A stretch of 64,000 bases of DNA. It comes from a virus. Lineage: Duplodnaviria; Caudoviricetes. The DNA lies in the IMG/VR virus record IMGVR_UViG_3300025018_000138, positions 1-64,000 of that record. The stretch is one strand, 5' to 3'. Positions within the stretch are counted from its first letter, which is position 1. The number at the start of each line of letters is the position of its first letter. Below, one piece after another: positions 1 to 64,000 of this stretch. The notes under the pieces were generated by a model that made no database searches, was not told the DNA's origin, and was given only the letters and a program-made list of their open reading frames with translations. The position numbers were made by a program, and so were the translations under genes.

Positions 1-394
1 CGTGCTAACTGTTGTGTATTGATATATTCCAATCTATCGAATACAACAGATTGTCCATTATCATTATGGTTTTCATTAATATCATCAACATCACATTGAT
101 GTTCAATGATATCATGAATATTTCTCGCTAAGAGTCCATAATTACCAGAGCCTTCAATCGCCCAATTAATTATAGTATTTAAAACTGTGTCGTATATTGT
201 CATAATATATAAAAGTTTAATTCATAATGATTATTTTCTGTACCACGATTATACACTTGGATGTGTAAGTATCGTTTAAATCTTGGTTTAGATTCGTGGA
301 TTAATTTTATTGAATGACGAGTAGTCATATCAGATTTTGGTCTACCTTGACCAACAGTTACTTCTCTGAAGTAGCTATCTTCATCTACAGTTAT

Positions 395-423
395 AATATA
401 CACACTTTAAAATCAAATGTCAA
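395..423 (-). promoter_or_regulatory. sigma70-like promoter TTGACA-N17-TATATT
   Basis: Minus strand ttgaca tttgattttaaagtgtg tatatt; same consensus recurs elsewhere in the window. Confidence 0.6.
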
Positions 424-606
424 ATCTTTTTTTTTAATTTAAAAAATTAAATCCAATAACAACTTCTTTTAAGTCTTCTTTATTCTTATACATTAATGAA
501 GTTGTTTCTGTATGACCATAACAAATATATTCTACTTGTTGCCACCAGAAACCATACTCTTGATAAGGTTCACCAATCACATTGGTTACTGTACATTCTA
601 ATAGAT

Positions 607-1254
607 TCATACTCTAAAGTCTACTGTTTTAATTTTAGTTATAATGCGTTTAAATCCTCTAGTCGATAAATCCACCTTTGGTTTCAAGATAAGACCTTCA
701 GACTCAAATTTACCCCATGTAGAAGTCATTCCACCACCAACGAGAAATATAGCATCATGTAATGTACCTTCGAAAACTTGTGGTACTACATCGATATTAA
801 ATTTTTTGGCTATGTTACAAATTGAATCTCTTGTTAACCACCATCCATTAATATTAATATCAAATAAAACAAATTGTTGAGTATCAGAATAAACACCACC
901 TTTTTGAATTCCTTTGCCATATCCTTCACCATACAAACACACCATTGGTTGTTGCCCTTCTTCATTGGGAAGAAATTCCGATTTAAATAAATCTAATAAT
1001 GGTAAGAATTGTTGATTTAAATTATTTAATAATGGCGTTGGAATTTGTGCATTATCAGTTTTACCACCAAAGGTGATAGTATTACCATCGAACATAATAC
1101 GCATATTAGTTCCATCTACCTTTTCTGTTCCAACCCAAATATTATTTTGTAAATATTCAAATTCGGGTTCTGACCAATTTCCAATGATGATTGGATTTTT
1201 TGGTTTGGTCATATCTCTTTTAAAGATTGTATTTATTTTATGATATGTTTTCAT
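607..1254 (-). CDS. RNA ligase, Rnl2 family
   Basis: Motif I EKVDGTN, LYGEGYG, FVLFDI, EGLILK and terminal KIK motifs of ATP-dependent RNA ligases. Confidence 0.8.
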   Translation of the reverse strand: MKTYHKINTIFKRDMTKPKNPIIIGNWSEPEFEYLQNNIWVGTEKVDGTNMRIMFDGNTITFGGKTDNAQIPTPLLNNLNQQFLPLLDLFKSEFLPNEEGQQPMVCLYGEGYGKGIQKGGVYSDTQQFVLFDININGWWLTRDSICNIAKKFNIDVVPQVFEGTLHDAIFLVGGGMTSTWGKFESEGLILKPKVDLSTRGFKRIITKIKTVDFRV

Positions 1255-1263
1255 TTTATCTCC

Positions 1264-2274
1264 TTAATAAGTTTTAAATTTGTGATGAAATGTTTCATAA
1301 AAGTTTTTAATTAAACTAATTATTTTATCTTTCGTTTTATATAATATAAACGTTTTAAATTGTTTATCATTCGAAGAATATGTTTTTTTAAATTCATTAA
1401 TAAACGAACCTAATTCTTTTCCTTGCAATCCTGTTAATATAGAAACAAGTTTGCCATTGAATCTTTCCTTAAACATTTTATCTATTTTTTCATCTACTTT
1501 AATAGATTCAAGTTCACTATATATTTTATTATTGAAGTTATATAAATAATCAAGTAGATTAAAATCTTTAGTTATTTCAAAATAATAAGAATCACCTTGA
1601 AGATTTAATGATTCACAATATTGTAAAAAGTTATTATACATTTTACGTTTAGCATTTCGGGTTCTATTCTCATGATTTAATTCTGATAATAAAAAGAATC
1701 TCGGATTAAAGAAATCTGAACTACAAACAAATTCAAATATATCATTTTCCGTTTTAAACCCATTGAGATATATATTAATTGCATCTAAATTAAAACCTAA
1801 TATTTTTAATATTATAGTCATATCTTTTGATATTAATATATCTCTACTATATTGGTTATTATTATATTTATAATATAATCCTTCGAAACCAAATTTACAA
1901 TTGAATTTGTTTGCGATTCTACCTAAAATATTTCCTAAATCTCCATATTGATAAAAATTAACCGCGGTATGATAATTATCAGTATAATACATAAAATCGA
2001 TATGATAACGACCATCATATAAAATTGATATCGTATTACTATTATGCGAAATGGGACAATCGGGAAATAATAATGAAATCATTTCATATACATTAGTATT
2101 TTTAGGTACATTAATTAATATATCCACATCACCAAATGAATCTTTATCAGTATAAGGAATCAATATATGATACTTATATACCAATGATTCTATACTTTGT
2201 TTAATGTTATATACAACCAAATCAAATTCTTCACGATTTAGTCTTACCGATGCTTCAAATAAGTTTCCACCCAT
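1264..2274 (-). CDS. Nucleotidyltransferase-like protein
   Basis: SFGDVDIL (G-D-x-D) and later HIDF acidic motif typical of the Pol-beta NTase fold. Confidence 0.5.
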   Translation of the reverse strand: MGGNLFEASVRLNREEFDLVVYNIKQSIESLVYKYHILIPYTDKDSFGDVDILINVPKNTNVYEMISLLFPDCPISHNSNTISILYDGRYHIDFMYYTDNYHTAVNFYQYGDLGNILGRIANKFNCKFGFEGLYYKYNNNQYSRDILISKDMTIILKILGFNLDAINIYLNGFKTENDIFEFVCSSDFFNPRFFLLSELNHENRTRNAKRKMYNNFLQYCESLNLQGDSYYFEITKDFNLLDYLYNFNNKIYSELESIKVDEKIDKMFKERFNGKLVSILTGLQGKELGSFINEFKKTYSSNDKQFKTFILYKTKDKIISLIKNFYETFHHKFKTY

Positions 2275-2286
2275 TATTTATTTCCT

Positions 2287-2679
2287 CTATAATTTAATTT
2301 CAAATCTATCTTTTTGTGCTTGTACCATTTCGGGTGAAACACCGTGAACATTTTTACCACCATGTCTATTTTCAACAATGACAGTGAATACTGTATAACC
2401 ATATAGTTTTGCTAATGTAAAATAAGGTTCCATTTCCCATTCTCGTGTAAATGTATTTGCAACTGCAATTTTGGGTTCACCGAACTTCATGTACTTGGTC
2501 GTAAAGTCTTGACAGTATTCATGTGCAAGTTTTAACTTACTTGAGTCAAATTTATATTCAGTACCATCGGTACTTGTAAAGTAATCATCAGCACTGAATA
2601 CATGACATTCTAATGAGTTTGCAAAAGATGTTTTTCCACTTCCTGATGCTCCTCTAATTATATAAAGTATTTTTTCCAT
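2287..2679 (-). CDS. P-loop kinase (AAA_33, polynucleotide-kinase-like)
   Basis: N-terminal RGASGSGKT Walker A, SADDYF, VANTF motifs. Confidence 0.75.
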   Translation of the reverse strand: MEKILYIIRGASGSGKTSFANSLECHVFSADDYFTSTDGTEYKFDSSKLKLAHEYCQDFTTKYMKFGEPKIAVANTFTREWEMEPYFTLAKLYGYTVFTVIVENRHGGKNVHGVSPEMVQAQKDRFEIKL

Positions 2680-3893
2680 ATGTTATTTCATTTTTATTTT
2701 ATTTAAGTTTATCTTCACATGACATATACACACAAAATGTTAGCAATAATTATTCAAACAACTTACGAATATTGCGGAAAAACTTCTTTCTATCATATCT
2801 TTTCCACCACCCCTTTTTGAAGTATGCTTTATTACTTCCACCTCTACCAATAGGTTTTCCACAATCACCTTCTTCGTAATTGTGCCATTTCTCTGTCTTT
2901 GGTCTTGATATTTTCATTCTATTAATGTTTTTTTTTAAATTAAATTTTATTTTTTGCCTAAGTTAAGTATGATATATTTTATATGAACATAATGCTACGT
3001 TTATAACATCAATGTTATCGTCATCCATTAATCCTTTAATGGTTTCAATGTCTATTTCAATTTTTGAATGTCCGTAATATTTACAATTCTCGATTATAAC
3101 TTCTTCTGGTAGTGCATTAGCACACATCTTCTCTGCTACCGATTGACAGATGTCAAACAGTTGTTCTTCGGTATATAATTTCATAATTATTTCTTTTTAT
3201 ATTGTTTAAAACATAAAGGTATAATATCTCTAATTTTTTCATCAGACGTGATGTAGATGTTTTGGTTTTTAGTACCACCACCACCACAATTTTCAGTATA
3301 AAATGGGTCATTCGAAGTAAATCCAATACTTGGTTTATCCGTTGGTAGTATGTATATATTCTTATTCATTTTGATTTTAAATTTTCAATCTTAATACTTC
3401 AATAAAATAAGCATAAAATAGTGAAGAGTCAATTATTTTATTCTAATTTTAAATGATTGTTTAAATAATAAATCGATTAAGGTGAATAATTTTACGGTTT
3501 GTAAATAGGTTAATATGGGTAGTTTAAATATGGGTGCTATATCATTCCACAACCACATGATAGGAAAAGATAATATTATTGCAATTATTATTGCGTTAAT
3601 AAATATTAAAAAGAAATTTTTAGATTCTGTCATAAATTTTTATATTAAAAATTAATTGTTAATATAACATGAATATATGAACAAAATATATTAAAAACAA
3701 GCATTATTTTAAGTATTGTTTAAATATGCAATAGGATAAACAACCCAATTTTTTACCCACGTGGCTTTACCTTCAATATTTTCCTTTGCCCAACTTTTTG
3801 CCTTTTCGTCTGTAAGAAATGCAATTGGAGTTCCATTTTCAGATACAACATCATAAACGGGTTCTACTACTCGTCCCACTTTTATAATATACA

Positions 3894-4403
3894 TTATTTA
3901 ACTCCCAATAAAATTGAATCTAAATGTCTCCACATAGCATGTACACGTTCATCAGATTCAAATGAATTGTACAAATCTTCACGAAATTGCTTATACTCTT
4001 GTACATACATATCGTTAAATTCACCACCAGAACTAACATTAGCAATTCTATCTGCTAATTTTACTATGATTGCTTTTCTATTAGCTTTTATTTTAGGTAT
4101 AGTTTTTAATTTACGTTCTTTTCTATTTTTACCCAATTCATCTGTAACTGCATATACAATATCGGATACTTCTTCACCAAAGTCTTTAACTAGTTCATTA
4201 TATGATGTTGGTGTGTCTTCTATGATATCATGTAAATACCCTGCTGTGATAATAATTTCATCAGATTCATATCCAAAATAATTTAATGTTTGTACTACTT
4301 GTTCCAAATGATAAAAATATGGAAGACCTTTATAGGTTTGATTACCATGTTTTGATATGGCAAAATAGGATGCCTTTTTAAATGGTGTTAATTTTACTTG
4401 CAT
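3894..4403 (-). CDS. HD-domain (p)ppGpp hydrolase-like protein (HD_4/Mesh1-like)
   Basis: HxxQxxxGxPYxxH, YLHDIIEDT and VKLADRIAN motifs. Confidence 0.8.
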   Translation of the reverse strand: MQVKLTPFKKASYFAISKHGNQTYKGLPYFYHLEQVVQTLNYFGYESDEIIITAGYLHDIIEDTPTSYNELVKDFGEEVSDIVYAVTDELGKNRKERKLKTIPKIKANRKAIIVKLADRIANVSSGGEFNDMYVQEYKQFREDLYNSFESDERVHAMWRHLDSILLGVK

Positions 4404-5557
4404 AACATTTTTTTTCTTCTTTTAATTAAATAATCATATAGTTCACTATATCTTTTGTAGGAGTTCAAATCCCCTATTAATTTCGAACCTAATAAAAGTT
4501 CAGCACTTTGTCTTATTAACTCATTATACCAACATTCAGTATATTGTTGCGTCATGGTTAATTTGTTTCCCATAATGTAGCAGGAGTTCTATGTGCATTT
4601 GGATTTTTAACATTACTAAACCCGATGGATTTAATAATATTATCTCTTTTTGCCATTACAAAAATTGCTCCCCAAGCACGTTTATTTGGTGGCTCAGGTA
4701 CAATACCTTCAGATGCTACTCTAACATCTTCTGCCATAAATCGCTTATGATTTTTAATATATTCCAATAAAAATGAATAAGCCGAAGCTCCCCACGATTC
4801 GTTTTTATTTTGTGCATTGTTAAAAGATTCATTAATACCTAAATCTCTTAATTCATTTCCTTTAATTAAATTTAATTGTTCTTGCATTGCGTTATTTTTA
4901 ATTTTAATATTGATTTTAATATAATATAATAAGTTAATATGTATTTTCCAAATTCACCGTTATTATCAAATATGATAACGGTGCATTCTTTAGAATCATT
5001 GTTAAATGAAATAGTATAATCATCGATATCTTTACGTTTATATACTTTGATTATATAAGCTATTATTTGGTCAGATAATATATTTTGTGCTAATCTGCTT
5101 AAAGAATATATTTTTTCGATAAAATCTTTTTCTGATTCAAAATATATCATCTGATGTTTAGCCTGTTCTATTTTGTTTAGCCCACTCTCTTAGTGTATCA
5201 ACGATTACTGCATTATCAGTACACAATTTTCCCTTAATTAAAATATCACCAAATGGTGATATTTTAATCATTTCTTTACCATTACTATTCAAATGAAATG
5301 ATAATGAAAATGGTTCTAATGTGTTATCGTTTGTTATATGTCGTAAATCATATTCCATAGGTTTATCTAATTCGATTTGTTTATCATTCATAATATTAAT
5401 TACTTAAAGGTGCTTTGATTGTTGCTAATGGTGCATAGTTAATTAATTTAAAATTATCAATTGTTAACTGTTAATTTTTTAAATTAACTATATTTAATGG
5501 TAAACCAAATATATCGGGTAATATGAAAGGAATATTGATTGAAAGATTTGAAGAAGA

Positions 5558-6421
5558 CTAAACTGCCATCTTCACTTTTTTAAGTGGTGGTAAAGGGTTA
5601 TACCCAATCAACTCAATGTCTTCAAACTGAATATTCAACAATTCTTCAAACGATAATTTTGATATGTCTTTTTTAAATTTTAAAATTGGTAATGGTGGAA
5701 TTTCTTTAGTTTCCCATCTTTCAATTAATTCATTGGCTACTTCGAGTTGATGATTATATAAATGGGTATCGCCTGATGTAAATACCAAGCTATCTACACC
5801 ATAACCTAAATATTCAGCAAATAATTGTAATACAAATCCGTATCCTGAAATGTTAAATGGTGCGCCATGATAAATATCCCAACTTCTCATATAAACCATT
5901 AATGATAAGTTGTTATTTGCTACATACCATTGCTGAAACATATGACACGGTGGTAAAGCACTTTCATCCAATTGTAACGGATTCCAATGAGTAACTATAT
6001 GCCTACGTGAATCGGGATTGCGCTTTAAATTAAAAAGTAATTCTTTAATTTGGTCATAACCATCTTCTTTAGTTTTCCCACCAAAATTTCTCATTTGCCA
6101 TCCATATCCTTTGCCCATATCACCTTCGGGTAAATAATTCAAACCTCTTTCATCTAAAAATTCTCTTGTAGTATTTCCAACCCAAATATTAATATTTTTA
6201 TCTTCGAGTTTTTTTGTTTGTGTGTCTCCACGTAAGAAAAACATCATTTCTTCAACTGCTATTCTAAATGGTATTTTTCGAACAGTCATCAATGGAAATC
6301 CTACCTGCATATTCCATCTTAATTGCCTACCAAATACTGAAATCGTACCAGTACCTGTTCTATCTGATTTTACAGTTCCATTTTCTAATATATCTTCAAT
6401 TAATTCTTTATAGTTTTTCAT
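5558..6421 (-). CDS. thyA: Thymidylate synthase
   Basis: DRTGTGT, ALPPCH catalytic Cys, RSWD, PFNI, GDTHLY motifs. Confidence 0.97.
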   Translation of the reverse strand: MKNYKELIEDILENGTVKSDRTGTGTISVFGRQLRWNMQVGFPLMTVRKIPFRIAVEEMMFFLRGDTQTKKLEDKNINIWVGNTTREFLDERGLNYLPEGDMGKGYGWQMRNFGGKTKEDGYDQIKELLFNLKRNPDSRRHIVTHWNPLQLDESALPPCHMFQQWYVANNNLSLMVYMRSWDIYHGAPFNISGYGFVLQLFAEYLGYGVDSLVFTSGDTHLYNHQLEVANELIERWETKEIPPLPILKFKKDISKLSFEELLNIQFEDIELIGYNPLPPLKKVKMAV

Positions 6422-6490
6422 AAGTTATGCCTTAAAAAATTTTAATAAAAACTTTATTAATTTATGTTGATTGAGTTTGGGAAGATTTCG

Positions 6491-9400
6491 TTATAGTTTC
6501 CCTATTTGTTTTTTTAAAAGATATTCACCATATTCATTTATGTCTTTTAATATTTGATTGAGATTGTCATCCTTTATAACAACGTTTTGTGCATCAAAAT
6601 CATATCCGATTATTTCGTTGTTTTGGTTATCAATCTTAATTTTATAATATAAAATCATAGACGAAGTTTTATTCTCTACGTCTGTTTTAAGTCTTTTCAA
6701 TTCTTGTTGAATTTTTTCGTATTCTTCAAGAGGTAATGTTACCATTCCTTTACTATCGTTTTTCATAGTTGTTTATTTTCTAAATAATAAGCGATACATC
6801 GTCCAATTTTGAATTTCTTTTGTAAGTCGTTCCGTTCTAATTGAATCTTGTTTTGTTCGTTGGATATTAGAATGATAATATTCAGGTTGTTCACTCGATA
6901 ATCTATATCCAAATAAATAAGGAGTAAATATAATTATTCCTGATACAACAAATACTAATAATATCCATTTTAATAAAAGTTTATTTTTCATTTGTTATCA
7001 TTCATAAAAATCTAATAAAATCACTGTCCCACGTTTTCGGAATTGAAATTTGCCTATCAATATCCCATCTTTTATTAATTCATTTTGCATGCAAGTATCT
7101 AAAAATTTAATACCCGATGTATATGTTCTATGTCTATCTTTATCATACCATTCAAAATTAATAGCACTTCTTCCTGTTGAATAACCAACATATGATAATT
7201 TTGCTTCAAAAGGTATGTTTTGTTCTTGGAACTCTTCTTGTCTACTTGGGTAGGGTTTATGAATTAAATGAGTTATATCATCATAGTTATGATAATATGA
7301 AATAATTAAGTTATCTCTATTGTCTGACATTTTTTTTTTAATTTAATTAATTGTTCTTGTAATTTCTCAATAATTAACGGGATAGATTCTTCATTCAATG
7401 TTAACCACTTGGTAGTGAATCTATCACTTATTATTTTTAATTGTAATTCTTCATCTGAATTAGATGAAGATATAACTTTAGTTAGTTCATCAGTATAATA
7501 TAATTCCATAATAATTTAATTAAAATTCGAATTTATAATATCTAAAATGTTCTTGATATTTTTCCAAGATGGATTGGAGATGTTCCATTCGAATATATGT
7601 CCAAATGAAATAATCAGGTTCATCATTCACAGATGTACGTACAAACCCTTCTATATATCCACTCTCCCATGTATCCCAATCTCTTGTAGGCATAATAGGA
7701 TGATGTACAATTTTAATACCAACGGACATAGAATGGTTATCTACAAACTCCAATGCTTGTTCAAAAAGTTAGTTTACTTTCTTTACGATGAAATGATGTT
7801 AATTCATCTACTCTTGTATAGTCTGTAATATCATGTAAATATTGTAAGAATTCTTTGTAGATGGATGGCTCAACTATATTAGTTTGAACTGAACCATTTT
7901 TCTGAAAGTGGTGAAAATGATTGGTGTATTGAATAAACTTATCAATATTAGTTATTTTATCATTCATATAACATTTTGTTTTAACTGCTGTTGATATTCG
8001 GGATTACTTCTATTTCTTAGTACATTATATTTTTCTACTAAATCTTTAATATAACAACTATTATCAATTAAACTATTCGCTATTAATTTATAATATATTT
8101 TTTCATATATACTATTATCTAATTCGATGATATATGATTTATCATCTTTATCATCTGATATAATTGTAAATGATTCCCCAAAATAATCCAATAACCACTT
8201 GCGTCGTAATAGATTTATTTTATCGGATTCTCCTTTAATCGATGTTACAAGTATTGTCTTACCAATCAAATAATCTTTATTGAAAATCGTATATTCAATA
8301 ACATCAAAACAAATAGAAATATAAAATCTTAAAAAAAATAGTAATAATGCCTAATAATAAAAACAAAAAAGGTGCAATTTCCGTTAATAGAAAATATATA
8401 ATGGATGAACTTAATACAAACAAAATTATAAGAAATATAAAATACCGTGACTTATTGGTTTTACTATATTTTTCAGCATCTTCATACAAATCAAATTTTA
8501 TGTTATTACATTTACTATATCTTTCATATAAGTTTTTTCTAATTCATTATTATAAGATGTATGGCAAATTATTTGTTCTGATATTTTCATATTGTTTAAT
8601 TTATTTATAATGTTATTTTAGTATCCATACTATTGTTTATTTATAATCATTGCAATATCTGTTAAGCTTTCTACAAATATATCATAGTCTACTCTTTTAG
8701 ATGCAATTGATTTAATCGTGTCTATTGGTATGCTTTTTTGAATGTCTTTCAATGCTTCTACGATTTCGTGTACTTTAATTGTAAGAGATTCTTGTTCTGT
8801 GATTGTAATAGAATTATCACTATTTGATGTATTATTTATATTTTGATTAGATGTAAGTTGATGTAGCATAAAATCAAATATCATATAACATACTGCTATG
8901 TCATATTCATCCAAACTACTTATAGTGGTTTTATTACGATTAGCATACCATTGTTTTATATCTATGAGATGAATTGGTTTACACATATTGTAAAAGTTAA
9001 AATGTTAATTGTTTGTTATAATATACAAAATTTAATTTAATAAGGCAACTCTATATAATCATTCATTAGATGGTAAGATGACATTCGATAATATTTATAA
9101 ATTGTGTTACCATTTGTACCTGCACGAGTATATAAATCAAAATATAATACTGCACCAAATACTCTAAAAGTATAAGTACGATGTGGTCTATTACTATTTG
9201 CTGCATCTAATATGTGCATTTCTAAATTCGATATTTTTAAACAATAATTGATACAAGCAAATATTCCTTCTTCGTTTGGTTCGAACCGTGCAATCGGTGA
9301 ATATAATTTTCTACTTTCACTAAAATGGGGGTCAAATTCTTTTTGTCTTAATAGATTTTCATAATCAACATCATAGACCAAGACTTTAGTACCCTCATAA

Positions 9401-10446
9401 TTTGTACAATTATGATATTTGATAATCAACATTGTTATTTTATCAAATGCAAGTATATTTTTTATTGTATATCTATCATATGATATACGTTGAGTTTGAG
9501 TTTGATTATTACATTCATCGGAAGATGATGCACTCAGAATCCTTAATCCCATGTTTCTCCATTATATTATTAGTTATTTGCTCTCACCTTTGTTCAATTA
9601 ATTCATCAATATGATTTAATAATTCTAATTCTTCATTAGTATAAATAGGAATTAGCTGTTGCTTTTCTATATCTAATACCATTTTGTAGTCAATTTTATT
9701 TATGATATCAACTTTGCGACCTATCAATTGATTTATAAATACATCGTCTATTAGTTGCTTATGTAATTCACGAACAAAGGACTCATAGTGTTTTTCTTCT
9801 GTTATACGCATACCATAAATATATATAATTGAATTGCAAAAATCAATTAATATTCGTTATGTTCAAATTGTTTATGTGCATATTCTAAAAATTTATCCCA
9901 CTTGAGTTCAAAGAATGATTTATTAATAAAAGATTTAAATTTATTAAAATCTAAATTGGCATAACCTTCCGAGTCGATGGAATTAGGATTTATTATTTTA
10001 TCTAAATTATTAAATAATATCTCGTAAGTATACTCATTGACTCTATTAGTATTATCATGCATTGCAAATCGAATTTTAAAATCTAAATCAAAATAATCAT
10101 CATACTTTTCTGAATAGAATTCATTGAATACAATATTAAAATATAAATAAAATGATTCAGACTTAGTTGATACATCTGTTTTAACAAAGGATGCCTTTTT
10201 AACATTTGGTAATAATGTAAGCAAAGATAAAATATGTTCAACGTATTGGTTTGATTCCTTTTCGTAGTCAATCGTGTGAATAATAGATGTATTAACTCGC
10301 TTGAATTCTTTATCACCAATCATTTGTTTATTATGATATTCTAATACATGTTTGATTGATTCTGAAATAATACTTTTGAATATAGGCATAACTTTATAAT
10401 TAGTATTGAAAGTATATATAATTATACTTAACTTTAAGTTATGCAA
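6491..10446 (-). other. Run of short tightly packed hypothetical phage ORFs
   Basis: About 13 consecutive or overlapping minus-strand ORFs of 60-200 aa with no recognisable motif. Confidence 0.6.
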
Positions 10447-10881
10447 AAAATATTTGAAATAGATTATGATGGAACAATGGTGATGAATTCTATGATTAAA
10501 GAAATCATCCCAGTACCTTATGCAATAGAAACATTAAAGATGATACAGAATGCAGGTCACATTATACACCTTAATACCTATAGATATGATATCGCTTTAT
10601 TATTTGGTAAATGGGACTCATTTTTAGCATGTACTAATTATATGCATTCAATATTAGGTGAAAACTATTTTATTGATAAACCTTTTAAAATAAAAGAGTT
10701 TGTCGAATATTCATTTAATGAAGCATTATCTTCGAATAAAGATAAAATTTACATCGATGATGATGAAAGTTATGGTTGCCCATTAATAAATATTAAACAT
10801 GATAGTATTCATATAACTCCTATAAATGTAGATTGGATTGAAATACGTAACAAATTATTTGAATATAAATTAATCCATTGA
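10441..10881 (+). CDS. HAD-superfamily hydrolase-like protein
   Basis: IDYDGT motif I, LNTYR motif II, YIDD motif IV. Confidence 0.65.
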   Translation: MQKIFEIDYDGTMVMNSMIKEIIPVPYAIETLKMIQNAGHIIHLNTYRYDIALLFGKWDSFLACTNYMHSILGENYFIDKPFKIKEFVEYSFNEALSSNKDKIYIDDDESYGCPLINIKHDSIHITPINVDWIEIRNKLFEYKLIH

Positions 10882-11291
10882 AATTAACATAGCATTAACA
10901 CCGTGTATAGGATAATCTTTAACAGTCACTCCTTTACGTTGCAATAATAATTTATACATTTTATTTTTTCTATCATTATAAGAACCTATAATAATTTTCC
11001 CATATTCTTTAACCCATTCAACAGCTTTAATTAATATCTGATGACCATCTTCTAATGATACTGCATCAGGAATGATATGTTCCATCTGTTGATTAGAATC
11101 GGTAAAATCTAATCCTTTACGTTGAACACCTATTGAATATGGTGTGACAGGATATATATGACTTTTGATTAATACCAATTGGTATTCGCCAACTTGAAAA
11201 TCTTCAATGATTTCTATACCCATATTTTCTAATTTATCTTTTTGGTCAGGTGATATTTCCTCAAGTAATAATTTTAATAATCCCATTTTAT

Positions 11292-11948
11292 TTATCGATT
11301 ATATTTTTTAATAATTTTTCCAATAGCATCCGCTTCTTTTTTTATCAATTCGGATTCATATTTTGTTAATTCTGATGTATCTTCATTTGTTGAACAAGAC
11401 ATATACCACACCTTTTTACGTTTAGAATCGGTTAAATATAAAACAATTGACAATTTTACACCTTCTTGGTCATAGATAGCTTTTAATAATCCATTTTGTA
11501 TTTTATTTGTATGTACAATAATTTCACCTTTAGTCATTATTTCTACAAGCATATTTACATAATCGGCATCTAATGGTACATCTTGATATTCTTGTTTTAC
11601 ACTTTTAAAAGGTGAATTTAATTTTTCATAAAAAACTGATGTATAAAGTTTAACTCCTGCTTTTATTTCTTGTCCACTATTATGTGATGCAAAAATTAAA
11701 ATACGTTTCATTTGAGTTTTATCTAGTATGTTTTGCATAGAATCATATATTTTAGATATATCTTCGAATGCAGTTCTACTTTTACTAGTATTTATTTTAT
11801 CAATAAGTTCTAGTATTATTTTTGTCAACCCCCCACCACTTAATAATCCTATTAATGCTACAAGAATTGATGTCCAATTTAATGGTGGTGACTGTTGTAA
11901 TGCTGTAGATACAACTGATAATGTATCAGAAATTAAATACAATATCAT
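11292..11948 (-). CDS. Membrane-anchored hypothetical protein
   Basis: Hydrophobic segment WTSILVALIGLLSGGGL followed by a soluble domain. Confidence 0.45.
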   Translation of the reverse strand: MILYLISDTLSVVSTALQQSPPLNWTSILVALIGLLSGGGLTKIILELIDKINTSKSRTAFEDISKIYDSMQNILDKTQMKRILIFASHNSGQEIKAGVKLYTSVFYEKLNSPFKSVKQEYQDVPLDADYVNMLVEIMTKGEIIVHTNKIQNGLLKAIYDQEGVKLSIVLYLTDSKRKKVWYMSCSTNEDTSELTKYESELIKKEADAIGKIIKKYNR

Positions 11949-12015
11949 GTATATATCCTTTCAACTTTGATACAAATATATTTGTTTAAAATATTTTTAC
12001 ACATTTAATTTATTT

Positions 12016-12088
12016 TTTAGTGATAATATGTATAATTATAATGTTTTTCGAATAATATGTTTATAATTATATACATATTATCACTAAA
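12016..12088. repeat. 26-28 bp inverted repeat in a divergent intergenic region
   Basis: tttagtgataatatgtataattataa (12016-12041) vs ttataattatatacatattatcactaaa (12061-12088); one 2-nt indel. Confidence 0.8.
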
Positions 12089-12102
12089 CTTAGGCTATAC
12101 CA

Positions 12103-13734
12103 ATGATTTTAACATATTTAGAGTCACAAAAATTATTTTTATTTAAATGTACTTATGCACAAAGGGGTATACCAAGTAATGCAGGATTGCGATATGACCC
12201 TGTATTAAAATTATATACGACAAAAGACCCAGATAAAGCATATATATTAAGACAATATGCATCCAAATCTTTGGAAGAACGATTTGTTAAGTACGAAAGA
12301 TATTTAGCTAAGAAGATAAATGAATCTAGTGCTACATCAAGTACGTTAGTTATACCTAAAAATGATAATGGTAAAGACTTTTTTGAATATCAAACAGCAG
12401 GCATTGAATTTGCATCAACAAAGAATACATTGATAGCAGATGAGATGGGTTTGGGAAAATCGATTCAGGGTATAGGGTTAATTAATTTATTACCACCCAA
12501 TTTTAAACGTGTATTAATAATCTGTCCTAATACGGTTAAATTAAATTGGAAACGTGAACTTGAAAGTTGGTCTATTCATAAGGATAAATCTATCACTATA
12601 TCATCGGGTTCTACAATTGAAGTTGGGGATATTATGATTATGAATTTTGAAATATTTAAAAATAAGATTACTGATATAAAAAAATATAATCCATCATTAA
12701 GCTTTATTAATTTAGTTAAGAAATGGAAACATATAGATTTAATTATTATAGATGAATCACACCGATTGAAAAACTTCTCTGCTAATACTACTAAAAATAT
12801 TTTTAAATTAAAAAAGTTTGCTAAACATATTGTATCATTAACAGGTACACCAATTTTAAATAAACCCGAAGAATTATGGACAACAATTAAATTATTAGGA
12901 TATCAAAATGAATTTGGTAGAACAAAGGATAACTTTGTTAAAAGATATTGTGGAGCAACATTTGACCCAAGGTGGAATAAAATGGTATATAATTTAGATA
13001 ATGTACCTAAACATATCTTACGGGAATTACAGATAAAATTACGTAAGACATTTATGATTAGAAGATTAAAGTCTCAGGTATTAAATCTTCCACCTAAAAT
13101 TAGGTCATTAGTTCCTGTTGAAGTTAAATTAGATTTCTTAAAAAAATATTCTAATTTAGATAATTTTGTAAATGAGATATCAGGGATAGTACAATCTGAT
13201 GATATTAATTCTAATTTTCTATCGGGAGTTAAACCATCATTAATAGATGAATTATCTAAATTTAGAAAGGACACGGGTATTGCAAAAATTCCTGCGGTCA
13301 TAGAATTCGTTGGAGATATATTAGACCAAGATGAAAAAGTTGTTATATTTTGTCATCATAAAGATATTATAAATGAATATAAGAAACGATTCCCTGATGC
13401 AGTTATTATATATGGTGATACTCCGATGAAGGATAGACAACGTGCGATAGATGAATTTCAAACCAATCCTGATGTTAAAGTATTTATCGGGAACTTTGAT
13501 TCAGCAGGTGTGGGAATCACTTTAACGGCATCAACTAAAGTTGTAATGGCAGAGTTGTATTGGCATCCATTCATGATGTTACAAGCAGAAGATAGATGTT
13601 ACCGAATTGGTACAACTAATATGGTTAATGTATATTATATTGTTGCAGAAAATACATTAGATTCGTATATTGGACAAACAGTAGTTAGAAAATTAAACAT
13701 GTTTAAAAGCATAATAGAAACAGAAACACTATGA
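12103..13734 (+). CDS. SNF2/SF2 helicase (SMARCAL1/HARP-like)
   Basis: LIADEMGLGKS, IIDESH, SLTGTPILN, GITLT, QAEDRCYRIG. Confidence 0.92.
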   Translation: MILTYLESQKLFLFKCTYAQRGIPSNAGLRYDPVLKLYTTKDPDKAYILRQYASKSLEERFVKYERYLAKKINESSATSSTLVIPKNDNGKDFFEYQTAGIEFASTKNTLIADEMGLGKSIQGIGLINLLPPNFKRVLIICPNTVKLNWKRELESWSIHKDKSITISSGSTIEVGDIMIMNFEIFKNKITDIKKYNPSLSFINLVKKWKHIDLIIIDESHRLKNFSANTTKNIFKLKKFAKHIVSLTGTPILNKPEELWTTIKLLGYQNEFGRTKDNFVKRYCGATFDPRWNKMVYNLDNVPKHILRELQIKLRKTFMIRRLKSQVLNLPPKIRSLVPVEVKLDFLKKYSNLDNFVNEISGIVQSDDINSNFLSGVKPSLIDELSKFRKDTGIAKIPAVIEFVGDILDQDEKVVIFCHHKDIINEYKKRFPDAVIIYGDTPMKDRQRAIDEFQTNPDVKVFIGNFDSAGVGITLTASTKVVMAELYWHPFMMLQAEDRCYRIGTTNMVNVYYIVAENTLDSYIGQTVVRKLNMFKSIIETETL

Positions 13735-14026
13735 TAGAAATAACACCTGAAGAAGAAAAGAAATATATAAATGAAATTCGACATGGATATTCATTAGGAT
13801 TGTCAGCATTAGCATATTTGGATGATTTGTCTGAAACTGCATATAATAGAGTAAACAAAGCTATATTGACACTTAGTTTTTTTAAACACAGTGTATCAAT
13901 AAGTAATTCTAAATATGTTAAAATGGGATTCAACGATTTTATAAATACAAATAGTGAAATATTAAATAAACTTTATGCATTATTTAGAGATGTAGAAGAA
14001 GAAAAAAATAAAGTGAAAGCTTCTGC

Positions 14027-14620
14027 TTAAAAATCTATTATTATATAATCACCAGTTGGTGATTTTCTAATGTTTGCATAATGAATATCTCTTGGATAAA
14101 TTTGATATTTAACCAATGATTTTATTCCTTTATATATATCCGAAATGAATTTTTCTCCATCGGGAATTTTAGTTAATACTTCTTTTGCTTCATCATCCAT
14201 TGTGTTTTTAATATAATACAATGGGTCATTAACAAATGTCTTTTTAGCTATATGAGTCGTTATAGAAAATAAAACATTTTTAAATCTAATCAATTCTTGC
14301 TCAATTTTATCGGGCATATATTCTTGAACAATAACTGTAAATGAATAATCTCGTATCTTAATTGGCAATTTTTCTATAAAGATAATGTTTGCAACATTTT
14401 TTATTTTTTTATTTTGTATTAATTTAAATTTTTCTATTTCAACATCAAATGTCGAGGATATAATTTTTAATACATATTTATTATTTATTTTATAAACTTC
14501 GCTGTATAAACCCGAATCTAAATAACTAATATCTTCAATGGGTTCTAAATCTATATAAAATATATTAAAAATTTCAATAATTTTTTTTAACTCCGATTTT
14601 TTTAAACTGTATCTTTTCAT
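14027..14620 (-). CDS. Protein kinase-like protein
   Basis: Gly-loop LDSGLYSEVY, VLKI lysine, RDIHYANI catalytic loop, IIDF. Confidence 0.7.
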   Translation of the reverse strand: MKRYSLKKSELKKIIEIFNIFYIDLEPIEDISYLDSGLYSEVYKINNKYVLKIISSTFDVEIEKFKLIQNKKIKNVANIIFIEKLPIKIRDYSFTVIVQEYMPDKIEQELIRFKNVLFSITTHIAKKTFVNDPLYYIKNTMDDEAKEVLTKIPDGEKFISDIYKGIKSLVKYQIYPRDIHYANIRKSPTGDYIIIDF

Positions 14621-14622
14621 AT

Positions 14623-16038
14623 TTATGTTAATTTAAAATATTCTTTATTTAAAAATAATATTGCCCACATATTAGAACGATTATGGTGTTGTGATACTAT
14701 TTTAATGTATGCTATTAATTTTGAATTTGGTGTATAAATGTTAATCGTATCTTTCGGATGTACTAATACCATTAACATAGCGTCTTCTTCCGAAACTTTT
14801 CTTTCAATCCAAAGTTTAATTTTAATTTCTGGTCTAATAAAATCTTCGTCAAATGGAGTCTTATCTATTTTATATCCATAACCAATAAATTCACTATCAT
14901 TTATTATAGTAGTAGTATCATCATCATTACCTTTCATTTTATATGATTTTAAAAAGTTTTTAACTTGTTCCATAAATTTTTTATAACTTTTGGATTTATA
15001 TTTTTCTATATCCATTTGTATATTATCTAAATATGGTGGTGGCAAACTATATAACAATGTTAAATCATTCTTATCTTCTTCATAACTTACTTCATATTTA
15101 TCATCTATATAATCCCATACTGTTAATTTATCATCAGTTAATAAATCCGCAATCTTATTTGTTATAGACCCGATTATAATATCAGTAAAACCATATAACT
15201 TTTCTATAACGATTGTATCTTTGATTTGACGAACGATAAGTCTTACGATAGGTGTGAAGTCATGTGTCTTACCACAAACGTCTCTGAAGGGTTTCTTGTA
15301 GCCAATAAGTATGATTTTAGAATTGTTATCAAAGACATTCGATAACAGTTTAGTTGCATGAGTGAATTTATAATTTGGTGCATTTAAATTATATACATTT
15401 TGACATGAATCAAAAAATGGAGATACAGACATATACATAATGTCATCTGGCTTTGATGTAACTCTAAATGTCACTTTCTCTTTATTTATGTTGACCAATG
15501 ACATCACTTGATTGAAAAAATGCTGATGTAAATTTTGTATCGTGTTATAGTTATCCAATAATTCTTTAGCTACTTGTTTAAGCGAAGCGTATTTATAGAA
15601 ATCGGCAACTGATTTTAAGAATTTATACAATGATGTTTTGGTCTGATTTAAATAGGAATCCCTCGTAATCAATGGGTATTGTTTATCAAACATATTTAAT
15701 AATGTTATTTTTTTGTCACTGCTATATTCGACAAGAGTTTCTAACTGTGGAAATGATATCGTCATTTCAGCTACTAATCTATGTAATTTTCTATATTCTT
15801 CCCATAATGTTTTAAACGTATGATTATCATTAGTTTCAATATTCTTTAGTATTAGCCCTAAAATATCATTAGTTGATAATTCCCTAAGTGTGATAGGATA
15901 ATCTCCATCGGGTAAAGCAGGTATTTTATTCTGAGCTACATTTTGATTTAATATTTCTTCACCCCATACCTTTTTAACTAATGGATGTAACTCAGAATTT
16001 AATTCGTCTTTTAAAGATTCTAATAATAATTGTATCAT
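14623..16038 (-). CDS. Large hypothetical protein
   Basis: 471-aa intact ORF co-oriented with neighbours; no motif recognised. Confidence 0.7.
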   Translation of the reverse strand: MIQLLLESLKDELNSELHPLVKKVWGEEILNQNVAQNKIPALPDGDYPITLRELSTNDILGLILKNIETNDNHTFKTLWEEYRKLHRLVAEMTISFPQLETLVEYSSDKKITLLNMFDKQYPLITRDSYLNQTKTSLYKFLKSVADFYKYASLKQVAKELLDNYNTIQNLHQHFFNQVMSLVNINKEKVTFRVTSKPDDIMYMSVSPFFDSCQNVYNLNAPNYKFTHATKLLSNVFDNNSKIILIGYKKPFRDVCGKTHDFTPIVRLIVRQIKDTIVIEKLYGFTDIIIGSITNKIADLLTDDKLTVWDYIDDKYEVSYEEDKNDLTLLYSLPPPYLDNIQMDIEKYKSKSYKKFMEQVKNFLKSYKMKGNDDDTTTIINDSEFIGYGYKIDKTPFDEDFIRPEIKIKLWIERKVSEEDAMLMVLVHPKDTINIYTPNSKLIAYIKIVSQHHNRSNMWAILFLNKEYFKLT

Positions 16039-16936
16039 ATTAATATAATTATATTATTTATTGAATAACCGTTTAAAAAACCCTCTATTTTCTAATAAAT
16101 GTATTTTTGTAGATAATTCATCAATACGATTGTTTAGCCATACAATTTCTTTTTTCAATTCATCATTTCTTTTAACATGATTTTCATATAATTTAGCAAG
16201 AGATGATATTGTATCATCTTGTCTACTGATTGATGATAAATCCACCCGTTTGTTATCCGATTTTTCCATAATATAATCCTTTCATAAATAAAAAATGAGA
16301 TATTACCTATCTCATTTATGTTTATATATTAATTATATGCTTCTTTTAGAATAACATCATAATGGTTGGATTTAGTAACTCTCCCATCTGAATGGTGTGA
16401 TATGTATGATAATGGAAAATCGTGTTTTAACTTATCAACTCTGTCTTTCCAACGATGATTTTGTAACGTATGATATTTGTAATATAATAAAGCAGTCCAA
16501 TAAGAATCTGGTTCATCAGTATGTAAAAATATACAAAATTGTTTTTTAAATAATACCAATGAAAACAAAGGTGCATATTCATATCTATAATCTATATCTG
16601 ACCATTTTGTTTTCCACCCTAATCCCACAAAATCAATTCCAAACCAAACTTTGGCTTTAAATGTATAATGAGTTTTGTCATCTGACAATATCATTTTTCG
16701 AGGATAAAAATAAGGTGTACCCATTTCTATATTTCCAAAATAAAATTTTAATTTGGGTCTTTTAAAAGGAGAAAAAAAAGCATGAAATAAAATATTCATA
16801 TTGTTATTCGCAAAATTTATTAACTACCATTTTTAGCATACTTTTATAATGACTTTCCGTAATTTTACATAGTAAATAATCTGTTGACATACTTATTAAT
16901 AGTTCGGCATATTTTTGTTTTTCTTGTTCATTCATG

Positions 16937-17500
16937 TTATTTTATATATTTAGTTCTAATGTTATTTAAATGTTCTCTCGACATCGTTATACCTGTATCG
17001 TTAATTGATAAAAATAGTTTAATTTTTTCATCCACATCATCGGTTTTATATTCAGCAACAGATATAGTTGCATTATTAAATCTATATTTTAATTTAACAT
17101 CTAATTCACTATAATAATATCCACGGTATTTCCACCTATCTAAATAAAAATCTATTAATGTAGATAATCGTTGTTTACCATCTAATATTTCATATTCTAC
17201 CGTGGTTTGTTTAGAATATTCATATGAATGGTCAATTATAACTATTTTACCAATATCTGTTCCTTCTAATACTGATGTAATAAAATCTTCTTTGTCTTTA
17301 TTTGACCACACCAAATCTCTTTGATATTCAGGGTCGAGGTTTACATTCCATGTAAAATAATGAGATAATAAACCATCAATAGATTTTTTACTATATTGTA
17401 AATTGTAATTATTATCTTTAATATTAAAGTATACAGTTTGAACATTAGTTTTATATATTTCATACCACATCCATCTATTTATACTCGTATTTGCATTCAT
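16937..17500 (-). CDS. DUF262 / ParB-like (GmrS-type) domain protein
   Basis: PEYQRDLVW and ILDGKQRLSTL motifs. Confidence 0.85.
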   Translation of the reverse strand: MNANTSINRWMWYEIYKTNVQTVYFNIKDNNYNLQYSKKSIDGLLSHYFTWNVNLDPEYQRDLVWSNKDKEDFITSVLEGTDIGKIVIIDHSYEYSKQTTVEYEILDGKQRLSTLIDFYLDRWKYRGYYYSELDVKLKYRFNNATISVAEYKTDDVDEKIKLFLSINDTGITMSREHLNNIRTKYIK

Positions 17501-17661
17501 ACATTTCGCATTAATATATGGTCATGTAAAAGATGATAAGAATTTATGTTAAATAATAGAAATTATATGAAACTTTTTCTATTATTTCAAATAATATACT
17601 AAATTTATTTTAAAAAACAAAATTTATTTATAATTAAAGTCTATAAGACCAAAATTAATAA

Positions 17662-18909
17662 ATGCAACTATCGGAACGACATATTATCAAAGAAGACCAT
17701 CTTTATTTTAAAGAATGTGATAACATTACTTTTAAATCAAAGAACCTTTATAATTCCTGTCTATATACCATAAGACAACCATTTATAAATGATAATGTCA
17801 ATGTTTCATTCGATTTGCATCATTTAATTAAAAACCATGAAGCATATAAAGAACTTCCTGCTAAAGTATCTTCGAGTGTTATTCTAATGGTTCAAAAGAA
17901 TTTTAAATCTTATTTTAAAGCTACTTCTGCGTTTTACAAAACACCAGAAAAATTTAAAGGGAAACCCAAATTACCTTATTATTTAAACAAATTAGATGGT
18001 AGATTTGTCGCTTCATACACGAATCAAGCTATTTCCAAAATTTCTTTCAATAAATACAAAAAGATTAAACTATCTAATACAAATATCGAATTAAATACAA
18101 AAATTAAACAATTTACTGATATAGATTGTGTTAGAATTGTACCTAAACTTGGATATTTTGTTATTGAAGTTATTTATACTATCCCCGATACTCCTTTATT
18201 GGAAGATAATAACAACTATTTAGGAATAGATTTGGGAATAAATAACTTAGCTACATTATCATCAAATGAAAAAAGTTTTAAACCAATAATAATCAATGGC
18301 AAACCATTAAAGTCGATAAACCAATTTTATAATAAAAAGTTATCAAAGATAAAATCGACATTAGAAGTAAGAAATAAAAAAAGTAAAAGTAAAAAACTTT
18401 ATAAGTTAACTAATAAAAGACATTTTAAAGTGGAAACTTATTTACATAAAGCAAGCAAAGAAATTGTTAAATTAGCAAAAAACAATAACATAAATACAAT
18501 AATCGTTGGAAAAAACGAACAATGGAAACAAAATATTAACATCGGTAAAGTTAATAATCAAAAATTTGTTTCCATTCCTCATAGTAGATTTATAGAAATG
18601 ATACAATATAAATGCGAAAAAGAGGGTTTAAACTTCAAAATAAATGAAGAAAGTTATACATCAAAAGCATCATTCTTAGATTTAGATGAAATTCCTACTT
18701 ATAATTCAAAAAATAAGGAAACTTATAATTTCTCAGGATATAGAAAATATCGTGGATTATATAAATCAAAAATAACAGGAAAACAGATAAATGCTGATGT
18801 GAATGGAAGTTATAATATAATAAGAAAAGCAATTCCAAATGTCTTTAAAAACGATGGAATAGAGGGTGTAGGAGTACACCCAATAATCAAACAAATAAGT
18901 TTTAATTAA
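17662..18909 (+). mobile_element. tnpB: IS200/IS605-family TnpB RNA-guided endonuclease, no TnpA nearby
   Basis: LGIDLGINN (RuvC I), NEESYTSKAS, INADVNGSYNI (RuvC III); inserted opposite to flanking genes. Confidence 0.92.
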
Positions 18910-18929
18910 TTTTTTTGTTCCATTATAAA

Positions 18930-18964
18930 AATTTACCATAGATTTCTATGATAAGTTATACTCT
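18930..18964 (+). repeat. 35-bp element just downstream of tnpB (candidate IS right end); inverted copy at 34558-34592
   Basis: aatttaccatagatttctatgataagttatactct; 33/35 identical to the reverse complement of 34558-34592; internal CATAG/CTATG hairpin. Confidence 0.75.
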
Positions 18965-19639
18965 TATATATTCCATGTTGGGTAATGACATGTTATTAAT
19001 CCCACCAATTTCTACAATCTGAATCGGATATGGTATCATCGCCAAATAATAAACATTTAAGTTCATTCCATTCATCTTGTTCCAATTTACATGCTTTATC
19101 GAATACTTGTCTATTATGTTCTTGTACTTCTTCCGAAGCTAATGATTGCATTACTTCAACTTTACGATTTTCCAATATCATTTCTACCCACTCGTAATCC
19201 TCTTGAACATGACCACTTCGTTCTAAGTAATCTCCATTATAGATATTTTCTATAATTTCTATTACACGTTTGATATTTGGAATAGTTTTTTCAGCTTTGA
19301 ATGTATTTTTACCCATCCACTTTAACGTTTCAGTTAAATGTGCATGAACATAATATGTCCAATCGTCACCATTGAATGTATATGGAATTTTACCACTTTT
19401 AATCATGTTTCTCCACACCTTGAATGAAGCATAGATATTTTTTAATTTATCTAATTCATCAAAAGGTAAATATATAACTGATATATAAACATTAGAATAA
19501 AATTTTGGATATTTTTTGAATAACCAATCCTCAAATTTTTCCCTCAATCTTTTATAGATTGATTCTTTAAATACAGTAATATTTTTTATATCAACTGTTT
19601 CCATTGGTTCATCGGATGTAATTACTAATTTTTCTTTTT

Positions 19640-20011
19640 TCATAATATATTCCTATGTTCTAATTCTTGTTCAACTTTTAACCAATCCACTACGTATTCC
19701 AAATGTACATTCTGAATCATTGGACAAACCGCAGAAGGTAAATCATCTATAAAAAATTCTGTTTCTGTCGGCGGCGTTGGAGTCAATTTATAATCACATA
19801 TATGAAATACATGAATATTATTAGTAGATAAATAATTTACCGCATCAAATAATGAATGTGTACTCAATTGTGAACGCATGGTGTTTAGATATATATCCAC
19901 TTTTTTATCTTGCAACCGTTTTAAAACACGTATTGCATGTTCAACAGGAATTCCAATTACAGGATACCTATGTGATACTACTGTACCATCAAAGTCTAAA
20001 AATATTTTCAT
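19640..20011 (-). CDS. HAD-superfamily hydrolase-like protein (related to 10441-10881)
   Basis: LDFDGTVV, LNTMR, FIDD, final VDW motif shared with 10441-10881. Confidence 0.7.
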   Translation of the reverse strand: MKIFLDFDGTVVSHRYPVIGIPVEHAIRVLKRLQDKKVDIYLNTMRSQLSTHSLFDAVNYLSTNNIHVFHICDYKLTPTPPTETEFFIDDLPSAVCPMIQNVHLEYVVDWLKVEQELEHRNIL

Positions 20012-21102
20012 TTATTTCTTTCAAATCTGTTAAAGTTAAATTTGGAATTTCTATTAGAAATAGATTTTCTAGGAGTTTTATGAATTTTTTAATTTTATTA
20101 TTTCTAACTACTCCGTTTATTTTTTATTCCTAATAAATCTCAAATTTGGTCTATGATGATATGGTGCAATATATGTTAAATAATCAATCGGGAGTTTGTG
20201 TTTAACTAAGTTTGGATATTGAATATTATTCCTATTATATAATAGGAATAATATAAAACAAAAACCGATGCAAAAATATATAAAGTCTATCATGATTAGT
20301 TCTCCGAAAATTCTAAAGGTAAAAGTTCATAACCAAAATTTTTGATAAGGTAGTAACATCCATCAATCTTAACTACATCACCACTTGATATAGATGAATG
20401 AGTCGCATTTATCTCACCACTTTTAATTTTATCAGAGATAACCGATGGATATGACCCAATGTTATGTGATTTAATTATTTGATTAATAATGTTCTCAATA
20501 GTATCGTCAAATTTCAAATCAGTAGTAACTACTGCATAATGTGATAGTTGAGGACTGATATCCTCTTTAGTATTCAAATCTATAAATTTGTCTGTGATAC
20601 TAAAAAATCTAGTGCTACACGTGTTGTTGGTATATAAAACTGATACTGATGTCATAAGAAACTCCAATGGGTTAGTGTTGATTACATTCATAATATACAC
20701 TCTTTAAAGTAATGTCAATAGTTTAATTTAATTATTTTATCATATCATAATTAGCCTACCATATCATTGTCATCGATATACATAGTTAAAAACGCAATGG
20801 GATTTGGATATTTATCAAAATCACAACCCCTATTTTCCAAAGCTGATGTAAAAAATTTAACCAAATCTCCATGTTGTTTTTTCCAGTGTTCAAGTAATTT
20901 AATTCTATTAAACGATTTTAACCTACCCAATTGGCGAGATTTATGTTGTTCCATCGTTATAGATTTAGTTTTATAACCTTTAGGTACATAAATAAAATAT
21001 AGATTAAATAATTTATCTAATGTGAATATTTCTATTTTAGTTTCCATATGTTCTACAGTTTTATTTGATGCAGTCATATTTTCTTAATTTAAATTTGGTT
21101 TT

Positions 21103-21936
21103 TCATTTATTAGTTGGGATTAATTTCATACCATAATTATCAATTTCATCTGATAATTCTAAACCATCGATACGAATCAATTTATTATTTTTAAAAGGTT
21201 TATAATTTACTTCATGATGCCATCTATCATATCTCCAAACCTTTTTAACGACATCGGGGTGTTGAGACACTAAAGAGTCTACGAATTCACTTCTATGCTC
21301 ATCAGCTTCATATATGGGAGTATTACCACCACTTGTAGTCATTGTTGCATCTTTATCACCTGAGAATGCATTAAAGTTTACCGTACAATATCCATCTTTA
21401 AGCATACGTAAACAAATATCAGTATCATCATTGAAAATACCTCTCCATTTATAAGGGAGTTCATTGTTTACTAAACTCATAGAATATACTCTACTGTTTA
21501 AAATATATGGTGGTCTACCATCAGGTATAGCATAATTCATATAGTTCAACCCTGCCATAGAAACATTAGTATATCTATCAACAAAATCTTCTACGCATCT
21601 AAATATCACATGTGTTAATACTTTATTCCTTTTATTGTTATTTAATCTATAAAAAGCTTTAACATTATCATCAAATTGCCAATGTCTTTTATGACCTTCT
21701 GATATTGAATGTTCTTTAATCCAATTCCTTGTAGTTACTAATTGGCTTGATTCATTCGGTTTTGAATAAGGCAAAACCAATATTTGATTATCACTTAATA
21801 CGGTTTTATATAACTCATATTCTTGTGGTTCAATTACTACTCTAAAATCTGCATTCATTTCTAATAATGCATTTACAGTTTTTCTAGAATTAAATCTACC
21901 TTTAGTTGGTATATAAATTGGATATTTATTCTTCAT
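21103..21936 (-). CDS. TET-associated glycosyltransferase-like (TAGT/GREB1-like) protein
   Basis: PIYIPTKGR, RNWI, WQFDDN, WRGIFNDDTD, GGNT pattern of the phage TAGT family. Confidence 0.7.
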   Translation of the reverse strand: MKNKYPIYIPTKGRFNSRKTVNALLEMNADFRVVIEPQEYELYKTVLSDNQILVLPYSKPNESSQLVTTRNWIKEHSISEGHKRHWQFDDNVKAFYRLNNNKRNKVLTHVIFRCVEDFVDRYTNVSMAGLNYMNYAIPDGRPPYILNSRVYSMSLVNNELPYKWRGIFNDDTDICLRMLKDGYCTVNFNAFSGDKDATMTTSGGNTPIYEADEHRSEFVDSLVSQHPDVVKKVWRYDRWHHEVNYKPFKNNKLIRIDGLELSDEIDNYGMKLIPTNK

Positions 21937-22195
21937 CTTCAGATATGTATACGAATTCAGATGGTCGTGGGTCTAATGGATACCAAGTAGTATAATTATT
22001 TTTAACTTGTTTTCCATCGATAACTCTTTTTCCATTATACAATTGTTCTTTTACAATTGCCATGAACGAATCATAATCATCTTTATTTTTAAATTTAAAA
22101 GTTACTGTGACTTCGGGGTCGTTTGGTTTTTCATTTATATATTCAGGCATATTGAGCCACTCATCTTTCCAATTGTGTGTTTCATGTTTTGACAT
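21926..22195 (-). CDS. Small protein overlapping the start of the TAGT-like gene
   Basis: EWLNMPEY...FKNKDD...TTWYP; overlaps start of 21103-21936. Confidence 0.55.
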   Translation of the reverse strand: MSKHETHNWKDEWLNMPEYINEKPNDPEVTVTFKFKNKDDYDSFMAIVKEQLYNGKRVIDGKQVKNNYTTWYPLDPRPSEFVYISEDEE

Positions 22196-23075
22196 ATTTT
22201 ATGAATATTTTTTTTGTAATTCTGCTAATAGTTTTAATTCTCGTTCTTTGTCTTTTTCTAGTTTTGTATGTTCTTCTTTAAGACGAAGTGTATATTCGTC
22301 ATCCGTTTCATATCTTTCTGAATAAAACTGAACAATTATTCTACCATCCGACCTAGTATACAAAGATGTATGGGTAGCACCCATTAGTTCTGCATCATCT
22401 AAATCTTTTCTAATATCATGTATTGTTTTATTTGCATACGTGTCCCACTCAGGATATATATTGAGATTAAATCGTTTAAGTTGTTTCATTTCTGTTCCGT
22501 ATGCATAACAAACATATCATATAGTTGTCGTATTGAAATTTCGGGGTTCTTTGGATATCTAGATACTTTAGGCATCTCAGGATTCCATTCTTGCGTTGGT
22601 ATATTTCTAAGATTTCTTAATACATAGTAAATAAATGCAGTAGGCATATCGTATTCGGGTAATTCCTCAACTTGTTTACCAAATGACCATTTACAATGTT
22701 TAGTATAATATCCATATTTCCAACACTCCGTTGGATGAATACCAATCAGTACTTCTTTTAAATCAGTCCATCTATATAATTCGGATTCATATGTTGCATT
22801 TAAAATTATTACATATACATCAACATAATTATGTGGGTCATAATCATCTAATTTTAAAATTTGTTTTAAATCTTCCCAAACATCATCAGTTTTTTTATAC
22901 CAACCTTTAGCATAAAGAATTACATGTGTTAATTTAAATTTATTTTTCATGATATTAAATATTATTTGGTGACATTAAGATGACTGTACCCACCCATGAT
23001 GTTATGTTTAATTTTACTAATTTTACAGCACTTGACATGTTTTAAATTTTAAAAGTTATTTGTTTAGTTTTAGTT

Positions 23076-23104
23076 AATATACTTAAACAGACAATAAATG
23101 TCAA
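23076..23104 (-). promoter_or_regulatory. Promoter TTGACA-N17-TATATT
   Basis: Consensus match with 17-nt spacer. Confidence 0.65.
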
Positions 23105-23123
23105 TACGAAATTTTAAAAAATG

Positions 23124-23200
23124 TACCCACGACAAGATTCGAATCTTGTATGTATCCATTACACTTTCGACACGTTCGTAGCGTGAGGTGATACGTGGGC
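23124..23200 (-). tRNA. Non-canonical tRNA-Arg(ACG)-like gene, copy 1 (anticodon arm precedes D-like arm)
   Basis: GCCCACG/CGTGGGT acceptor; CACG-CTACGAA-CGTG anticodon arm; then GTGT-AATGGAT-ACAT; T arm ACAAG-ATTCGAAT-CTTGT. Confidence 0.75.
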
Positions 23201-23201
23201 A

Positions 23202-23237
23202 TATGTTTTTATCACCATTCCTCGTCCAATCGAGTCT
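23202..23237 (-). repeat. 36-bp exact repeat, copy 1 (copy 2 at 24464-24499)
   Basis: Minus strand AGACTCGATTGGACGAGGAATGGTGATAAAAACATA is identical at both sites. Confidence 0.9.
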
Positions 23238-23258
23238 AAAACTATGACATTTGATAAA

Positions 23259-23585
23259 TTATCTAAATGTAATAGTTTTAGTTTCAATTGGACTTCCATC
23301 GGAATTCTTTTCAACAATGTTTAATTCTCTTTCCATTTCCCATAAAAGTTCTTCCATTTTAAGTTGTAACTGCTGTACCTTGTTGTAATCAATTTGTCTT
23401 GATGGTGTCATTTTATTTTGTGTTTGTTTAACACAATTTGGACTTGCACCTGATAACAATGCAATTGATAGCAGTGTTCTGAAATTTGAATGTTCACTTC
23501 CAATACCTCTATCATTTGATAATGATATTGATAAGTTTACTTTTTGTTTTTTAACTTCTATTTTGTCAAGAGAAACGGCTTTCAT
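23259..23585 (-). CDS. Hypothetical protein between the duplicated tRNA-Arg(ACG)-like genes
   Basis: 108-aa ORF preceded by promoter at 23627-23655. Confidence 0.6.
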   Translation of the reverse strand: MKAVSLDKIEVKKQKVNLSISLSNDRGIGSEHSNFRTLLSIALLSGASPNCVKQTQNKMTPSRQIDYNKVQQLQLKMEELLWEMERELNIVEKNSDGSPIETKTITFR

Positions 23586-23626
23586 ATTTTTAATCCTTTG
23601 TGTGTTTGGTTACTTACTACATCACT

Positions 23627-23655
23627 AATATACAAACAAAAACATCAAAAGTCAA
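23627..23655 (-). promoter_or_regulatory. Promoter TTGACT-N17-TATATT
   Basis: Consensus match with 17-nt spacer. Confidence 0.65.
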
Positions 23656-23682
23656 CCCTTTTTATTAAAATTTTAAAAAATG

Positions 23683-23759
23683 TACCCACGACAAGATTCG
23701 AATCTTGTATGTATCCATTACACTTTCGACACGTTCGTAGCGTGAGGTGATACATGGGC
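23683..23759 (-). tRNA. Non-canonical tRNA-Arg(ACG)-like gene, copy 2
   Basis: Identical to copy 1 except C6>T, which gives a T-G pair in the acceptor stem. Confidence 0.75.
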
Positions 23760-24056
23760 ATATTAATTATTTTGTATCTGCATCTAATTGTTTTACTAAT
23801 TTGTAAAAAGTATCTTTATTAATTCCATGTGTTAACATTATCAATGCAGTATATTCATGTTTGTTGTACATATATTTATTATCAACAGCAAGTGTAGTAT
23901 TATTATGCTGTGTTTGTACTGATTGTATTAATGGATTTTCTATGTTAAATATTGTTTTCATATAGTGAATTATTAGTTGATTAAAAAAGAAACATATCAA
24001 ATTACTGCTTTACCTATCAATGATTAATATCAAGGTTCTGTACTTTCTTCTTATTT

Positions 24057-24177
24057 CGTTGCGTATTTAACGCCTACGACTTATAGATTTCCTCCGAGTG
24101 CACCTTCCTATATTTGCGCAGTAGGCGATGCTCTTACGGTCAGCACTATTAAAGTCTTGGCAAGCTACTCCAAGTCA
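24057..24177 (-). ncRNA. Candidate pseudoknotted ncRNA downstream of tRNA-Arg(TCT)
   Basis: GC-richer non-coding stretch; GACTTTAATAG/CTATAAGTC crosses CGCCTAC/GTAGGCG; extra hairpins CTTGG/CCAAG and TGCT/AGCA. Confidence 0.45.
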
Positions 24178-24197
24178 TAATAAGATATGTTTAACTG

Positions 24198-24269
24198 TAC
24201 TCAGTATTGGAATCGAACCAATATTAAAGGCTTAGAAGTCCCTTGTACTATCCATTGTACGAACTGAGC
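24198..24269 (-). tRNA. tRNA-Arg(TCT)
   Basis: GCTCAGT/ACTGAGT acceptor, loop CTTCTAA, T loop TTCGATT. Confidence 0.9.
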
Positions 24270-24341
24270 ATAAAAAGCAGTAACATAATATCATCACGAC
24301 ATGATGTTACTTATTCCTAATGATATAGGAATATAATCGAG

Positions 24342-24427
24342 CGGAAAGCACCATAGTTGAAATGGATGGCTTTGACACCACAATCTGTTTAGCAAACAGT
24401 TACAAGCACCTACTTGTTTTACTTTCC
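24342..24427 (-). tRNA. tRNA-Ser(GCT), atypical T arm
   Basis: GGAAAGT/GCTTTCC, loop TTGCTAA, long variable arm, T stem closes with T-A. Confidence 0.8.
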
Positions 24428-24463
24428 AATTAAAAACAGAAAGTCATTGGAAACTTTCATACC

Positions 24464-24499
24464 TATGTTTTTATCACCATTCCTCGTCCAATCGAGTCT
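24464..24499 (-). repeat. 36-bp exact repeat, copy 2
   Basis: Identical to 23202-23237. Confidence 0.9.
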
Positions 24500-24752
24500 T
24501 ATTTTAATAATGATAAATTATATTCATTTAGATATTGTTCAACATATTTTTTATCAAGTTTGATATTAACACTGACAATATGACCCGATGAATTATGTTT
24601 GTATCTATTAAATAATTCATCTGATTCTATATCGTGAAAAACATCAATAAATTCAAAATCCACATCATGTTGTTTCTTACTTTTATATGCAAGAAATTCT
24701 TTATATTCATCGACTGTTATATATGGCATAGTATTCCAAAAGTGATAATTTG

Positions 24753-24827
24753 TACATCATATCAGATTCGAACTGATACTACCAAGTTTCTAAGACTTGT
24801 GACTCCTACCGATTGGTCTAATGATGC
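24753..24827 (-). tRNA. tRNA-Leu(TAG), short variable region
   Basis: GCATCAT/ATGATGT, CAAGT-CTTAGAA-ACTTG, T loop TTCGAAT. Confidence 0.9.
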
Positions 24828-24832
24828 AAGTG

Positions 24833-24906
24833 TACTCTTGGACAGATTCGAACTGTCATTCAACAAATTTTAAGTCTGTTGGCGTTACCATTTAGCCTAC
24901 AAGAGC
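24833..24906 (-). tRNA. tRNA-Leu(TAA), short variable region
   Basis: GCTCTTG/CAAGAGT, ACAGA-CTTAAAA-TTTGT, T loop TTCGAAT. Confidence 0.9.
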
Positions 24907-25021
24907 ATTAAAGCGCTTATCACGAATCTCACGACATGATGATAAGCTTTCCATAAGATACTGAATATGTTTTAATATACATATGTTTTATTCTAATGTC
25001 AATATATCAACGAACTTTTTG

Positions 25022-25105
25022 AGGAAGATGTGGGATTTGAACCCACGGGACAAGATGCCCTTTAGTTTTCAGGACTAACGCAATAATCCACTCTGCCAAT
25101 CTTCC
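25022..25105 (-). tRNA. tRNA-Ser(TGA)
   Basis: GGAAGAT/ATCTTCC, TTAGT-CCTGAAA-ACTAA, long variable arm. Confidence 0.92.
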
Positions 25106-25343
25106 TTATTAAATACCATCGCCATCTAACATGTTAAGACGAACAGTTTCATCTTCACCGATTAGATAAATTCTATTTATGAATTCACCATTTTCATCCG
25201 TTTTACCATTCCAACCTTCTGGGTGTGAATGAATTTCAACACAATATTCCCAACATAATGTTTGGACTTTACTTATAAATTCTTTCATTTTAGGTGATGT
25301 GTTATTTTTCATATGTATTTGTGTTTGTGTTATGTTTTCAATG

Positions 25344-25415
25344 TTGCCCGAACAAGATTCGAACTTGTACACCATAATTCAAAGTTATGTTTCCTGCCAA
25401 TTAGAATATCGAGCA
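25344..25415 (-). tRNA. tRNA-Gln(TTG)
   Basis: TGCTCGA/TCGGGCA, CATAA-CTTTGAA-TTATG. Confidence 0.92.
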
Positions 25416-25428
25416 ATGTATTTGTATG

Positions 25429-25503
25429 TAGCGTAGGGGGGATTTGAACCCCCAGTCTCCTGTTCCCAAAACAGGCGGAATAACCGAATTATCCTACTAC
25501 ACT
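25429..25503 (-). tRNA. tRNA-Pro(TGG)
   Basis: AGTGTAG/CTACGCT, CCTGT-TTTGGGA-ACAGG, GGGGG-TTCAAAT-CCCCC. Confidence 0.92.
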
Positions 25504-25545
25504 ATTTATTATAAAATCAATTGTTATTTAAATAAATCAAGGAAC

Positions 25546-25581
25546 AAAAAAAGTCATGCACCTTTTCGAGATACATGACTT
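25546..25581 (-). terminator. Intrinsic terminator of leader A
   Basis: AAGTCATGTATC-TCGAAAAG-GTGCATGACTT followed by a U-run. Confidence 0.8.
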
Positions 25582-25612
25582 AAAATCTATTTAAAGTATA
25601 CACATATCTCTC

Positions 25613-25681
25613 TCAGCACAACAACGGTTGTGAATGTCTACGTAGACTTAAAGATGATAATATGTATGTTTTGTTTTCCAT
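25613..25681 (-). CDS. Putative leader peptide A, MENKTYILSSLSLRRHSQPLLC
   Basis: 22-codon ORF between a promoter-like tataat and the terminator, upstream of the Pro/Gln/Ser/Leu/Arg tRNA array. Confidence 0.7.
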   Translation of the reverse strand: MENKTYILSSLSLRRHSQPLLC

Positions 25682-26489
25682 GAATAGTAATTATAGTATT
25701 TTTTTATTTAAATCAATTTTTTCTTAAAAAAAATTAAAAATCTTTTTGGATGTCAATGTAATCGTCTCTATCCACATCAAGCAAGTCTTCTTCAAACTCA
25801 CGATTTAGAAAGGATTTAAACCTTTCTACTAAAGCTTTTTTAGTTGCTTTAACAGCATCTTCTTCCGCATTTACAAAATCAAAGGAATCGGGGATTGATG
25901 TTGTAGTTTCGATATTGGCAGAGTCAACTGTTTTAATAGTATCTTTTACTTTTAAAAGACCTTTTGCAGTCCATGTAATTTCAAATTTTGCTGATTTAAT
26001 CATAGTTTTTTTGTAATTTAGGGGATTGTGTTTTATTTTTGAATAGCAGGTGCAATTTGTATTGCTTCGATTAATTGTTCTAAGAATTTTTCATCAAATA
26101 CATCTTTAAGAGTAGTGATTCCTAATTTTTCTAAAATGTAAAATTCCATATGCGATGCCAATGCAGAATCTACAATTTGATTTAACAAATGTGCATTTTC
26201 TTGTGTAGGTTGATATCCTAACAGTGATGCTTTACGCATTAACGTTGCAACAACAATCTGTCTGATGTCATTAAACTCTTGCTTCATTTTAGGAATAGGA
26301 GCAAGTTTTGAGGATGGTTGGGTAATGGAAGATTCTTCAACTGTATCTATATCTGTATCTGTATCTGTATCATCGTCCGAAATGACGAGAGGAATTTGGT
26401 TTTCGGATACATCTTCGTTGATAGAATCTTCGTTGATAGAATCTAGGTCTAGTAATTTCATGTGTAAGTTTTTAAGTGTTTATAAAAGT

Positions 26490-27290
26490 TTAATATAAAT
26501 TAAAAATACGTGCGATTGCAATAGCAGATAAAACATCTGCACCATATTTTTCTAATTGAAATACAACATTCTTAATATACTGAGCTTTTTCGAAAAAGTC
26601 AACAACAATAACAACTTTTTTATTTTTTATTTTAGATATTTGTTTTTCATCTATCGTTAATAAACCGTTTAAAAATGATTGTTGTTTAGCAGGTATATTC
26701 ATATCTGCAAAACTATAATCTCGGTCTTCACGATTTAATGTTTGTATTTTTTTATTTAGCATATCTTTAACATCAGATGGTGTATTTTTCATTAATGATA
26801 AGTCACTACCATCAACAACATTCTCTTTAGTAAAGATATTATCATATCGAGCGGATACACCATTAGTTAGTTTTAAGAAGAATCTGTTGTAAATATCAGT
26901 ATCATTATTAATACCAACTGCTACTACATCTTCTTCTAAAACTCCATTTTTAGTTAAGAATTTCTTCATTTCAGTAGCTGATAAATCTACCCAATTCCTA
27001 ATGTATTCATTATTCAATGATTGTGCTTTCATATTGTTAGCAAATTCATTTGTTGATTTATATTTAGGTGGTAGTTCATCTTTTTTAATTTTATAAGTAT
27101 AAAACACAGTAAGCATTTCGGATTTAATAACACCAATATGTGGGACAAATTCTTTAGAATTTTGTTTACCGAGATTGGTCATATTCGTTGTATTATTTCC
27201 TGCATCAATATAAATTGTCCCATCTTGTAATGTATCGATAGGACTGGTTGATTTTGGAGATTCTAATGGTTTTTGTGTTTTATCTGCCAT
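26490..27290 (-). CDS. Hypothetical protein, possible degenerate PRTase-like fold
   Basis: VVIVVDFF...VLSAIAIARI resembles the PRPP-binding loop region; weak. Confidence 0.35.
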   Translation of the reverse strand: MADKTQKPLESPKSTSPIDTLQDGTIYIDAGNNTTNMTNLGKQNSKEFVPHIGVIKSEMLTVFYTYKIKKDELPPKYKSTNEFANNMKAQSLNNEYIRNWVDLSATEMKKFLTKNGVLEEDVVAVGINNDTDIYNRFFLKLTNGVSARYDNIFTKENVVDGSDLSLMKNTPSDVKDMLNKKIQTLNREDRDYSFADMNIPAKQQSFLNGLLTIDEKQISKIKNKKVVIVVDFFEKAQYIKNVVFQLEKYGADVLSAIAIARIFNLY

Positions 27291-27659
27291 GTTGTTTTAT
27301 CTACTATTTCGTTGGTGTTTGCGTCTATTACTTTTCAGTTTAAACTTATTCAAAGAGTGTTCATTCCATTCTACACGGATTATTTTATCTTTACTTGATA
27401 CTTCAGCATGTCTTTTTAGACCTTCGGAAATATTATAAGTAATGATACCCATCCATTCATCAAAAGTTACTGAATTTTTACTTTTAATATATACTCTATC
27501 CAACTTTTTTTTCATTTTATCTGATTGCATAATATATTTTTGACGTAGAGCAACTAAATCTACATCTTTAAGTTCTTCTTCTGTTTTTCCGCTTGTAAAT
27601 AAGCGCATATATTGATTAGGTGTTAGCATGTTAAGCCTTTATTGTTAATTGTTAAGTGT

Positions 27660-28058
27660 TTAAATTAATTCTTCATCTTCATCTTCTTCATCAAATAAAT
27701 CTTCATCTTCCTCTTCTTCATCAGACCAATCTGCTAATCTTGTATACTTATATTTAAATTTAATATCTGTATTTCTTAGCGTTTGCCAAAATTGAGAACC
27801 ATGTGATGGTGCATTTAATAATGTAATGAATACTCGAATGGGTATTCTAAAATATTGGTATTCAGAACCGAATGTAGCTCTTTCACCCTTGGTTTTATTA
27901 TCACCTTTGAATCTAATTCGTAATAATTTTTCTGTTGGTAAATATAACAACGAGTGGATATTAGAAGATTCAACTTCTACATATTTCCCATATAGTAATT
28001 TCACATTTCTATATGTTACTCTAACATTTACCGCTTCTAATAATAGGTCTTTTAACAT
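27660..28058 (-). CDS. KTSC-domain protein with acidic tail
   Basis: VESSNIHSLLY...LRIRF...YQYFRIP...LNAPSHGSQF. Confidence 0.7.
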   Translation of the reverse strand: MLKDLLLEAVNVRVTYRNVKLLYGKYVEVESSNIHSLLYLPTEKLLRIRFKGDNKTKGERATFGSEYQYFRIPIRVFITLLNAPSHGSQFWQTLRNTDIKFKYKYTRLADWSDEEEEDEDLFDEEDEDEELI

Positions 28059-28073
28059 ATTATTAATTATTAG

Positions 28074-28718
28074 TTATTTCGAAAAATTGATAAATCGATT
28101 TATATTATATGTCGATTCTTCTATTTCAGATAGAATTGGAATAACATCATTTGTATGTTCACAAACTAATGCATCCAAATTATATTGTTTTTTTAATAAC
28201 ATGGGTGAATAATTTTTGTTATGTTCAGCACGTATTAAAATTTTAGTAGTTGAATATACAGATTCGATTAAATTTTTCTGATAATCATCAATAATAATAT
28301 TTGCCTTATATAATCCTTTACTATCACTAATCAGATTTAAACGATTTGCAATATCTTCATTAAAATGAAATTTTAACCATTCGTATTTTTGTTTATAAAT
28401 AGATTTATATTTTTCTTTTTTTGTTCCCGAACAACTAGATAATATTTGAAAATCAAATATATCATTTGAATTAATTAAATATGTTATCAACTCTGTTGCA
28501 CCTTTTTTTATTGGAACATCATAAAAAAATCCATCATAATCAAAATATTTAAAAATTTTATGACCATAAATTGAATGCTTATGTGCATCCCAAGTTTTAA
28601 ATTTAATAATTTCACCCGTTTCTAAATAATGAAGACGTTTCCAATGCGAACTTAATGAATTTAAAACATCATCTAAATCTACATTAATAGTAATTTTGTC
28701 GTTGTTCAATTTATACAT
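28074..28718 (-). CDS. 5'(3')-deoxyribonucleotidase (NT5C-type HAD)
   Basis: VDLDDVL, KYEWLKFHF, IIIDD motifs. Confidence 0.8.
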   Translation of the reverse strand: MYKLNNDKITINVDLDDVLNSLSSHWKRLHYLETGEIIKFKTWDAHKHSIYGHKIFKYFDYDGFFYDVPIKKGATELITYLINSNDIFDFQILSSCSGTKKEKYKSIYKQKYEWLKFHFNEDIANRLNLISDSKGLYKANIIIDDYQKNLIESVYSTTKILIRAEHNKNYSPMLLKKQYNLDALVCEHTNDVIPILSEIEESTYNINRFINFSK

Positions 28719-29738
28719 AGTTATATTCTATCAATTTTAAATATATTAATATAATATTTATGAATAAAATAATCAAGATACGATTTAAAATTAAACAATA
28801 AAGTTAATGTGTATGTAGTATTAGTTTTTTTTACCAATAAATGTGTAATTAAGACATCATTGGTTTCTTCTTGAATCACTAAAAAATCATTTGTATTTAT
28901 ATGTGTAATAATTTTTAAATCATCTACTACGTATGGGCGTATTAATATCGAACCTTTGGTTAATACTGTAGGACAAATATTCATTATCGTTTTAGTTTTA
29001 TAAAAAGTATTCCAAAAACTATTTGCATTGAATAGATATTTTTCCTTTTGAATCTCCGTTAATGTCATACTAATGCTTGTCAAATGTTTAAAAGCATTAG
29101 TATTTTTAATCGGTAGTAAAGGAATAATATTTTTTTTTAAAAAATCAGATGAATATTTCATTATTACTTAGTTAGTGTTACAGAATTCAATTTATCAATT
29201 GGTACTTTAAATTTTTTAAATTTAGAAATTGGTAAAAGGTCTTCTATCTTATTTTTTATGATAGTCTTATCTTTTGAATTAACAGGTTTATATTTTGCTT
29301 CTACAATAGTTTTATTTTCTAATTCGATACCCGAGAAGTATAAAAACTCATCTTTTTCTTCAAGACCATGTGTTAACACTTTGAAAGGGGATTCTTCTCT
29401 TGCTTTCTCATGTTTGACACTATCGAATGATACTAATTTTGATTCATAATTAGTAATCAAATCTTTAATGATAGTAAATATTTCATCAGATGTGGTACCT
29501 TCTTTTAAAACTTTAGATTCGTTTAATCTTTTTGCAGTTGCTAAACGTAAATCTCGATTGATTCCTTTTAACTTAGCTAAACTTTCTTTAATCAGTTCTT
29601 CATAGTCCCAATCCAATGATAATTCTATATTGTATGTTCCACTTGACAATATCTTTTTACCATCGGCTTCTTTTTTATAATTTAAAATTGATACATGTTT
29701 GTATCCATCTTTTATTTGTTGTACTAATTCTGCTTTTG

Positions 29739-30584
29739 TCATAATATTATTGATTTTAAATTGTTAAATAAATCTTCTCGAAGTCCATTATTTGTTATAT
29801 CAAATAGTGAATGATTCAGTGCATCAGGTGATGTATAATAATCCAATGCGGTTTCACTTTCGTGTGTAATTACTGAAATTATTTCTGGTTGTTGTTGTGA
29901 TAAATATCTCATTATTTCAGGTTCAGGAACATCAATAATAGATTTTACACCAAAAATTTCTGGTTGTAAATTTAATCGTAAACCCAAATGTCTGTGTAAA
30001 AAAATAAATGTGAAATTATTAGTTGCACATCGTTCATATTCATTGATGAAACGTAAGTCAGTAATTATGTTATTTTCATCTAATTTTAATTTATTAAATG
30101 CTATATTTACCCAAATATCGGGGTGTAAAATATTTCTCCCAGCTTCTGTTCCTAGTAATTGCAATAGTAACCTAGGAGTTAATTTAACTAACGCCCTTTC
30201 ATCAAATAAATCTTTGTGTTTCATGTATGAAAAAATTTGTCTTTTATTTGCATTATCGAAAGTTTCAAAAATCCACCATTCTTTACCCAAATGCGTATTC
30301 TTAAATTCTCTATCTTCTAATTTGGCTCTAGTACATCCTAACCAAGAACATATCGTATCTTTAATAGCATCTGCAAATTTAATATTGTTAGTCCCATAAC
30401 GAATGCTATCTTTTAAATTTAAATAATGTCCATATGTACTTATATTCAAATACCCTGATGATGAAATTAAAAAATTTAACATATCATATGTTGTATCTTT
30501 ACCCGAACCTAATTTTCCTCGTATTGCAATATTAAAATTATTCATTAGTAGTCTCCGTGACTTTATCAAATAAACGTACTCCAA
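29739..30584 (-). CDS. Deoxynucleoside monophosphate kinase (T4 gp1-like)
   Basis: GKLGSGKDT, FADAIK, TPRLLLQLLGTEAGR, ITDLRF.NE. Confidence 0.88.
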   Translation of the reverse strand: MEYVYLIKSRRLLMNNFNIAIRGKLGSGKDTTYDMLNFLISSSGYLNISTYGHYLNLKDSIRYGTNNIKFADAIKDTICSWLGCTRAKLEDREFKNTHLGKEWWIFETFDNANKRQIFSYMKHKDLFDERALVKLTPRLLLQLLGTEAGRNILHPDIWVNIAFNKLKLDENNIITDLRFINEYERCATNNFTFIFLHRHLGLRLNLQPEIFGVKSIIDVPEPEIMRYLSQQQPEIISVITHESETALDYYTSPDALNHSLFDITNNGLREDLFNNLKSIIL

Positions 30585-31364
30585 TTAATTCTAATTCGAA
30601 CTCGATTTTGGTATTAGTAAATTTGGGTACTGTTTTGATAATACATAGTTTTACTTGTTCGAGTCTACTATCTTTAATACCATTATTAGTTGCCGATATG
30701 ATATCATATTCAACTGTATTAAAATCGAACAACAATGCACCATATCGTATCGATTTATTTGTTGTTATAATTTTGTAAGTGTAAACACATTTATACATTT
30801 TTTTGTTTCCTTTTGTTATTTAAAATGGCATATCTATATGTTCATATATAGTAATCCATTCATTTACTAATATAATGTTTTTTTCTTAAAAAAGTCAATG
30901 TGTAAAATTCTCTATTAATTCTATATCCAACGCTTCCACCACATTTAATCTTGGTCAGTTTTCTGAATGGGCGAGTGCGTTCATGGCAATGTGCTATTTG
31001 ATAAAACACACCATCGTAATCACATACAATATATTCTAAGTGTTTAAACCTACATCTTATGTGTAACTTTAAACCTTTGGGGTGTAATTGGTTAATCATA
31101 AATATTACACATTAGCTTCTTATATTAACAAGTTATAAGCCATTTATCTGCTCACCTAATTCAGCAATTTGAAAGCACCATTTTAATTGGTCTTTATTCA
31201 TTTGCAAGATATTGTCGTTAAGTGGTGCGCCTATGGCAAAACACATACCATTTATTTCTCTTTTAATGATTGTGTTTTCTTTTAAACATGCTTTTAAATC
31301 TTCAATCTCAATTTGTTGTTTAGTAATCAATTCTTCTTGTGTCATAATTTTAAAATAAAACGGC

Positions 31365-31495
31365 TTATAACAGCACCTATGCAAAAGCAGGGGTTATGTG
31401 GTAGCCGAAAGTTTGAAGCACTTAATTAATTTTGTGCGAGCCGACAGGTAAGTGCTTTTTAAACCCTGCCTTCGCATAGCTGCAAAACGTTATCA
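31365..31495 (-). other. attC-like (integron cassette) imperfect palindrome
   Basis: About 131 bp bounded by ATAAC...GTTAT; inner arms GCTATGCGAAGGCAGGG / CCCTGCTTTTGCATAGGTGC; lies between two short co-oriented ORFs. Confidence 0.55.
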
Positions 31496-32118
31496 CCAAT
31501 ACTATCTAACAAGGTCATCAAGTGCTAATTCAAACAATGTGAAGGCAAGCTCTTTGTTTTTTAATTGGCTCACGTGGTATCCTACTATTATCTCTAAATC
31601 AAGTTCTTCACTTTTTAAGATTACTGGATACGAAGGCATTCCACATTGTTGTCCTCCTGTTACTTTGGGTCGCTTACTATCCCATTCCACATTGTTTTTT
31701 ATCTGTTGTTTAATTTCGTTCAATTCCTTTTTGATGTAATGGTTGCACAAATATCAATCACATGAACTAAGTCTAATAGTTCAACATTTTTAATTACAAG
31801 GAGTTTAGACCCTGTTTTTTTTCTAAGGTCTATTTGATATAAATCTCCTTTTTTATGAATTATAGCTAATCCACTAAATGTTTCAGTATTAATATCAAAT
31901 GTAAAACCGACATTATCTATATTTGAAACTGTAGTAGTTTTCCAATGTTTAACAATATGCTTAGATTCTCTAAACATAAATCGTATTGCATCCACGTTAG
32001 TATCTTTACTAAATTTTGTTACAGCATTGAAATTGTTTTGAGAAGTAAGCATATCGTTATTTATTAAGTTTCCGATTCTGATTAAAGATACACAAAAAAA
32101 TAATTAAACCAAACTTTT

Positions 32119-32706
32119 TTAGTATAATAAATAAAAAAACATTCCAATTCCAGTTAGTATATGCCATGCACTATGTAATCTATCATGTGACTTATATCCT
32201 TCATCGGTATTTTTATAATATTTAGTTTGCCCTATTTGCCGTATATAAAAAGCAATTAGAAAACATATACCACTAATCACCCATGTTACAAATGGTAATA
32301 TAAAAAATGATAGTATTAATGTCGATGAATATAATAAACCTACAATATAATATGTTAATTCTATATCAAATAATTTTTTTTTATCTAATCTATTATGCAT
32401 AACAGTCAATAATAAACCTAATACCAAACTATTAATTAAGATACTCGGATGAAATATTCCGAATTGATATAAAAATGTAAATATAAATGCCGAAAACGTG
32501 AAGTACATCGCACTCCAATCTGCTAATACATATTCATGTCTTTCATAATAATGATATATACCACTACCTATCATTAAATATACTAAGGTGCAAGCAAGTA
32601 TAAAACCACTCCAACCGTGTAAAACGGCACATATGATGCCTATTAATCCATATATTAAATTTGTGTATGTACTAAATTGATTATGTACGTCAATTATTTT
32701 TTTCAT
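32119..32706 (-). CDS. CREST-superfamily membrane hydrolase (ceramidase/hemolysin-III-like)
   Basis: Multiple TM helices; GSGIYH, LADW and LHSAWHILTG motifs. Confidence 0.6.
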   Translation of the reverse strand: MKKIIDVHNQFSTYTNLIYGLIGIICAVLHGWSGFILACTLVYLMIGSGIYHYYERHEYVLADWSAMYFTFSAFIFTFLYQFGIFHPSILINSLVLGLLLTVMHNRLDKKKLFDIELTYYIVGLLYSSTLILSFFILPFVTWVISGICFLIAFYIRQIGQTKYYKNTDEGYKSHDRLHSAWHILTGIGMFFYLLY

Positions 32707-32787
32707 AGTTATTTTATTTTAAATGGTTAAAATTATAATTATATATAATTACTTATATATTTATTTTATAGAATACAAATTATTATC

Positions 32788-33429
32788 ATGATACTAATCG
32801 AACAACAGATTGATTCACAATCATTAGCTATGTTACTAAAATGTCGAACTCAATTGATTAATTTAATTAATTCATTCAAACCTTATTGTAATAATTATTT
32901 TTATATTTATGGTGGGTTTATACGAGATTTAATATCTGGGTTTAAACCAGTTGATATTGATATTAATATTGCCGACAGTAATGATAAAAATCGTGTTATT
33001 AAGTACCTATCCAAAACACATGATATTTCATATGAATCAGCTTGGGTAACTCGTTACAAGTCAAAAATGGGTTTACCAAAAACAATGTATGATATTGCAT
33101 CCAATTTTAAAACACCAACGGAATTTATATCAAATTCCGATTTTTCAAATAATGCTATATTATTTGATTCCAATTATGATTTGTTTTGTTTGGACTCGAC
33201 TATATATGCAAATACGAATAGAAAATTAATTTTAAAACCAATTGAATCTAATAGTCCTATGATTTTAGCATATAGAGCAGGTAAACTAATTCAAAAAGGG
33301 TTTGTATATAAATCCGAAAATCCTATAGACTTGATTAAAGATATAGAATATCAATTTGAACTATATACAAACCCAATCGATATTTATAAAGTTAATTTAT
33401 CCATTAACGATAGAAATGTATCACGTTGA
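32788..33429 (+). CDS. Class II nucleotidyltransferase head-domain protein
   Basis: YIYGGFIRDL, VDIDI, SDFSNNAI resemble CCA/poly(A) polymerase motifs. Confidence 0.6.
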   Translation: MILIEQQIDSQSLAMLLKCRTQLINLINSFKPYCNNYFYIYGGFIRDLISGFKPVDIDINIADSNDKNRVIKYLSKTHDISYESAWVTRYKSKMGLPKTMYDIASNFKTPTEFISNSDFSNNAILFDSNYDLFCLDSTIYANTNRKLILKPIESNSPMILAYRAGKLIQKGFVYKSENPIDLIKDIEYQFELYTNPIDIYKVNLSINDRNVSR

Positions 33430-34439
33430 AAATTTCCAATTTCAGCACCTACTAATGTTTTAGGATAATCAACTCCTAATGCTTTGTACAACAATTGTAC
33501 AATACTTACGAAAGATTCATCCAATTTACATAACATGTTAACATTGTTCATAACAACTCGTCTATTTTTCCAAATAAATAATTTTGACTCGTTTATATCA
33601 TCTACATAACTATCAATCATAATATAGTTACCATAAAATTTAGATACTTGAGCAACTTCTTTTTTGATTGGTAATGAATCAATGAATGAATCATCAAACA
33701 TACTAAATAAAAACGCAAATGAAGCATCAACATCATGGTCAATACACTCTTGAACTTCATCAATTCCCAACGATACGTCATCGATGAAACCTACATTATA
33801 TAATAATACTTTTGGGATGAAATTAAATGTAGTAATACATTTAGCAAATTCATCCAAGATTCTTTCCATTGATAATACTTTATCCAATTTAACAGTATCA
33901 AGAATTTTTTCAATTGCCAATTTAGTACTTGCATCAAATGTCAAACCATATTTAACATAGAATCTAAAGGCTCTAATCACCCGTAAATAATCTTCTTCAA
34001 ATCTGTGATACGGATTACCAACAGTTTTTAAAATATTATTTTCCAAATCTGATTGTCCATCAAACCAATCTAATATTTTTGTTCCATCAAAACCCATCGC
34101 ATTTATTGTAAAATCTCTACGTTGAGCATCTTCATAAAATGAATTGGTGAATTCTACTGTTGCACGTCTACCATCAGTACCCACATCTTTTCTAAATGTA
34201 GTATGTTCTACATGAACCCCGTGAATTATAAATGTGACCGTTCCATGCTCTATACCAGTATCATATGATGAAAAAGGTAATAAATCTTTAATTTCCAATG
34301 GTGTATATGCTGATGCTACATCGATATCATGTGCTTCACGATTGAGTAACATATCCCTTACACAACCACCAACAGCAATTACTTCGGGTGCATATTGATG
34401 AATGGCATGTAAAATTAATTCGATATTCGGGGTTGTCAT
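33384..34439 (-). CDS. cca: tRNA nucleotidyltransferase (CCA-adding enzyme)
   Basis: VGGCVRD, HDIDV, GIEHGTV, EDAQRRDFTINAM, EDYLRVIRAFRF. Confidence 0.9.
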   Translation of the reverse strand: MTTPNIELILHAIHQYAPEVIAVGGCVRDMLLNREAHDIDVASAYTPLEIKDLLPFSSYDTGIEHGTVTFIIHGVHVEHTTFRKDVGTDGRRATVEFTNSFYEDAQRRDFTINAMGFDGTKILDWFDGQSDLENNILKTVGNPYHRFEEDYLRVIRAFRFYVKYGLTFDASTKLAIEKILDTVKLDKVLSMERILDEFAKCITTFNFIPKVLLYNVGFIDDVSLGIDEVQECIDHDVDASFAFLFSMFDDSFIDSLPIKKEVAQVSKFYGNYIMIDSYVDDINESKLFIWKNRRVVMNNVNMLCKLDESFVSIVQLLYKALGVDYPKTLVGAEIGNFQRDTFLSLMDKLTL

Positions 34440-34557
34440 AATTATTATTGAAAGATTAAAAATTTAATTAAATAAAATGTACTAAAAATTTTTACTATTG
34501 TCAAATATATTTTACTTCTCCACCATCGTTCTTTATATCTACCAACAAACCATCGGT

Positions 34558-34592
34558 AGAGTATAACTTATCATAGAAAACTATGTTAAATT
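34558..34592 (-). repeat. Orphan copy of the tnpB-downstream 35-bp element
   Basis: 33/35 identity to 18930-18964. Confidence 0.75.
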
Positions 34593-34696
34593 GTTATTTG
34601 TCCTACATGAACCTTTAATTATATTACTAATTCTATTGAAGATAAGATTAAAATTTTTAATTCGCGAATCACGAATGAATACATATAGTAATACGT

Positions 34697-35242
34697 TTAA
34701 AAGAATAGATACGTCTTCCATTCATCAGGTATCTCCCCCGAATAAGATTTCATTAACATTAACCAATGTGGTCTATAAGGTTGTGGAATAGGTCTACCCC
34801 ATTCTTCATCAGTCAAACAATCTTTCTCATTATTGCATTTTTTACATGCAGTAACTAAATTGTCCCATGAATCTTTTCCACCCCTCGCTTTTGGTATAAC
34901 ATGGTCTAATGTTAATTCTTTTCTATTTTTATCGAACCCACAATAAACACACGCATGGTTATCACGTTTCAAAATGTTATCACGATTTAATGGAACCGCT
35001 TTGTTATGAACATTAACCCATTTATCGATTAATATAATTGAGGGTTTTTTGTATTGTAAATTGGGATTGATTGTTTTAAAAAACACATCATGTTCATATA
35101 CTATACGTGCATTACCTTTATACCAAATAGCAAAGGCACGTTCTGTTCGTATGATTTGCATAGGCATATATGCGGAATTAAGAACCAAACATTTATTGAC
35201 CATTTCGGTTGAAGTGGTTAAGTTCTTTACATTAGTTACCAT
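34697..35242 (-). CDS. HNH endonuclease (McrA-like)
   Basis: CVYCG, TLDHVIPKARGG, NLVTACKKCNNEK. Confidence 0.92.
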   Translation of the reverse strand: MVTNVKNLTTSTEMVNKCLVLNSAYMPMQIIRTERAFAIWYKGNARIVYEHDVFFKTINPNLQYKKPSIILIDKWVNVHNKAVPLNRDNILKRDNHACVYCGFDKNRKELTLDHVIPKARGGKDSWDNLVTACKKCNNEKDCLTDEEWGRPIPQPYRPHWLMLMKSYSGEIPDEWKTYLFF

Positions 35243-35301
35243 CAGTGGATTTTTATGTTATAATTGTAATTATAGTTGAATATACAAATAATATACAAAT
35301 A

Positions 35302-35333
35302 AAAAAAGATTATTTCGTCTGTCGAAATAATCT
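35302..35333 (-). terminator. Intrinsic terminator after the CAT/Cys tRNA cluster
   Basis: AAAGATTATTTCG-ACAGA-CGAAATAATCTTT followed by a U-run. Confidence 0.75.
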
Positions 35334-35339
35334 TTAGTG

Positions 35340-35412
35340 TGTTCCTAACAGGACTTGAACCTGTAACCTACTGATTATGAGTCAGTTGCTCTCACCATTG
35401 AGCTATAGGAAC
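35340..35412 (-). tRNA. tRNA-Ile2/Met(CAT)
   Basis: GTTCCTA/TAGGAAC, ACTGA-CTCATAA-TCAGT. Confidence 0.9.
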
Positions 35413-35416
35413 ATAG

Positions 35417-35491
35417 TGATGCATGGGGGATTCGAACCCCCGAATTCGAGTTTATGAGACTCGCCACGTAGACCACTGGTGTACCATGCAA
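35417..35491 (-). tRNA. tRNA(CAT) with irregular acceptor/T register
   Basis: CGAGT-CTCATAA-ACTCG, GGGGG-TTCGAAT-CCCCC; acceptor does not fit a clean 7/5 fold. Confidence 0.65.
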
Positions 35492-35499
35492 TATATTTG

Positions 35500-35582
35500 T
35501 GGCGGTGGTGGGAGTCGAACCCACGCTCTGAAACAGATAAGTTTATGAGACTTATGAGGAAAACCACACCTTCTTCACCGCA
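35500..35582 (-). tRNA. tRNA(CAT), 1:72 mismatch, long variable arm
   Basis: TGCGGTG/CACCGCC, ATAAGT-CTCATAA-ACTTAT, CTG-TTT-CAG extra arm. Confidence 0.75.
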
Positions 35583-35585
35583 AAG

Positions 35586-35656
35586 AGTTGGATAACAGAA
35601 TTGAACTGTTCTAAGATGTTTTGCAGACATCTACCTAACCACTCGGTCAATCCAAC
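35586..35656 (-). tRNA. tRNA-Cys(GCA)
   Basis: GTTGGAT/ATCCAAC, GATGT-CTGCAAA-ACATC, U73. Confidence 0.92.
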
Positions 35657-35660
35657 GTTT

Positions 35661-36362
35661 TTACATATTTATTAATGCATTTATTATTTTTTTCCATATT
35701 GGTTTAATTTTTATATTTAAATCATTATATACTTCGGGTAAATTAGATTTTAACCATTGTGGTGCAGTAAAAAAATGCATAAAATTTTCTGCAAATACTT
35801 CACTGGTGTGTTGAATACCATAAGAAGAACTTGCGTAAGTTATGGTCGATGCTATACCTTCCTTATAATATTTATAATGATATATATGACCTAATTCATG
35901 TATCAATACATTAATATTAACCACGGATGGTACTTCTAATTTATCAAGACTAACTTGAGCATAATTTCCATGACCATTATATTCCCTGACTGATACTTTA
36001 AAATCTAATTTACTTGCTATTAATTCAACTATATTAAACTTTATTTCTTTATCAATGTGTTTAGGCTCATTAGAACCCAAATCTCTTAATCTGTATATTG
36101 TTTTTGCATATTCTCGATAATTTTCAAAATTCAAGAAATCTTTTTTTGACTTTATGTCTTTTAAAGATGCATTATTTATTAAATCAACATCTTGTTTTCC
36201 ATATTTCTTATCATAATCTATTCCGAATTTATCATTTAGTATTTTCTTATATTTCTGATATGAAGGTTTTTCAGGATTCATTGATATTATATCAATATAG
36301 TCTTGAATTTCTTCTTTATTTTCATATAATAATTTACGTTTTGTCACATTTATGCTTTTCAA
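35661..36362 (-). CDS. Zincin-like metallopeptidase domain protein
   Basis: LIHELGHIYH (HExxH) and downstream SEVFAENF. Confidence 0.6.
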   Translation of the reverse strand: MKSINVTKRKLLYENKEEIQDYIDIISMNPEKPSYQKYKKILNDKFGIDYDKKYGKQDVDLINNASLKDIKSKKDFLNFENYREYAKTIYRLRDLGSNEPKHIDKEIKFNIVELIASKLDFKVSVREYNGHGNYAQVSLDKLEVPSVVNINVLIHELGHIYHYKYYKEGIASTITYASSSYGIQHTSEVFAENFMHFFTAPQWLKSNLPEVYNDLNIKIKPIWKKIINALINM

Positions 36363-36425
36363 TATGTTATGTTCATTTATTTCATTTGTTCACGTAAAAT
36401 GAACACTGTAATTATGTGAACGTTG

Positions 36426-36497
36426 TACCGTAAGCAGGATTCGAACCTGCAACCTAATGTTTATGAGACATTATGCTCACCTCTCGCATTCTACGGC
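36426..36497 (-). tRNA. tRNA-Met(CAT)
   Basis: GCCGTAG/TTACGGT, AATGT-CTCATAA-ACATT, GCAGG-TTCGAAT-CCTGC. Confidence 0.85.
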
Positions 36498-36556
36498 ATG
36501 TATCGGGAATAAAATTTTATCCCCGATGTTTTATAATTATACACAAATGTCATTTT

Positions 36557-38230
36557 TTAAATAACAATCGCTTTAATATCGTTGAGTACTGCTTTTGGGT
36601 CAAACTCAACTTTTTTAATCAGTTCATAGATATCTTGTGTATATCCTTCGAGAGAAAACACACGTGGGTGTTTACTATTAAACATTTCTGTTGGATAACC
36701 ACAAACATTTATACTATAAACATAGGTATTACCATTCAGTTTTTCATATTCTTTAAAAGAATTTATTACCGAATCTTTACCTTGCATATCACTAATGATA
36801 AATACTCTATCATATCGTCCTTTTAATGATGGAAAGATAGTATCAAACGCAGTACCATAACCAACAGACCCTTGTTTTGATGCAATTACTTTTTTAATAG
36901 TATTTACAGAATCCAAAGGATTTATATTAATAGGTTGAGTATAGTTTGCAAAATGATATACATCTGCATTTGTAGCTTTCGCTAAAGTTGATGCAACCAA
37001 TGATGCTTTTTCGATTGCTGATTTACTACCTTGTTTTTTATTTGCTAAAGTAATCAAACTTGTCATAGAACCTGAGCTATCTAATACTACAGCAGTTTTA
37101 CCTGTGAAGTAATCTTCTAAATTTGGTATTGATAATTCATATGCTTTATTTAATGCAGTTAATATTGAACCTAAATCACTTGGGCTATGTTCTTGTAACA
37201 GAAACTCCAATGCCAAATCTATTTGGTGTGGAAACACTAATGATTTTTTGATAAATTCTGGTTCAATTAGTAAAGCAGATACTTTTTCTTTTAATGTACT
37301 ATGTCCAAGTTTAATGATATTGTTTAAGTTTCTTAACAATGCCAAGTACCCAATTTTTTTAGTATCAATTAGCTCTACAAAATTTTCACCCTTTAAATCA
37401 TCCAATTCAACTTTAGCTTGCTCAACACTTAATTCACCTGATGCCACTTTTGCAGAAACATCTTGACCCGATTTGGTGTTTTTATCTTCAACAGTATTGA
37501 ACTGTTTTAATAAACCTAACGTTAATGCAAACAATGTTGGGATAGTTACTTCTCCATCATCACTAATATTTCTTGTTAGTTTATGTGCTTGTTCTTCATA
37601 TAATACATGCCCTTTGACTGCTTTAAGTAATTTAGCTTTAGGTACAGATACTACTCCTTGAATTTCGGTTTCCCGTGGGTGTACTAACTTGACAATATTC
37701 AATAAAGAAATACTAGAAGTTTTCAATTGGTATTTAGCCAATTGGTATTTATCAGCATTTTCAATCACAGATTTGAATCCACGTTTGATAGCATTTGATA
37801 ATTTCTTACCGTTATTTAATGCCATATATGCACCTGCGATTTCCATCATATCATCTAAACGATATACAACTCCACCGCGATTTTCACCACGAACACGTTT
37901 AGTGAAGAAATGAGTTCCTAATTCGGTACCACTAAGATATCTAGCTAATACTGCTGATGCAAAATGTGTTGTTGCACGTTGTCCTACGACTGAACGTACA
38001 TAAACAATTGCTTTGGCTACCAATTCTTTATCACCAATTTTATCAATTAATGATAATATTCGTGCTTCTCTTGTTTCACTTGTTTCATAAAATGTATTAT
38101 CTACACCTGTAGCAAGAATTCCTACTAATTCTACGATTGGGTCTTTTGCAAAACCGTTTCCGTTTTCATATGTAGTTACATTTGGTTCTGCTTTAGTAGC
38201 AGATACTTGGTGTGAGTTATATTTTCCCAT
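36557..38230 (-). CDS. rsr: TROVE-domain Ro60/Rsr RNA-binding protein with C-terminal vWA domain
   Basis: TFYET, YQLAKY, YLALLRNLNNI, VVLDSSGSM MIDAS, FIISDMQ. Confidence 0.9.
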   Translation of the reverse strand: MGKYNSHQVSATKAEPNVTTYENGNGFAKDPIVELVGILATGVDNTFYETSETREARILSLIDKIGDKELVAKAIVYVRSVVGQRATTHFASAVLARYLSGTELGTHFFTKRVRGENRGGVVYRLDDMMEIAGAYMALNNGKKLSNAIKRGFKSVIENADKYQLAKYQLKTSSISLLNIVKLVHPRETEIQGVVSVPKAKLLKAVKGHVLYEEQAHKLTRNISDDGEVTIPTLFALTLGLLKQFNTVEDKNTKSGQDVSAKVASGELSVEQAKVELDDLKGENFVELIDTKKIGYLALLRNLNNIIKLGHSTLKEKVSALLIEPEFIKKSLVFPHQIDLALEFLLQEHSPSDLGSILTALNKAYELSIPNLEDYFTGKTAVVLDSSGSMTSLITLANKKQGSKSAIEKASLVASTLAKATNADVYHFANYTQPININPLDSVNTIKKVIASKQGSVGYGTAFDTIFPSLKGRYDRVFIISDMQGKDSVINSFKEYEKLNGNTYVYSINVCGYPTEMFNSKHPRVFSLEGYTQDIYELIKKVEFDPKAVLNDIKAIVI

Positions 38231-38325
38231 TGTTTGCTATCCTTTCGATATTATTAGTTGATTGGAAGAATTATAATGTTATAAAATGATGTTGAATATT
38301 ATCAACATATTTGAGTTATTTGTTT

Positions 38326-38354
38326 AATATATTAAACAATTTCTAAAAAGTCAA
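38326..38354 (-). promoter_or_regulatory. Promoter TTGACT-N17-TATATT upstream of the Ro60 gene
   Basis: Consensus match with 17-nt spacer. Confidence 0.6.
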
Positions 38355-38394
38355 ATGATTGTCGTATTTTTACTATTTGAAAAAAAAATATTTT

Positions 38395-38555
38395 TGGAGA
38401 ATTTTGTGTAACAGTTTTACAGGTTCATCCCTCTGCTTTTTTTTATAATGTATATTTATAATTTGATACCTTTGCGGTGTCTACAATTATAAACAGTTGA
38501 TTTTTAATCATTGTTTTGTTTTTTGTTTTACGAAGTACCTGTTATACCGCTACCA
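38395..38555 (-). ncRNA. Y-RNA-like ncRNA 1 (no tRNA module; internal hairpin with GCAAA loop)
   Basis: 5' TGGTAGCGGTATAACAGGTACTTCGTA ... ACCTGTAAAACTGTTACACAAAATTCTCCA; family motif; nearest RNA upstream of Ro60. Confidence 0.65.
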
Positions 38556-38569
38556 AAAAAAAATAAAAT

Positions 38570-38642
38570 TTTCATCAAAAGGATTTGAGCCTTTATTTTA
38601 TCTCCGTAGAAGGGAGTTGTTCTACCATTGAACTATGATGAA
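38570..38642 (-). tRNA. Atypical tRNA-Arg(TCT)-like gene
   Basis: TTCATCA/TGATGAA, CTCC-CTTCTAC-GGAG, T loop CTCAAAT instead of TTC. Confidence 0.6.
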
Positions 38643-38647
38643 AATTG

Positions 38648-38720
38648 TACTCCTACAAGGAATCGAACCTTGATTTTTCTCCGTAGAAGGGAGATATTTT
38701 ACCATTAAAATATAAGGAAA
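38648..38720 (-). tRNA. Atypical tRNA-Arg(TCT)-like gene, weak acceptor stem
   Basis: TCTCC-CTTCTAC-GGAGA, CAAGG-TTCGATT-CCTTG; mismatched acceptor. Confidence 0.55.
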
Positions 38721-38725
38721 TATTG

Positions 38726-38798
38726 TACGTCTGATGGGGTTCGAACCCATGACTTATAGTTTAAAAGACTATTACTCTACCAACTGAGTTACAGACGT
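38726..38798 (-). tRNA. tRNA-Lys(TTT)
   Basis: ACGTCTG/CAGACGT, ATAGT-CTTTTAA-ACTAT. Confidence 0.93.
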
Positions 38799-38809
38799 AT
38801 ATTTTATTG

Positions 38810-38880
38810 TAGGAGTACAAGTAATCGAAACTTGATATATTGGATGTAAACCAATCGCTTTACCATTAAGCTATACTCCC
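38810..38880 (-). tRNA. tRNA-Val(TAC), T53-A61
   Basis: GGGAGTA/TACTCCT, ATTGG-TTTACAT-CCAAT, CAAGT-TTCGATT-ACTTG. Confidence 0.88.
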
Positions 38881-39064
38881 AAGTCGAAAACTCAGAACCA
38901 CATATTCTGAGTTTTCATGTAGTATTTATTCGATTTGATTTAATTGTATATTTTTCATCTTAGATTATTTATGTGATAATTGACCAAGAGTCTAAGATTA
39001 GTATTGATAAATTTTTTTTGATATATTTTTTGACATATATTCTTATTTATTTTATCTACTAAGT

Positions 39065-39300
39065 ATAAATCTGAGCCATTCTATTTACTTGGAATAGATT
39101 ACTTCGTCAGAAAGAAGTATCACCAAAATGCTTATATACCAATCGCATATGGTTTAAAGATTAACTCATGTGTTTATGCAGAAACCATGTGCATCTTTTG
39201 GCACATGTAGAGTTGTGATTTCAGTCACTCTAAAATCTGAAATTTCATCTGTATGCTTTCTTAAATACTAGTCACTGAAGACCATCGATACTATGTGTTC
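39065..39300 (-). ncRNA. Candidate multi-hairpin ncRNA
   Basis: No ORF of 60 aa or more; hairpins TAGAGT/ACTCTA, CATGTGC/GCACATG, TACTTC/GAAGTA, CTATT/AATAG. Confidence 0.4.
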
Positions 39301-39328
39301 ACGATTTTAATAATACAAATTACTTTTG

Positions 39329-39400
39329 CACTACGGGGGAATTTCGAAATCCCATGACAAGTTTTGGAGACCTGCATATTAGCCTTTATATGACCGCAGT
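39329..39400 (-). tRNA. tRNA-Trp(CCA), atypical T-stem closure
   Basis: ACTGCGG/CCGTAGT, CAGGT-CTCCAAA-ACTTG, GGGAT-TTCGAAA-TTCCC. Confidence 0.85.
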
Positions 39401-39445
39401 ATAAATGATACTTTTAGTATAATCAAAACATATCAGTATCCCACA

Positions 39446-39597
39446 TGAACTGTTTTTCATTTACAAGGAGTAGCAATTTACTACACATCTACCTTTTTAG
39501 TACATTAACGTGTACTACTTCGGAACAGTCCATAACGTTGATGTACAAAACGCTAACTCTTATCGTAAGTCAGAAACGCCATTTTAGCTATAGTTCA
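39446..39597 (-). ncRNA. Candidate multibranch ncRNA
   Basis: Closing TGAACT/AGTTCA; internal CTGACT/AGTTAG, AGTACA/TGTACT, GTAG/CTAC hairpins. Confidence 0.35.
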
Positions 39598-39616
39598 AAT
39601 GGTAACACATTGGATG

Positions 39617-39688
39617 TATCGCATACGAGAATCGAACTCGTGTCTCTACCTTGAAAGGGTAATGACTTAACCATTTGTCCAATGCGAC
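39617..39688 (-). tRNA. tRNA-Glu(TTC)
   Basis: GTCGCAT/ATGCGAT, TTACC-CTTTCAA-GGTAG. Confidence 0.92.
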
Positions 39689-39699
39689 ATATAAAAATA

Positions 39700-39826
39700 T
39701 AAAGAAATATCAAAACAGAATTTTTAGCGCTCTACCATTGAGCTACATGTCCCCATAAGGGACATGGTTGGACTCGAACCAACAACCACTCGTTTCAATA
39801 CGATGAAACTGTTTTTGTCACTATTA
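39700..39826 (-). ncRNA. yrlA: Y-RNA-like ncRNA 2, YrlA-type (permuted tRNA module)
   Basis: Order: stem, T arm GTTGG-TTCGAGT-CCAAC, loop-closed acceptor CATGTCCC/GGGACATG, D arm GCTC-AATGGTA-GAGC, stem; matches published YrlA topology; near the Ro60 gene. Confidence 0.85.
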
Positions 39827-39835
39827 TATTTTTTG

Positions 39836-39907
39836 CTCCCCAAGTAGGACTCGAACCTACAACCTATTGGTTAACAGCCAATTACTCTGCCATTGAGTTA
39901 TTGAGGA
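39836..39907 (-). tRNA. tRNA-Asn(GTT)
   Basis: TCCTCAA/TTGGGGA, ATTGG-CTGTTAA-CCAAT. Confidence 0.93.
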
Positions 39908-39916
39908 ATATATATG

Positions 39917-39989
39917 CGATGTTGATGGGATTCAAACCCACATAATCTTCGCTGACAACGAAGTGCATTAGTCATTATGCTACAACATC
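39917..39989 (-). tRNA. tRNA-Asp(GTC), T loop TTTGAAT
   Basis: GATGTTG/CAACATC, CTTCG-TTGTCAG-CGAAG. Confidence 0.88.
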
Positions 39990-40625
39990 ATTATGTTCAT
40001 GTTTTTCGTAGAATTTTATCCATTTTCTTATAGAATTATCTGAAACTCCATATTTTCTACCTGTAGCACTAAATCCTAATGATTTTGTGTCTTGTATTAA
40101 TATTTCATATGGTGGTCTGTTTCTTTTTCTATCTTTTTTTAATATTTCAATATTTATTTTTTTTTCTTTGAATGGGTTATTATTTTCATAATCATTTAAA
40201 TAATTTATTTTAAATTTTTCTTCATTTACTCTAATTGCTGTTTTATTTTCAATATCAGATGTAGATAAGAAAAAAATACCACCGCTTTTTACTACAATAA
40301 TAATATAATCTATTTTATTTTTATCAAAATATTTTCGTGTATTATTATATTTATTACCACCGCTAGTTGCAAGTGTTACTATCCAATTATTATTTTTATA
40401 AACACTTGTTGATTTGACTTGAACTTTTAGTAAGCAATTATCTTTTTCAATAATAAAATCATACGATTGATTTTCGTTTAATGGTTTAGATACTGTGTAT
40501 CCTTCTTTTATTAAGAAAGCTAAAGCGTATGCTTCACCAACATTACCTTTATCTTTTTGGGTTTTACAATTTTCAAATATATTCATGATATTAATTATAA
40601 TATATTTTATATTTTTGAACCCCAA
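39975..40625 (-). CDS. Free-standing PD-(D/E)XK endonuclease (group I intron-associated type) with C-terminal HTH
   Basis: KGNVGEAYA, QSYDFIIEK, KVQVKS; HTH GVSDNSIRKW. Confidence 0.8.
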   Translation of the reverse strand: MGFKNIKYIIINIMNIFENCKTQKDKGNVGEAYALAFLIKEGYTVSKPLNENQSYDFIIEKDNCLLKVQVKSTSVYKNNNWIVTLATSGGNKYNNTRKYFDKNKIDYIIIVVKSGGIFFLSTSDIENKTAIRVNEEKFKINYLNDYENNNPFKEKKINIEILKKDRKRNRPPYEILIQDTKSLGFSATGRKYGVSDNSIRKWIKFYEKHEHNDVVA

Positions 40626-40647
40626 AAATAAAATAAAATAATTTTTG

Positions 40648-40734
40648 TGCGGTTCGAAAGATTCGAACTTTACGCCACCAACCCCACTTAGTTTTTGACA
40701 ACAGTTTTACAGACTGCCGTGGGGAACGAACCGC
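40648..40734 (-). tRNA. Non-canonical tRNA-Tyr(GTA)-like gene (anticodon arm precedes D-like segment; 8/4 acceptor/T)
   Basis: GCGGTTCG/CGAACCGC, GCAGT-CTGTAAA-ACTGT, then AAC-TAAGTGGG-GTT, T arm AAAG-TTCGAAT-CTTT, A73. Confidence 0.75.
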
Positions 40735-40743
40735 AAATAAAAA

Positions 40744-40887
40744 CAAAGAAATTTATAATCAGTTGACCAACATTTCAACCCCCGTACTAATACTAATTAT
40801 ATTAACATTAGTACGGGGGGCAGGAATTGAACCTACGTTATAGCAAAGCATGATTTTGTACGAAGTATCTGATTTATTACGCTATTG
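40744..40887 (-). ncRNA. Y-RNA-like ncRNA 3, YrlA-type with extended closed acceptor
   Basis: T arm GTAGG-TTCAATT-CCTGC, 13-bp CCCCCGTACTAAT/ATTAGTACGGGGG, D-like TTGA-AATGTTGG-TCAA; family terminal motif. Confidence 0.75.
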
Positions 40888-40893
40888 TTTTTG

Positions 40894-40965
40894 TGCAGGA
40901 TAAGGGATTCGAACCCTTATAGCAAGTGTGGAAAACTTGAAGATTAACCATTATCGTAATCCTGC
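40894..40965 (-). tRNA. tRNA-Gly(TCC)
   Basis: GCAGGAT/ATCCTGC, CAAGT-TTTCCAC-ACTTG. Confidence 0.88.
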
Positions 40966-40974
40966 AAAGAATTA

Positions 40975-41055
40975 ATCAAAGAAATTTTAAATGAGCGTGT
41001 TTGTAGATGTTATGTTGTAGATAATTTACGATGAAACTCATTAAGTGCTATTGAT
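40975..41055 (-). ncRNA. Y-RNA-like ncRNA 4, minimal form
   Basis: ATCAATAGCACTTAATGAGTTTCATCGTA ... CTCATTTAAAATTTCTTTGAT; family motif with a short unstructured loop. Confidence 0.65.
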
Positions 41056-41061
41056 TAAGTG

Positions 41062-41136
41062 TACCCATAGATGGATTTGAACCATCGCATAACTGCGTAT
41101 CAGACAGTTGCCTTAACCAAGCTTGGCTATATGGGC
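41062..41136 (-). tRNA. tRNA-Ile(GAT)
   Basis: GCCCATA/TATGGGT, ACTGT-CTGATAC-GCAGT. Confidence 0.92.
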
Positions 41137-41148
41137 ATAATAAAATAA

Positions 41149-41270
41149 AAGGAGAAATATAAAAAGTGTGTTCCTCTTACGAGGTCGAGTGGAATTGAAC
41201 CACTGAAGTTTATTTTCAAGATAAATGCCCAACCATTGAGCTACGATGTAACACTTTTAAACGCTACCTT
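41149..41270 (-). ncRNA. Y-RNA-like ncRNA 5 enclosing unpermuted D, anticodon(TGA) and T arms
   Basis: Family stem AAAAGTGT/ACACTTTT; GCTC-AATGGTT-GGGC; TTTAT-CTTGAAA-ATAAA; AGTGG-TTCAATT-CCACT; only 3 bp of acceptor, then CCTC-GTAA-GAGG. Confidence 0.7.
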
Positions 41271-41275
41271 TTTTG

Positions 41276-41348
41276 AGCTTTCATTGGGAATCGAACCCAC
41301 TTCCTCGCTTTACAAGAGCGAACATCATCCAATAAATGTTTTGAAAGC
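41276..41348 (-). tRNA. tRNA-Thr(TGT)
   Basis: GCTTTCA/TGAAAGC, TCGCT-CTTGTAA-AGCGA. Confidence 0.9.
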
Positions 41349-41752
41349 TATTTTCTAGTTGTTCTAGAAGATTTTCTATTATTTATATTTTTGTACGTTT
41401 TGGTTAAAGAGTGACAATTCGGACATAATAATCTTAGATTTTCTCGCAAATTATTTTTAGCATCTCCATCTATATGGTCAATCTCTAATGGTATATTACC
41501 CGTAAATTCATTTATTTGTGACCAACCACATAATGAACATTTATTATCATTTTCTTCTAATAAAAATTTTCTTATCCAATTAGGAATGGTCAATCCATTA
41601 CCACGTAGATAATTTTTACCATTTAACCACATATTAATACGTTGATTCATTTGAAATTCTTGTTGACATTTATTATTACAAAAAATGTTATTATTAACAA
41701 TTTCATTATTACAAAATTTACAAGTTTTTTCCTTTTTTTCTCTTTTTCTCAT
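41348..41752 (-). CDS. Free-standing HNH endonuclease
   Basis: CSLCGW, LEIDHIDGD, NLRLLCPNCHS. Confidence 0.9.
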   Translation of the reverse strand: MRKREKKEKTCKFCNNEIVNNNIFCNNKCQQEFQMNQRINMWLNGKNYLRGNGLTIPNWIRKFLLEENDNKCSLCGWSQINEFTGNIPLEIDHIDGDAKNNLRENLRLLCPNCHSLTKTYKNINNRKSSRTTRK

Positions 41753-41813
41753 CGGTCAACCATTTTTATATATAATTATATGGTTTTCCAAAAAAATAAA
41801 AATTATATTATTG

Positions 41814-41888
41814 GGTGTCAGGTGGGACTTGAACCCACAAGGTACTAGAGTCACAATCTAGCGCATCTACCAATTCTGCTACAGACAC
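41814..41888 (-). tRNA. tRNA-His(GTG)
   Basis: CTAGA-TTGTGAC-TCTAG, C73; genomic -1 base is T, not G. Confidence 0.88.
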
Positions 41889-42008
41889 ATGTAAGTATTT
41901 AATAAATATATTAAGGATTCTGATACATACATAATTCAACACGTTACTACAATCCTTTTCACAGAGTTAGCAATGTATACATTACAGTATTTATTAGTGA
42001 TACTTTAG

Positions 42009-42080
42009 TGAAGTCTATAGGAATCGAACCTATACTCATGGGGCTTCAACCCATCGCTCTACCAATTGAGCTAAGACTCC
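42009..42080 (-). tRNA. tRNA-Phe(GAA)
   Basis: GGAGTCT/AGACTTC, ATGGG-TTGAAGC-CCCAT. Confidence 0.92.
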
Positions 42081-42083
42081 AAG

Positions 42084-42178
42084 TGCTTATGGCAAGAATC
42101 TCACTAGGAGTCTTGCACGAACTATTAATCGTTCTCATACCTTGTTAGGTATTTAGTGTCTAATTCCACCACATAAGC
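42084..42178 (-). pseudogene. tRNA-Leu-derived RNA with remodelled D, anticodon and T loops
   Basis: Intact acceptor GCTTATG/CATAAGC and variable arm; D loop lacks GG; 6-nt anticodon loop; T loop replaced by CTCCTAGTGAGAT. Confidence 0.6.
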
Positions 42179-42181
42179 TTG

Positions 42182-42254
42182 TGGAGACTGAGATAATCGA
42201 AATCTCCCAAACGGTATGCAAAACCGTTTCGCCAACCTTGGTACATTAGCCCCC
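42182..42254 (-). tRNA. tRNA-Ala(TGC), T53-A61
   Basis: GGGGGCT/AGTCTCC with G3-U70; loop TTTGCAT; GAGAT-TTCGATT-ATCTC. Confidence 0.88.
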
Positions 42255-42353
42255 TTTTTCTCAAGAGTTTACCAACCATTTTGGTTTTACTCTCGATTGC
42301 AAATAGTAAAAAAATACGTCAATGAACTGTTAGAAAGGTAAGAAGTTTTTTTA

Positions 42354-42509
42354 TTAAAAGTCAACAGATAATCTGCATTTATTTTTATTTGCTTCTTTTT
42401 TCTTGTCTACTACAACTTTAGGAGTAAATCTCCCATCGAAATAACCGACAGATTTTAGTTGTTCTCTAAAACCTTTTGTCTTCTTGTATGTAGTAGTATT
42501 TGTTTTCAT
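42354..42509 (-). CDS. Small basic protein (51 aa) at the head of tRNA array B
   Basis: MKTNTTTYKKTKGFREQLKSVGYFDGRFTPKVVVDKKKKQIKNKCRLSVDF; below the ORF-track cutoff. Confidence 0.6.
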   Translation of the reverse strand: MKTNTTTYKKTKGFREQLKSVGYFDGRFTPKVVVDKKKEANKNKCRLSVDF

Positions 42510-42555
42510 GATTATAAGATATGAAGTTATTTATTAAATATCAAGTGTTATAAAT

Positions 42556-42590
42556 AAAAAAGTCCAAATTTTTTTAGGGTTTGGACTTTT
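42556..42590 (-). terminator. Intrinsic terminator of leader B
   Basis: AAAAGTCCAAA-CCCTAAAAAAA-TTTGGACTTTT followed by further U residues. Confidence 0.8.
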
Positions 42591-42625
42591 ACAACTAATA
42601 ATCTGCGATACCTCAACCAAACCTA

Positions 42626-42709
42626 TTAGATATTCACCCCCTTCACAAAACCATAATGGTTGGTTGAATCGGTGTTATTATCCCAAATAAATGTTGTAGT
42701 TGTTTTCAT
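42626..42709 (-). CDS. Putative leader peptide B, MKTTTTFIWDNNTDSTNHYGFVKGVNI
   Basis: 27-codon ORF after the same aaaaaaatactataattacta context as leader A, followed by an antiterminator-compatible segment and a terminator. Confidence 0.7.
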   Translation of the reverse strand: MKTTTTFIWDNNTDSTNHYGFVKGVNI

Positions 42710-42718
42710 GATTAGTAA

Positions 42719-43585
42719 TTATAGTATTTTTTTATTAAAATCAAAAAAATCTTCAAAATTTTCAAAAATAATTTCTTTTTTAATATCATCATATACAATA
42801 AACTCAGTTGGATACATAAATAATGAAGTATCAGACATTATTAATGAAGGATTTAAATAATATGGTGAATGTAATGGGAGACCATGTATATTACTAGTAT
42901 GCCCGAATATTTGTATAATATTCTTATTTGTCGCAGTAGGAACAGTAATTTCTGATGGTCTCAGCCAAAAAATTCCTCCACACGATTTATATCCACCCGA
43001 TATATATCCAATGTCAAATAACGATTTAACTTCCGAATTTCTATTACCACTTGATAATACATATAGATACATATCATTTGTTAATGGTTTTAATGTTTCA
43101 TTAATATCATCGATAGTAATTTCTTCAAATGGTATATGTTTAGTATTAGGGAGTTGTTTAAATATATCCCCATCTAATCCTGCATGAGTACATAAAAGAT
43201 TATCGATTGAATGATAAAATTTTAAAATCTTTTTATCCATCATTTTTTCATAATATGGATAAAACGAAAATCCTGCACCTGCACTATACCCAGAACATTG
43301 AAATGGATTTTCCACATGTGGTTTAATCATATATTGTAAATCGTGATTACCGATTAGATATGTCATCTTTTCGGGTTCATATTCATACATCATAGTTTTT
43401 AATAACTCTTGTTGCTTTTTTCTACCAAACTCAGGGTTATGATTATTCCCCCAAGTCACTTGTCTATTATCTACATAATCGCCTAAAAATACTACTTTAT
43501 AGTCATCAGTTGATTTTATAAATTTATTAACTTTGTTAAATAAATTTATATTACCGTGTAAATCACCAAATATTATATGTTTCAT
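42719..43585 (-). CDS. Calcineurin-like metallophosphoesterase
   Basis: GDLHG, FLGDYVD, LIGNHD, THAG, IFGHT. Confidence 0.9.
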   Translation of the reverse strand: MKHIIFGDLHGNINLFNKVNKFIKSTDDYKVVFLGDYVDNRQVTWGNNHNPEFGRKKQQELLKTMMYEYEPEKMTYLIGNHDLQYMIKPHVENPFQCSGYSAGAGFSFYPYYEKMMDKKILKFYHSIDNLLCTHAGLDGDIFKQLPNTKHIPFEEITIDDINETLKPLTNDMYLYVLSSGNRNSEVKSLFDIGYISGGYKSCGGIFWLRPSEITVPTATNKNIIQIFGHTSNIHGLPLHSPYYLNPSLIMSDTSLFMYPTEFIVYDDIKKEIIFENFEDFFDFNKKIL

Positions 43586-44124
43586 TATTTTTTACTTATA
43601 TCAGTTTGATAGTATACTTTTCCGTGATGAAAAGTTTCTATATAGTCAATAGCTTTAAATATCAATAGTTTCCTTTCATCTTCGGTTGTTCGGGAAAACA
43701 ATAATACCATATTATCATATATGACAAATTTTTTCATGTAGTTATTAAGTTTACCCAATTTTCTGAGTAAATCTTCTTGTTTACTTACACGCATTCTATC
43801 CAATATTGCATACCGCATGTGTTCTTCAATCATCATCAATACATCACGTTTGATGTTAATTGGTATGAATTTTTTAGCATATTTTAATGATGCTTTTTCA
43901 TGTCCAAATGCAGTAGGAGTTCCATCTTCCTTATATTTCAAAGTATCAATTTTACCAAAATCGTGAAATAATGCCGTGTACAATAGTTCATCGGGTTCAT
44001 TATTTTCTAATGCTTGACCCAATACTAATAGAGTATGGGTTAATACATCACCTTCGGGATGATAATCCTTACGTTGGGGAGTATTCTGTAATTGTTTGAG
44101 TAAGTTTGTTAAGTCCATAATCAA
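43585..44124 (-). CDS. HD-domain protein (related to the HD domain of multifunctional CCA enzymes)
   Basis: HPEGDVLTHT, LFHDFGK, GHE, EHM. Confidence 0.8.
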   Translation of the reverse strand: MIMDLTNLLKQLQNTPQRKDYHPEGDVLTHTLLVLGQALENNEPDELLYTALFHDFGKIDTLKYKEDGTPTAFGHEKASLKYAKKFIPINIKRDVLMMIEEHMRYAILDRMRVSKQEDLLRKLGKLNNYMKKFVIYDNMVLLFSRTTEDERKLLIFKAIDYIETFHHGKVYYQTDISKK

Positions 44125-44158
44125 ATATATGAAGTATTACAGTATAATCAAAATAAAC

Positions 44159-44863
44159 TTAAATTTTATTTTTATACTTTTTGGAAAACTCAGCATAAGT
44201 CATTTCTTCTTCAGTATGAACTACCTTTTTAACACCTGATAATTTTTTAATATTGATGCTTTGTCCTTCATCACTTGGTAATAGATATCCATCGACATTA
44301 AGACTAAAGCTATGTCTTATTAAACGCTCTTGACCCATATTAGCGACAGATGATGCATTAGTAATATTCGGATAGGTCACACGAAGATAGTACCCATCGA
44401 TAGACCAATATTTTGATTCATTAAGTATGAATTGCTCTATGTTCTTATCATTATGTTTAACATAATTTGATACTATATCTACGGTATAATTAGCAGTGAT
44501 TTTAACAGGTAATCGTGGTAATACATATTGAACGTTTTCATTATCTTCGAATGAAGGAGTATTATATTTCAATAGTTCATAACGCAATAAATCATTGGGG
44601 AGCCAATGTGGAAAACGATTCTTTTCAATTTCCAATGAGTCTCTGTTTAATAATATTAGAGGAAGAATATATAATTCACCCGATTGGTCTTTCTCCTCAT
44701 CATTTTTCAATAATTTAGCCCAACGTTCTTGGTTCTTAAAATCTACTCTAGTTTTAGTACCATCTGTAAATGTTGTAGCAATATGATTTTCTATATAGGT
44801 TTTAATTGCTAAATCTATATCAATTAGTTCAATGTCTACATTTGTATTAATAAAATCGCTCAT
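44159..44863 (-). CDS. Putative virion structural (tail/neck-completion-like) protein
   Basis: Overall pattern recalls phage tail-terminator-like proteins; weak. Confidence 0.35.
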   Translation of the reverse strand: MSDFINTNVDIELIDIDLAIKTYIENHIATTFTDGTKTRVDFKNQERWAKLLKNDEEKDQSGELYILPLILLNRDSLEIEKNRFPHWLPNDLLRYELLKYNTPSFEDNENVQYVLPRLPVKITANYTVDIVSNYVKHNDKNIEQFILNESKYWSIDGYYLRVTYPNITNASSVANMGQERLIRHSFSLNVDGYLLPSDEGQSINIKKLSGVKKVVHTEEEMTYAEFSKKYKNKI

Positions 44864-44882
44864 ACTATTAAGTATAGATTAT

Positions 44883-45572
44883 TTATAATTTAAGTATTGC
44901 TATTGTAGTTATCATACCCGTTGATAATCCAACCCAAAACCAATAAAAAGACTTTTTTTGTTTCAAGGTTGTTTTATTCGTTATATTTAATTCTACAAAA
45001 TCTGTTGATGAAATATATGAGATTACAGTAGATTGGTCATCGGATACTGTTGAAGTAATTTGTATATTTATATCTCGCAATTGTACCAAATCTATTTCAT
45101 TAGTCATAGTATTATCTTTTATATCAACTTTAGAATTTACCATTATCAAACTATCACCAAATGTATTCGATGTAGTTATTGTGGTATCTGTAATTTTATT
45201 ATTAATTATTTCTAAATCTCTTTTTACCAATGGTAATGAATCTGCTATTGTAAATCCATCTAAAAATTTTAATGAATCAATTGTTTTTTTTAAATTATCA
45301 TTGTTTAATCGCAATCTACCTGTTAAGTTAGATAAAGAAAATATTTTCATATCACTATCTTTAATCTTTTGGACAAATTCTTTCGATAAGTCTTTATATA
45401 AATTTTGTTGAGTTTCATATTGTGCAACAGATACCCATTTGGTTGAATCAATTTGTTCAGTTTTTACTTCATATGTCATACGAGGGAAATATTTTGTAGT
45501 GATGTGCCAACTGAATACCGTTATAAAAATAGACCAAGCAAAAAAAATAGTTAAAAGTATACGTTTGTTCAT
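44883..45572 (-). CDS. Membrane protein with N- and C-terminal TM segments
   Basis: Hydrophobic termini, coiled-coil-like middle. Confidence 0.5.
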   Translation of the reverse strand: MNKRILLTIFFAWSIFITVFSWHITTKYFPRMTYEVKTEQIDSTKWVSVAQYETQQNLYKDLSKEFVQKIKDSDMKIFSLSNLTGRLRLNNDNLKKTIDSLKFLDGFTIADSLPLVKRDLEIINNKITDTTITTSNTFGDSLIMVNSKVDIKDNTMTNEIDLVQLRDINIQITSTVSDDQSTVISYISSTDFVELNITNKTTLKQKKSFYWFWVGLSTGMITTIAILKL

Positions 45573-45949
45573 AATATTATAATTTAAAATAAAAAAGCCA
45601 CTGCTTATTACAACAGTAGCTTTAATTATAAATTATATTTTTTATTGTTAAAAAAATCTTGATATAAGTAAATTAAATCGAAATATAAGTTTTCCTAAAT
45701 CTGTTTTGATATTAGAATCTTTTTCGATTAATTCTTTAATTACGAAATACCACCATGCGATAATTGATACCATAGCGATACCAACGAAATGTTCTTTATT
45801 TTTATTACCCCACGTTTTCACATTCACGTATAAAAAAAATAAAAAAGCACATATTAAGTATAGATTGAGTAACATAGGAGTTAAAATTAGTTGTTAATTG
45901 TTTAGTGGATATTAAATATACGAAAATTTTATTTTTTATCAAAAAAAAA

Positions 45950-47251
45950 TTATAATCGTATAAAAACTTTATTTGACGCTCTTGTTATAGCAACATATAA
46001 TAACTGATTTCTTTCTTTAATGACGCTATTTCTTGCGATATTAGGCATATCAATAAACACATTAGCAAATGTACTACCTTGTGACTTATGTACGGTTAGG
46101 GAGTGAGAATACGAAATATCATTAAAGAATTTTTTTACTTTATAATGAGTTTTCCAATCTTTTTTATCAGCAGTTTTTCTAAGAAAATCTTTTAAATCAT
46201 CTTCATATGCTTCATGAATAACTCGAATAAATTTTTCAGTTATTGTTCCCACTAATCGTATACCTAATTCATAGTAATCTAATTTACAAGGGTTACTAAG
46301 AGTTTTAATTTTAATTGAAGTAACTATTGCTTCTTCGGAATTTGGTAATACTATATTCATACCAATTTCATCAAGACACGCTTCATTCGCAATAATTTTA
46401 TCACCAATGACAAATTTATCATCTGATTTTACGAACAATCCACGTACTTTAGTGTTCCATGTGGAAACATTGACATTGGTATATGCTAATATCCTACAAA
46501 AATCTTCATCACGACTATAATCATCAGATAAAAAATATTCATTTAAAGTAGATGTAAATTGTCTCCTATCTAATAGGATTACAGAATCGGATTCATGTTT
46601 TTCAACTAAGTCTTCAAAATCGATTCGCTTATCCAAGTTTTCTCTAATATCGGTAGCAAGTCTACCAATTTCATTCCCATAACGAACTACATTAGTCAAT
46701 GTTTTTGTAGTTTTTTCATTACCTTGTAATGCCAATGATTCAATTTCTTTAATAGGTGGTAATTGTGCAGGGTCTCCAACAAACAGAATCTTAATGGTAT
46801 AACCGCTAACCGCTTTTGTTATATAATCTTCATACAACACTTTATTAATCATAGATGCTTCATCTATAATAACAAAATTATAATCGTATAACGACTGGTC
46901 TACGGTTTTATCAGGTATATATGTTTCTTCACCCGTTTTATAATCTACAAAAGGCTTGATTGCCAAATGTCCATGTATAGTTTTAGTCTCTACATTTGCC
47001 AACCCCGATTCTTCCAATTTTTTACGAATCACCTTTACTGCTTTATTAGTTGGTGCAGAGATGGTCAAGTCAGCACGATTTACACCATAAACTAATGGTC
47101 TGTGATGTTGTACATATTCTGCTAAACTAATGAGAAGCGTAGTTTTTCCCGTTCCTGCAAATCCTTTTAGTACATAAAATTGGTCATTCGGTGAAGTCAC
47201 CCATTTGATAATATCATCAAATGCTTCACGTTGTTCGTCTGTTAATGTCAT
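45950..47251 (-). CDS. dda: SF1B DNA helicase (Dda/RecD-like)
   Basis: GFAGTGKT, APTNKA, IIDEASM, GDPAQLPP, TVHKSQGST, YVAITRA. Confidence 0.88.
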   Translation of the reverse strand: MTLTDEQREAFDDIIKWVTSPNDQFYVLKGFAGTGKTTLLISLAEYVQHHRPLVYGVNRADLTISAPTNKAVKVIRKKLEESGLANVETKTIHGHLAIKPFVDYKTGEETYIPDKTVDQSLYDYNFVIIDEASMINKVLYEDYITKAVSGYTIKILFVGDPAQLPPIKEIESLALQGNEKTTKTLTNVVRYGNEIGRLATDIRENLDKRIDFEDLVEKHESDSVILLDRRQFTSTLNEYFLSDDYSRDEDFCRILAYTNVNVSTWNTKVRGLFVKSDDKFVIGDKIIANEACLDEIGMNIVLPNSEEAIVTSIKIKTLSNPCKLDYYELGIRLVGTITEKFIRVIHEAYEDDLKDFLRKTADKKDWKTHYKVKKFFNDISYSHSLTVHKSQGSTFANVFIDMPNIARNSVIKERNQLLYVAITRASNKVFIRL

Positions 47252-47298
47252 ATCGAATATTAATAATTAAAATTTAATTAATGCTAAGATACAAAATC

Positions 47299-47802
47299 TC
47301 ATTTACAAAATAAAATCTTTTGTAATAATTTTGCTCTACATCTTTTGACATTTCTATTGATTTCCTTTTCTGTAAAACGAATTAAATTTAATTTATTCAT
47401 TTTTGCTAATTTGTTCTTAACAAAATCATTCGTTACATTCTTCTTTTGAACTTCATTCAAATCCTTTTTAGTATTACCATGCCAGTAGTCACCATCAACC
47501 TCAATTAATAATTTTACCGATGGGATATAAAAATCATAAAACTTGGTAGCAATCCTATATTGTGCTTCATAAGGATAGTTTAATGGTTTCAAAACATAAT
47601 CTTCAAATGTTGTTTCAAGACCTGAAGATTTAATAAATTTTTTTGAAACTATATACTTATTGATGGGTAATCTCTTTTTAACAATATCTGTGAACTTAGT
47701 AAAATTAATTCGATTTCTTACTTTCAATTTATTTTTTTTCGCTATCGATTTGGAATTTTGCGTTAAAGATTTCTTTATTCTCTTTATGTCAAATTTTTTC
47801 AT
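47299..47802 (-). CDS. DUF559/Vsr-like endonuclease
   Basis: FYDFYIP, LIEVDGDYWH, LIRF motifs. Confidence 0.75.
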   Translation of the reverse strand: MKKFDIKRIKKSLTQNSKSIAKKNKLKVRNRINFTKFTDIVKKRLPINKYIVSKKFIKSSGLETTFEDYVLKPLNYPYEAQYRIATKFYDFYIPSVKLLIEVDGDYWHGNTKKDLNEVQKKNVTNDFVKNKLAKMNKLNLIRFTEKEINRNVKRCRAKLLQKILFCK

Positions 47803-47843
47803 ATATTTGTTTAACTTGTTACTATAACTATATAATTATCACT

Positions 47844-48574
47844 ATGACTACAAAAAATGTAAAATATAAATACGCTTCTCGATTGATGGAACGATTATCA
47901 AAAGATTCTGATGGTGAACCTATAGACCGCACCACAGAAGTTGATACCGAAGATGTACAATTATCATCAAAAAACATCAGGGGTATAATATCTGATAATA
48001 AAAATATGATAAAAGATATAATTAATAAAGAATTGGCATTACCCGACAAGGAATTTTCTAATGATGAATTATTACAACGTATATTCTTCTTAGAATACGA
48101 AAATTCACAAATCACACAAGAGGTTGAACGCTTACACAGGTTGTTAATCTTAAATAATATTAAATTTAATTAATTATGAACATAAAAATATATATAGATT
48201 CAGTTAAAAAGGTTATCAAAGAAAATTTAGATACGTTATATAATGTACAAGATGGATATCCTACCCCAGAAGATAAGTTCGAAAAATGGATGTCATCAAA
48301 ACCCGATTTAGCATCCAATGGTATAATGTTTGATTTATCCGATAATCGCATCGTACATGGACTAATTTTTAGATATTCAGATGATATTATTTTCGGTTCA
48401 ATCAGTGATGGTGGTATCGATGCAGAAGTATTTGATTTACCTAAAGATTCAGGAAAATACTTCGCACGTTTCAAGAGTGAAATCAAAAAGAAATATGATG
48501 AATCACTTCTCAATGAAGATGATTGTAAAAAACAATTTGAAACATATCTTTCTAAAAATTTTATAAAGCTTTAA
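47844..48574 (+). other. Two hypothetical plus-strand ORFs (47844-48173, 48176-48574)
   Basis: Co-oriented and abutting, leading into the neck gene. Confidence 0.55.
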
Positions 48575-48584
48575 ATAAACAATA

Positions 48585-49745
48585 ATGGCAGATTATCCAT
48601 CAATAGTTATTCCTTATTACGAAGGAACTACTCCTTACATCTCAGGTAGTACAACACCGTTCAAATATTTTGATAATGAGTCCACCTTTGTATCGTTTGC
48701 ACCTACGGTAGCAGATTATGTAGCATCTAATCTTGGATTTCCTGTACATCAAATTGAGATTACTCCAAATCAAATATACACGAATTTAGAATCTGCAATG
48801 GTTACGTATTCTAAAATTATAAATGAGTTTAGAACCAAAGAAGATTTTTTTAATCTTATTGGTCAACCAACAGGTAGTAATTATACAAACCGCTTACCAT
48901 ATCAATCTAATCGTTATCTGATTAGATTATCAGAAGCTTATTCCGCAGAAGCTAAAGTTTCTACTCATGTTTCATTATATACATCATCGGTAGAGTTGGA
49001 TACTAATCAATCGGTGTATAATATCAAGCAACACCTGATGGATATACACCCCGATGAATATGAATTCCAAATAAATATGGTTTTTCATAATCGTATCCCT
49101 GCAAACAGACAATATTTAAATTCGAATTTTGCATTCCCAAATGGGGTAAATGCAGGGATGATTGGTGATAATTCTTACTATACAATGTATCCATTGGGGT
49201 TTGACCTGTCTCGTATGCAAACTGTTAATACACATAGAGATATGAGATTGAGTGACTACTCATTTAAATTAGAAGGTGATAACATTCGTTTTCTACCAAT
49301 ACCCAAATACCCAATGAAAATTTGGTTCAATTATTATGTAGGGTCTGAATTATCAGGCAAATTTGCTGATGATAAAAATAATGCATATACACAAGATAAT
49401 CTAATAGTAAACCCCAGTGATATCCATTATGATTTTCTTCCTTTCTCCCGACTAAATCAACACGCAAAACAATGGATTATCGATTATACATTGGCACTAT
49501 CAATGATTACTTTAGGTATTAACAGACGTAAATTTGGTTCTGTTAATTATCCAACTGGTACAATTAGCTTGGATGGGGATGCATTTGTAGGAGATGGTTC
49601 TACCAAAAAAGATGCTTTAGAGCAAGAATTACGAGAAATGTTGATGAAATTGTCTAAGGAGGAAGGTATGGATATACAAGCAAGAATATTACAAAATCAG
49701 AAACAATTATTAGCAGCAATACCATTAGGTATATATAGATTTTAA
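48585..49745 (+). CDS. Neck/head-completion protein (T4 gp13-like)
   Basis: LGFPVHQIEIT and WIIDYTLAL...RRKFGSVNYPTGTISLDG patterns. Confidence 0.6.
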   Translation: MADYPSIVIPYYEGTTPYISGSTTPFKYFDNESTFVSFAPTVADYVASNLGFPVHQIEITPNQIYTNLESAMVTYSKIINEFRTKEDFFNLIGQPTGSNYTNRLPYQSNRYLIRLSEAYSAEAKVSTHVSLYTSSVELDTNQSVYNIKQHLMDIHPDEYEFQINMVFHNRIPANRQYLNSNFAFPNGVNAGMIGDNSYYTMYPLGFDLSRMQTVNTHRDMRLSDYSFKLEGDNIRFLPIPKYPMKIWFNYYVGSELSGKFADDKNNAYTQDNLIVNPSDIHYDFLPFSRLNQHAKQWIIDYTLALSMITLGINRRKFGSVNYPTGTISLDGDAFVGDGSTKKDALEQELREMLMKLSKEEGMDIQARILQNQKQLLAAIPLGIYRF

Positions 49746-50054
49746 AAAAAGGTCAGATATCTGACCTATAAAAATTAATAATCGTTATTATAATCATCGT
49801 CATCATAATATGATTTATTATCGTAATCTTCGTCATCGTCATCCATAGATGTAAATTCATCCAATCCGAAACTTCCTTCCTCGACCTCAAGTTTTGTTTT
49901 ATCAATTAAGTTGGAGCATTCATCATACAAACCTTGGTTTAATAATTTTGATAGTTTTGTTAATACTTTAATAAATAATTCATCCACTATAGTTATATTT
50001 AAATTGTTAATGTATAACGCTTAAATATAGGCTATAGTGGATTTTTAAACTAAA

Positions 50055-52652
50055 TTATTCTGTCTCAATATCTTCACCGATAATTTCTTCAATCGAAATT
50101 GAAGCATCGGTAGTAAGAATCAATCCTGCAATCGAAACTGCATTTAATAAAGCAGATTTTGTAATCTTAAATGGGTCAATAATACCCATCTCAAACATAT
50201 CTCCATTAGTATTATTTCTAACATCTAATCCCATGTTTACATTAGAATCCTCAGTGAATCGCTTTACAAATTCTCTAATATCATTTTTACTATAACCTGC
50301 ATTTTCTAATATGGTCTCAAATGGTTTTTTTAATGAATAAAATAATATATCATATGCTAAATTTTTTTCTATTGATTTATTAATATATTTTGATGGAGAA
50401 TATTCTGTTGATATTTTCAACAATGGAATCCCACCACCTGCTACAATACCATACTCAGTTGCAGATTTAGTAGCAAATAATGCATCTTCAATTCTATCCT
50501 TTTTCTCTTGTAATTCTACTTCAGAATTTGCACCAACTTTGATGATGGATACACCATTTGTAAAATTAGCATAACGTTCATTAATAGCATTTCTTTCAAA
50601 CATTGATAATTTTGAGTCATTGATTAAAGATTCTAATAATTCTTTTCTATCATTGTATTCTTTAACTTTTGGAATACCACCGATGATAACAGAATTCTCT
50701 TTTTTACTTATAATTCGTTCAGCTTGACCTAAGTAGTCCATCGAAATATTTTTAATAGAATGTCCAAGTTCGGGAGTTATGAATGTAGCACCCGTAGATA
50801 CTGCAATGTCCTTCATAATCTCTTTTCTATTATCTCCAAATGATGCAGCTTTAATCAGACAAACTTTAATCACTCCACTTAATTTATTCTGAGCTAATAC
50901 TCCTGCTACTTCCGCTTCAAAATCTTCAGCAATAATAACCAATGGTTTTCCTGATGATACTACACCTTCAAGCACAGGTAATAATTCTTTAGCAGTTGAT
51001 AAAGTACCTGCATATACCATGACAAACGTGTTGTTTAATTCTGCTACCATTTTTTTCATGTCAGTAACAAAATAAGAAGAGAAATAACCTCTATCAATCT
51101 GCATACCCTCGACATGTGACAAATAAGTTTCATCATTTTCTGAATCTTCAACTGATACATATCCACCGACACCAACCTTGGATATAGCTTTAGCAATGAT
51201 AGAACCTAGAATGGTATCTCCATTTGCAGAAATAGTTGCTACTTGACGTAGATGTTCTTCTGAATCAATATTTTTTTTCATTGATTCTAATTTTTCAACT
51301 ACATCTACTGTTAGTAAATCCAATTCTCGTTTCAATTGAATTAAATTCATAGATTGGTTTGATGATTTAATTAACTCAAATGCTTTATGAAGAATTGCTT
51401 GTGTTAATACAGTTGCAGTAGTTGTATTGTGTGTTAAAATGAAATTATCAGTGAAATAAAGTTTATCGTTATTGCTGACTTTTATACAACGCATTGGAGT
51501 ATATACATCAGTAGGAGTAATAGATACTATTTTGTTTCCATATTTATACCCTTTCAATTGTATAAATCTATGAATAGGATTATAGGAATAAGAATTGTCA
51601 TCACTATCTCTTGTATGAAATTTGAAATTTAAAGAAATGCCTAAACTATAACATAATACTTCAAAGTTTCTTGCTAACCTTCCACTTACGGTACTAAATA
51701 CAAATCTACCTCGTTTATTTTTATAACCACCCATGTCAAGTAAACCTTGTAATAAATTTTCTCTTGTTGTATAATCATTATATAGATATTCATCTGGAAT
51801 AAATTTAGTAAAACTATTTACACCACGTAAATTAAGTTGTTCTAAAATTTCTGATAAGGATTTACCATATAATTTAACTCTAAAACTATTACTTTTTTCT
51901 ACATGAGTTACATCTTTTCGTACACCTTCGGGTAGAATCAATTTGTCAATGATATGCTGCTTTTTAAAACCTAAAGATAACTCTATAGTTTCTCCACTTA
52001 AACTTCCATCGCCTAATAGTACACCTAGTGTGTAAGGGTCTATGGGTACAGATTTCTGTGGAAAATTGACACCTTCTGATTGCACATAGTATCCATGTCT
52101 ATTATTTTTCATTGTTATTCTACCAGAGTCTATTAAAGCACGTGTGGACATAGACTTCTTAGCACCATAATTAGTTATTACCGTCCATATATGAGTATCA
52201 TCACAGTCGACCACTCTACCATCAGCAAATTTCACTTGATGTATTTGTAAATTACCTTTTTCATACACTTCTTCTACTGTTTGTACAGTATTATTAGTAC
52301 CATTGATTAAATCACCCTTTTTAATTTCAGCCATAGTAGTCCAACCATTTGGTGTGGAAATTTTAGACCAAAGTGGTTGACAACCGTCACCTGCATTATC
52401 GGCAGTTTTTTCAGCTACGGATTTGATTAAATCCGCACCCATATTTTCGATTGGGTCTTTAAGTATAATGTGTTTCGCAACAGTTACCCCATCTTTAGTA
52501 ATTAGTGGTAGTTGCATTTCTCGTTGAATGATAACATTCTTACCCGATGCACCAAGCGTTGATTTAACTGCATTAGCTAATTTGTCAACGCCTGATTTTA
52601 ATTTATGACGAGTTTCTACATCGTATGATATATGTTTAATTATCTGTTTCAT
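50055..52652 (-). CDS. groEL: Chaperonin GroEL interrupted by an intein
   Basis: TKDGVTVAK, AGDG|TTTATVL, GMQIDRGY, EKKDRIEDA, GIIDP. Confidence 0.95.
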   Translation of the reverse strand: MKQIIKHISYDVETRHKLKSGVDKLANAVKSTLGASGKNVIIQREMQLPLITKDGVTVAKHIILKDPIENMGADLIKSVAEKTADNAGDGCQPLWSKISTPNGWTTMAEIKKGDLINGTNNTVQTVEEVYEKGNLQIHQVKFADGRVVDCDDTHIWTVITNYGAKKSMSTRALIDSGRITMKNNRHGYYVQSEGVNFPQKSVPIDPYTLGVLLGDGSLSGETIELSLGFKKQHIIDKLILPEGVRKDVTHVEKSNSFRVKLYGKSLSEILEQLNLRGVNSFTKFIPDEYLYNDYTTRENLLQGLLDMGGYKNKRGRFVFSTVSGRLARNFEVLCYSLGISLNFKFHTRDSDDNSYSYNPIHRFIQLKGYKYGNKIVSITPTDVYTPMRCIKVSNNDKLYFTDNFILTHNTTTATVLTQAILHKAFELIKSSNQSMNLIQLKRELDLLTVDVVEKLESMKKNIDSEEHLRQVATISANGDTILGSIIAKAISKVGVGGYVSVEDSENDETYLSHVEGMQIDRGYFSSYFVTDMKKMVAELNNTFVMVYAGTLSTAKELLPVLEGVVSSGKPLVIIAEDFEAEVAGVLAQNKLSGVIKVCLIKAASFGDNRKEIMKDIAVSTGATFITPELGHSIKNISMDYLGQAERIISKKENSVIIGGIPKVKEYNDRKELLESLINDSKLSMFERNAINERYANFTNGVSIIKVGANSEVELQEKKDRIEDALFATKSATEYGIVAGGGIPLLKISTEYSPSKYINKSIEKNLAYDILFYSLKKPFETILENAGYSKNDIREFVKRFTEDSNVNMGLDVRNNTNGDMFEMGIIDPFKITKSALLNAVSIAGLILTTDASISIEEIIGEDIETE
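51426..52382 (-). mobile_element. 319-aa intein with LAGLIDADG homing-endonuclease region
   Basis: Starts CQP after GDG, ends ILTHN before T; LGVLLGDGSL block; second block GLLDMGG. Confidence 0.92.
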
Positions 52653-52661
52653 AGTTAATTT

Positions 52662-53372
52662 TTAAAGTTTAAATTGATAAATTGTATTGTTTGCGATGTT
52701 TCTTACTTTATTATAAAGTCCATCACCTTCTCTAGAACCTGCGTTATTAGTATTACCTTCAATAGTAACAACTTTATCAGGGATATTTTGCATTAAAGAT
52801 TCGATTGGGTCAACTATATATACATGTCCGAACCCGTTATCATTAACCCACCCACCGATTACTATTGTATCTCGTCTGAGTTGATTAATATTAGTCACTT
52901 TAATATAATTTGCTCGAACACTTGCCCAATCTAACATATCTTTTGCGCGTGCAGTTTTTAATAATTTGTTATGAACATCAGGGTAAGAATTGAATAGTAC
53001 ATACGTTACAAAAATTGCACACCATGCGTATCCTTTTGTAGTTTTATCTTCGATATTAAACTGAGGAAATACAAATTTAATCATCTTATCAATTTCTTCA
53101 CCACGATTATCTGATTTCCCATCACCATCAACGTCAATTTCTCGTATATTTTTTAATAATAATTTGTGTGACGTTACTATATGTTCAGGTGTAATAAGTT
53201 TTAAATAATCATAAAGTTTTTCTGTAGTAGTTCCACCCACTGATGAATCGAATAATACTGATGATTTAAGATGGGTAAGCGTTTGATTCCCAAATACACC
53301 ATCGGTAGTAATACCAAGAGCATATTGTAATAATCGTACATCCCCACCACGAGATTTTAATGTTAAAGTCAT
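52662..53372 (-). CDS. Endolysin-like protein: peptidoglycan-binding plus CHAP domain
   Basis: VRLLQYALG...DGVFG...T; WCAIFV, GHV, TIEGNTN. Confidence 0.8.
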   Translation of the reverse strand: MTLTLKSRGGDVRLLQYALGITTDGVFGNQTLTHLKSSVLFDSSVGGTTTEKLYDYLKLITPEHIVTSHKLLLKNIREIDVDGDGKSDNRGEEIDKMIKFVFPQFNIEDKTTKGYAWCAIFVTYVLFNSYPDVHNKLLKTARAKDMLDWASVRANYIKVTNINQLRRDTIVIGGWVNDNGFGHVYIVDPIESLMQNIPDKVVTIEGNTNNAGSREGDGLYNKVRNIANNTIYQFKL

Positions 53373-53962
53373 AATGTTTTTTGTGTTAGTTTTTGTTGAT
53401 TATAAATATACTTTTCTTTTCTATCCATTATAGAATAAATTTTTTCGAAACTTATTGGTTCACCATCATAACCATCTACACCAACATCTAAAAGTTTTTC
53501 ATTTATTAATAATGGTTGGTTATGAAAAGTTGAACCATGAAGCATCCATGCACCTTCGTTCTTTCTGTTCCAATTTAATTGTGGATGATGATTTAAAGTA
53601 ATTGATATATCATTAATGAATATATCGAGTTTATAGCTGATAGACATCAATTTATCTTTACACGCCAAAATTGTATCGTGTGTATCTGATGTTCCAATAA
53701 TCAAATTTATATTTCCATTTAGTTTCTGTAAAATAGATTTAGTAAGTGGTATCGAACCTACACTAAAATTTCCTAAATGAAAAACTATATCGTTACGCTT
53801 AACAACAGAGTTCCATTTCTGAATCAAATAATCATTCATTTGTTCTACAGTCCATGATTGACGTTCATATAATATATCTTCATCATAAAACAACTGGTCT
53901 GATGTAAATAATATATCATCTCTAACTGCATTAAGAGCTTTCATGCCTTTAATAACGTACAT
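53369..53962 (-). CDS. Degenerate calcineurin-like phosphoesterase
   Basis: FTSD, MNDYLIQKWNSVV, HLGNF scaffold with metal ligands substituted. Confidence 0.7.
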   Translation of the reverse strand: MYVIKGMKALNAVRDDILFTSDQLFYDEDILYERQSWTVEQMNDYLIQKWNSVVKRNDIVFHLGNFSVGSIPLTKSILQKLNGNINLIIGTSDTHDTILACKDKLMSISYKLDIFINDISITLNHHPQLNWNRKNEGAWMLHGSTFHNQPLLINEKLLDVGVDGYDGEPISFEKIYSIMDRKEKYIYNQQKLTQKTL

Positions 53963-54976
53963 ATTACTTTTGTTTTAACGATTTGATTTTATCTTTGATT
54001 TCTAAAATTTTTGAATTAAGTGTTTCACGTTCTGATTGCAAACCTTTGAGTTCATCATTCAAGCGAGATATTAATTTTATATGAGAAATTTTTAATTCGG
54101 GTATAAAATAAAAAGGGAATGATTTGTGATTAAATTTTACTACTGAAAATACATCATAAACTTTTGATTTATCAAACTGTTTTTGGTCATCAGTAGAAAT
54201 TTTATCAATGGCACATACTAAATCAGATAAAGAATTTATTTTATTCGCATCATAACCACCAATTTTTTCATTTATCAATGGTTGTGGTGATACTCTATAT
54301 TTTTTTAATTCTTGTTCATAATACGTACATTGTTTTTCGGTATCAAATTCAAACCCATCTTCTGATTGGTATTTGACTATCATATTACCCAAACATCAGA
54401 CGTTTATTTGCAACACTTAGATTCACCGTTTTTACTTCACAGATAGTTTTCGGTACTTCTTGTACGATTCCACCATCTTGAATGAAATAATTTTTCTCAT
54501 CTTGGTACATAACAGGATAGTGAACATCCAATTTTAGATTTTTTGTAGTAGTAAATCTTGCATCAGTAATTTTAACAAGCATTTTTTCCATAATAGTTTA
54601 ATTTATAGGTTAGGGTTAATTGTTTAAGTAGGCGAATTTAGTAAAAACATATTTTTTTGTTTTAATAAATTCTTTTTTTAAAAAAGTTATATCGGTTTCG
54701 GAAATATTTATGAACTCATTTCGAATTTTATACATTATTGTATGATTTTTATTATGTCCATTGTATTCCATTGTAAAAAAATTGTTAGATTTTATATCAT
54801 CATCAAAAATTTTTTTGATTTTATGATTATTTATAATCATTTCAAAGTATAATTTTTGGTTTCTGTCAACCGATTTATATAAAATATAACAAAAATTTAA
54901 ATCGGAGACTAATTTTTTTAAAAAGTCCATAAAATGTAAGAGTAATTATGGACTTTTTATAAAATAAAACTACTTT

Positions 54977-55699
54977 TTAACGATAATTTTTAAAATCTTC
55001 TGTTTCTGCATAATATTCTAAAATTCTATCTACTACGGGGTGTCTATGATTAGTTAAAAGTTCACTAAATCCTACCCCTTCGATTTTATCTCGAAGATTA
55101 ATCAATTTATTTATTCCTGATGTAGGTTTTCTTTTTAAATCAATCTGATTTATATCACCACATAGTACCATCTTCGAATGTAACCCTAAACGTGTCATAA
55201 CCATTGCAGTTTGTTCATTGGTTAAATTTTGTACTTCATCAGCTATGATAAATTTATTAAGGAATGTTCTCCCTCTAAAAAATTGTAATGGAACTATCTC
55301 CAATTTGTTTAATAATATTAGTTTTTTAAACTCCACTTTACCAACAACCGATTCAATATTGTCGTATACGGGATATACCCATGGTTGCATTTTATCGTTC
55401 AAATCTCCCTTTAGAAAGCCAATATCTTCTGTACCCACTGTAGGTCTTGTAATAACTATTTTATCAACTTCATCGGCATATAATAGTTCGATTCCTGTTA
55501 ATACTGCGGTTAATGTTTTACCACTTCCTGCTTTACCCGTTAATACTGTTATATCATTTTCAATTATTATTTTTTTTGTTATCTGTTGCTCTTTGTTTAA
55601 TCTAATTCTCGATTTCATTAGATTCTCGATTGATAACTCGGTTAAACTATTTTCATGGATAACCATTTTTGTGTTATTAGAATTTTTATTTCTTTTCAT
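54977..55699 (-). CDS. phoH: PhoH-family ATPase
   Basis: GKAGSGKT, TRPTV, RGRTF, DEVQN, TRLG, GDINQID. Confidence 0.95.
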   Translation of the reverse strand: MKRNKNSNNTKMVIHENSLTELSIENLMKSRIRLNKEQQITKKIIIENDITVLTGKAGSGKTLTAVLTGIELLYADEVDKIVITRPTVGTEDIGFLKGDLNDKMQPWVYPVYDNIESVVGKVEFKKLILLNKLEIVPLQFFRGRTFLNKFIIADEVQNLTNEQTAMVMTRLGLHSKMVLCGDINQIDLKRKPTSGINKLINLRDKIEGVGFSELLTNHRHPVVDRILEYYAETEDFKNYR

Positions 55700-56231
55700 A
55701 CGATAGTTGTTTTGTTTCTAGGTAATTAATCATAAAATGAAAATATATATCCTTTGATAATTTTTTCATTTCAGTAGATATTTCAGAAACCACATTTTTT
55801 GTATTTTTTTCGAACCATGAACCATCAGTAGATTTTCTTACGATGTCACTATCTGATATATCTACTAAATATAAAAATCTTTGTGATGTGGCTGATTTAG
55901 AATGAAACACTGAATCTAAAAATTCCCACTTTGATTTATCTTCTTGGACTATCCCACTCTCTTCTGCTAATTCTCTTATTGCAGTATCAAAATGATTTTC
56001 GTTTGGTTCGATTGTACCCGATATACAAGTTAATTCAGCTTTTTTGTTTCTCCATATATTAATTGGTTCTAAAAGATAGACCACATATATCTTATCATTT
56101 GATATAAAATATGGAAGAACCATCACCTTATCTGATTCTTTAAAAATCGTATATTTATCCCCTGAATCAGAGTTTGTCTTCTCGATTAACGAGACCCATT
56201 TGTTTTTAAATAATATTTTTTCTTTACTCAT
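55686..56231 (-). CDS. NUDIX hydrolase
   Basis: GTIEPNENHFDTAIRELAEESG Nudix box. Confidence 0.88.
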   Translation of the reverse strand: MSKEKILFKNKWVSLIEKTNSDSGDKYTIFKESDKVMVLPYFISNDKIYVVYLLEPINIWRNKKAELTCISGTIEPNENHFDTAIRELAEESGIVQEDKSKWEFLDSVFHSKSATSQRFLYLVDISDSDIVRKSTDGSWFEKNTKNVVSEISTEMKKLSKDIYFHFMINYLETKQLSYEKK

Positions 56232-56249
56232 TATAGCTTAAATATAATA

Positions 56250-56525
56250 TTATTTCAATAATAAAATAGAATCTTTTAAGAAAATCCCATCAAATTTTAA
56301 TAATATTATATAATACCCATTTTGTAAATCATTATTTTGTGGTTGTGTACCCGAACCATCACTTATTGTACTCCAAAGAGTTTTATCATTGAAAAAACCA
56401 TTACCTTGAGAGTAATAACTTGTTTGTCCGAATACGTTACCGATAAAGAAAAATAAAGTAAAGAATAGTGAAAACCAAAATGGTTTCCAATGTGTTTCGA
56501 TGATGTTATATAGCGTTTTATTCAT
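56250..56525 (-). CDS. Signal-peptide protein resembling the N-terminus of Bacteroidota secreted proteins (possibly truncated)
   Basis: Hydrophobic leader then VFGQTSYYSQGNGFFNDKTLWST. Confidence 0.4.
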   Translation of the reverse strand: MNKTLYNIIETHWKPFWFSLFFTLFFFIGNVFGQTSYYSQGNGFFNDKTLWSTISDGSGTQPQNNDLQNGYYIILLKFDGIFLKDSILLLK

Positions 56526-56558
56526 ACCAATAAGTATATTATTTAAAAATAATTGGTA

Positions 56559-56582
56559 TAAAAAAAGCCCCCGAAGGGGCTA
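56559..56582 (-). terminator. Intrinsic terminator
   Basis: GCCCC-TTCG-GGGGC followed by a U-run, after the DUF932 gene. Confidence 0.85.
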
Positions 56583-56586
56583 AATA

Positions 56587-57525
56587 TTAAAGAAGTACTA
56601 CTGCTTTTTCAAAAGCTTTCTCTTTACTCGTAGCACCAGAACCCAACCAAATCGCTTCAAGTTTGTTTGTGCGTTCTTGGTAGTTTTTGTAGTGGTCGTA
56701 GTATTCGGTCACTGCATTATAAGCACCCCAAAGTGAACCACGTACACCTTTTAAGTCTGTTCCTGCTCCAACTTCAACCAAGCGATTAATCTCCACGATT
56801 GTGTTTTCTGCCTGAGTAGATTCACCTACAACTGCTTTGAAATAAGCATCCATACTTTCAGAGGTCAGTTGTTTTTTGAACATCTCAGCGTACAATTCTT
56901 CGATTTTTACTGCTTGTTTTTTGATGATTCCCATTGATTCGGAAGCAATCATCATATTTGCTCTTGCATTCGTAGTGTGACGAATGTTCACTTTGTTTTT
57001 GTTTCCTTTTAATGCCCAATTCAACGTGTTGTTACATACAACTCGGATTGGAGTTAAAGCCAACTGAATGGATTGTTTACCATTGTGACCGTTTGATAGG
57101 AGAACAAAATTCTCAACTACATCCCCATGACCAACTTGCATGTATGTAGGCATTTTAGCAAGCATCCATACGATTTCACCTTCTCTTAGTGAACCTGCTG
57201 TTTCGAACATTGCTTCTTTAGCTTCTACGATTGTATCGAAGAATTCAAAAGCATCTCTGTTTTGGATAGGAGTATAACGTCCTGTTCCCATACCTAACAC
57301 TTTATGGTCAGTGTTTCTAACCAATGCGAATTGGTTATCGATTTCTAACTGTGTACCATCGGGTAGACCTTGGTATACAATTCTTTTTTCTACAGACCAA
57401 TGAAGACCTGCTTTTACGATAGCATCTTCGGATGTCATCAGACCATCTACTGCTACACCTAGACCGTGCCAAGGTTTTTCGTTATTAGAATTGTTATAAG
57501 CCATTGTTTCTACATTGTGAGCCAT
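56587..57525 (-). CDS. DUF932 / phage-plasmid-like protein (TIGR03299 type)
   Basis: MAHNVETM, PWHGLG, YTPIQN, FETAGSL, TPIRVVCNNTL, WGAYNAVTEY. Confidence 0.9.
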   Translation of the reverse strand: MAHNVETMAYNNSNNEKPWHGLGVAVDGLMTSEDAIVKAGLHWSVEKRIVYQGLPDGTQLEIDNQFALVRNTDHKVLGMGTGRYTPIQNRDAFEFFDTIVEAKEAMFETAGSLREGEIVWMLAKMPTYMQVGHGDVVENFVLLSNGHNGKQSIQLALTPIRVVCNNTLNWALKGNKNKVNIRHTTNARANMMIASESMGIIKKQAVKIEELYAEMFKKQLTSESMDAYFKAVVGESTQAENTIVEINRLVEVGAGTDLKGVRGSLWGAYNAVTEYYDHYKNYQERTNKLEAIWLGSGATSKEKAFEKAVVLL

Positions 57526-57571
57526 GATATTTTTCTTTCGTTATGTTTGGGTGATTGTTGACTTCCTTACT

Positions 57572-57600
57572 AATATAAAAAGAATAATTTAAAAAGTCAA
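57572..57600 (-). promoter_or_regulatory. Promoter TTGACT-N17-TATATT for the DUF932 gene
   Basis: Consensus match; the gene has its own terminator. Confidence 0.65.
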
Positions 57601-58128
57601 TAGTTTAATTTAATTATTTTCTAAAATTAAGAAATACTTATCGAAAATGGAACAGGTAATCCTGAAGTTGGATTAGTAGTTATTATAACCCCTTTAATTG
57701 ATTTTATATGATTTTTGATTTTATCAGTCAATAGTTTACAAAAATCTTGATATGAACGGTCTATATTAGGTATATAGAAAGGAATGCCACCAAAAGCTAC
57801 AATACTTGATACTTTGATATTACCATTAATTGGGGATGCTATACCAAAAGTTGTACCCACCCACCCTGAAGAAATTGCACTACCAAAAGCTATACTAAAT
57901 TGTTGTTTACTTAATAATGATGTTAATGTTATTTTCATTAAACTATCATTGAATGTTAATGGTGTATCAATACTATTTGGATAATCATTGGCTACTGCAA
58001 CTACGTAATCTTTATATATAGTCACGAATTTATCAATATAATCATTCAAATCATTAGATGGTTTAGAATGTAATTCTAAAAGTTTGTTCTCTAAAATAGT
58101 AAAATTTACCATATTTTGTATTATTCCT

Positions 58129-59043
58129 TCAACGATTGATTAATTGTTTAAAAGTATTATTTACATGTTCAATAGTATTTAAATAGTACTTTCTTTTTTT
58201 TCTATCATTCATAACAACTTCATCAAATTTCCATACCATTCTATTATTATATTCTTCATCTGCAATATTATTTATCGTTATCAATTGAATTGGTTGGTCG
58301 TTTTTGTCTATTTGGTTAAATAAAAGCATCAACCAAGTATCCTCAAATCCATAATGATAAAAACTATCTGGTATACCATATACTTTATCCATTGCTATTT
58401 TTGAAAAACATGTCATACAACCACCACCCCATTTATATTTAATACCATATTTACTATTATCTATAATTCCAATATAAATATTAGTATCAATATTTTCTAT
58501 TTCGTATTTTACATTAGTATATTTGTGAAAATTAAAGTCTTTATTTAAAAATTTTTTATTAACCAGACAATCCCATGATGAATCCCATTTTTTAAGTATT
58601 TCTGGTGTTATTATAATATTTTCTCCATTATAAAAAACCATTATTTGTTCATAATAACTTAAAAAATCATTTTTAAAAATGATATCACTATCTACCCATA
58701 AAAAATAATCATATTGTTTTTTTAAACAATCCCTCCTAGCCGATGTACATCCGTATATATCAATTTTATCTATTATTGGGACAATATTAATATTTTTATT
58801 ATTGAATTTATGTAAAATATTATTAAAATATTTTAATATTTCAGCCTTTGAAATTTTAGTTTTAGTCCAATCTACCGAATCATCTATGTCTAAATAAATA
58901 AATAAATCCCATTGTATTTTACCAATGTTTATTTGTTCATCAAATTGCTTTAGCAACCTTTCGAACATTAAAAATTCACTTGGCATAATATATAAACATA
59001 TACTACATTTTATTGTATTATTCAAATTTATAAGTTCTAGCAT
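58129..59043 (-). CDS. Glycosyltransferase-like protein (GT-A fold)
   Basis: FLWVDSDII DxD motif, YGFEDT. Confidence 0.6.
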   Translation of the reverse strand: MLELINLNNTIKCSICLYIMPSEFLMFERLLKQFDEQINIGKIQWDLFIYLDIDDSVDWTKTKISKAEILKYFNNILHKFNNKNINIVPIIDKIDIYGCTSARRDCLKKQYDYFLWVDSDIIFKNDFLSYYEQIMVFYNGENIIITPEILKKWDSSWDCLVNKKFLNKDFNFHKYTNVKYEIENIDTNIYIGIIDNSKYGIKYKWGGGCMTCFSKIAMDKVYGIPDSFYHYGFEDTWLMLLFNQIDKNDQPIQLITINNIADEEYNNRMVWKFDEVVMNDRKKRKYYLNTIEHVNNTFKQLINR

Positions 59044-59764
59044 AATTTATGTATTCTTGTAATTTATCTAATTTGCCAATTTTTTTGAAGAATTCATACA
59101 TATTATAATTAGCTTTGTCATTATAATTAGAAATTTCTTTACGGTCTGAATATTTTTTAACAGTATAATTTCCTAAGTGTACAATAGGACAATAATCCAA
59201 AATACATATTTTCCAATTATTTTCTTCACAAATCATACCTGTATATAAATCATTACCCCAACCATATTTCAAAAGGTCATCAAATTGATTTATTTTTTTG
59301 ATGACATCTATATGTATCAAACACGACTGAAAATCTACAAATTTGACATCTCTTGGGGTTTTTGAATTCCAATTGTGCATAGATAACCAATAACATTGTT
59401 CATGTTGTACAGGTTGAATTATCGTTGAAGATACAATTTTATAATCATCATTAAACATAACTCCACGCAAAGTTTTTATAAAATTATAAGGATGGATTAT
59501 TACATCCGAATTTAATAATAGCAATGAGTCGTACAATTCTTGATTATTTAATATAATTTCGAATGCTACATTTACTCCACCACCATAAAAAGTATTACTT
59601 GATAAGTCAATCGATTCATATTTACATTTTTTATCATCATCAGAGCCATTGTCCAATATAAAAACATCATATAAATCGGATTGGTTTTTTTTTAAATCTT
59701 CATATAATGGGTTGGTTAGTTCAGGAGTATTATAATTTAATATTAAAATTAAAGTTTTTTTCAT
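59018..59764 (-). CDS. Glycosyltransferase family 2
   Basis: ILILNYN, ILDNGSDD, LLNSDV, YGWGND. Confidence 0.8.
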   Translation of the reverse strand: MKKTLILILNYNTPELTNPLYEDLKKNQSDLYDVFILDNGSDDDKKCKYESIDLSSNTFYGGGVNVAFEIILNNQELYDSLLLLNSDVIIHPYNFIKTLRGVMFNDDYKIVSSTIIQPVQHEQCYWLSMHNWNSKTPRDVKFVDFQSCLIHIDVIKKINQFDDLLKYGWGNDLYTGMICEENNWKICILDYCPIVHLGNYTVKKYSDRKEISNYNDKANYNMYEFFKKIGKLDKLQEYINYARTYKFE

Positions 59765-60432
59765 AATTTTATATAATCGTTAATTAAAAATTCATTGTTA
59801 TAAGGTTCAGTCCCATTAAATTCGTATAAACATTTTATTTTCGATTCGTGACTACTACCTATCCAAAATTCTGCACCATATCTATCACCGTTATTATCTA
59901 AATAACTAGAATTTAAGGTAAGTATATTTTTTGAATTAGTCCACCAATAGTTTCCTGAATAATGAGGATGAAAACCTAAAAAGGTATTTTCTCTATACAA
60001 AACACCGACCGAGTCGTAACCACTTTCAAGTTGAATTATACAATTTTCCCATCCGTATATTATATAATGTTCCATCAATCGTCTCCATTGATTGGTATTA
60101 TACGTTGCTCTTGTTATTCCTTTTGTGTGAAAATAACAAATATAGCAATCTTTAGTTTTTGCAAATTCGAGTATTAACCTCAAAGTATTTTTTTCTTCAA
60201 GTGCATTATCTTTGTGTAAAATAATTTGGATTTTGGGATACTGACTGATTAGATTTTGTAACCAATGTAAATCTTTTTCTTCGACATAATTCACTCCTAT
60301 AAAAATATTTGAAACATTATTGTATAATTTAGATTGAAATAGATTTGTAAGTTGTTCTTGTACTAATTGTTTATAATTTTTACTTAAATATACATGATAA
60401 AAAATTACTTTTTCCATATTCCAATCCCACAT
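59761..60432 (-). CDS. Putative glycosyltransferase-related protein
   Basis: YFHTKG, HYSGNYWW, AEFWI; located inside the glycosylation cluster. Confidence 0.45.
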   Translation of the reverse strand: MWDWNMEKVIFYHVYLSKNYKQLVQEQLTNLFQSKLYNNVSNIFIGVNYVEEKDLHWLQNLISQYPKIQIILHKDNALEEKNTLRLILEFAKTKDCYICYFHTKGITRATYNTNQWRRLMEHYIIYGWENCIIQLESGYDSVGVLYRENTFLGFHPHYSGNYWWTNSKNILTLNSSYLDNNGDRYGAEFWIGSSHESKIKCLYEFNGTEPYNNEFLINDYIKL

Positions 60433-61061
60433 TTATCAGACTTAATAAATTCCAAACAATTTTGTTTTTTTATTTCGTTCCATAAATTATTTACACCTGA
60501 ACATTGGTGACTTGCTATATCATGAAAAACTAAGTATCCATCTTTTTTTAATAATTTCTCACTATTAATAAAATCGAATTTTACTCCATCATAAGAATGG
60601 TCTCCATCTATAAAAATAATATCAAATTTTTCATCAGGATGTTCATCAAAAAATTTTCGACTTGTTCCATCAAAAAATACGATTTTAGTATTTGTATTTT
60701 TTTGAAGAAATGAAATATTTTGTCGAATGGTATTTTTCTGTTCATTTCCCCAATAAGATGAATTATCTATCGCAACACTTAATTTCAGTAACGGTTGAAT
60801 GTAAGTTTCTATTAAAAAAGAACCACCTTTACCTACACCGATGTTAAGATATGATTCAAACTTATGGTTTTTTAAAAACCATAAATATTCCACGTATTCT
60901 TCGGGGATTTGTTGTATTTCTAATCCCCCATATTTTAAATTGTCCCCAAACCAATTTGGGTGATTTACACCTGCTTCATTTTTAAGCCAATTTAATAATT
61001 CTTCTTTTGTTAATTTGTTTATATTTGTCATTGTTATAAAATTTTTAGTTCGGGAAAACAT
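60405..61061 (-). CDS. Class I SAM-dependent methyltransferase (Methyltransf_24-like)
   Basis: LNIGVGKGGS, DIIFIDGDHSY, VFHD. Confidence 0.85.
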   Translation of the reverse strand: MFSRTKNFITMTNINKLTKEELLNWLKNEAGVNHPNWFGDNLKYGGLEIQQIPEEYVEYLWFLKNHKFESYLNIGVGKGGSFLIETYIQPLLKLSVAIDNSSYWGNEQKNTIRQNISFLQKNTNTKIVFFDGTSRKFFDEHPDEKFDIIFIDGDHSYDGVKFDFINSEKLLKKDGYLVFHDIASHQCSGVNNLWNEIKKQNCLEFIKSDKCGIGIWKK

Positions 61062-62248
61062 ATTATAAATTTTTCATCGTAAATATCCGATAATGATTCC
61101 ATTATATATTCTTTAAAATTATGAGATAGTATCAATATGTAATCAGGCTTATACGTTTGAATTATGTTTCTATCGACTATTTCAATTCCAAGTTTGGGCA
61201 AAAATTTTCCTTGTTTTATATCCGTATCATCTATTATATATGGAATATCAGTATAATCTAACCCTAAACTATTTAAAAAAATACCACCTTTGGCTGATGC
61301 TCCAAATCCTACAATTTTATATCCATCTTCAATCAACGTATTAATGAAAGTTTTACAATCATTTATATGGTTTTTTATATTTTTCCCCCAATTTATATGA
61401 GAATCTAAAGTATATTTCTTTTCCATTTCTATATATTTTTCTACCGAACCATCTGATTTAATAACATTAGAAGTATCATGAGATATAATCAAACGTAAAG
61501 AACCTGAGTGCATATCATGAAAAATTATAACATTTATTTTTAAATTATGTTTCTGCATTAATTTTACTAATGGTGATACGGAGTAATAATAAATATGCTC
61601 GTGATAAATTTGGTCGAACTGATTAGTATTCATATTATGAATCCAATATGGAAATTCCAATACCCAAATACCATCTTCTTTTAATATTTTTTTAATAGTT
61701 TTAACAAATTCATCTATGTTTTTTAAGTGCTGAAATACATTTGTAGAAATAATTACATCGAATTTGTCACTTACATGTTCGAATACATTTTCATTAAAAA
61801 AGTTGTTAATAGTAGGAATTCCAATCGATTTGGAAATTTTAGATAAATTATCCGAAGGTTCTATATTTAATAACTTTAATTTTTTATCGGAACAATCTTT
61901 AAATGTTTTTAATAAAGTACCATCGTTACCCCCTATATCCATGATGTTGGTATTATCATCTATATTTACCATAGATTGTATATATTCAAACATTTTTTTA
62001 CAATGTTCGATATAAGGTTTATTCACTGACGTTTTAAACAAGTAATTATTAAATAATTTTTTAGCTTCGATTTCATTAGTTAACGATGTTAACCCCGATT
62101 CATTGAAATATTGAAGTTCGAGTTTATATGTTTTTATTTTTAAAGAATCCTCTCGTGTCAAACATAAATCGTTGACTAACGGCATATTACCTAAGTTGAA
62201 ATATTTTGTGGAAGTTTCCGTTTGTGTTATTGGACATATGTTTATCAT
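61034..62248 (-). CDS. NDP-sugar C-methyltransferase-like protein (NovU-like)
   Basis: LGNMPL, DIGGNDG, NVFQH, QIYHEHIYYYS, GFGASAKG, DDTDIKQG. Confidence 0.85.
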   Translation of the reverse strand: MINICPITQTETSTKYFNLGNMPLVNDLCLTREDSLKIKTYKLELQYFNESGLTSLTNEIEAKKLFNNYLFKTSVNKPYIEHCKKMFEYIQSMVNIDDNTNIMDIGGNDGTLLKTFKDCSDKKLKLLNIEPSDNLSKISKSIGIPTINNFFNENVFEHVSDKFDVIISTNVFQHLKNIDEFVKTIKKILKEDGIWVLEFPYWIHNMNTNQFDQIYHEHIYYYSVSPLVKLMQKHNLKINVIIFHDMHSGSLRLIISHDTSNVIKSDGSVEKYIEMEKKYTLDSHINWGKNIKNHINDCKTFINTLIEDGYKIVGFGASAKGGIFLNSLGLDYTDIPYIIDDTDIKQGKFLPKLGIEIVDRNIIQTYKPDYILILSHNFKEYIMESLSDIYDEKFIICFPELKIL

Positions 62249-62274
62249 TTTAATACTAATTACTCTCTAATGCT

Positions 62275-62970
62275 TTATAATTTGTTATATAAATCGTTTT
62301 GTTGTTCCTGTTTACTAATTTCTTTAACATGGAGGATTTCTAATTCATCACCTAAAGTTGCATAATTTTTTATATTAGTCAATTTTTCATGCACTTTACC
62401 CGACCATACAATATTATTTCGTTTTACATGAATTCTACCTTGAAAATCGGGATAATTTATTCTGTTAAACTGGTCTAATCTCCAACCCCATCGTTGGACA
62501 TGACTTGGTGTAATACCATTGACATAATTAGCCCTTGTACAATAGATTAAATCTAAAGTTGGATTTTCTTTAAATACATGATATGCTACAATAAAAAAGT
62601 TATCAGAAACTTGTTCATCAGCATCTAACCATAATACAATATTTCCATCTTTTATATGTTCAAATACTACATTTCTAAATGCTGAAAAGTCTCCTTCAAA
62701 TTTAGTAAATACAAAAATAAAATCATCCACGTTAATAGATGATTTTATTTGATTAAAAAAATCAGATTCTTTAGTCACTTTAGATTCATCCAATAGTATA
62801 ACAGGTTTATCAAAAATATTGATATTGTTAAACATTTGGTCTGAAATGCTAGTTAATAATCTAAATGTTTCTGATTCACCACATGTTACTATAATAGGTG
62901 TTAATTTCATATTAGACTCCTGTACTCCCAAAACCACCAATACCACGTACTGTTTCTGATAAGTCATCAA
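62275..62970 (-). CDS. Glycosyltransferase family 2
   Basis: LWLDADE, NYPDFQGR, GKVHE; true start probably at the internal MKLTP. Confidence 0.75.
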   Translation of the reverse strand: MMTYQKQYVVLVVLGVQESNMKLTPIIVTCGESETFRLLTSISDQMFNNINIFDKPVILLDESKVTKESDFFNQIKSSINVDDFIFVFTKFEGDFSAFRNVVFEHIKDGNIVLWLDADEQVSDNFFIVAYHVFKENPTLDLIYCTRANYVNGITPSHVQRWGWRLDQFNRINYPDFQGRIHVKRNNIVWSGKVHEKLTNIKNYATLGDELEILHVKEISKQEQQNDLYNKL

Positions 62971-63340
62971 CTATTTTGAATCCATTTAATGTTAAAACAG
63001 GTACAAATACTATTTGTCCTACTTTATCACCAAAATTATAGCTTTCATCACTATCCGATGTTTGATAATATCTAAAACGTATAGTTCCTCTATAATCAGG
63101 GTCTATTACACCAACACTATTTTTTAACATTAAATCCATTTTTGTAACTGAACTTCTTGGAAATAATAAACCGACATATCCTATTGGAATAGTCATCGCA
63201 ACACCTGTATCATATTCTATATATTTTTGAGTATGATTCACATTTATACAAGTCATATCATACCCCACAGCATTTTCAGAACCTTTTGATGGTATCGTTG
63301 CATGTTCATCAACTAATTTTATTTCTATATAATTTAACAT
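62912..63340 (-). CDS. dut: dUTPase
   Basis: AVGYD, FPRSS, GVIDPDYRG, RGIGGFGSTG. Confidence 0.95.
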   Translation of the reverse strand: MLNYIEIKLVDEHATIPSKGSENAVGYDMTCINVNHTQKYIEYDTGVAMTIPIGYVGLLFPRSSVTKMDLMLKNSVGVIDPDYRGTIRFRYYQTSDSDESYNFGDKVGQIVFVPVLTLNGFKIVDDLSETVRGIGGFGSTGV

Positions 63341-63341
63341 A

Positions 63342-64000
63342 TTATTCTACCTTTTTAATATTTAACGATTTTAAATTTGGTAATTTGATTTGTAATTGTT
63401 TAGCATGATAATTTGCAATAACATTAGTAATCTGTTTTGATACAGATTCATATCCAAATTTTGTTTTAATTTCTTCAATATTAGACAAATTTTTTGTGAA
63501 ATCAAAATTATTTCCACTTCGATTAATATATTTCAAATATCCTTTTAGCGAATCAATATTTATTTCATACCACTTAGAGCCTTGTACTAATATTTTACCC
63601 ATAACAGCTGATGGTGGAATATCTTTAAAAGCGCCCTTCATATAACTAACATTTTCACAACCGATAGTAAAATCCCTAAATGCTCCAACTTCGGGTACAA
63701 TTAATGGTTTATTAGATAAAACGGCATCCAAAATCATTCTTCCAAATCCCTCACCTTTAGTGGGATAAATATTAGCAATGTTTTTTTCATGGGATAGTAA
63801 GGCAAATAAGAACTGTGGGGATAGATGACCTGATAAAACAAGTAATGGAGCATTATCTTTAGATTTGATTTCTAAATCGACTACTGAGATTGCTTTTTTA
63901 AATAGATAATCAGTCATATAACTGCTATTTAAGCCATTCAATTTAGCAACTAATGCTATCTTATCAGTTGATTTAAATTGCTCTTTAAAAGCGATGTATA
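63342..64000 (-). CDS. Glycosyltransferase (GT-B/GT4-like), 5' end beyond the window edge
   Basis: Frame stays open to 64000 (YIAFKEQF..LVAK); PTKGEGFG motif. Confidence 0.75.
   Translation of the reverse strand, partial: YIAFKEQFKSTDKIALVAKLNGLNSSYMTDYLFKKAISVVDLEIKSKDNAPLLVLSGHLSPQFLFALLSHEKNIANIYPTKGEGFGRMILDAVLSNKPLIVPEVGAFRDFTIGCENVSYMKGAFKDIPPSAVMGKILVQGSKWYEINIDSLKGYLKYINRSGNNFDFTKNLSNIEEIKTKFGYESVSKQITNVIANYHAKQLQIKLPNLKSLNIKKVE

What the first reader, a model, noticed from the sequence alone, without database searches (positions are those of the whole stretch)
23124..44124. Integrated phage translation-rescue island: codon-sensing leaders, rearranged tRNAs, Ro60/Y-RNA family and tRNA-end enzymes
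Seen: one 21-kb minus-strand block combines tRNA arrays covering all 20 amino acids (Tyr only via a non-canonical gene), two attenuator-like leaders whose codons match their arrays, arm-swapped tRNAs, Ro60 with five Y-like RNAs, a CCA enzyme, a second NTase, an HD protein and a phosphoesterase. Known: hosts use tRNA-cleaving defences (PrrC, RloC, PARIS AriB, retron PtuAB) and phage tRNAs can rescue them; Rsr/YrlA is linked to RtcB tRNA repair in Salmonella. Inference: this is an inducible system that senses tRNA loss and supplies nuclease-resistant substitutes, decoys and repair functions.
Basis: partly seen in the sequence, partly recalled or inferred. Interest (0 to 1): 0.9.

Follow-up and report, generated by a model that had tools for sequence, protein, structure and literature searches.

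The report
Attenuator-gated phage tRNA operons with Ro60
A large uncultured phage places its tRNA genes, a Ro60 protein and five partner small RNAs behind tiny "test" genes written in the amino acids those tRNAs carry and followed by a switchable transcription stop, so it probably makes them when ribosomes run short of tRNA; the wider 21-kb "rescue island" is only loosely held together.

Summary
The window is part of a 74.8-kb viral contig (about 36% complete). Nothing shows a discrete or integrated island.

The core is two same-strand tRNA operons:
- Each opens with a near-identical promoter and start cassette, a short ORF (27 and 22 codons), a hairpin plus T-run terminator, and an antiterminator strand just after the stop codon.
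- Leader residues mirror the tRNAs behind them (A versus B, Fisher 4e-5).
- In 67 related Ro60 loci the same layout recurs. Leaders covary with array content (0 of 20,000 permutations), and 10 of the 15 ORFs of 35-55 aa holding all 20 amino acids sit before large arrays.
- In six relative lineages only two terminators lie between the leader and the Ro60 end: the attenuator and one just after Ro60.

Five RNAs share a covarying bulged terminal helix and a TCGTA motif; 80 such elements occur in 29 loci. Two Arg(ACG) genes and one Tyr(GTA) gene have non-cloverleaf layouts.

The HD, phosphoesterase and second NTase genes are not co-conserved with Ro60. Decoy, nuclease-resistance and repair roles are untested.

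This scan found such leaders, rewired tRNAs and handle-tagged RNAs earlier in other phages. I found no published account.

The parts
42718..42744 (-). Promoter-like cassette of leader B (-35 TTGATT 42739-42744, -10 TATAAT 42718-42723). The ATG lies 8 nt after the -10, so the mRNA is probably leaderless.
   Evidence: Read from sequence. The cassette occurs three times (25675-25746, 42703-42774 at 79%, 42503-42574 at 63%). Promoter function is inferred.
42626..42709 (-). Leader B, a 27-codon ORF. It uses K, T, F, I, W, D, N, H, Y, G, V and one S; it has no L, R, Q, P, A, E or C.
   Evidence: 24 of its 26 residues fall in the ARAGORN-called isotype set of array B, 25 of 26 if the Tyr-like gene is counted. 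Its composition is reciprocal to leader A (Fisher 4e-5).
42616..42624 (-). Antiterminator strand B, 2-10 nt after the stop; it pairs with the 5' arm of the terminator.
   Evidence: RNAduplex gives -10.3 kcal/mol, z -1.6, p 0.06. No switch is seen in the equilibrium model.
42552..42588 (-). Terminator B: 9-bp stem, 11-nt loop, T-run.
   Evidence: -7.8 kcal/mol. The consensus scanner missed it, probably because its 11-nt loop exceeds the scanner's 3-8 nt limit.
42354..42509 (-). 51-codon ORF with a third, weaker copy of the promoter/start cassette and no terminator. It is either a further leader or a small protein; unresolved.
   Evidence: No Pfam match and no relatives. By my count 44 of 50 residues fall in the array-B set, a modest enrichment.
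38569..42254 (-). Array B, 14 canonical tRNAs: Ala, Phe, His, Thr, Ile, Gly, Asp, Asn, Glu, Trp, Val, Lys, Arg, Arg.
   Evidence: ARAGORN and Rfam.
40648..40734 (-). Non-canonical Tyr(GTA)-like gene. A CCCCAC/GTGGGG helix encloses the anticodon arm; there is no D hairpin.
   Evidence: The anticodon loop is identical to tRNA-Tyr of relatives. No tRNA finder calls it. Leader B has one TAT codon.
41151..41268 (-). Y-like RNA E1: the handle plus an unpermuted tRNA-like body (D, anticodon-like and T arms) and no acceptor stem.
   Evidence: Rfam tRNA partial match 41185-41246; ARAGORN at -ps85 calls 'Ser tga'; handle seen.
40978..41052 (-). Y-like RNA E2: the handle with an AU-rich insert.
40745..40886 (-). 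Y-like RNA E3: the handle, then T arm, a 19-bp hairpin and a degenerate D arm (YrlA-like order).
   Evidence: z -4.5. No Rfam YrlA match.
39700..39825 (-). Y-like RNA E4: YrlA-type (T arm, hairpin, D arm inside a closing stem).
   Evidence: Rfam YrlA 43.3 bits, E 6e-9, below the gathering score of 69. RNAalifold with 6 relatives: 10 of 17 pairs show compensatory changes.
38396..38554 (-). Y-like RNA E5: the handle with a long AU-rich insert, directly upstream of Ro60.
   Evidence: z -4.4.
41348..41752 (-). HNH homing-endonuclease-like ORF inside array B.
   Evidence: Pfam HNH_3/HNH.
39975..40625 (-). PD-(D/E)XK endonuclease ORF inside array B.
   Evidence: Pfam PDDEXK_5, E 2.5e-21.
36557..38230 (-). 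Ro60/TROVE protein, 557 aa.
   Evidence: Pfam TROVE 31.6 bits (cut-off 23). PDB TROVE proteins 9kop/9l5y, E 1.5e-19. 67 viral relatives at 43-52% identity.
35339..36497 (-). Distal part of operon B: tRNA-Met, a 233-aa HExxH-like ORF (35661-36362), then tRNA-Cys and three CAT-anticodon tRNAs.
35305..35335 (-). Strong terminator-like hairpin (13 bp plus T-run); proposed end of operon B.
33384..34439 (-). CCA-adding enzyme head/neck, 351 aa, without an HD domain.
   Evidence: Pfam PolyA_pol E 5e-27; PHROG tRNA nucleotidyltransferase E 7e-49; NCBIfam CCA model 183.7 bits, below its cut-off of 290.
43585..44124 (-). Stand-alone HD protein, like the HD domain of the multifunctional CCA addition/repair enzyme.
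   Evidence: NCBIfam NF008137 positions 210-324, E 5e-11; PHROG 2244 positions 208-334.
42719..43585 (-). Calcineurin-like metallophosphoesterase.
   Evidence: Pfam Metallophos E 4e-10. No relatives found in viral contigs.
32788..33429 (+). Weak second nucleotidyltransferase, on the opposite strand.
   Evidence: PF01743 E 9e-4 (below cut-off); PHROG 1614 E 1e-7.
25690..25716 (-). Promoter-like cassette of leader A (-35 25711-25716, -10 25690-25695).
25613..25681 (-). Leader A, a 22-codon ORF. From codon 8 on it is written almost wholly in L, S, R, Q and P.
   Evidence: 13 of 21 residues fall in the array set (p 3e-4). Every one of the 8 anticodons of operon A has a cognate codon (TTA/TTG, CTA, TCA/TCT, AGT, CGT, AGA, CAA, CCG).
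25593..25611 (-). Antiterminator strand A, 2-20 nt after the stop.
   Evidence: RNAduplex -12.3 kcal/mol, p 0.04. Modelled terminator probability falls to 0.15 when the ribosome A site is on codons 13-14.
25551..25581 (-). Terminator A: 13-bp stem plus T-run.
   Evidence: (-15.4 kcal/mol).
24197..25503 (-). Array A: Pro, Gln, Ser(TGA), Leu(TAA), Leu(TAG), Ser(GCT, relaxed threshold only, 24341-24427) and Arg(TCT), with two small ORFs of no known family.
23124..23200 (-). Rewired Arg(ACG) gene, copy 1.
23683..23759 (-). Rewired Arg(ACG) gene, copy 2. Within the 96-nt repeat the only difference is a C/T in the acceptor stem that keeps the pair (G-C versus G-U).

Best explanation
The stretch is the tRNA region of a large, low-GC, uncultured phage. 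It is not a self-contained island. Its functional core is two leader-peptide transcription attenuators, each gating a tRNA operon.

Proposed mechanism:
- Each unit starts with a sigma-70-like promoter placed 8 nt before an ATG, so the message is probably leaderless.
- The short ORF is written in the amino acids, and the codons, that the downstream tRNAs read.
- If the ribosome runs to the stop codon, it covers the RNA strand lying just after the stop. The terminator hairpin then forms and transcription ends.
- If the ribosome stalls earlier because a matching charged tRNA is scarce, that strand is free. It pairs with the 5' arm of the terminator, and RNA polymerase reads on into the tRNA genes.
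- The new tRNAs relieve the stall, which gives negative feedback.

The two operons:
- Operon B (about 42,745 to 35,305) carries 14 canonical tRNAs, a Tyr-like gene, five Y-like RNAs, two homing-endonuclease ORFs, Ro60, and then five more tRNAs. Ro60 and its RNAs would therefore be induced together with the tRNAs.
- Operon A (about 25,716 to 23,124) carries Pro, Gln, Ser, Leu, Leu, Ser and Arg tRNAs and two rewired Arg(ACG) genes.

Shown: the sequence architecture, the statistics, and conservation and covariation in relatives. Inferred: translation of the leaders, stall-dependent read-through, co-transcription, and any role for Ro60, the Y RNAs or the rewired tRNAs.
For: (1) Window leaders. Their compositions are reciprocal and match their own arrays (Fisher 4e-5). 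Leader A holds a cognate codon for all 8 anticodons of its operon, including AGT for Ser(GCT) and CGT for Arg(ACG).

(2) Relatives.
- In 8 partial-array pairs the leader-by-array enrichment matrix is diagonal-dominant, and 0 of 20,000 permutations reach the observed sum.
- Of 1,770 ORFs of 35-55 aa, 15 contain all 20 amino acids. Ten of those 15 sit 59-561 nt upstream of arrays of 11-25 tRNAs.

(3) Architecture.
- All 15 candidate leaders are followed within 20-37 nt by a hairpin plus T-run.
- In 14 of 15 the best duplex with the terminator's 5' arm lies between -32 and +20 of the stop (median z -2.6; 11 of 15 at p<=0.05).

(4) Homologous leaders. Their in-ORF indels are mostly multiples of 3 (6, 3 and 3 nt; one 1-nt gap falls in the poorly aligned 3' end). 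Their antiterminator strand changes together with both terminator arms (CCAGGGC / CGGGGC / CCAGGA).

(5) Cassette. The promoter/start cassette is repeated.

(6) Operon.
- All tRNAs between the leader and Ro60 are on one strand.
- In L002, L009, L011/16, L015, L022 and L026 the only terminator-like sites are the attenuator and one 4-58 nt after Ro60.
- In the window the next strong terminator after leader B is at 35335-35305.
Against:
- Equilibrium folding predicts a switch for leader A and for 4-7 relatives, but not for leader B or for about half the relatives. If the switch is real, it must be kinetic.
- Leader B lacks Ala, Glu and Arg codons although those tRNAs are in its array.
- Leader B's antiterminator is only 7 bp (p 0.06) and its terminator is weak.
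- Promoter-like sites lie inside or after the attenuators (42544-42516 before the 51-codon ORF; 25002-24974 inside array A). Part of each array may therefore be made regardless. The promoter scan has no discriminating power here (140 found against 138 expected).
- There is no Shine-Dalgarno sequence; translation rests on a presumed leaderless start.
- The host is unknown.
Confidence: 0.68

Rival explanations
1. The block is one co-evolved, defence-triggered rescue island: loss of host tRNAs to anticodon nucleases is sensed, and the phage then supplies nuclease-resistant tRNAs (the rewired Arg and Tyr genes), decoys (Y-like RNAs with anticodon-like loops on Ro60) and end-repair enzymes (CCA, HD, phosphoesterase, NTase).
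For: - The leaders give a plausible sensor.
- Ro60 and the Y RNAs lie in the gated operon.
- The HD protein resembles the repair domain of the multifunctional CCA enzyme.
- tRNA-targeting defences, and rescue by phage tRNAs, are documented (PMC11555353, PMC12409363).
- Septu cuts the variable loop of tRNA-Tyr (PMC13096335, abstract). The Tyr genes of this clade are unusual exactly in the D/variable region.
Against: - HD, Metallophos, NTase2 and the 233-aa ORF do not recur near Ro60 in 67 relatives. The Metallophos protein has no relatives in viral contigs.
- HD and Metallophos lie upstream of the leader B promoter, and the CCA gene lies beyond the operon B terminator, so they are outside the gated units.
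- About 7 kb of unrelated genes separate the operons.
- No RtcB or Rnl1 was found; the only ligase domain is 22 kb away.
- Nothing tests nuclease resistance or decoy action.
Confidence: 0.2
2. The attenuator architecture is real, but the signal is general decoding speed rather than tRNA destruction by host defences. That speed could fall through amino-acid starvation, codon-usage mismatch between an AT-rich phage and its host, or decay of host tRNA late in infection. The leaders would then be homeostats or timers that tune tRNA supply.
For: - A leader-peptide attenuator reads charged-tRNA availability from whatever cause; this is established for trp, his, thr and ilv.
- In many relatives the leaders carry all 20 amino acids. 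That fits global sensing better than a response to one nuclease.
- The cyanobacterial extra tRNA array is induced by any ribosome-targeting antibiotic (PMC8421152).
Against: No evidence here separates this from the defence reading. Splitting the sensors by tRNA subset in the window suggests that subset-specific shortage matters.
Confidence: 0.35
3. The short ORFs are ordinary small genes or chance ORFs with their own terminators. The arrays are transcribed constitutively from their own promoters, and the composition match is a coincidence or a by-product of local sequence bias.
For: - Promoter-like hexamers follow both terminators.
- The homologous leaders are conserved at the peptide level in one subgroup.
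- Equilibrium folding often keeps the terminator.
Against: - Leader/array covariation across lineages whose arrays differ in content (0 of 20,000 permutations).
- The excess of all-20-amino-acid ORFs exactly upstream of full arrays.
- The consistent position and covariation of the antiterminator strand.
- Conservation extends to third codon positions, which points to constraint on the RNA.
Confidence: 0.08

Closest known systems
Leader-peptide transcription attenuators of amino-acid operons (trp, his, leu, pheA; multivalent thr and ilvGMEDA)
   Same: A short translated ORF enriched in the codons to be sensed. An intrinsic terminator before the controlled genes. An alternative antiterminator pairing whose 5' strand is masked by a ribosome that reaches the end of the ORF.
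   Different: - The controlled genes are tRNAs (plus Ro60 and Y-like RNAs), not biosynthetic enzymes.
- The leaders sense 5 to 20 different amino acids, usually with one to a few codons each and no long runs.
- The message is probably leaderless.
- The element is in a phage.
- Four full-text searches found no paper describing this.
Inducible extra tRNA array (trn operon / L-array) of Anabaena sp. PCC 7120 (PMC8421152; TrcR repressor, PMC10272220)
   Same: A supernumerary tRNA array that is silent by default and induced when translation is impaired. RNA-repair genes (rtcB) are co-regulated with it.
   Different: [quoted passage not shown] Neither paper contains the words 'leader' or 'attenuat'. 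It is a bacterial megaplasmid, not a phage.
Bacterial and phage Ro60 (Rsr) with YrlA-type Y RNAs (Chen et al. 2014, PMC4201824; Rfam RF02553)
   Same: A TROVE protein with tRNA-mimicking RNAs on the same strand within 4 kb. The core is a T arm, a hairpin and a D arm inside a closing stem. Several RNAs occur per locus. Such RNAs were already reported in 22 phages.
   Different: - Only E4 scores against RF02553, and it stays below the gathering score (43.3 against 69). It lacks the model's inner helix.
- The conserved 5' motif here is TTAC(T/A)TCGY, not the published GNCGAA.
- The family shares a terminal helix with two bulged pyrimidines.
- It carries interchangeable inserts: the YrlA type, a whole tRNA-like body, a T arm only, or no tRNA part.
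- The locus sits inside an attenuator-gated tRNA operon.
Phage tRNA gene regions with homing endonucleases (T4 SegB; T5 tRNA region) and phage tRNAs that evade tRNA-targeting defences (PMC11555353, PMC12409363, PMC13096335)
   Same: Dense same-strand tRNA clusters interrupted by HNH and PD-(D/E)XK endonuclease genes. Phage tRNAs differ from host tRNAs.
   Different: I found no report of leader-peptide control or of a Ro60 module in these systems in the papers retrieved. The non-cloverleaf Arg and Tyr genes go beyond the anticodon-loop changes described there. That last comparison rests on the abstracts and my own knowledge.

Membership tests
Leader-peptide transcription attenuator | A short ORF upstream of the controlled genes, on the same strand, with its own start signals | tested here: met
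   27- and 22-codon ORFs lie 8 nt after a TATAAT box. The cassette is repeated. 13 further examples occur in relatives.
Leader-peptide transcription attenuator | The ORF is enriched in codons whose decoding reports on the controlled product | tested here: met
   Fisher 4e-5 for A versus B; 0 of 20,000 permutations across 8 pairs. All-20-amino-acid ORFs precede full arrays.
Leader-peptide transcription attenuator | An intrinsic terminator between the ORF and the controlled genes | tested here: met
   15 of 15 have a hairpin plus T-run 20-37 nt after the stop. Site A was also found by the consensus scanner.
Leader-peptide transcription attenuator | An antiterminator pairing that competes with the terminator and is masked by a ribosome at the end of the ORF | tested here: met
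   14 of 15 best duplexes lie at -32..+20 of the stop, median z -2.6. The strand covaries with the terminator arms. An equilibrium switch is seen in only part of the set.
Leader-peptide transcription attenuator | Read-through depends on translation and on stalling | not testable with these tools
Leader-peptide transcription attenuator | The controlled genes are amino-acid biosynthesis genes (the classical class) | tested here: not met
   The downstream genes are tRNAs, Y-like RNAs and Ro60. It is therefore a variant, not a member of the classical set.
YrlA (Rfam RF02553) | Reaches the family's gathering score | tested here: not met
   E4 scores 43.3 bits against 69. E3 has no match even with lax filters. 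None was found in 6 relatives at gathering level.
YrlA (Rfam RF02553) | A tRNA-like module (T arm, hairpin, D arm) closed by a stem, within 4 kb of Ro60 on the same strand | tested here: met
   E4 and E3. Seven homologues give 10 of 17 pairs with compensatory changes.
YrlA (Rfam RF02553) | The 5' GNCGAA motif proposed as the Ro60 contact (PMC4201824) | tested here: not met
   The conserved motif here is TTAC(T/A)TCGY or T(A/T)C(A/T)TCGTA.
Ro60 / TROVE protein | TROVE domain | tested here: met
   PF05731 at 31.6 bits, cut-off 23. PDB TROVE proteins at E 1.5e-19 over residues 293-550.
Ro60 / TROVE protein | Ring of HEAT repeats plus a vWA/MIDAS domain; binding of Y RNA | not tested
   No structure was predicted. 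Binding cannot be tested here.
Class II CCA-adding enzyme | Pol-beta head domain of the PolyA_pol family | tested here: met
   PF01743 E 5e-27; PHROG 2244 E 7e-49.
Class II CCA-adding enzyme | Reaches NCBIfam's equivalog cut-off for a CCA enzyme | tested here: not met
   NF009814 scores 183.7 bits against 290. The HD domain is encoded separately at 43585-44124.
Canonical cloverleaf tRNA (ARAGORN / RF00005), for Arg(ACG) x2 and Tyr(GTA) | Arms in the order acceptor, D, anticodon, T; recognised by tRNA finders | tested here: not met
   Not called at default, -ps85 or -ps90. The D arm is absent 5' of the anticodon arm and a D-like segment lies 3' of it.
Canonical cloverleaf tRNA (ARAGORN / RF00005), for Arg(ACG) x2 and Tyr(GTA) | 7-bp acceptor stem, T arm with a TTCGA loop, 7-nt anticodon loop with T33 and a purine at 37, tRNA length | tested here: met
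   Aminoacylation and decoding are not testable here.

The most novel reading that the evidence does not exclude
Large phages run a translation-rescue regulon. Multi-amino-acid leader peptides act as direct gauges of the charged-tRNA pool. When host defences or shut-off deplete particular tRNAs, the matching operon is switched on. That operon delivers ordinary tRNAs, tRNAs with a rewired, non-cloverleaf core that escape tRNA-targeting nucleases, and a Ro60 particle loaded with interchangeable tRNA-mimic RNAs that handles or shields damaged tRNA.
Probability: 0.25. Interest if true: 0.95.

Novelty: new variant of a known kind. Interest (0 to 1): 0.8.

Why it matters
- If the leaders work as proposed, phages regulate tRNA genes by reading the decoding speed of the very codons those tRNAs serve. 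That would be a feedback loop I found described for no tRNA gene, and a compact natural sensor of the charged-tRNA pool for up to 20 amino acids at once.
- It would explain how large phages afford dozens of tRNA genes, and when those genes matter.
- It would give a regulatory context for phage Ro60 and Y RNAs, whose role is open, by tying them to tRNA shortage.
- The leader's codons also work as an independent annotation of which odd tRNA-like genes the phage counts as tRNAs. Here AGT, CGT and TAT point to Ser(GCT), the rewired Arg(ACG) and the Tyr-like gene.
- The window's sigma-70-like promoters make the system directly testable in reporter constructs.

Tried and rejected
- Megablast of the 21 kb against GenBank phages found only one 150-nt match. 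No cultured close relative exists; the Ro60 of cultured phages is at most 32% identical.
- The Metallophos protein gave no confirmed relatives in viral contigs.
- Rfam at gathering level found no YrlA in six relatives and nothing for E3.
- The sigma-70 promoter scan is uninformative in this AT-rich DNA: 140 sites found against 138 expected.
- The whole-peptide binomial test with a fixed 5-kb downstream tRNA set gave only modest p-values. I replaced it with the leader-by-array permutation test.
- Equilibrium folding with a sliding ribosome mask shows switching in only part of the set. I read this as a limit of equilibrium models, not as proof either way.
- The covariance model of the YrlA-type RNAs also hits junctions between adjacent tRNAs (for example 35377-35459). 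Its weak hits were not counted.
- I considered a third mini-leader before tRNA-Val (a 7-codon ORF over the hairpin near 38890-38925). I rejected it because its residues do not match Val, Lys, Arg, Arg.
- I rejected the 'integrated prophage' reading. The record is a viral contig, and the large ORFs examined on both sides have phage-typical functions: helicases, a chaperonin, DUF932, methyltransferases and TnpB.

Full report
ORIGIN AND SETTING

The window is the first 64 kb of a 74,815-bp linear IMG/VR virus record that CheckV rates about 36% complete. The phage is therefore probably near 200 kb. GC content is about 27% throughout, and almost all large ORFs in the window lie on the minus strand. 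The large neighbouring ORFs examined are phage-typical: a Dda-like helicase, an SNF2 helicase, an 865-aa chaperonin-like protein, DUF932, methyltransferases and a TnpB. Nothing marks the 21 kb as an inserted or integrated unit. There is no close cultured relative.

CHECK OF THE OBSERVATION

ARAGORN finds 25 tRNAs, all on the minus strand, in three clusters. They cover 19 amino acids and lack Tyr; Rfam agrees. A relaxed threshold adds Ser(GCT) at 24341-24427.

Pfam, PHROGs, NCBIfam and PDB searches confirm the following:
- Ro60/TROVE (36557-38230).
- A CCA-enzyme head domain (33384-34439).
- An HD protein (43585-44124) that matches the HD part of the multifunctional CCA addition/repair enzyme.
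- A metallophosphoesterase (42719-43585).
- Two HNH ORFs and one PD-(D/E)XK endonuclease ORF.

The 'second NTase' (32788-33429) is a weak match and lies on the plus strand. Between 26.0 and 32.7 kb lie an NT5C-type nucleotidase, a dNMP kinase, a KTSC protein and unknown ORFs. These have no evident link to translation.

THE LEADERS

Both arrays are preceded by a near-identical cassette (79% over 72 nt). It consists of TTGATT, 15 nt, TATAAT, 8 nt, then an ATG.

Leader B (window:42626-42709:-) uses K, T, F, I, W, D, N, H, Y, G and V plus one S. Leader A (window:25613-25681:-) is written almost wholly in L, S, R, Q and P from codon 8 onward. These are the isotypes of the arrays behind them, and the two compositions are reciprocal (Fisher 4e-5). 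Leader A contains a cognate codon for each of the eight anticodons of its operon, including AGT and CGT for the two genes that standard finders miss.

Each ORF is followed by a hairpin plus T-run (25551-25581 and 42552-42588). In both, a strand 2-20 nt after the stop can pair with the terminator's 5' arm.

COMPARATIVE TEST

The Ro60 protein has 67 relatives (43-52% identity) in viral contigs of up to 430 kb. In most of them tRNA arrays lie upstream on the same strand. Short ORFs just before those arrays show the same property.
- Where the array covers all isotypes, the ORF of 44-51 codons contains all, or in L015 19 of, the 20 amino acids. Of 1,770 ORFs of 35-55 aa in all loci, 15 contain all 20, and 10 of those 15 sit 59-561 nt before arrays of 11-25 tRNAs.
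- Where the array is partial, the ORF is written in that subset. Examples are L004 (C, Q, F, L, P, Y, E) and L026 with its two complementary units.
- An 8 x 8 leader-by-array enrichment matrix is diagonal-dominant, and 0 of 20,000 permutations reach the observed sum. In 7 of 8 pairs every isotype of the array is present in the leader.
- All 15 candidates have a terminator 20-37 nt after the stop.
- In 14 of 15 the best partner of the terminator's 5' arm lies from -32 to +20 of the stop. That is where a ribosome finishing the ORF would cover it (median z -2.6).
- Among four homologous leaders the in-ORF indels are mostly multiples of three (6, 3 and 3 nt; one 1-nt gap in the poorly aligned 3' end). 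The antiterminator strand changes together with both terminator arms.

Equilibrium folding with a sliding ribosome footprint reproduces a switch for leader A (terminator probability 0.96 falling to 0.15 at codons 13-14) and for L003, L004, L028 and L030. It does not do so for leader B or for several others. If the mechanism is real, it is kinetic, as in classical attenuators.

OPERON STRUCTURE

Between the leader and Ro60, all tRNAs are on one strand. In L002, L009, L011/16, L015, L022 and L026 the only terminator-like sites, from the leader to past Ro60, are the attenuator and one 4-58 nt after the Ro60 gene.

In the window the first strong terminator after leader B is at 35335-35305. That lies beyond Ro60, tRNA-Met, a 233-aa ORF and four more tRNAs. 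Ro60 and its RNAs are thus most simply read as distal members of the gated tRNA operon. HD and Metallophos lie upstream of the leader B promoter, and the CCA gene lies beyond the terminator, so they are outside it.

Y-LIKE RNAs

E4 (39700-39825) aligns to the tRNA-like core and closing stem of Rfam YrlA but lacks an inner helix. It scores 43.3 bits against a gathering score of 69. Homologues sit just upstream of Ro60 in six relatives, and the alignment shows compensatory changes in 10 of 17 pairs. A model built from them finds further copies.

All five window elements (E1-E5) share three features:
- a 5' segment of the type RRTAGYG;
- an inner stem followed by T(A/T)C(A/T)TCGTA;
- a 3' TTTCTYY.

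In relatives the same module (for example AGTGGTAA ... TTACTTCGY) occurs 80 times in 29 non-redundant loci. For 47 of the 80, the exact Watson-Crick partner of the 5' segment, skipping two bulged pyrimidines, lies downstream. Swapped controls give 6.7 +/- 2.2. At least ten covarying variants exist. Inside the window, GG..AG pairs with CTCC in E1 and E5, and AA..AG pairs with CTTT in E2-E4.

The inserts vary: the YrlA type, a whole tRNA-like body (E1; in relatives ARAGORN calls these Gln or Lys right before Ro60), a T arm only, or none. Binding to Ro60 is inferred from adjacency only. The motif differs from the published GNCGAA.

NON-CANONICAL tRNAs

Aligned with canonical Arg(ACG) genes of relatives, the two window copies lack the D arm before the anticodon arm. 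They carry a D-arm-like segment after it. The minimum-energy fold pairs GUAUC before the anticodon arm with GAUAC after it, so the 'D stem' may be built from two strands that enclose the anticodon arm.

The Tyr-like gene has the same topology (CCCCAC/GUGGGG) and the anticodon loop of the clade's tRNA-Tyr. Relatives hold other unrecognised genes with nested or shortened cores, of Ile(GAT/TAT) and Tyr(GTA) type.

Whether any of these is charged and decodes cannot be tested here. The leader codons are indirect support.

MECHANISM AND RIVALS

The best reading is classical ribosome-mediated attenuation applied to tRNA operons (confidence 0.68). What the sensor responds to in nature is open. It could be nuclease attack, starvation, codon mismatch or late-infection decay of host tRNA.

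The defence-island reading as a whole is weak for three reasons:
- The enzymes are not co-conserved with Ro60.
- They lie outside the gated units.
- No ligase is nearby; PF09414 is at 607-1254, and there is no RtcB or Rnl1.

A lead worth testing is that Septu cleaves the variable loop of tRNA-Tyr (PMC13096335). The Tyr genes of this clade are odd in exactly that region.

COMPARISON AND NOVELTY

Four full-text searches found no description of leader-peptide control of tRNA genes. The nearest case in print is the Anabaena trn array. It is induced by translational stress through a promoter repressor, and neither paper mentions a leader or attenuation. Ro60 with YrlA in phages is known (PMC4201824). 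The handle family with interchangeable inserts, and its place inside a gated tRNA operon, I did not find described.

Earlier notes of this scan report the same three phenomena on other phage DNA: leader attenuators, rewired Arg/Ile tRNAs and handle-tagged tRNA mimics beside Ro60-like proteins. This window is therefore a further instance that combines all three. What I add here is the placement of Ro60 in the gated operon, tested on relatives.

LIMITS

- There are no transcript or ribosome data.
- The host is unknown.
- Promoter assignments are by eye.
- Leader B is the weaker of the two: short antiterminator, weak terminator, and no Ala, Glu or Arg codons.
- The 51-codon ORF between leader B and the array carries a third, degraded copy of the cassette. 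It remains unexplained.

Noticed in passing
L002:9491-9917: A GOLLD RNA (Rfam RF02032, 239 bits) lies directly upstream of the Ro60 gene of a relative, inside the same tRNA operon. The same locus has a tmRNA (742-1236) and a group I intron (8387-8586). L015 has a permuted tmRNA (5062-5220).
   Followed up: no
Loci L019, L021, L023, L025, L029, L035, L040, L042, L043, L045, L046, L049, L053, L058, L059, L063-L066: Many relatives carry a tRNA with anticodon CTA (an amber suppressor; ARAGORN labels it 'Pyl') a few kb upstream of Ro60. This hints at TAG recoding in those phages.
   Followed up: no
window 42300-42320; L044, L022, L015, L004, L028, L026, L030, between the terminator and the first tRNA: A recurrent motif of the type TTCATTGACATATTGG lies between the leader terminator and the first tRNA in many loci (window version: CAGTTCATTGACGTATTT). 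It could be a second promoter, a processing site or a protein site.
   Followed up: partly
window 38881-39327 and 39401-39615 (minus strand): Two long non-coding gaps lie inside array B. The 447-nt gap folds better than shuffles (z -2.6) and ends in a 13-bp hairpin just before tRNA-Val. The 215-nt gap has z -1.8. Neither has an Rfam match.
   Followed up: partly
window 23202-23237 and 24464-24499: A perfect 36-nt direct repeat. One copy lies immediately upstream (on the minus strand) of rewired Arg(ACG) copy 1. The other lies after the 76-aa ORF, ahead of Ser(GCT).
   Followed up: no
window 607-1254 (minus strand): A 215-aa ORF with an RNA_ligase (PF09414, Rnl2-type) domain, E 2e-16. It is the only RNA-ligase-like gene found on the contig, 22 kb from the tRNA region.
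   Followed up: partly
window 50055-52652 (minus strand): An 865-aa protein whose C-terminal 440 residues are a Cpn60/TCP-1 chaperonin domain. About 400 residues precede it with no Pfam match.
   Followed up: no
window 17662-18909 (plus strand); 34558-34595: A TnpB (OrfB_IS605 plus Cas12f-like TNB) gene lies in the phage. I did not check that.
   Followed up: no
L028:5214-5281, L053:1070-1139, L067:1919-1986: Short (68-70 nt) tRNA-like genes with a GTA anticodon loop, an acceptor stem and a T arm, but a reduced D region and no long variable arm. ARAGORN does not call them.
   Followed up: partly
window 35661-36362 (minus strand): A 233-aa ORF with an HExxH-type motif (weak Peptidase_M90 match, E 3e-4) is embedded between tRNA-Met and tRNA-Cys, downstream of Ro60. 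It has no relatives in the Ro60 loci.
   Followed up: partly

What the first reader, a model, noticed from the sequence alone, without database searches (positions are those of the whole stretch)
23124..23759. Arm-swapped tRNA-Arg(ACG), present in two copies
Seen: the 77-nt gene reads acceptor, TATCACCT, anticodon arm (CACG-CTACGAA-CGTG), TCGAAA, D-like hairpin (GTGT-AATGGAT-ACAT), T arm (8-nt loop), acceptor, ACA. The D-like loop matches the AATGGATA D loop of this phage's canonical tRNA-Arg(TCT) but lies 3' of the anticodon arm. The two copies differ only by a pairing-preserving C>T change. No canonical Arg(ACG) gene is in the window, and leader A contains a CGT codon. Inference: a functional tRNA with a topology I do not recognise among described non-canonical tRNAs (D-armless, allo-tRNA 8/4 or 9/3, permuted).
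Basis: partly seen in the sequence, partly recalled or inferred. Interest (0 to 1): 0.9.

Follow-up and report, generated by a model that had tools for sequence, protein, structure and literature searches.

The report
Rewired phage arginine tRNA, two copies
The two 77-base repeats are very probably working arginine tRNA genes of a widespread, phage-only tRNA design that is not a cloverleaf (the anticodon hairpin sits inside the helix that replaces the D stem), which gene finders miss and which I found described in no paper.

Summary
Both copies exist as described on the minus strand (23124-23200 and 23683-23759) and differ by one pair-preserving C>U. ARAGORN and Rfam miss them. They are not chance. 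I collected more than 100 homologues from phage contigs and metagenomes, and none from 185,579 cellular genomes scanned with one motif.

The proposed 'D-like hairpin' does not covary (54% paired). Instead a 3-bp helix (nt 11-13 with 37-39; 100% paired in 71 sequences, four pair types) encloses the anticodon hairpin. The D-loop-like motif UAAUGGAUACAU is a single-stranded connector leading to the T arm. The connector keeps an R15:Y48-type tertiary pair that covaries (A:U 59, G:C 10).

- Every member carries an Arg or an Ile-type anticodon.
- All Arg members have A after the GG (the A20 determinant of ArgRS). All Ile-type members have U there and discriminator A.
- Rewired Arg genes almost never repeat a neighbouring canonical Arg anticodon (1 of 34; about 8.9 expected).

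In this phage ACG would serve the CGU/CGC/CGA codons, 40% of Arg codons. A CCA-adding enzyme gene lies nearby.

Caveats: the T loop has 8 nt, which I saw in no other member, and there is no RNA evidence.

This scan has reported the same family before on other genomes.

The parts
23124..23200 (-). Copy A of the rewired tRNA-Arg(ACG), 77 nt. Element position p is window coordinate 23201-p.
   Evidence: Sequence. Covariance model R1 scores it 78.7 bits, E 2.4e-19. Not called by ARAGORN or Rfam.
23683..23759 (-). Copy B, identical to copy A except U6 in place of C6 (U.G instead of C:G).
   Evidence: R1 scores it 76.6 bits.
23194..23200 (-). Acceptor stem, 5' strand (nt 1-7). It pairs with nt 70-76 (23125-23131). 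The discriminator A77 is at 23124.
   Evidence: 97.8% paired across 71 homologues, and all 7 pairs show double changes.
23188..23190 (-). Stem I, 5' strand (nt 11-13, CAC). It is preceded by the invariant U8 A9 U10 (23191-23193).
   Evidence: Pairs with nt 37-39. 100% paired in 71 sequences. Pair 11:39 reads CG 36, AU 19, GC 15, UA 1. RNAalifold predicts the helix independently.
23171..23185 (-). Anticodon hairpin: stem nt 16-19 with 27-30, 7-nt loop CUACGAA, anticodon A22 C23 G24 at 23177-23179. U15 and U31 form a conserved mismatch on top of the stem.
   Evidence: The four pairs covary. U33-equivalent and A37-equivalent are invariant. Pair 15:31 is unpaired in 55 of 71 sequences.
23165..23168 (-). 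G33 A34 A35 A36, the invariant 3'-side bulge between the two helices. C14 can pair with G33.
   Evidence: Invariant in alignment A3, although the search pattern required it. Some divergent members found by the covariance model lack it.
23162..23164 (-). Stem I, 3' strand (nt 37-39, GUG).
23150..23161 (-). Single-stranded connector U40-U51 (UAAUGGAUACAU). By inference it is the D-loop equivalent: A41=A14, A42=R15, G44 G45=G18 G19, A46=A20, A48=A21, and C49 A50 U51 = positions 46-48.
   Evidence: The A42:U51 position covaries as A:U 59, G:C 10. The base after GG is A in all Arg members and U in all Ile-type members.
23132..23149 (-). T arm: stem nt 52-56 with 65-69, and an 8-nt loop A+UUCGAAU. 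The extra A57 (23144) occurs only in this phage's copies. The 18 nt form a perfect palindrome.
   Evidence: The covariance-model alignment places the A as an insertion.
23076..23104 (-). Sigma-70-like promoter (TTGACA, 17-nt spacer, TATATT) just after copy A and its U-rich trailer. A second one (TTGACT, 17-nt spacer, TATATT) at 23627-23655 follows copy B.
   Evidence: This is a consensus match only.
23259..23585 (-). 108-aa ORF lying between the two copies. It belongs to no known family.
33384..34439 (-). Phage gene of the tRNA nucleotidyltransferase / poly(A) polymerase family, a candidate CCA-adding enzyme. It is relevant because neither copy encodes CCA.
   Evidence: PF01743, E 4.8e-27. The function is inferred.

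Best explanation
Each copy encodes an elongator tRNA-Arg with anticodon ACG. It belongs to a phage-borne family of tRNAs whose core is rewired.

Shown by comparison of homologues:
- The RNA has a normal 7-bp acceptor stem and a T arm.
- After U8 A9 U10, a short helix (nt 11-13 with 37-39) takes the place of the D stem and encloses the anticodon hairpin.
- The D-loop sequence follows as a 12-nt unpaired connector into the T arm.

Inferred:
- The stack from anticodon loop to junction has the same 10 layers as a canonical tRNA (4 bp, U.U, C14:G33, 3 bp, U10.U40, against 5 + 1 + 4).
- The connector rebuilds the usual elbow: U8:A14, R15:Y48, and GG docking on the T loop. The molecule therefore still forms an L shape.
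- It is cut out of the surrounding transcript and receives CCA from the phage's own nucleotidyltransferase or from the host's.
- Host ArgRS charges it through A46 (the A20 equivalent), C35, G36 and A73.
- Host TadA deaminates A34 to inosine.
- It then reads CGU, CGC and CGA, a codon box for which the phage has no other tRNA.

Why phages keep this design is not known.
For: 1. Homologues. The same architecture occurs in Streptomyces phage Mildred21, in 20 distinct sequences found with one motif, in 52 more found with a pattern that does not include the D-loop motif, and in 88 covariance-model hits.
2. Covariation. On 71 sequences, 95% of cells are paired and 19 of 21 pairs show double changes. 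No shuffle out of 500 reached the observed value on four of the five whole-structure measures (3 of 500 did for the count of further pair types). Shifted registers reach at most 46% paired. RNAalifold finds the same four helices unaided. Mutual information ranks exactly these pairs first.
3. Tertiary signature. The R15:Y48-type pair covaries (A:U 59, G:C 10).
4. Anticodons. All are Arg (ACG, GCG, UCG, CCG, UCU, CCU) or Ile-type (UAU, GAU, CAU), with U33 and A37 invariant.
5. Identity nucleotides. All Arg members have A after GG. All Ile-type members have U there and discriminator A. Anticodon position 35 against this position is the strongest non-helix correlation. This matches the published bacterial determinants: Arg needs A20, C35, U/G36 and A/G73; Ile needs U20, A35, U36 and A73 (PMC9976931, Table 1).
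6. Context. Members lie in phage tRNA clusters on the same strand as their neighbours, and many are followed by a genomic CCA.
7. Complementarity. Only 1 of 34 rewired Arg genes shares its anticodon with a canonical Arg gene in the same locus. Shuffles give 8.9 +/- 2.3, p about 1e-4.
8. This window. The canonical set has Arg(UCU) three times and no CGN reader. CGU, CGC and CGA make up 203 of 512 Arg codons. A nucleotidyltransferase gene is present.
Against: - There is no direct evidence here or elsewhere that any member is processed, charged or used on the ribosome.
- The window's copies carry an extra A in the T loop (8 nt) that none of the other 100-plus members collected has. The arm is a perfect palindrome that could close into a 6-7 bp hairpin, so these particular copies could be impaired.
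- The top anticodon-stem pair is a U.U mismatch, leaving effectively a 4-bp stem.
- 52 of the 71 sequences in the covariation alignment were pre-filtered for pairing in stem I and the anticodon stem. Their percentage paired is therefore inflated for those two helices. The variety of pair types, the acceptor stem, the T arm and the tertiary pair were not filtered.
- The 10-layer and elbow model is inference from secondary structure only.
Confidence: 0.8

Rival explanations
1. A tRNA look-alike that is made but not used in translation. It could be a decoy that soaks up a host tRNA-Arg-directed nuclease or modification enzyme, or a partner RNA of the phage's Ro60-like protein.
For: The window encodes a TROVE/Ro60-like protein inside the tRNA cluster. 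Other tRNA-like RNAs exist in this window. The rewired core might not fit EF-Tu or the ribosome. Phage tRNAs are known to counter tRNA-cleaving defences (PMC10264068 and PMC11555353, abstracts).
Against: Members have open 7-bp acceptor ends, often with a genomic CCA, and no long closing stem of the Y-RNA type. Nine different anticodons occur, and they complement rather than copy the neighbouring canonical set. That pattern is expected of decoders, not of decoys for one target. The synthetase identity nucleotides switch together with the anticodon class.
Confidence: 0.1
2. The family is functional, but this phage's two copies are decaying or inactive because of the extra base in the T loop.
For: The 8-nt T loop and palindromic T arm occur only here among all members collected. 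Two family members with ruined acceptor stems (L082, L089) show that pseudogenes do occur.
Against: Both copies keep every helix. The only difference between them preserves a pair. They score 77-79 bits on the family model. They would be the phage's only reader for 40% of its Arg codons. The repeat assembles without difference in two other metagenomes.
Confidence: 0.08
3. One reading: two independent hairpins in swapped order, with the anticodon arm first and a true D-like hairpin (nt 37-40 with 48-51) second.
For: In this phage's sequence GUGU can pair with ACAU.
Against: Across 22 homologues that helix is 54% paired with no double change. Pair 38:50 holds in 3 of 22 and pair 39:49 in 7 of 22. 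The same 5' strand pairs with nt 11-13 in 100% of 71 sequences. The single-sequence minimum-energy helix 7-11 with 45-49 also fails (77% paired, no double change).
Confidence: 0.02

Closest known systems
Canonical bacterial and phage tRNA-Arg (cloverleaf, Rfam RF00005), for example this window's tRNA-Arg(UCU) at 24197-24269
   Same: 7-bp acceptor stem, T arm with a UUCGAAU loop, 7-nt anticodon loop with U33 and A37, the D-loop sequence AAUGGAUA with A20, an R15:Y48-type pair, U8 and A9, a length of about 76 nt, and a position in tRNA clusters.
   Different: There is no D hairpin 5' of the anticodon arm. The strand that pairs with nt 11-13 lies 3' of the anticodon hairpin, so that hairpin is nested inside the D-stem equivalent and the D-loop motif is not enclosed by any helix. 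Rfam and ARAGORN do not recognise it.
D-armless mitochondrial tRNAs (for example metazoan mt-tRNA-Ser(AGY) and nematode mt-tRNAs; reviewed in PMC7609411)
   Same: No D hairpin. It is a three-way junction of acceptor stem, long anticodon limb and T arm.
   Different: The mitochondrial forms have a D-replacement loop 5' of the anticodon stem and have largely lost the GG/T-loop elbow contacts. Here the 5' connector is only U8 A9 U10, the long connector is 3' of the limb, and it keeps the full D-loop consensus. The family serves bacterial-type translation in phages.
Allo-tRNAs and 8/4 or 9/3 tRNAs of bacteria and phages (Mukai et al. 2017, PMC5389517)
   Same: Non-canonical tRNAs that also occur in phage tRNA clusters.
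   Different: Those change the acceptor/T-stem lengths but remain cloverleaves. Here the stems are 7/5 and it is the order of the strands that differs. The paper mentions no such Arg or Ile form.
Circularly permuted tRNA genes (PMC3978253)
   Same: The tRNA parts come in an unusual order in the gene.
   Different: There the 3' half precedes the 5' half, and processing restores a normal cloverleaf. Here the acceptor strands are in normal order and the rearrangement is internal and remains in the RNA.
YrlA-type Y RNAs with a tRNA-like module
   Same: A phage-encoded RNA with tRNA-like parts, and a Ro60-like gene is present in this window.
   Different: There is no long Ro-binding stem. The acceptor end is open, the anticodon loop is real, and the synthetase determinants are in place.

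Membership tests
Canonical cloverleaf tRNA (Rfam RF00005) | 7-bp acceptor stem plus discriminator | tested here: met
   nt 1-7 pair with 70-76. 97.8% paired in 71 homologues, and all pairs covary.
Canonical cloverleaf tRNA (Rfam RF00005) | D hairpin (positions 10-25) lying 5' of the anticodon arm | tested here: not met
No such hairpin exists. The partner strand of nt 11-13 lies 3' of the anticodon hairpin.
Canonical cloverleaf tRNA (Rfam RF00005) | Anticodon arm with a 7-nt loop, U33 and purine 37 | tested here: met
   Loop CUACGAA. U and A are invariant in 71 sequences. The stem is 4 bp plus a U.U mismatch.
Canonical cloverleaf tRNA (Rfam RF00005) | T arm of 5 bp with a 7-nt UUCRANY loop | tested here: inconclusive
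   The family has a 5-bp stem and a 7-nt UUCGAAU loop. The window's two copies have an extra A, giving 8 nt.
Canonical cloverleaf tRNA (Rfam RF00005) | Reaches the Rfam gathering score (29 bits) | tested here: not met
   No tRNA match at the element even at E<=10. The Mildred21 homologue reaches 32 bits only with the D arm deleted and a 17-nt 'variable' insert.
Bacterial tRNA-Arg identity | A20, C35, G/U36 and A/G73 (PMC9976931, Table 1) | tested here: met
   A46 after G44 G45, then C23, G24 and A77. All Arg-type family members have GGA. That A46 occupies the position of A20 in three dimensions is inferred.
Bacterial tRNA-Arg identity | Arginylation by ArgRS and A34-to-I editing by TadA | not testable with these tools
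   Needs biochemistry.
Rewired (nested-anticodon-arm) phage tRNA family, as defined here and in earlier notes of this scan | A helix of nt 11-13 with 37-39 that encloses the anticodon hairpin, followed by the D-loop motif as a connector, with a high score on model R1 | tested here: met
   78.7 and 76.6 bits, against 31 or less for canonical tRNAs.
D-armless mitochondrial-type tRNA | D-replacement loop 5' of the anticodon stem, with reduced elbow contacts | tested here: not met
   The 5' connector is 3 nt. The conserved GG-containing connector lies 3' of the limb.
Allo-tRNA (8/4 or 9/3) | Acceptor stem of 8-9 bp with a T stem of 4-3 bp | tested here: not met
   The stems are 7 and 5 bp.
YrlA / Y RNA | Long terminal stem that binds Ro60 and closes the tRNA-like module | tested here: not met
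   The acceptor end is open, CCA follows in many members, and there is no Rfam match.

The most novel reading that the evidence does not exclude
It would be kept because it stays acceptable to synthetases, EF-Tu and the ribosome while escaping host (or phage) enzymes that recognise or cut the canonical D-arm/anticodon-stem core. That would make it a structural route of defence evasion, beyond the anticodon-loop mutations already known.
Probability: 0.25. Interest if true: 0.95.

Novelty: new variant of a known kind. Interest (0 to 1): 0.85.

Why it matters
The cloverleaf is regarded as universal for tRNAs that serve bacterial-type ribosomes. The known exceptions are mitochondrial, or change only stem lengths. 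Here a large, covarying, phage-only family keeps every tRNA function mark (acceptor stem, T loop, GG motif, Levitt-type pair, anticodon loop, synthetase determinants) but joins the strands in a different order.

If these RNAs are charged and decode, several things follow:
- The L shape can be built from a different secondary structure.
- ArgRS and IleRS can read position 20 outside a D hairpin.
- Standard annotation undercounts phage tRNA sets. In GenBank phages the members are unannotated, or in one case labelled tRNA-Phe.
- The family offers a natural scaffold for orthogonal tRNA design.
- It gives a testable lead on phage escape from tRNA-targeting defences.

Tried and rejected
- Megablast of the 2.2-kb region against GenBank phages found no match.
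- The relaxed motif GAAA..AATGGATA..TTCGAA in IMG/VR gave 52 loci but no member beyond those already in hand.
- The strict motif in 185,579 cellular genomes gave 11 hits, all false: none has an acceptor stem or an anticodon hairpin. This covers only one subclade's motif.
- The single-sequence minimum-energy fold (helix 7-11 with 45-49) is not conserved.
- The ORF between the copies and its small neighbours have no Pfam or PHROG family.
- Public runs: the DNA occurs in aquifer, groundwater, cold-spring and hot-spring metagenomes. Contigs of two metatranscriptomes cover only 23989-24196 and not the element, which says nothing about tRNA expression.
- A contig from a hot-spring run joins 23667 to 23109. 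At depth 3.5 across a 96-nt repeat I do not read this as a real variant.
- A mutual-information scan found no further long-range pair or pseudoknot beyond the helices, the tertiary pair and the link between anticodon position 35 and position 20.
- A tree of 71 members on 68 columns is poorly resolved. Ile-type members cluster (4 changes against 13.9 in shuffles), but neither a single nor a multiple origin can be decided.
- MAFFT plus RNAalifold on the nine Tyr-type sequences misaligned the variable parts and did not recover their enclosing helix, so I checked it by eye and by single folds.
- Literature searches found no description of this layout.

Full report
**What is there**

On the minus strand, window 23124-23200 (copy A) and 23683-23759 (copy B) hold the same 77-nt sequence. 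They lie in a 96-nt direct repeat, 23109-23204 and 23668-23763, with one mismatch. The mismatch is C6 in copy A and U6 in copy B, opposite G71, so the pair is kept.

ARAGORN finds 25 tRNAs in the window, all on the minus strand. None is at the element and none is an Arg(ACG). Rfam finds nothing there even at E<=10.

**Homologues**

A sensitive blastn against GenBank phages hit a gene of Streptomyces phage Mildred21 and six related records. In Mildred21 it is annotated tRNA-Phe(gaa). Aligned, it has the same layout with compensatory changes in three helices, and its loop reads CUUCGAA, that is anticodon UCG, Arg. Mildred21 also carries an ordinary tRNA-Phe(GAA). The label is therefore an error, probably caused by the invariant GAAA that sits near the usual anticodon position.

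Exact-pattern scans then gave:
- five further lineages in IMG/VR;
- about 25 true members in metagenome contigs;
- only false hits in one genome for each of 185,579 bacterial and archaeal species.

A covariance model (R1) found 88 matches, 70 of them distinct, in 100 of those loci.

With one member as the blastn query, 48 GenBank phage records (Streptomyces and Microbacterium phages) hold a match. All but one of the 40 records listed have no annotation under it; the exception lies under an HNH endonuclease gene.

ARAGORN called none of 104 members in non-redundant loci.

**Structure**

On 22 sequences my structure is 94.7% paired, with double changes in 18 of 20 pairs. It consists of the acceptor stem 1-7 with 70-76, stem I 11-13 with 37-39, the anticodon stem 15/16-19 with 27-30/31, and the T arm.

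On 71 sequences:
- stem I is paired in every sequence, with four pair types at 11:39 (CG 36, AU 19, GC 15, UA 1);
- the acceptor stem is 97.8% paired and the T arm 98.3%;
- shifted registers reach at most 46%.

RNAalifold finds the same four helices unaided. A mutual-information ranking puts exactly these pairs first. The helix 7-11 with 45-49 from the single-sequence fold is not conserved.

One caveat applies. The 52 later sequences were selected for pairing in stem I and the anticodon stem, so the percentage paired in those two helices is inflated. The variety of pair types, the acceptor stem, the T arm and the tertiary pair were not selected for.

**The connector is a displaced D loop**

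After stem I come U40 and a variable but recognisable D-loop consensus (UAAYUGGAYACAU and relatives). Its second purine covaries with the last base before the T stem (A:U 59, G:C 10, one G:U, one exception). This is the pattern of the R15:Y48 Levitt pair of ordinary tRNAs. U8, A9, the GG and the T-loop sequence are invariant or nearly so.

Counting layers from the anticodon loop to the junction gives 10 in both subtypes of the family. One subtype has 4 bp, U.U, C14:G33, 3 bp and U.U. The other has 5 bp, G.A, C:G, 2 bp and U.U. That equals the 5 + 1 + 4 of a cloverleaf.

This count, and the equivalences A41=A14, G44 G45=G18 G19 and A46=A20, are my inference from the secondary structure. They are not shown.

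**Evidence that these RNAs are charged and decode**

- Every member has an Arg anticodon (UCU, ACG, UCG, CCU, GCG, CCG) or an Ile-type one (UAU, GAU, CAU).
- The base after GG is A in all Arg members and U in all Ile-type members, and all Ile-type members have discriminator A.
- Anticodon position 35 against this base is the strongest correlation outside the helices.
- The published bacterial determinants are A20, C35, U/G36 and A/G73 for Arg, and U20, A35, U36 and A73 (among others) for Ile (PMC9976931, Table 1).
- Members lie within phage tRNA clusters on the strand of their neighbours, and many are followed by CCA.
- Of 34 rewired Arg genes that have a canonical Arg gene in the same locus, one shares its anticodon. 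Shuffling gives 8.9 +/- 2.3, p about 1e-4. A decoy would be expected to copy its target. A decoder fills gaps.

**This phage**

The record is an IMG/VR contig of 74.8 kb, estimated 36% complete. It has 28% G+C and occurs in aquifer, groundwater and spring metagenomes.

Its canonical tRNAs include Arg(UCU) three times but no reader of CGN. In 69 long ORFs the Arg codons are AGA 266, CGU 113, CGA 75, AGG 36, CGC 15 and CGG 7. An ICG tRNA would therefore serve 40% of them.

Neither copy encodes CCA. A gene of the nucleotidyltransferase family (PF01743) lies at 33384-34439.

Copy B starts 7 nt after the stop codon of a 77-aa ORF, and copy A starts 58 nt after the 108-aa ORF. Each copy is followed by a U-rich trailer and a strong promoter-like site. 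The tRNAs are therefore probably cut out of longer transcripts.

In an independent cold-spring sample the repeat assembles at twice the depth of its flanks, consistent with two copies there too.

**What weakens the case for these two copies**

Their T loop has an extra A (8 nt), which I saw in no other member. The arm is an 18-nt palindrome that could close further. No RNA data bear on them.

**Known or new**

Full-text searches, and targeted reading of the two reviews or primary papers on non-canonical tRNAs, found no such layout.

Earlier notes of this scan report the same family on other genomes, with the same reading and the same negative literature result. I reached my reading before opening them. 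What I add here:
- the Ile-type members with the A20/U20 switch;
- the covarying Levitt-type pair;
- the anticodon-complementarity test;
- the finding that this window's copies have an aberrant T loop;
- a third rewired gene in the window, the Tyr form described below.

My mutual-information scan shows none.

**Verdict**

The fold needs correction. The interpretation as a functional tRNA-Arg of an undescribed topology is well supported by comparison of homologues but has not been tested biochemically.

Noticed in passing
window 40648-40734 (-): An 87-nt gene with the same nested layout and anticodon GUA (Tyr). The acceptor stem is GCGGUUC/GAACCGC, and the helix CCCCAC/GUGGGG encloses the hairpin with loop CUGUAAA. 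ARAGORN does not call it, it is absent from Rfam's matches at the gathering threshold, and ARAGORN calls no tRNA-Tyr in the window. Pseudomonas phage Rembedalsseter (L236:394-480, unannotated, ends in CCA) and IMG/VR loci L259, L271 and L298 keep the enclosing helix through compensatory changes (CCUGUU/AACAGG, CCUUAC/GUAAGG, CCUUUC/GAAAGG).
   Followed up: partly
IMG/VR loci, e.g. L145:3207-3283, L192:5750-5825, L118:4462-4538, L215:3169-3245: The rewired family is not only Arg. 17 of 70 distinct covariance-model hits have Ile-type anticodons (UAU 13, GAU 2, CAU 2), always with U after the GG and discriminator A. A weak tree suggests that Arg and Ile forms are interleaved, needing at least 2 changes of type.
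   Followed up: partly
L001:1503-1578 (Streptomyces phage Mildred21, record 91367-91442): This family member has anticodon UCG (Arg) but is annotated in GenBank as tRNA-Phe(gaa). The phage has a separate canonical tRNA-Phe. The record holds two more places that match a family member by blastn (3 in all), and the best of them has no annotation under it.
   Followed up: partly
window 36557-38230 (-) and 41185-41246 (-): A 557-aa protein with a TROVE (Ro60-like) domain (PF05731, E 1.4e-7) lies inside the tRNA cluster. At 41185-41246 Rfam's tRNA model matches only positions 5-66 (44.5 bits). ARAGORN is silent there, and the match is flanked by GUGUU...AACAC. This may be a closed tRNA-like or Y-RNA-type partner.
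   Followed up: no
window 23989-24196: A non-coding stretch just downstream (on the minus strand) of tRNA-Arg(UCU) is the only part of the 1.4-kb region present in contigs of two aquifer metatranscriptomes. One contig lacks 24156-24168. Inverted repeats at 23994-24011 and 24274-24291 could close a long stem around the tRNA plus about 185 nt. The fold z-score is only -1.0.
   Followed up: partly
window 23202-23237 and 24464-24499: An exact 36-nt direct repeat. One copy lies directly upstream of rewired copy A. The other follows the stop codon of the 76-aa ORF at 24499-24729. In copy A's leader, GGUGAUA is complementary to UAUCACC (nt 8-14 of the tRNA).
   Followed up: no
window 17662-18909 (+): An IS605 OrfB/TnpB-like protein (PF01385 and PF07282) on the strand opposite to nearly all other genes of the phage.
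   Followed up: no
window 50055-52652 (-), 21103-21936 (-), 5558-6421 (-): An 865-aa protein whose C-terminal 440 residues are Cpn60/TCP-1 chaperonin-like; a TET-associated glycosyltransferase (PF20691); and a thymidylate-synthase-family enzyme. The last two hint at modified DNA bases.
   Followed up: no
L082:2470-2545 (-), L089:1869-1944 (+): Two family members keep the core helices but have ruined acceptor stems (4 of 7 pairs). They are probably pseudogenes.
   Followed up: no

Follow-up and report, generated by a model that had tools for sequence, protein, structure and literature searches.

We propose that a short cassette on the minus strand of this phage DNA, here called leader A, is a ribosome-mediated leader-peptide attenuator that gates the tRNA block behind it, a reading that its codon content and modelled RNA folds make probable. 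The layout of a leader-peptide attenuator was the core of the original prediction, and it is supported by the match between the codons of the leader and the tRNAs that follow, by the terminator between them, by an antiterminator that a ribosome on the stop codon would block, and by the relatives. In the mechanism that we favour, transcription would start at a conserved 5' element and the 22-codon leader would be translated as it is made. A ribosome that reaches the stop codon smoothly would cover a strand that we term region 2, upon which the 13-bp terminator would form and transcription would end before tRNA-Pro. If a charged tRNA were scarce, the ribosome would stall at a Leu, Ser, Arg, Gln or Pro codon (codons 8 to ~19) and region 2 would stay free. 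Free region 2 would then pair with the 5' arm of the terminator, and transcription would continue into the genes of the very tRNAs concerned. In this way the supply of seven tRNA species would come under negative feedback simultaneously. We infer the translation of the ORF, the start site, the read-through and the cause of the shortage, which could lie in poor host supply, in starvation or in a host tRNA-cleaving defence; the signal itself may be tRNA depletion, for example by such a defence. The coordinates of all features are collected in Table 1.

The window, by which we mean the whole stretch of 64,000 nucleotides that was analysed, comprises the first 64 kb of an IMG/VR virus record of 74.8 kb, which has an estimated completeness of ~36% and a G+C content of ~28% and carries nearly all of its genes on the minus strand. 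No close phage was found in GenBank by blastn, the matches being confined to tRNA genes. ARAGORN called 25 tRNA genes, which fall into three groups and all lie on the minus strand. Around these groups we observed genes for a TROVE/Ro60-like protein, together with a sub-threshold Y-RNA-like match; for a protein with a poly(A) polymerase head domain, a domain common to tRNA CCA-adding enzymes; for a metallophosphatase and an HD-domain protein; and for HNH and PD-(D/E)XK endonucleases. Due to these neighbouring genes, we place the leader A cassette in a large-phage tRNA supply and repair module. The gene upstream of the cassette, also on the minus strand, is 89 codons long and has its stop at 25734.

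Table 1. Features of the two leader cassettes and of the tRNA block behind leader A, in window coordinates
Feature	Coordinates	Strand	Remarks
Conserved 5' element	25682..25733	-	52 nt, A+T-rich, promoter-like words
Leader A ORF	25613..25681	-	22 codons + TGA
Region 1 (in-ORF strand, codons 5-11)	25649..25667	-	pairs with region 2 in full-length MFE fold
Region 2 (antiterminator 5' strand)	25594..25610	-	begins 2 nt past stop codon
Intrinsic terminator	25546..25581	-	13-bp stem + 7-T tract
Terminator 5' arm	25581-25569	-	
Terminator loop	25568-25564	-	5 nt
Terminator 3' arm	25563-25551	-	
Terminator T tract	25552-25546	-	7 T
Spacer, terminator to tRNA-Pro	25504..25545	-	carries TTGATT...TATAAT-like words
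tRNA block	24197..25503	-	ARAGORN and Rfam; two small ORFs interspersed
tRNA Pro-TGG	25503-25428	-	ARAGORN, Rfam; heads the block
tRNA Gln-TTG	25415-25343	-	ARAGORN, Rfam
tRNA Ser-TGA	25105-25021	-	ARAGORN, Rfam
tRNA Leu-TAA	24906-24832	-	ARAGORN, Rfam
tRNA Leu-TAG	24827-24752	-	ARAGORN, Rfam
Candidate tRNA Ser-GCT	24427-24341	-	relaxed ARAGORN threshold only
tRNA Arg-TCT	24269-24197	-	ARAGORN, Rfam
Sister cassette, leader B	42548..42744	-	5' element shared with leader A
Leader B ORF	42709-42626	-	27 codons
Leader B terminator	42588-42560	-	weak

The original prediction had counted eight tRNAs in the block behind leader A. Six of these are solid, being called by both ARAGORN and Rfam; Ser-GCT stays below the default threshold, with a long variable arm and an atypical T-arm; and the eighth, Arg-ACG, was rejected, being absent from the ARAGORN and Rfam calls, the relaxed threshold included. 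Since the block has no Arg-ACG gene, the CGT codon of the leader is left without a strictly cognate phage tRNA. The claim that the leader holds a codon for every tRNA of the array therefore stands for all of the anticodons found (7/7, by strict wobble and with the Ser-GCT candidate counted), and falls for the pairing of CGT with a phage gene.

The 22-codon ORF itself is present as described, and all 14 of the codons quoted for it were found exactly (25681-25613, minus strand). It lies on the same strand as the tRNAs, 110 nt ahead of tRNA-Pro, and its codons 8-21 read Leu-Ser-Ser-Leu-Ser-Leu-Arg-Arg-His-Ser-Gln-Pro-Leu-Leu. As a comparison set we used the 774 ATG-ORFs of 12-60 codons found in six frames of the whole 74.8-kb record. 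Among these, leader A ranks first, with Leu, Ser, Arg, Gln or Pro in 13 of 14 consecutive codons (the runner-up has 10), and its coverage of the seven anticodons is reached by only 2 of the 774, the other of which sits inside a tRNA gene. In-set codons occupy 13 of 21 positions in the open frame, against 2/21 and 3/21 when the same nucleotides are read in the alternative frames; because these two frames score so low, the signal belongs to the reading frame and not to base composition. The residues outside the set are His, Cys, Tyr and those of the N-terminal codons.

A sister cassette, leader B, precedes another tRNA block in the same window. The 5' element of leader A recurs at its head almost exactly over ~45 nt, ATG included (42744-42700), and nowhere else in the record. 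The terminator of leader B is followed by a 51-codon ORF and then by a block of 13 tRNA species, headed by tRNA-Ala (Ala, Phe, His, Thr, Ile, Gly, Asp, Asn, Glu, Trp, Val, Lys, and Arg). Following the Met, 24 of 26 residues of leader B belong to the amino-acid set of its own block (p 3e-4) and only one residue comes from the Leu/Ser/Arg/Gln/Pro set, while its anticodon coverage of 10/13 ranks 19 of 774 ORFs. Leaders A and B share a promoter-like head and carry complementary bodies, each fitting its own tRNA block.

The duplicated 5' element is a promoter candidate. In leader A it consists of TTGATT, a 15-nt spacer and TATAAT (25695-25690), followed after 8 nt by the ATG; taken as the -10 element, this TATAAT would give an mRNA that is leaderless or almost leaderless. 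A Shine-Dalgarno-like word was found in 10 of the 63 long ORFs of the record and in almost none in the relatives. As the phage genes mostly lack such a word, its absence before the leader ATG is not evidence against translation. The rarity of these words suggests that the host does not rely on them, and the host is possibly a member of the Bacteroidota.

The terminator is stronger than the original prediction had described it. No other terminator-like hairpin on the gene strand, anywhere in the 74.8-kb record, is as strong as this one (-15.4 kcal/mol); a spacer of 31 nt separates it from the leader A ORF, and 43 nt lie between its end and the start of tRNA-Pro. The pairing that had been noticed between the sequence past the stop codon and the 5' arm of the terminator was borne out: GAGATATGTG (25610-25601) pairs with CATGTATCTC through 10 pairs, including 2 G-U, and the duplex is prolonged by 4 further pairs (ACUU with AAGU). 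In the computed fold, the antiterminator hairpin joins 25610-25594 to 25581-25568 at -11.6 kcal/mol. The full leader A RNA folds at -37.9 kcal/mol (z = -3.84), with the 1:2 pairing formed, which would sequester region 2, and the terminator intact. The layout is trp-like in that the 1:2, 2:3 and 3:4 pairings are mutually exclusive.

To place a ribosome on these folds, the nascent RNA was folded up to the terminator loop with a 30-nt mask around the A-site. The antiterminator persisted with the mask at codons 8-18, was weakened to a partial form at codon 20 and was lost only once the A-site was placed at the stop codon. A stall at the last sensor codons (~20-21) would not free region 2 because these codons lie too close to it.

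Searches for relatives were at first sight unproductive: none was found in IMG/VR via two flanking proteins, the 5' element likewise had no match in IMG/VR, a search with a back-translated leader pattern was without matches, and the 3' end of tRNA-Pro had none in metagenomes. A protein search matched one neighbour protein at 97% identity, and the Ro60-like protein retrieved 67 large-phage loci at 43-52% identity, most of them with tRNA arrays. On all of these loci, our pipeline called terminators of <= -7 kcal/mol in the 300 nt ahead of a tRNA. As the leader it took the longest ATG-ORF of 10-60 codons ending within 70 nt of such a terminator, and 25 distinct small ORFs resulted.

Several of these ORFs match their own arrays. 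One locus (L005, with its relatives L029 and L057) has a Cys/Gln/Phe/Leu/Pro/Tyr/Glu array and a leader rich in just those residues, and the leader of the second cassette of L027 is composed of the residues of its Ser/Thr/Cys/His/Leu/Asp/Met/Glu/Val array. The leaders of a Pro/Trp/Gln/Lys/Tyr/Asn/Phe/Gly array and a Lys/Gly/Trp/Asp/Asn/Val/Met/His array are likewise matched. In a 10-by-10 matrix of leader-by-array z scores, which takes in three poorly matching families, the diagonal mean was 2.44 against -0.2 off the diagonal, and none of the permuted leader-array pairings (0/50,000) reached the observed diagonal sum. Fisher's combined p over 16 families, with clear negatives such as a lipoprotein-like ORF kept in, was 4e-9; it was 2.5e-6 without this window and 1.6e-4 when a possibly homologous family was also left out. 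With ten families pooled, in-set codons made up 56% of the leaders in the open frame versus 31% and 34% in the other frames. Furthermore, where arrays hold 19-24 tRNAs, leaders of 44-49 residues include every one of the 20 amino acids, and 19-20 kinds occur in the best window of 30 residues, a diversity reached by 0.1-0.7% of background ORFs.

The expectation that leader content tracks array content was thus upheld at the level of families, across distant relatives, by both the permutation and Fisher's method. It is imperfect at a fine scale, as the L029 leader has codons for Gln, Phe and Pro although its locus lacks the tRNAs for them. The cassette is also missing ahead of some arrays in the relatives.

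A single close relative was found in the final metagenome scan. This contig (L070) is 4,073 nt long and 92.1% identical to window positions 25501-29401. From the 5' element to the hairpin it shows three differences (~98% identity), while the three upstream genes are 90-95% identical and the spacer, the least conserved part, 87%; only 7% of 166-nt alignment windows are as conserved as the cassette. The 5' element has 1 difference in 52 nt. The sole change in the ORF turns the off-set core codon CAT (His) into CCT (Pro), giving 14/14 in the set, and the sole substitution in the stem replaces a U-G by a U-A, so that the pair is kept; one change costs the antiterminator its terminal pair. Homology breaks off precisely where tRNA-Pro begins, and past the break lies an unrelated ORF behind a TTGACT-17-TATATT site. 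This ORF fragment has no PHROG match and no homologue in the record described here. No tRNA was called in the contig, which ends 193 nt past the break; a gene may have been inserted ahead of the array, or the array may be located elsewhere.

The arrangement in this contig is what might be expected if the cassette were an independent small unit, made up of a promoter, a small peptide or RNA gene and a terminator, with the tRNAs under promoters of their own, in the 43-nt spacer and/or inside the block, and with a codon match of no regulatory meaning. We consider this unlikely, although the cassette does precede a different ORF with its own promoter-like site in place of tRNA-Pro there, and is well conserved over its whole length, in the way that one would expect of a small gene. 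The original prediction had itself cautioned that a promoter might follow the terminator. Promoter-like words are indeed present in the spacer, but the TTGATT and TATAAT-like words are 21 or 1 nt apart, which is mis-spaced for sigma-70, and they lie in the part of the region that is least conserved. A canonical sigma-70 promoter in the spacer was rejected, with no site starting upstream of tRNA-Pro under a consensus that may not be that of the host, and an independent promoter obeying other rules may lie there; by the same sigma-70 consensus, the scan returned as many sites as in shuffled sequence. A strong sigma-70-like site, matching at 11/12 positions, lies inside the tRNA block at 25002-24974, and the distal tRNAs may for this reason be expressed independently of the leader. 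Several relatives have only 9-36 nt between the end of the terminator and the first tRNA; this gap leaves no room for a promoter, and those tRNAs are therefore reachable only by terminator read-through. Given that leader A ranks first of 774 ORFs for the amino acids of the very next block, that it does so in its own frame only, that leader B matches a different block, and that unrelated leaders in the relatives match their own arrays, an independent unit would leave much unexplained.

It is more doubtful still that the ORF is translated and senses decoding by a route other than hairpin competition, for example because ribosomes shield the transcript from Rho or from RNases, or because the processing of a precursor is controlled; the terminator would then be only a constitutive, partial stop. 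Such a route would accommodate a strong codon match alongside modest antiterminator statistics, and those in the window are of this kind: the antiterminator outperforms 94.5-98.8% of the controls, shuffled or genomic (p 0.012-0.055), the 1:2 pairing reaches p 0.064 against shuffles, and when the whole leader was tested for a duplex partner of the terminator arm, neither leader A (p 0.21) nor leader B gave a significant result. The alternative pairing of leader B is weak as well. Its folds follow the 1:2/2:3/3:4 layout of leader A but fall short of significance, as does the pairing of GGUUUGG past its stop with CCAAACC in its terminator. Some relatives with matched leaders also have no significant partner for the terminator arm. 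On the other hand, many relatives carry a copy of the terminator 3' arm in the final 10-25 nt of the ORF. In several of them the copy, 8-12 nt long and placed so that a ribosome ending translation would cover it, is highly significant (0/300 shuffles in some), and the copy and the stem change together between lineages (CGGGG, CAGGG, CAGGA). Here the arms were compared sequence by sequence; a column-wise count of covariation in the alignment was dropped, the terminators being shifted by one column between lineages. The geometry of leader A also fits the classical model of attenuation by competing hairpins.

It is very improbable that the leader A ORF is fortuitous, lying in the 3' untranslated part of the operon that precedes it, with the hairpin as the terminator of that operon, since, although no terminator lies between the 89-codon gene and the leader and AT-rich DNA yields many short ORFs, this would not account for the first rank among 774 ORFs, the anticodon coverage shared with one other ORF, the frame specificity, the duplicated 5' element specific to the two leaders or the recurrence of such leaders across the relatives.

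To our knowledge, leader-peptide attenuation is known for amino-acid biosynthesis and synthetase genes and not for tRNA genes, and a full-text literature search found no published description of attenuation of tRNA genes. Among the leader-peptide attenuators of amino-acid operons are trpL, hisL, leuL and pheL, as well as the multivalent thrL and ilvL (ilvGMEDA). Leader A resembles these in its ORF of regulatory codons, in the terminator before the genes, in the modelled, mutually exclusive 1:2, 2:3 and 3:4 pairings and in the predicted block of the antiterminator by a ribosome on the stop codon. Unlike them, it is encoded by a phage, it precedes tRNA genes and not enzymes, and it lacks a Shine-Dalgarno sequence on an mRNA that may be leaderless. 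Moreover, it covers five amino acids and seven anticodons with mostly 1-5 codons each, whereas the leaders of amino-acid operons contain runs of a single codon.

Attenuation of a gene of the translation apparatus is known from E. coli, where the pheM leader controls pheST, encoding phenylalanyl-tRNA synthetase. That system is similar to the one proposed for leader A in its feedback on the supply of charged tRNA; in contrast, a single amino acid is sensed and a synthetase is regulated rather than tRNAs. T-box riboswitches also read the status of tRNA and choose between a terminator and an antiterminator, but they bind uncharged tRNA directly, are free of an ORF and contain the conserved T-box sequence. 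A T-box or a known Rfam leader was rejected for leader A, which shows no sequence homology to the leaders of amino-acid operons: neither the T-box model nor any Rfam leader family gave a match at E<=1 in 22000-44000.

Of the published cases, the closest is the trn operon of Anabaena PCC 7120, a long tRNA array that is induced by translational stress (PMC8421152) and controlled at the level of the promoter by direct repeats and the repressor TrcR (PMC8421152, PMC10272220). Like the phage block, it is an extra tRNA array with tRNA-repair genes nearby, and it is silent until translation is impaired. In contrast to what we propose for leader A, neither attenuation nor a leader or terminator is mentioned in PMC8421152. 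In mycobacteria, leaderless polycysteine short ORFs are described as attenuators (bioRxiv 10.1101/834739). These are similar to leader A in being short and apparently leaderless and in having a codon content that serves as the sensor for downstream genes; they differ in that they concern one amino acid, Cys-related protein genes and a cellular genome.

What would be new in leader A is the application of a known type of switch to tRNA genes and the sampling of many codon species once or a few times each. We hold as evenly balanced the wider proposition that many large phages gate each of their tRNA blocks by a multivalent leader-peptide attenuator in which the codons enumerate the tRNAs that follow.

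What phages gain by carrying tRNA arrays, and how they control them, is an open question, and one that has sharpened since it was found that tRNAs are cleaved by host defences and that infection can be rescued by tRNAs of the phage. A codon-matched leader would make this question directly testable, as the leader would itself state which shortages the phage monitors. If our proposal is true, a phage would read the decoding capacity of the cell codon by codon and would switch on only those tRNA sets that run short. Such a direct feedback loop on tRNA supply could double as an automatic answer to tRNA-cleaving defences, and the cassette would be a compact and programmable sensor for the availability of chosen tRNAs.

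Downstream of the second leader cassette, a sister of leader A (the attenuator-like cassette ahead of the tRNA-Pro block), lies a 51-codon ORF (42509-42354, minus strand). The 27-codon ORF of the cassette itself matches the tRNA block running from Ala to Arg, and the Ala, Glu and Arg codons that it lacks are present in the 51-codon ORF, which itself lacks a terminator. The coordinates of this cassette and of the other features considered here are collected in the table.

Features of the tRNA arrays and their surroundings
Feature	Position	Strand	Description
Second leader cassette and following ORF	42354-42744	-	45-nt 5' element same as that of leader A, 27-codon ORF, weak terminator
Sigma-70-like site and 20-codon ORF	24892-25002	-	TTGACA-17-TATATT, the region's best such site; inside tRNA block
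Hairpin pair sharing a loop 13-mer	24929-24941 and 24294-24306	-	directly ahead of tRNA-Leu(TAA) and tRNA-Arg(TCT)
Two near-identical ~110-nt elements	23650-23760 and 23090-23200	-	end in tRNA-like T-arm and acceptor strand, then T-tract
Exact 34-nt repeat	24465-24498 and 23203-23236	-	directly upstream of Ser-GCT candidate and of one ~110-nt element
Truncated tRNA-like sequence	41185-41246	-	lies between tRNA-Thr and tRNA-Ile; scores 44.5 bits over positions 5-66 of the Rfam tRNA model
Five gene spans around/inside arrays	33384-34439, 34697-35242, 39975-40625, 41348-41752, 42719-44124	-	domain matches
TROVE/Ro60-like protein	36557-38230	-	adjoins tRNA arrays
YrlA (Y RNA-like) match	39709-39815	-	43 bits, below Rfam gathering score of 69; between tRNA-Glu and tRNA-Asn
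Homology boundary and unrelated ORF	L070:1-230	-	92%-identical contig

Further signals lie within the tRNA-Pro block. The 20-codon ORF that follows the sigma-70-like site is rich in Leu, Ser and Arg and extends through a hairpin into tRNA-Leu; this segment may serve as a mini-leader or as a promoter internal to the block. The hairpins with the common loop CATCATGTCGTGA may act as processing or partial-stop signals. In the close metagenome contig L070, homology to the window ends precisely at the first base of tRNA-Pro, and beyond it lies an unrelated ORF, preceded by what looks like a canonical promoter. Because this boundary coincides with the edge of a tRNA gene, a gene insertion or an array swap is suggested.

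Even when introns were permitted, ARAGORN called no tRNA at either ~110-nt element, and the record yielded no tRNA-Tyr. The truncated tRNA-like sequence is followed on its 3' side by a hairpin. The five gene spans encode a poly(A) polymerase head-domain protein (a domain also found in tRNA CCA-adding enzymes), three endonucleases (two of the HNH type and one of the PD-(D/E)XK type), and a metallophosphatase paired with an HD-domain protein, suggesting tRNA repair functions together with mobile endonuclease genes.

The Ro60-like protein and the YrlA-like match may represent a phage Ro/Y-RNA pair, and the Ro-like gene is common to 67 large-phage loci. Many of these relatives (L020, L022, L024, L026, L030, L036, L041, L043 and others) carry a tRNA with anticodon CTA, labelled 'Pyl' by ARAGORN, which is likely to be an amber suppressor. 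These tRNAs hint at TAG recoding in part of the phage group.

What the first reader, a model, noticed from the sequence alone, without database searches (positions are those of the whole stretch)
38395..41270. Ro60 gene with a family of five modular Y-RNA-like genes
Seen: five RNAs share 5' NNN-TAG...stem...T(A/T)C(A/T)TCGTA and 3' ...TTCT-NNN. The terminal bases covary (TGG/CCA, TAA/TTA, CAA/TTG, ATCAA/TTGAT, AAGG/CCTT) around a bulged U. Payloads differ: two YrlA-type permuted T/acceptor/D modules, one unpermuted D/anticodon/T body, one AU-rich hairpin and one minimal loop. All lie upstream of the TROVE gene. Known: Ro60 with YrlA occurs in bacteria and some phages, and Y RNA tethers Ro60 to PNPase. 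Inference: an expanded set of adaptors giving one Ro60 several partners or decoy functions.
Basis: partly seen in the sequence, partly recalled or inferred. Interest (0 to 1): 0.88.

Follow-up and report, generated by a model that had tools for sequence, protein, structure and literature searches.

The report
Phage Ro60 with five modular Y RNAs
An uncultured large phage from an aquifer carries a Ro60 RNA-binding protein gene preceded by five small RNA genes that share one conserved, covarying "handle" but carry different bodies (some tRNA-like), and the same handle turns up next to Ro60 genes in more than a hundred other phage contigs, which points to an undescribed branch of the known Y RNA family.

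Summary
All five RNAs lie on the minus strand, upstream of an intact Ro60 gene (36557-38230), inside a tRNA array. They share a closing module: a terminal helix, an invariant bulged U, an R:Y pair plus a G:C pair, a 3x6 internal loop, a helix of about 9 bp, and an invariant U-W-C-W-U-C-G junction. A pattern of this quality is expected 0.01 times per shuffled window; five are seen. A covariance model built from relatives finds four of the five at E 9e-9 to 1e-5. The AU-rich RNA next to Ro60 matches only partly. Across 85 distinct copies from related phage contigs, 93.6% of cells pair and 14 of 15 pairs show double changes. Every copy found by the model beside a Ro60 homologue lies on that gene's strand. 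A scan of the virus collection with the RNA motif alone recovered Ro60 in 35 of 40 contigs; the other five are fragments. Rfam has no family for the module. It also lacks the published Ro60 motifs (GNCGAA(N)G, GGUCCGA). In relatives the payload can be a complete tRNA, in several lineages with an encoded CCA. Ro60 binding, processing and function are inferred, not shown. Verdict: a new variant of a known kind, real and fairly interesting. The scan had noted this same stretch before.

The parts
36557..38230 (-). Ro60 (TROVE + vWA) gene, 557 aa
   Evidence: Pfam TROVE 31.6 bits, cut-off 23. PHROG 850 RNA-binding protein, E 2.3e-24 over residues 50-549. PDB phiLo Ro60 9KOP/9L5Y, E 1.5e-19. AF2 model pLDDT 80.8, and its top 13 PDB fold matches are all Ro60. 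MIDAS D384-x-S386-x-S388 is invariant in 21 homologues.
38391..38559 (-). Y-like RNA E: closing module plus a 115-nt AU-rich payload, 160 nt upstream of the Ro60 start; the weakest member
   Evidence: Composite pattern score 13 (terminal 7, inner 6). The models match it only partly. The minimum-energy fold uses another register.
39695..39831 (-). Y-like RNA D: closing module plus a YrlA-type permuted T arm, closed acceptor hairpin and D arm
   Evidence: R2 41.4 bits, E 4.5e-7. Rfam YrlA 43.3 bits, below the gathering score of 69.
40739..40892 (-). Y-like RNA C: closing module plus a T arm, a 19-bp closed hairpin and a D-like hairpin
   Evidence: R2 35.0 bits, E 1.3e-5. Fold z-score -4.5. No Rfam family matches.
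40972..41058 (-). Y-like RNA B: closing module plus a 39-nt A/C/U-rich loop
   Evidence: R1 53.4 bits and R2 48.9 bits. B was one of the 20 seed sequences of R1.
41147..41272 (-). Y-like RNA A: closing module plus an unpermuted D arm, an anticodon arm (loop CUUGAAA), a T arm, a 3-bp UCG/CGA acceptor remnant and a CCUC-GUAA-GAGG hairpin
   Evidence: R2 42.5 bits, E 2.6e-7. Rfam tRNA 44.5 bits over model positions 5-66 only. ARAGORN does not call it.
38569..41348 (-). Eleven tRNA genes on the same strand that flank the Y-like RNAs at gaps of 0-10 nt (Arg, Arg, Lys, Val, Trp, Glu, Asn, Asp, Gly, Ile, Thr)
   Evidence: ARAGORN and Rfam. Gaps were read from the coordinates.
38326..38354 (-). Promoter-like site (TTGACT-17-TATATT) between RNA E and the Ro60 start
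   Evidence: Consensus scan, 10 of 12. Promoter-like sites in the region do not exceed the shuffles, so this is weak.

Best explanation
This is a phage Ro60 ribonucleoprotein locus. Five Y-RNA-type genes lie in a tRNA array directly upstream of the Ro60 gene and on its strand. Each RNA has two parts. The first is a conserved closing module: the 5' and 3' ends pair, followed by an invariant bulged U, an R:Y pair and an invariant G:C pair, an asymmetric 3x6 internal loop, a helix of about 9 bp, and an invariant single-stranded U-W-C-W-U-C-G on the 5' strand. This module is most likely the docking site for the phage's own Ro60. The second part is a payload inserted right after the UCG. It differs between the five: two permuted YrlA-type tRNA mimics, one tRNA body with an anticodon loop but a closed or truncated acceptor, one unstructured loop and one AU-rich body. 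The RNAs are probably made as part of the polycistronic tRNA transcript. RNase P and the tRNA 3'-end enzymes that cut the flanking tRNAs, 0-10 nt away, would set them free. The payloads would then decide what each Ro60 particle touches. The tRNA-like ones would engage tRNA-handling or tRNA-cleaving proteins, and the loops other partners such as a 3'-5' exonuclease. Shown here: the anatomy, the covariation, and the tight co-occurrence with Ro60. Inferred: binding, processing and function.
For: 1. Ro60 identity.
2. Over the whole 64-kb window, both strands, filters off, the best hits of the model are exactly these RNAs. With R2, B, A, D and C score 48.9, 42.5, 41.4 and 35.0 bits (E 9e-9 to 1e-5) and E comes fifth. 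Nothing further is found in the rest of the 74.8-kb record.
3. Chance is excluded: the composite pattern is expected 0.01 times and seen 5 times.
4. RNA-level selection: in the seed alignment 96% of cells pair and 12 of 15 pairs show double changes. In 85 distinct copies the figures are 93.6% and 14 of 15, the covariation score is 0.759 against 0.20 in shuffles (0 of 500 reach it), and slid partners pair in only 39-53% of cells.
5. Unpaired positions are invariant in 85 of 85 copies (bulged U, U27, C29, U31, C32, G33, U283, U284), as expected of a protein contact surface. These copies were picked and aligned by the model, so the invariance is partly a result of that choice.
6. Link to Ro60: 45 of 49 related Ro60 loci searched hold at least one module, and the other four have under 1.2 kb of upstream sequence. 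All 92 hits in those loci are on the Ro60 strand, 75 upstream and 8 downstream. Loci without any tRNA still have the module.
7. Scans starting from the RNA motif: 40 IMG/VR contigs, 35 with Ro60, and the 5 without are 7-15% complete fragments. In the collection of bacterial and archaeal genome contigs (matches were mostly MAG contigs), the 3 loci confirmed by the model all have Ro60 on the same locus, within about 550 nt. None of the 7 pattern matches that the model rejects has Ro60 within the stretch fetched.
8. No other protein gene is conserved beside the module.
9. Precedent: Y RNAs are encoded within 4 kb of Ro60 on the same strand, there are at least two per species, the Deinococcus Y RNAs are co-transcribed with a tRNA, and M. 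smegmatis YrlA is cut by RNase P (PMC4201824). Thermus phage phiLo Ro60 binds two phage Y-like RNAs and host PNPase (PMC12135203).
Against: - No direct evidence of binding or of discrete transcripts.
- The published Ro60-recognition motifs (GNCGAAN0-1G in bacteria, CGAA in phiLo, GGUCCGA in vertebrates) are absent. The invariant motif here is UWCWUCG.
- Only D matches Rfam YrlA, and below threshold.
- RNA E fits the models poorly.
- In relatives the module encloses complete tRNAs, so a role as a leader-trailer processing stem cannot be excluded.
- Most loci were fetched through Ro60, which inflates the association. The motif-first scans offset this only in part.
- The large alignment was fitted to the model, so its pair counts lean towards the structure.
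Confidence: 0.72

Rival explanations
1. The conserved module is a leader-trailer processing stem of the phage RNA array. It would be recognised by an endonuclease (RNase III/E type, or a phage enzyme), or it would control RNase P access to the enclosed tRNA-like bodies. Ro60 would be linked only because it acts in the same RNA-maturation pathway.
For: In relatives the module directly encloses full-length tRNAs (Rfam tRNA 49-55 bits over positions 1-71; ARAGORN). The acceptor stem starts at the invariant C or G of UUCG, and CCA is encoded in four of the seven cases inspected by eye. The RNAs sit in tRNA arrays at tRNA-like spacing.
Against: Most copies (about 60 of 95) enclose no tRNA-like body at all. 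Loci with no tRNA genes still carry the module next to Ro60. Ordinary tRNAs of the same arrays lack it. Ro60 is the only gene that travels with the module.
Confidence: 0.12
2. Ro60 does bind these RNAs, but the payloads have no separate partners. The copies would be redundant gates or stabilisers of Ro60, or an autoregulatory site before the Ro60 mRNA in the case of E. The tRNA-like bodies would only protect the RNA from nucleases.
For: PMC4201824 discusses nuclease protection as one possible role of the tRNA-like module. E, and many relatives' copies, lie 90-400 nt before the Ro60 start.
Against: The same payload classes (permuted T/acceptor/D, unpermuted D/anticodon/T, half-tRNA, short A-rich loop, a form of about 190 nt downstream of Ro60) recur in several Ro60 lineages and often together in one locus. 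That argues that the classes are kept separately.
Confidence: 0.12
3. The elements are decaying tRNA pseudogenes or a small mobile repeat that spread in the tRNA array, with no function as RNA.
For: Homing endonuclease genes (PD-(D/E)XK, HNH) lie within the array, so the region is subject to insertions.
Against: The helices differ in sequence between copies yet stay paired through double changes, while loop positions are invariant. The module persists across Ro60 homologues that are only about 28-52% identical to the window's.
Confidence: 0.03

Closest known systems
Bacterial and phage YrlA / YrlB Y RNAs (Chen et al. 2014, PMC4201824; Rfam RF02553)
   Same: Encoded close to Ro60 on its strand, several per locus. 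The ends pair into a stem. One class has a permuted T arm, closed acceptor hairpin and D arm (window D and C). Another is a hairpin with a pyrimidine/A-rich loop (window B). The acceptor hairpin varies in length, as reported for cyanobacterial YrlAs (10.1101/312249).
   Different: No GNCGAAN0-1G motif; the invariants are a bulged U and UWCWUCG. D reaches only 43.3 bits against a gathering score of 69, and the other four do not match. Both strands of the stem are conserved and covary. Payloads include a body with a real anticodon loop and, in relatives, whole tRNAs. YrlA has neither an anticodon loop nor a free CCA end.
Deinococcus radiodurans Yrn1/Yrn2 locus (PMC4201824)
   Same: Several small RNAs lie upstream of rsr. 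Yrn2, tRNA-Asp and Yrn1 are made as one precursor. Yrn1 is modelled with D-loop features, an anticodon-arm-like stem-loop and a T arm, the same order as window RNA A.
   Different: The Yrn stems keep the metazoan-type Ro-binding helix. The Yrn1 'anticodon loop' has 6 nt and its D arm is doubtful, whereas RNA A has a regular 7-nt loop with U33 and a purine at 37, and standard D and T arms.
Thermus phage phiLo Ro60 with Yrl1/Yrl2 (PMC12135203; PDB 9KOP, 9L5Y)
   Same: A phage Ro60 with phage-encoded Y-like RNAs upstream. It is the closest solved structure to this protein (E 1.5e-19; Foldseek E 1.6e-15).
   Different: phiLo has two RNAs defined by a CGAA motif in an internal bulge. Model R2 finds nothing in the phiLo locus. 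Protein identity is only about 22-24%.
Metazoan Y RNAs and nematode stem-bulge RNAs
   Same: Modular build: a closing stem with a conserved bulged nucleotide for Ro60, plus a variable loop for other partners, and several paralogues per genome (from established knowledge of Y RNAs, and PMC4201824).
   Different: Different conserved sequence, no tRNA-like modules, and transcription by Pol III as single genes.

Membership tests
Y RNA (Ro60-associated ncRNA, criteria of Chen et al. 2014) | Encoded within about 4 kb of a Ro60 orthologue and on the same strand | tested here: met
   All five lie 160-3040 nt upstream of the Ro60 start on the - strand. All 92 model hits in the related loci are on the Ro60 strand.
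Y RNA (Ro60-associated ncRNA, criteria of Chen et al. 2014) | The 5' and 3' ends pair into a stem with a conserved bulge | tested here: met
   15-pair structure, 93.6-96% of cells paired, 12-14 pairs with double changes. The bulged U is invariant, and the pair beside it is A:U in 56, G:C in 29 and unpaired in 0 copies.
Y RNA (Ro60-associated ncRNA, criteria of Chen et al. 2014) | Known Ro60-recognition sequence on the 5' strand (GNCGAAN0-1G or GGUCCGA) | tested here: not met
   The 5'-strand invariant is U(A/U)C(A/U)UCG. In the YrlA alignment the model's CGAA region is not matched by sequence.
Y RNA (Ro60-associated ncRNA, criteria of Chen et al. 2014) | Physically bound and stabilised by Ro60 | not testable with these tools
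   Needs RIP or EMSA. Only co-occurrence is shown.
YrlA (Rfam RF02553) | Score at or above the curated gathering score (69 bits) | tested here: not met
   D scores 43.3 bits. A, B, C and E give no match at E up to 10.
YrlA (Rfam RF02553) | Permuted tRNA-like domain: T arm, closed acceptor hairpin, D arm; no anticodon loop | tested here: met
   Met for D (alignment to the model) and, by fold and inspection, for C. Not met for A, B and E.
tRNA (Rfam RF00005), for RNA A | Complete cloverleaf with a 7-bp acceptor stem and free ends | tested here: not met
   Rfam matches model positions 5-66 only. ARAGORN makes no call. The acceptor is reduced to UCG/CGA followed by a capped hairpin.
Ro60 / TROVE protein | TROVE/HEAT ring plus a vWA domain with a MIDAS motif | tested here: met
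   Pfam TROVE is above its cut-off. There are full-length fold matches to Ro60 of phiLo, Xenopus, human and Deinococcus. DxSxS, T460 and D481 are invariant.

The most novel reading that the evidence does not exclude
The handle is a general Ro60-loading cassette used by a wide clade of uncultured phages, including crAss-like gut phages and a megaphage of about 635 kb. It would mount interchangeable RNA cargo on Ro60: tRNA mimics that display anticodon loops and, in some phages, complete tRNAs that end in CCA. The particles would watch over, shield or imitate tRNAs during infection, for example as bait for host anticodon nucleases or as a checkpoint on the phage's own tRNA supply. That would give the long-unexplained tRNA-like domain of bacterial Y RNAs a concrete job.
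Probability: 0.2. Interest if true: 0.85.

Novelty: new variant of a known kind. Interest (0 to 1): 0.66.

Why it matters
Ro60 with Y RNAs is conserved from bacteria to humans, yet the purpose of the tRNA-like module of bacterial Y RNAs is still unknown (PMC4201824; 10.1101/312249). This locus and its relatives act as a natural swap experiment. One invariant handle carries at least five payload types, with 85 distinct sequences to compare.

- It defines a Ro60-associated RNA module that is not in Rfam. With it, Y RNAs could be annotated in phage genomes where the Ro60 gene is labelled but no RNA is, or where the gene is only 'hypothetical' (crAss-like cr111_1, csAssE-Sib, megaphage LR745206).
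- It shows that the accepted recognition motif is not universal.
- It gives clear constructs for binding, structure and partner-finding experiments.
- Some annotated phage 'tRNA genes' may really be Y RNA payloads. This was already suspected for phage Bas63 (PMC11482910).

Tried and rejected
- Rfam at gathering threshold over the window gave only tRNAs. In E-value mode only D matched YrlA. For C only noise appeared, microRNA and tmRNA fragments.
- Short modules of relatives match no Rfam family at E up to 0.01.
- A first IMG/VR pattern with the wrong gap length gave a single match and cost one scan.
- Expression: 24 public runs hold the stretch, nearly all aquifer DNA metagenomes. The one RNA library, kept as contigs, gave no cover on any of the five RNAs, so nothing can be said about their transcription.
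- Promoter and terminator scans were not informative. Promoter-like sites number 33 against 26.6 in shuffles, and the terminator-like hits are tRNA arms.
- A search for a second conserved protein partner beside Ro60 (233-aa ORF, CCA-adding enzyme, HNH, PD-(D/E)XK, Metallophos, HD) found none that travels with the module. The CCA-adding enzyme is near Ro60 in only 6 loci.
- I considered that the RNAs are read from the other strand, because the reverse complement of UUCG is CGAA. I rejected this: the T- and D-arm sequences and the YrlA and tRNA model matches are strand-specific and lie on the Ro60 strand.
- Two reviews on bacterial Y RNAs were not held in the library.
Full report
**What the window is.** It is 64 kb of a 74.8-kb IMG/VR virus record, estimated 36% complete. 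Its DNA recurs in many aquifer metagenomes. It is AT-rich and carries 25 tRNA genes, all on the minus strand. It also has homing-endonuclease genes, a CCA-adding enzyme and helicases, so it is a large uncultured phage.

**The protein.** The ORF at 36557-38230 (-) encodes 557 aa.
- Pfam matches only a short TROVE stretch, but above its cut-off.
- PHROG 850 'RNA-binding protein' covers residues 50-549.
- The only PDB sequence hits are the Ro60 of Thermus phage phiLo, E 1.5e-19.
- An AlphaFold2 model built on 21 homologues has pLDDT 80.8. Its 13 best fold matches are all Ro60 structures, aligned over nearly the full length: phiLo, Xenopus, human and Deinococcus Rsr.
- The MIDAS residues D-x-S-x-S, T and D are invariant in the homologues.

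It is a real, intact Ro60.

**The five RNAs.** Reading the minus strand and a composite scan give:
- A: 41147-41272
- B: 40972-41058
- C: 40739-40892
- D: 39695-39831
- E: 38391-38559

Each has the same parts in order: a terminal helix of 6-8 bp, U, A-G, a short loop, a helix of about 9 bp, then U(A/U)C(A/U)UCGUA. After the payload come the return strand of the helix, about six loop bases ending in UU, then C-U and the return strand of the terminal helix.

In 100 dinucleotide shuffles of the window, a composite match of this quality occurs 0.01 times. Five are seen.

- D holds a permuted T arm, closed acceptor and D arm. It is the only one with an Rfam YrlA match, at 43.3 bits, below the gathering score of 69.
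- C has the same layout with a 19-bp acceptor-like hairpin.
- A holds a D arm, an anticodon arm with a regular 7-nt loop, and a T arm. Rfam's tRNA model matches positions 5-66 only and ARAGORN does not call it. Its acceptor is reduced to UCG/CGA followed by a CCUC-GUAA-GAGG hairpin. By inference, the two stack into a capped, acceptor-length helix.
- B has a 39-nt loop almost free of G.
- E has a 115-nt AU-rich body.

**Relatives.** The Ro60 protein recovered 67 IMG/VR loci at 43-52% identity. The same scan found 87 distinct RNAs of the same build in them. I aligned 20 short members and wrote down the structure. On that alignment 96% of cells pair and 12 of 15 pairs show changes on both sides.

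Model R1 then found 95 matches at E below 0.01 in 50 sources. All 92 that lie in the related loci are on the Ro60 strand. On the 85 distinct copies:
- 93.6% of cells pair and 14 of 15 pairs have double changes.
- The covariation score is 0.759 against 0.20 for shuffles, and none of 500 shuffles reaches it.
- Slid partners pair in only 39-53% of cells.
- The pair next to the bulged U is A:U in 56 copies and G:C in 29, never unpaired.
- Unpaired positions are invariant in all 85: the bulged U, U-C-U-C-G of the junction, and UU of the 3' loop.

This alignment was picked and fitted by the model, so these figures lean towards the structure. The hand-built seed alignment gives the same answer.

**Back to the window.** With filters off over both strands, R1's five best hits are the five RNAs. 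Model R2, rebuilt from all 95 matches, scores B 48.9, A 42.5, D 41.4 and C 35.0 bits (E 9e-9 to 1.3e-5). E gets only a partial match of 17.9 bits at E 0.11, using an internal alternative 3' strand. E's distal closing fits the family spacing: a 9-bp helix with one A.C mismatch, a 6-nt 3' loop, UUCU, then CCA pairing with UGG. It is therefore a probable but divergent member. The rest of the record holds no further copy.

**Is the link to Ro60 real or a result of how loci were fetched?**
- Of 49 Ro60 loci searched, 45 have at least one module. The four without have under 1.2 kb of upstream sequence.
- Modules number 1-6 per locus, 75 upstream and 8 downstream of Ro60. Loci without any tRNA gene still have them.
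- A scan of IMG/VR with an RNA pattern alone gave 40 contigs. Ro60 is present in 35. The five without are 7-15% complete fragments. The one complete genome among the eight contigs checked whole has Ro60.
- That scan also reached Ro60 proteins only 30-36% identical to the window's.
- In the collection of bacterial and archaeal genome contigs the same pattern hit ten stretches, most of them on MAG contigs. The three confirmed by the model all carry Ro60 on the same locus, within about 550 nt. None of the seven that the model rejects has Ro60 within the stretch fetched.
- No other protein gene travels with the module.
- The module also precedes the Ro60-like genes of published genomes, where no such RNA is annotated: crAss-like phage cr111_1, phage csAssE-Sib (a weak match, 26.5 bits) and a 635-kb megaphage, whose record carries no annotation at all.
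- It is absent near the more distant Ro60 genes of phiLo, Vibrio phage Va1 and Streptomyces phage Quantum. Quantum instead has a classical YrlA-like match.

In relatives the 'unpermuted' payload is often a complete tRNA. ARAGORN calls ten such cases. Rfam's tRNA model matches two of them end to end at 49-55 bits. The acceptor stem begins at the invariant C or G of UUCG. By my own reading of the pairings in the sequences, CCA is encoded at the right place in four of the seven cases inspected (L007, L040, L008, L025). Other lineages have truncated acceptors, like window RNA A. So the handle encloses anything from 20 unstructured bases to a whole tRNA. This keeps a processing-stem reading alive as a rival. 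Against it, most copies enclose no tRNA-like body, and the ordinary tRNAs of the arrays lack the handle.

**Mechanism.**
- Shown: a structured RNA family under selection, specific to one Ro60 clade, same strand, mostly upstream.
- Inferred from the sequence: in the window each RNA is 0-10 nt from the neighbouring tRNAs. RNase P cleavage of the next tRNA and 3' trimming of the previous one would release it.
- Inferred from established knowledge: Deinococcus Yrn2, tRNA-Asp and Yrn1 come from one precursor, and M. smegmatis YrlA is cut by RNase P (PMC4201824). Y RNAs bind Ro60 through the closing stem and tether it to partners such as PNPase, as shown for a phage Ro60 as well (PMC12135203).

I therefore read the handle as the Ro60 docking site and the payloads as adaptors, with confidence about 0.7. 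The handle does not contain the published recognition motifs (GNCGAAN0-1G, CGAA, GGUCCGA). This clade either recognises a different sequence or binds in another way.

**Novelty.** Already published: several Y RNAs per Ro60, tRNA-like modules, phage Ro60 with Y RNAs, co-transcription with tRNAs, and the idea that extra Y RNAs widen Ro60's partners (PMC4201824, PMC12135203, PMC7824862). The suggestion that some phage 'tRNA genes' next to a Ro60-like gene are Y RNAs has also been made (PMC11482910). I did not find, in Rfam or in the paper library, the following: this handle with its invariants, its spread over more than 100 phage contigs, the payload swapping, or whole tRNAs enclosed in a Y-type stem. 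Two reviews could not be read, so prior description cannot be fully excluded. I class it as a new variant of a known kind.

**Expression.** No evidence either way for the five RNAs.

Noticed in passing
window 38959-39315: A 357-nt contig from an aquifer metatranscriptome library matches this stretch with no differences. It lies between tRNA-Trp and tRNA-Val and is not one of the five Y-like RNAs. It has no ORF of 40 aa or more, no Rfam match, and no similarity in the related loci. It could be a stable unassigned RNA, or DNA carried over into the library.
   Followed up: partly
window 40648-40734 (-): A tRNA-like sequence with a CUGUAAA loop (GUA, Tyr) and a good T arm lies between RNA C and the endonuclease ORF. 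Neither ARAGORN nor Rfam calls it a tRNA. RNA E contains a similar CCUGUAAAACUGUU stretch.
   Followed up: no
window 39975-40625 (-), 41348-41752 (-), 34697-35242 (-): A PD-(D/E)XK endonuclease ORF and two HNH endonuclease ORFs sit inside or beside the tRNA/Y RNA array. They are probably homing endonucleases. The first overlaps the start of tRNA-Asp by about 15 nt.
   Followed up: partly
window 33384-34439 (-), 42719-44124 (-), 61034-62248 (-): Genes for tRNA and RNA handling lie around the locus: a CCA-adding enzyme (PolyA_pol head, PHROG tRNA nucleotidyltransferase), an adjacent Metallophos and HD phosphohydrolase pair, and a protein with a weak tRNA methyltransferase match.
   Followed up: partly
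window 50055-52652 (-): An 865-aa ORF joins an N-terminal P-loop region (weak matches to terminase large subunit, DnaC-like loader and primase families) to a full GroEL-type chaperonin (residues 410-853). This is an unusual fusion, or possibly an inserted element.
   Followed up: no
L007 685-1083: A related phage contig encodes a full tmRNA (Rfam 83.4 bits) in the same array, just upstream of its Y-like RNAs.
   Followed up: no
L007 1256-1381, L040 673-798, L008 3813-3938, L025 4120-4248: In relatives, complete tRNA cloverleaves are enclosed by the Y-type handle. By my reading of the pairing, CCA is encoded after the acceptor stem. L008 and L025 have a C1.A72 mismatch, and L007 and L040 a mismatch at pair 4:69.
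   Followed up: partly
L113 5892-6017 (crAss-like phage cr111_1): The annotated tRNA-Gln of this published genome lies inside a weak match to the handle (22 bits, E 0.03). A strong handle match follows at 6261-6324, before the unannotated Ro60-like gene.
   Followed up: no
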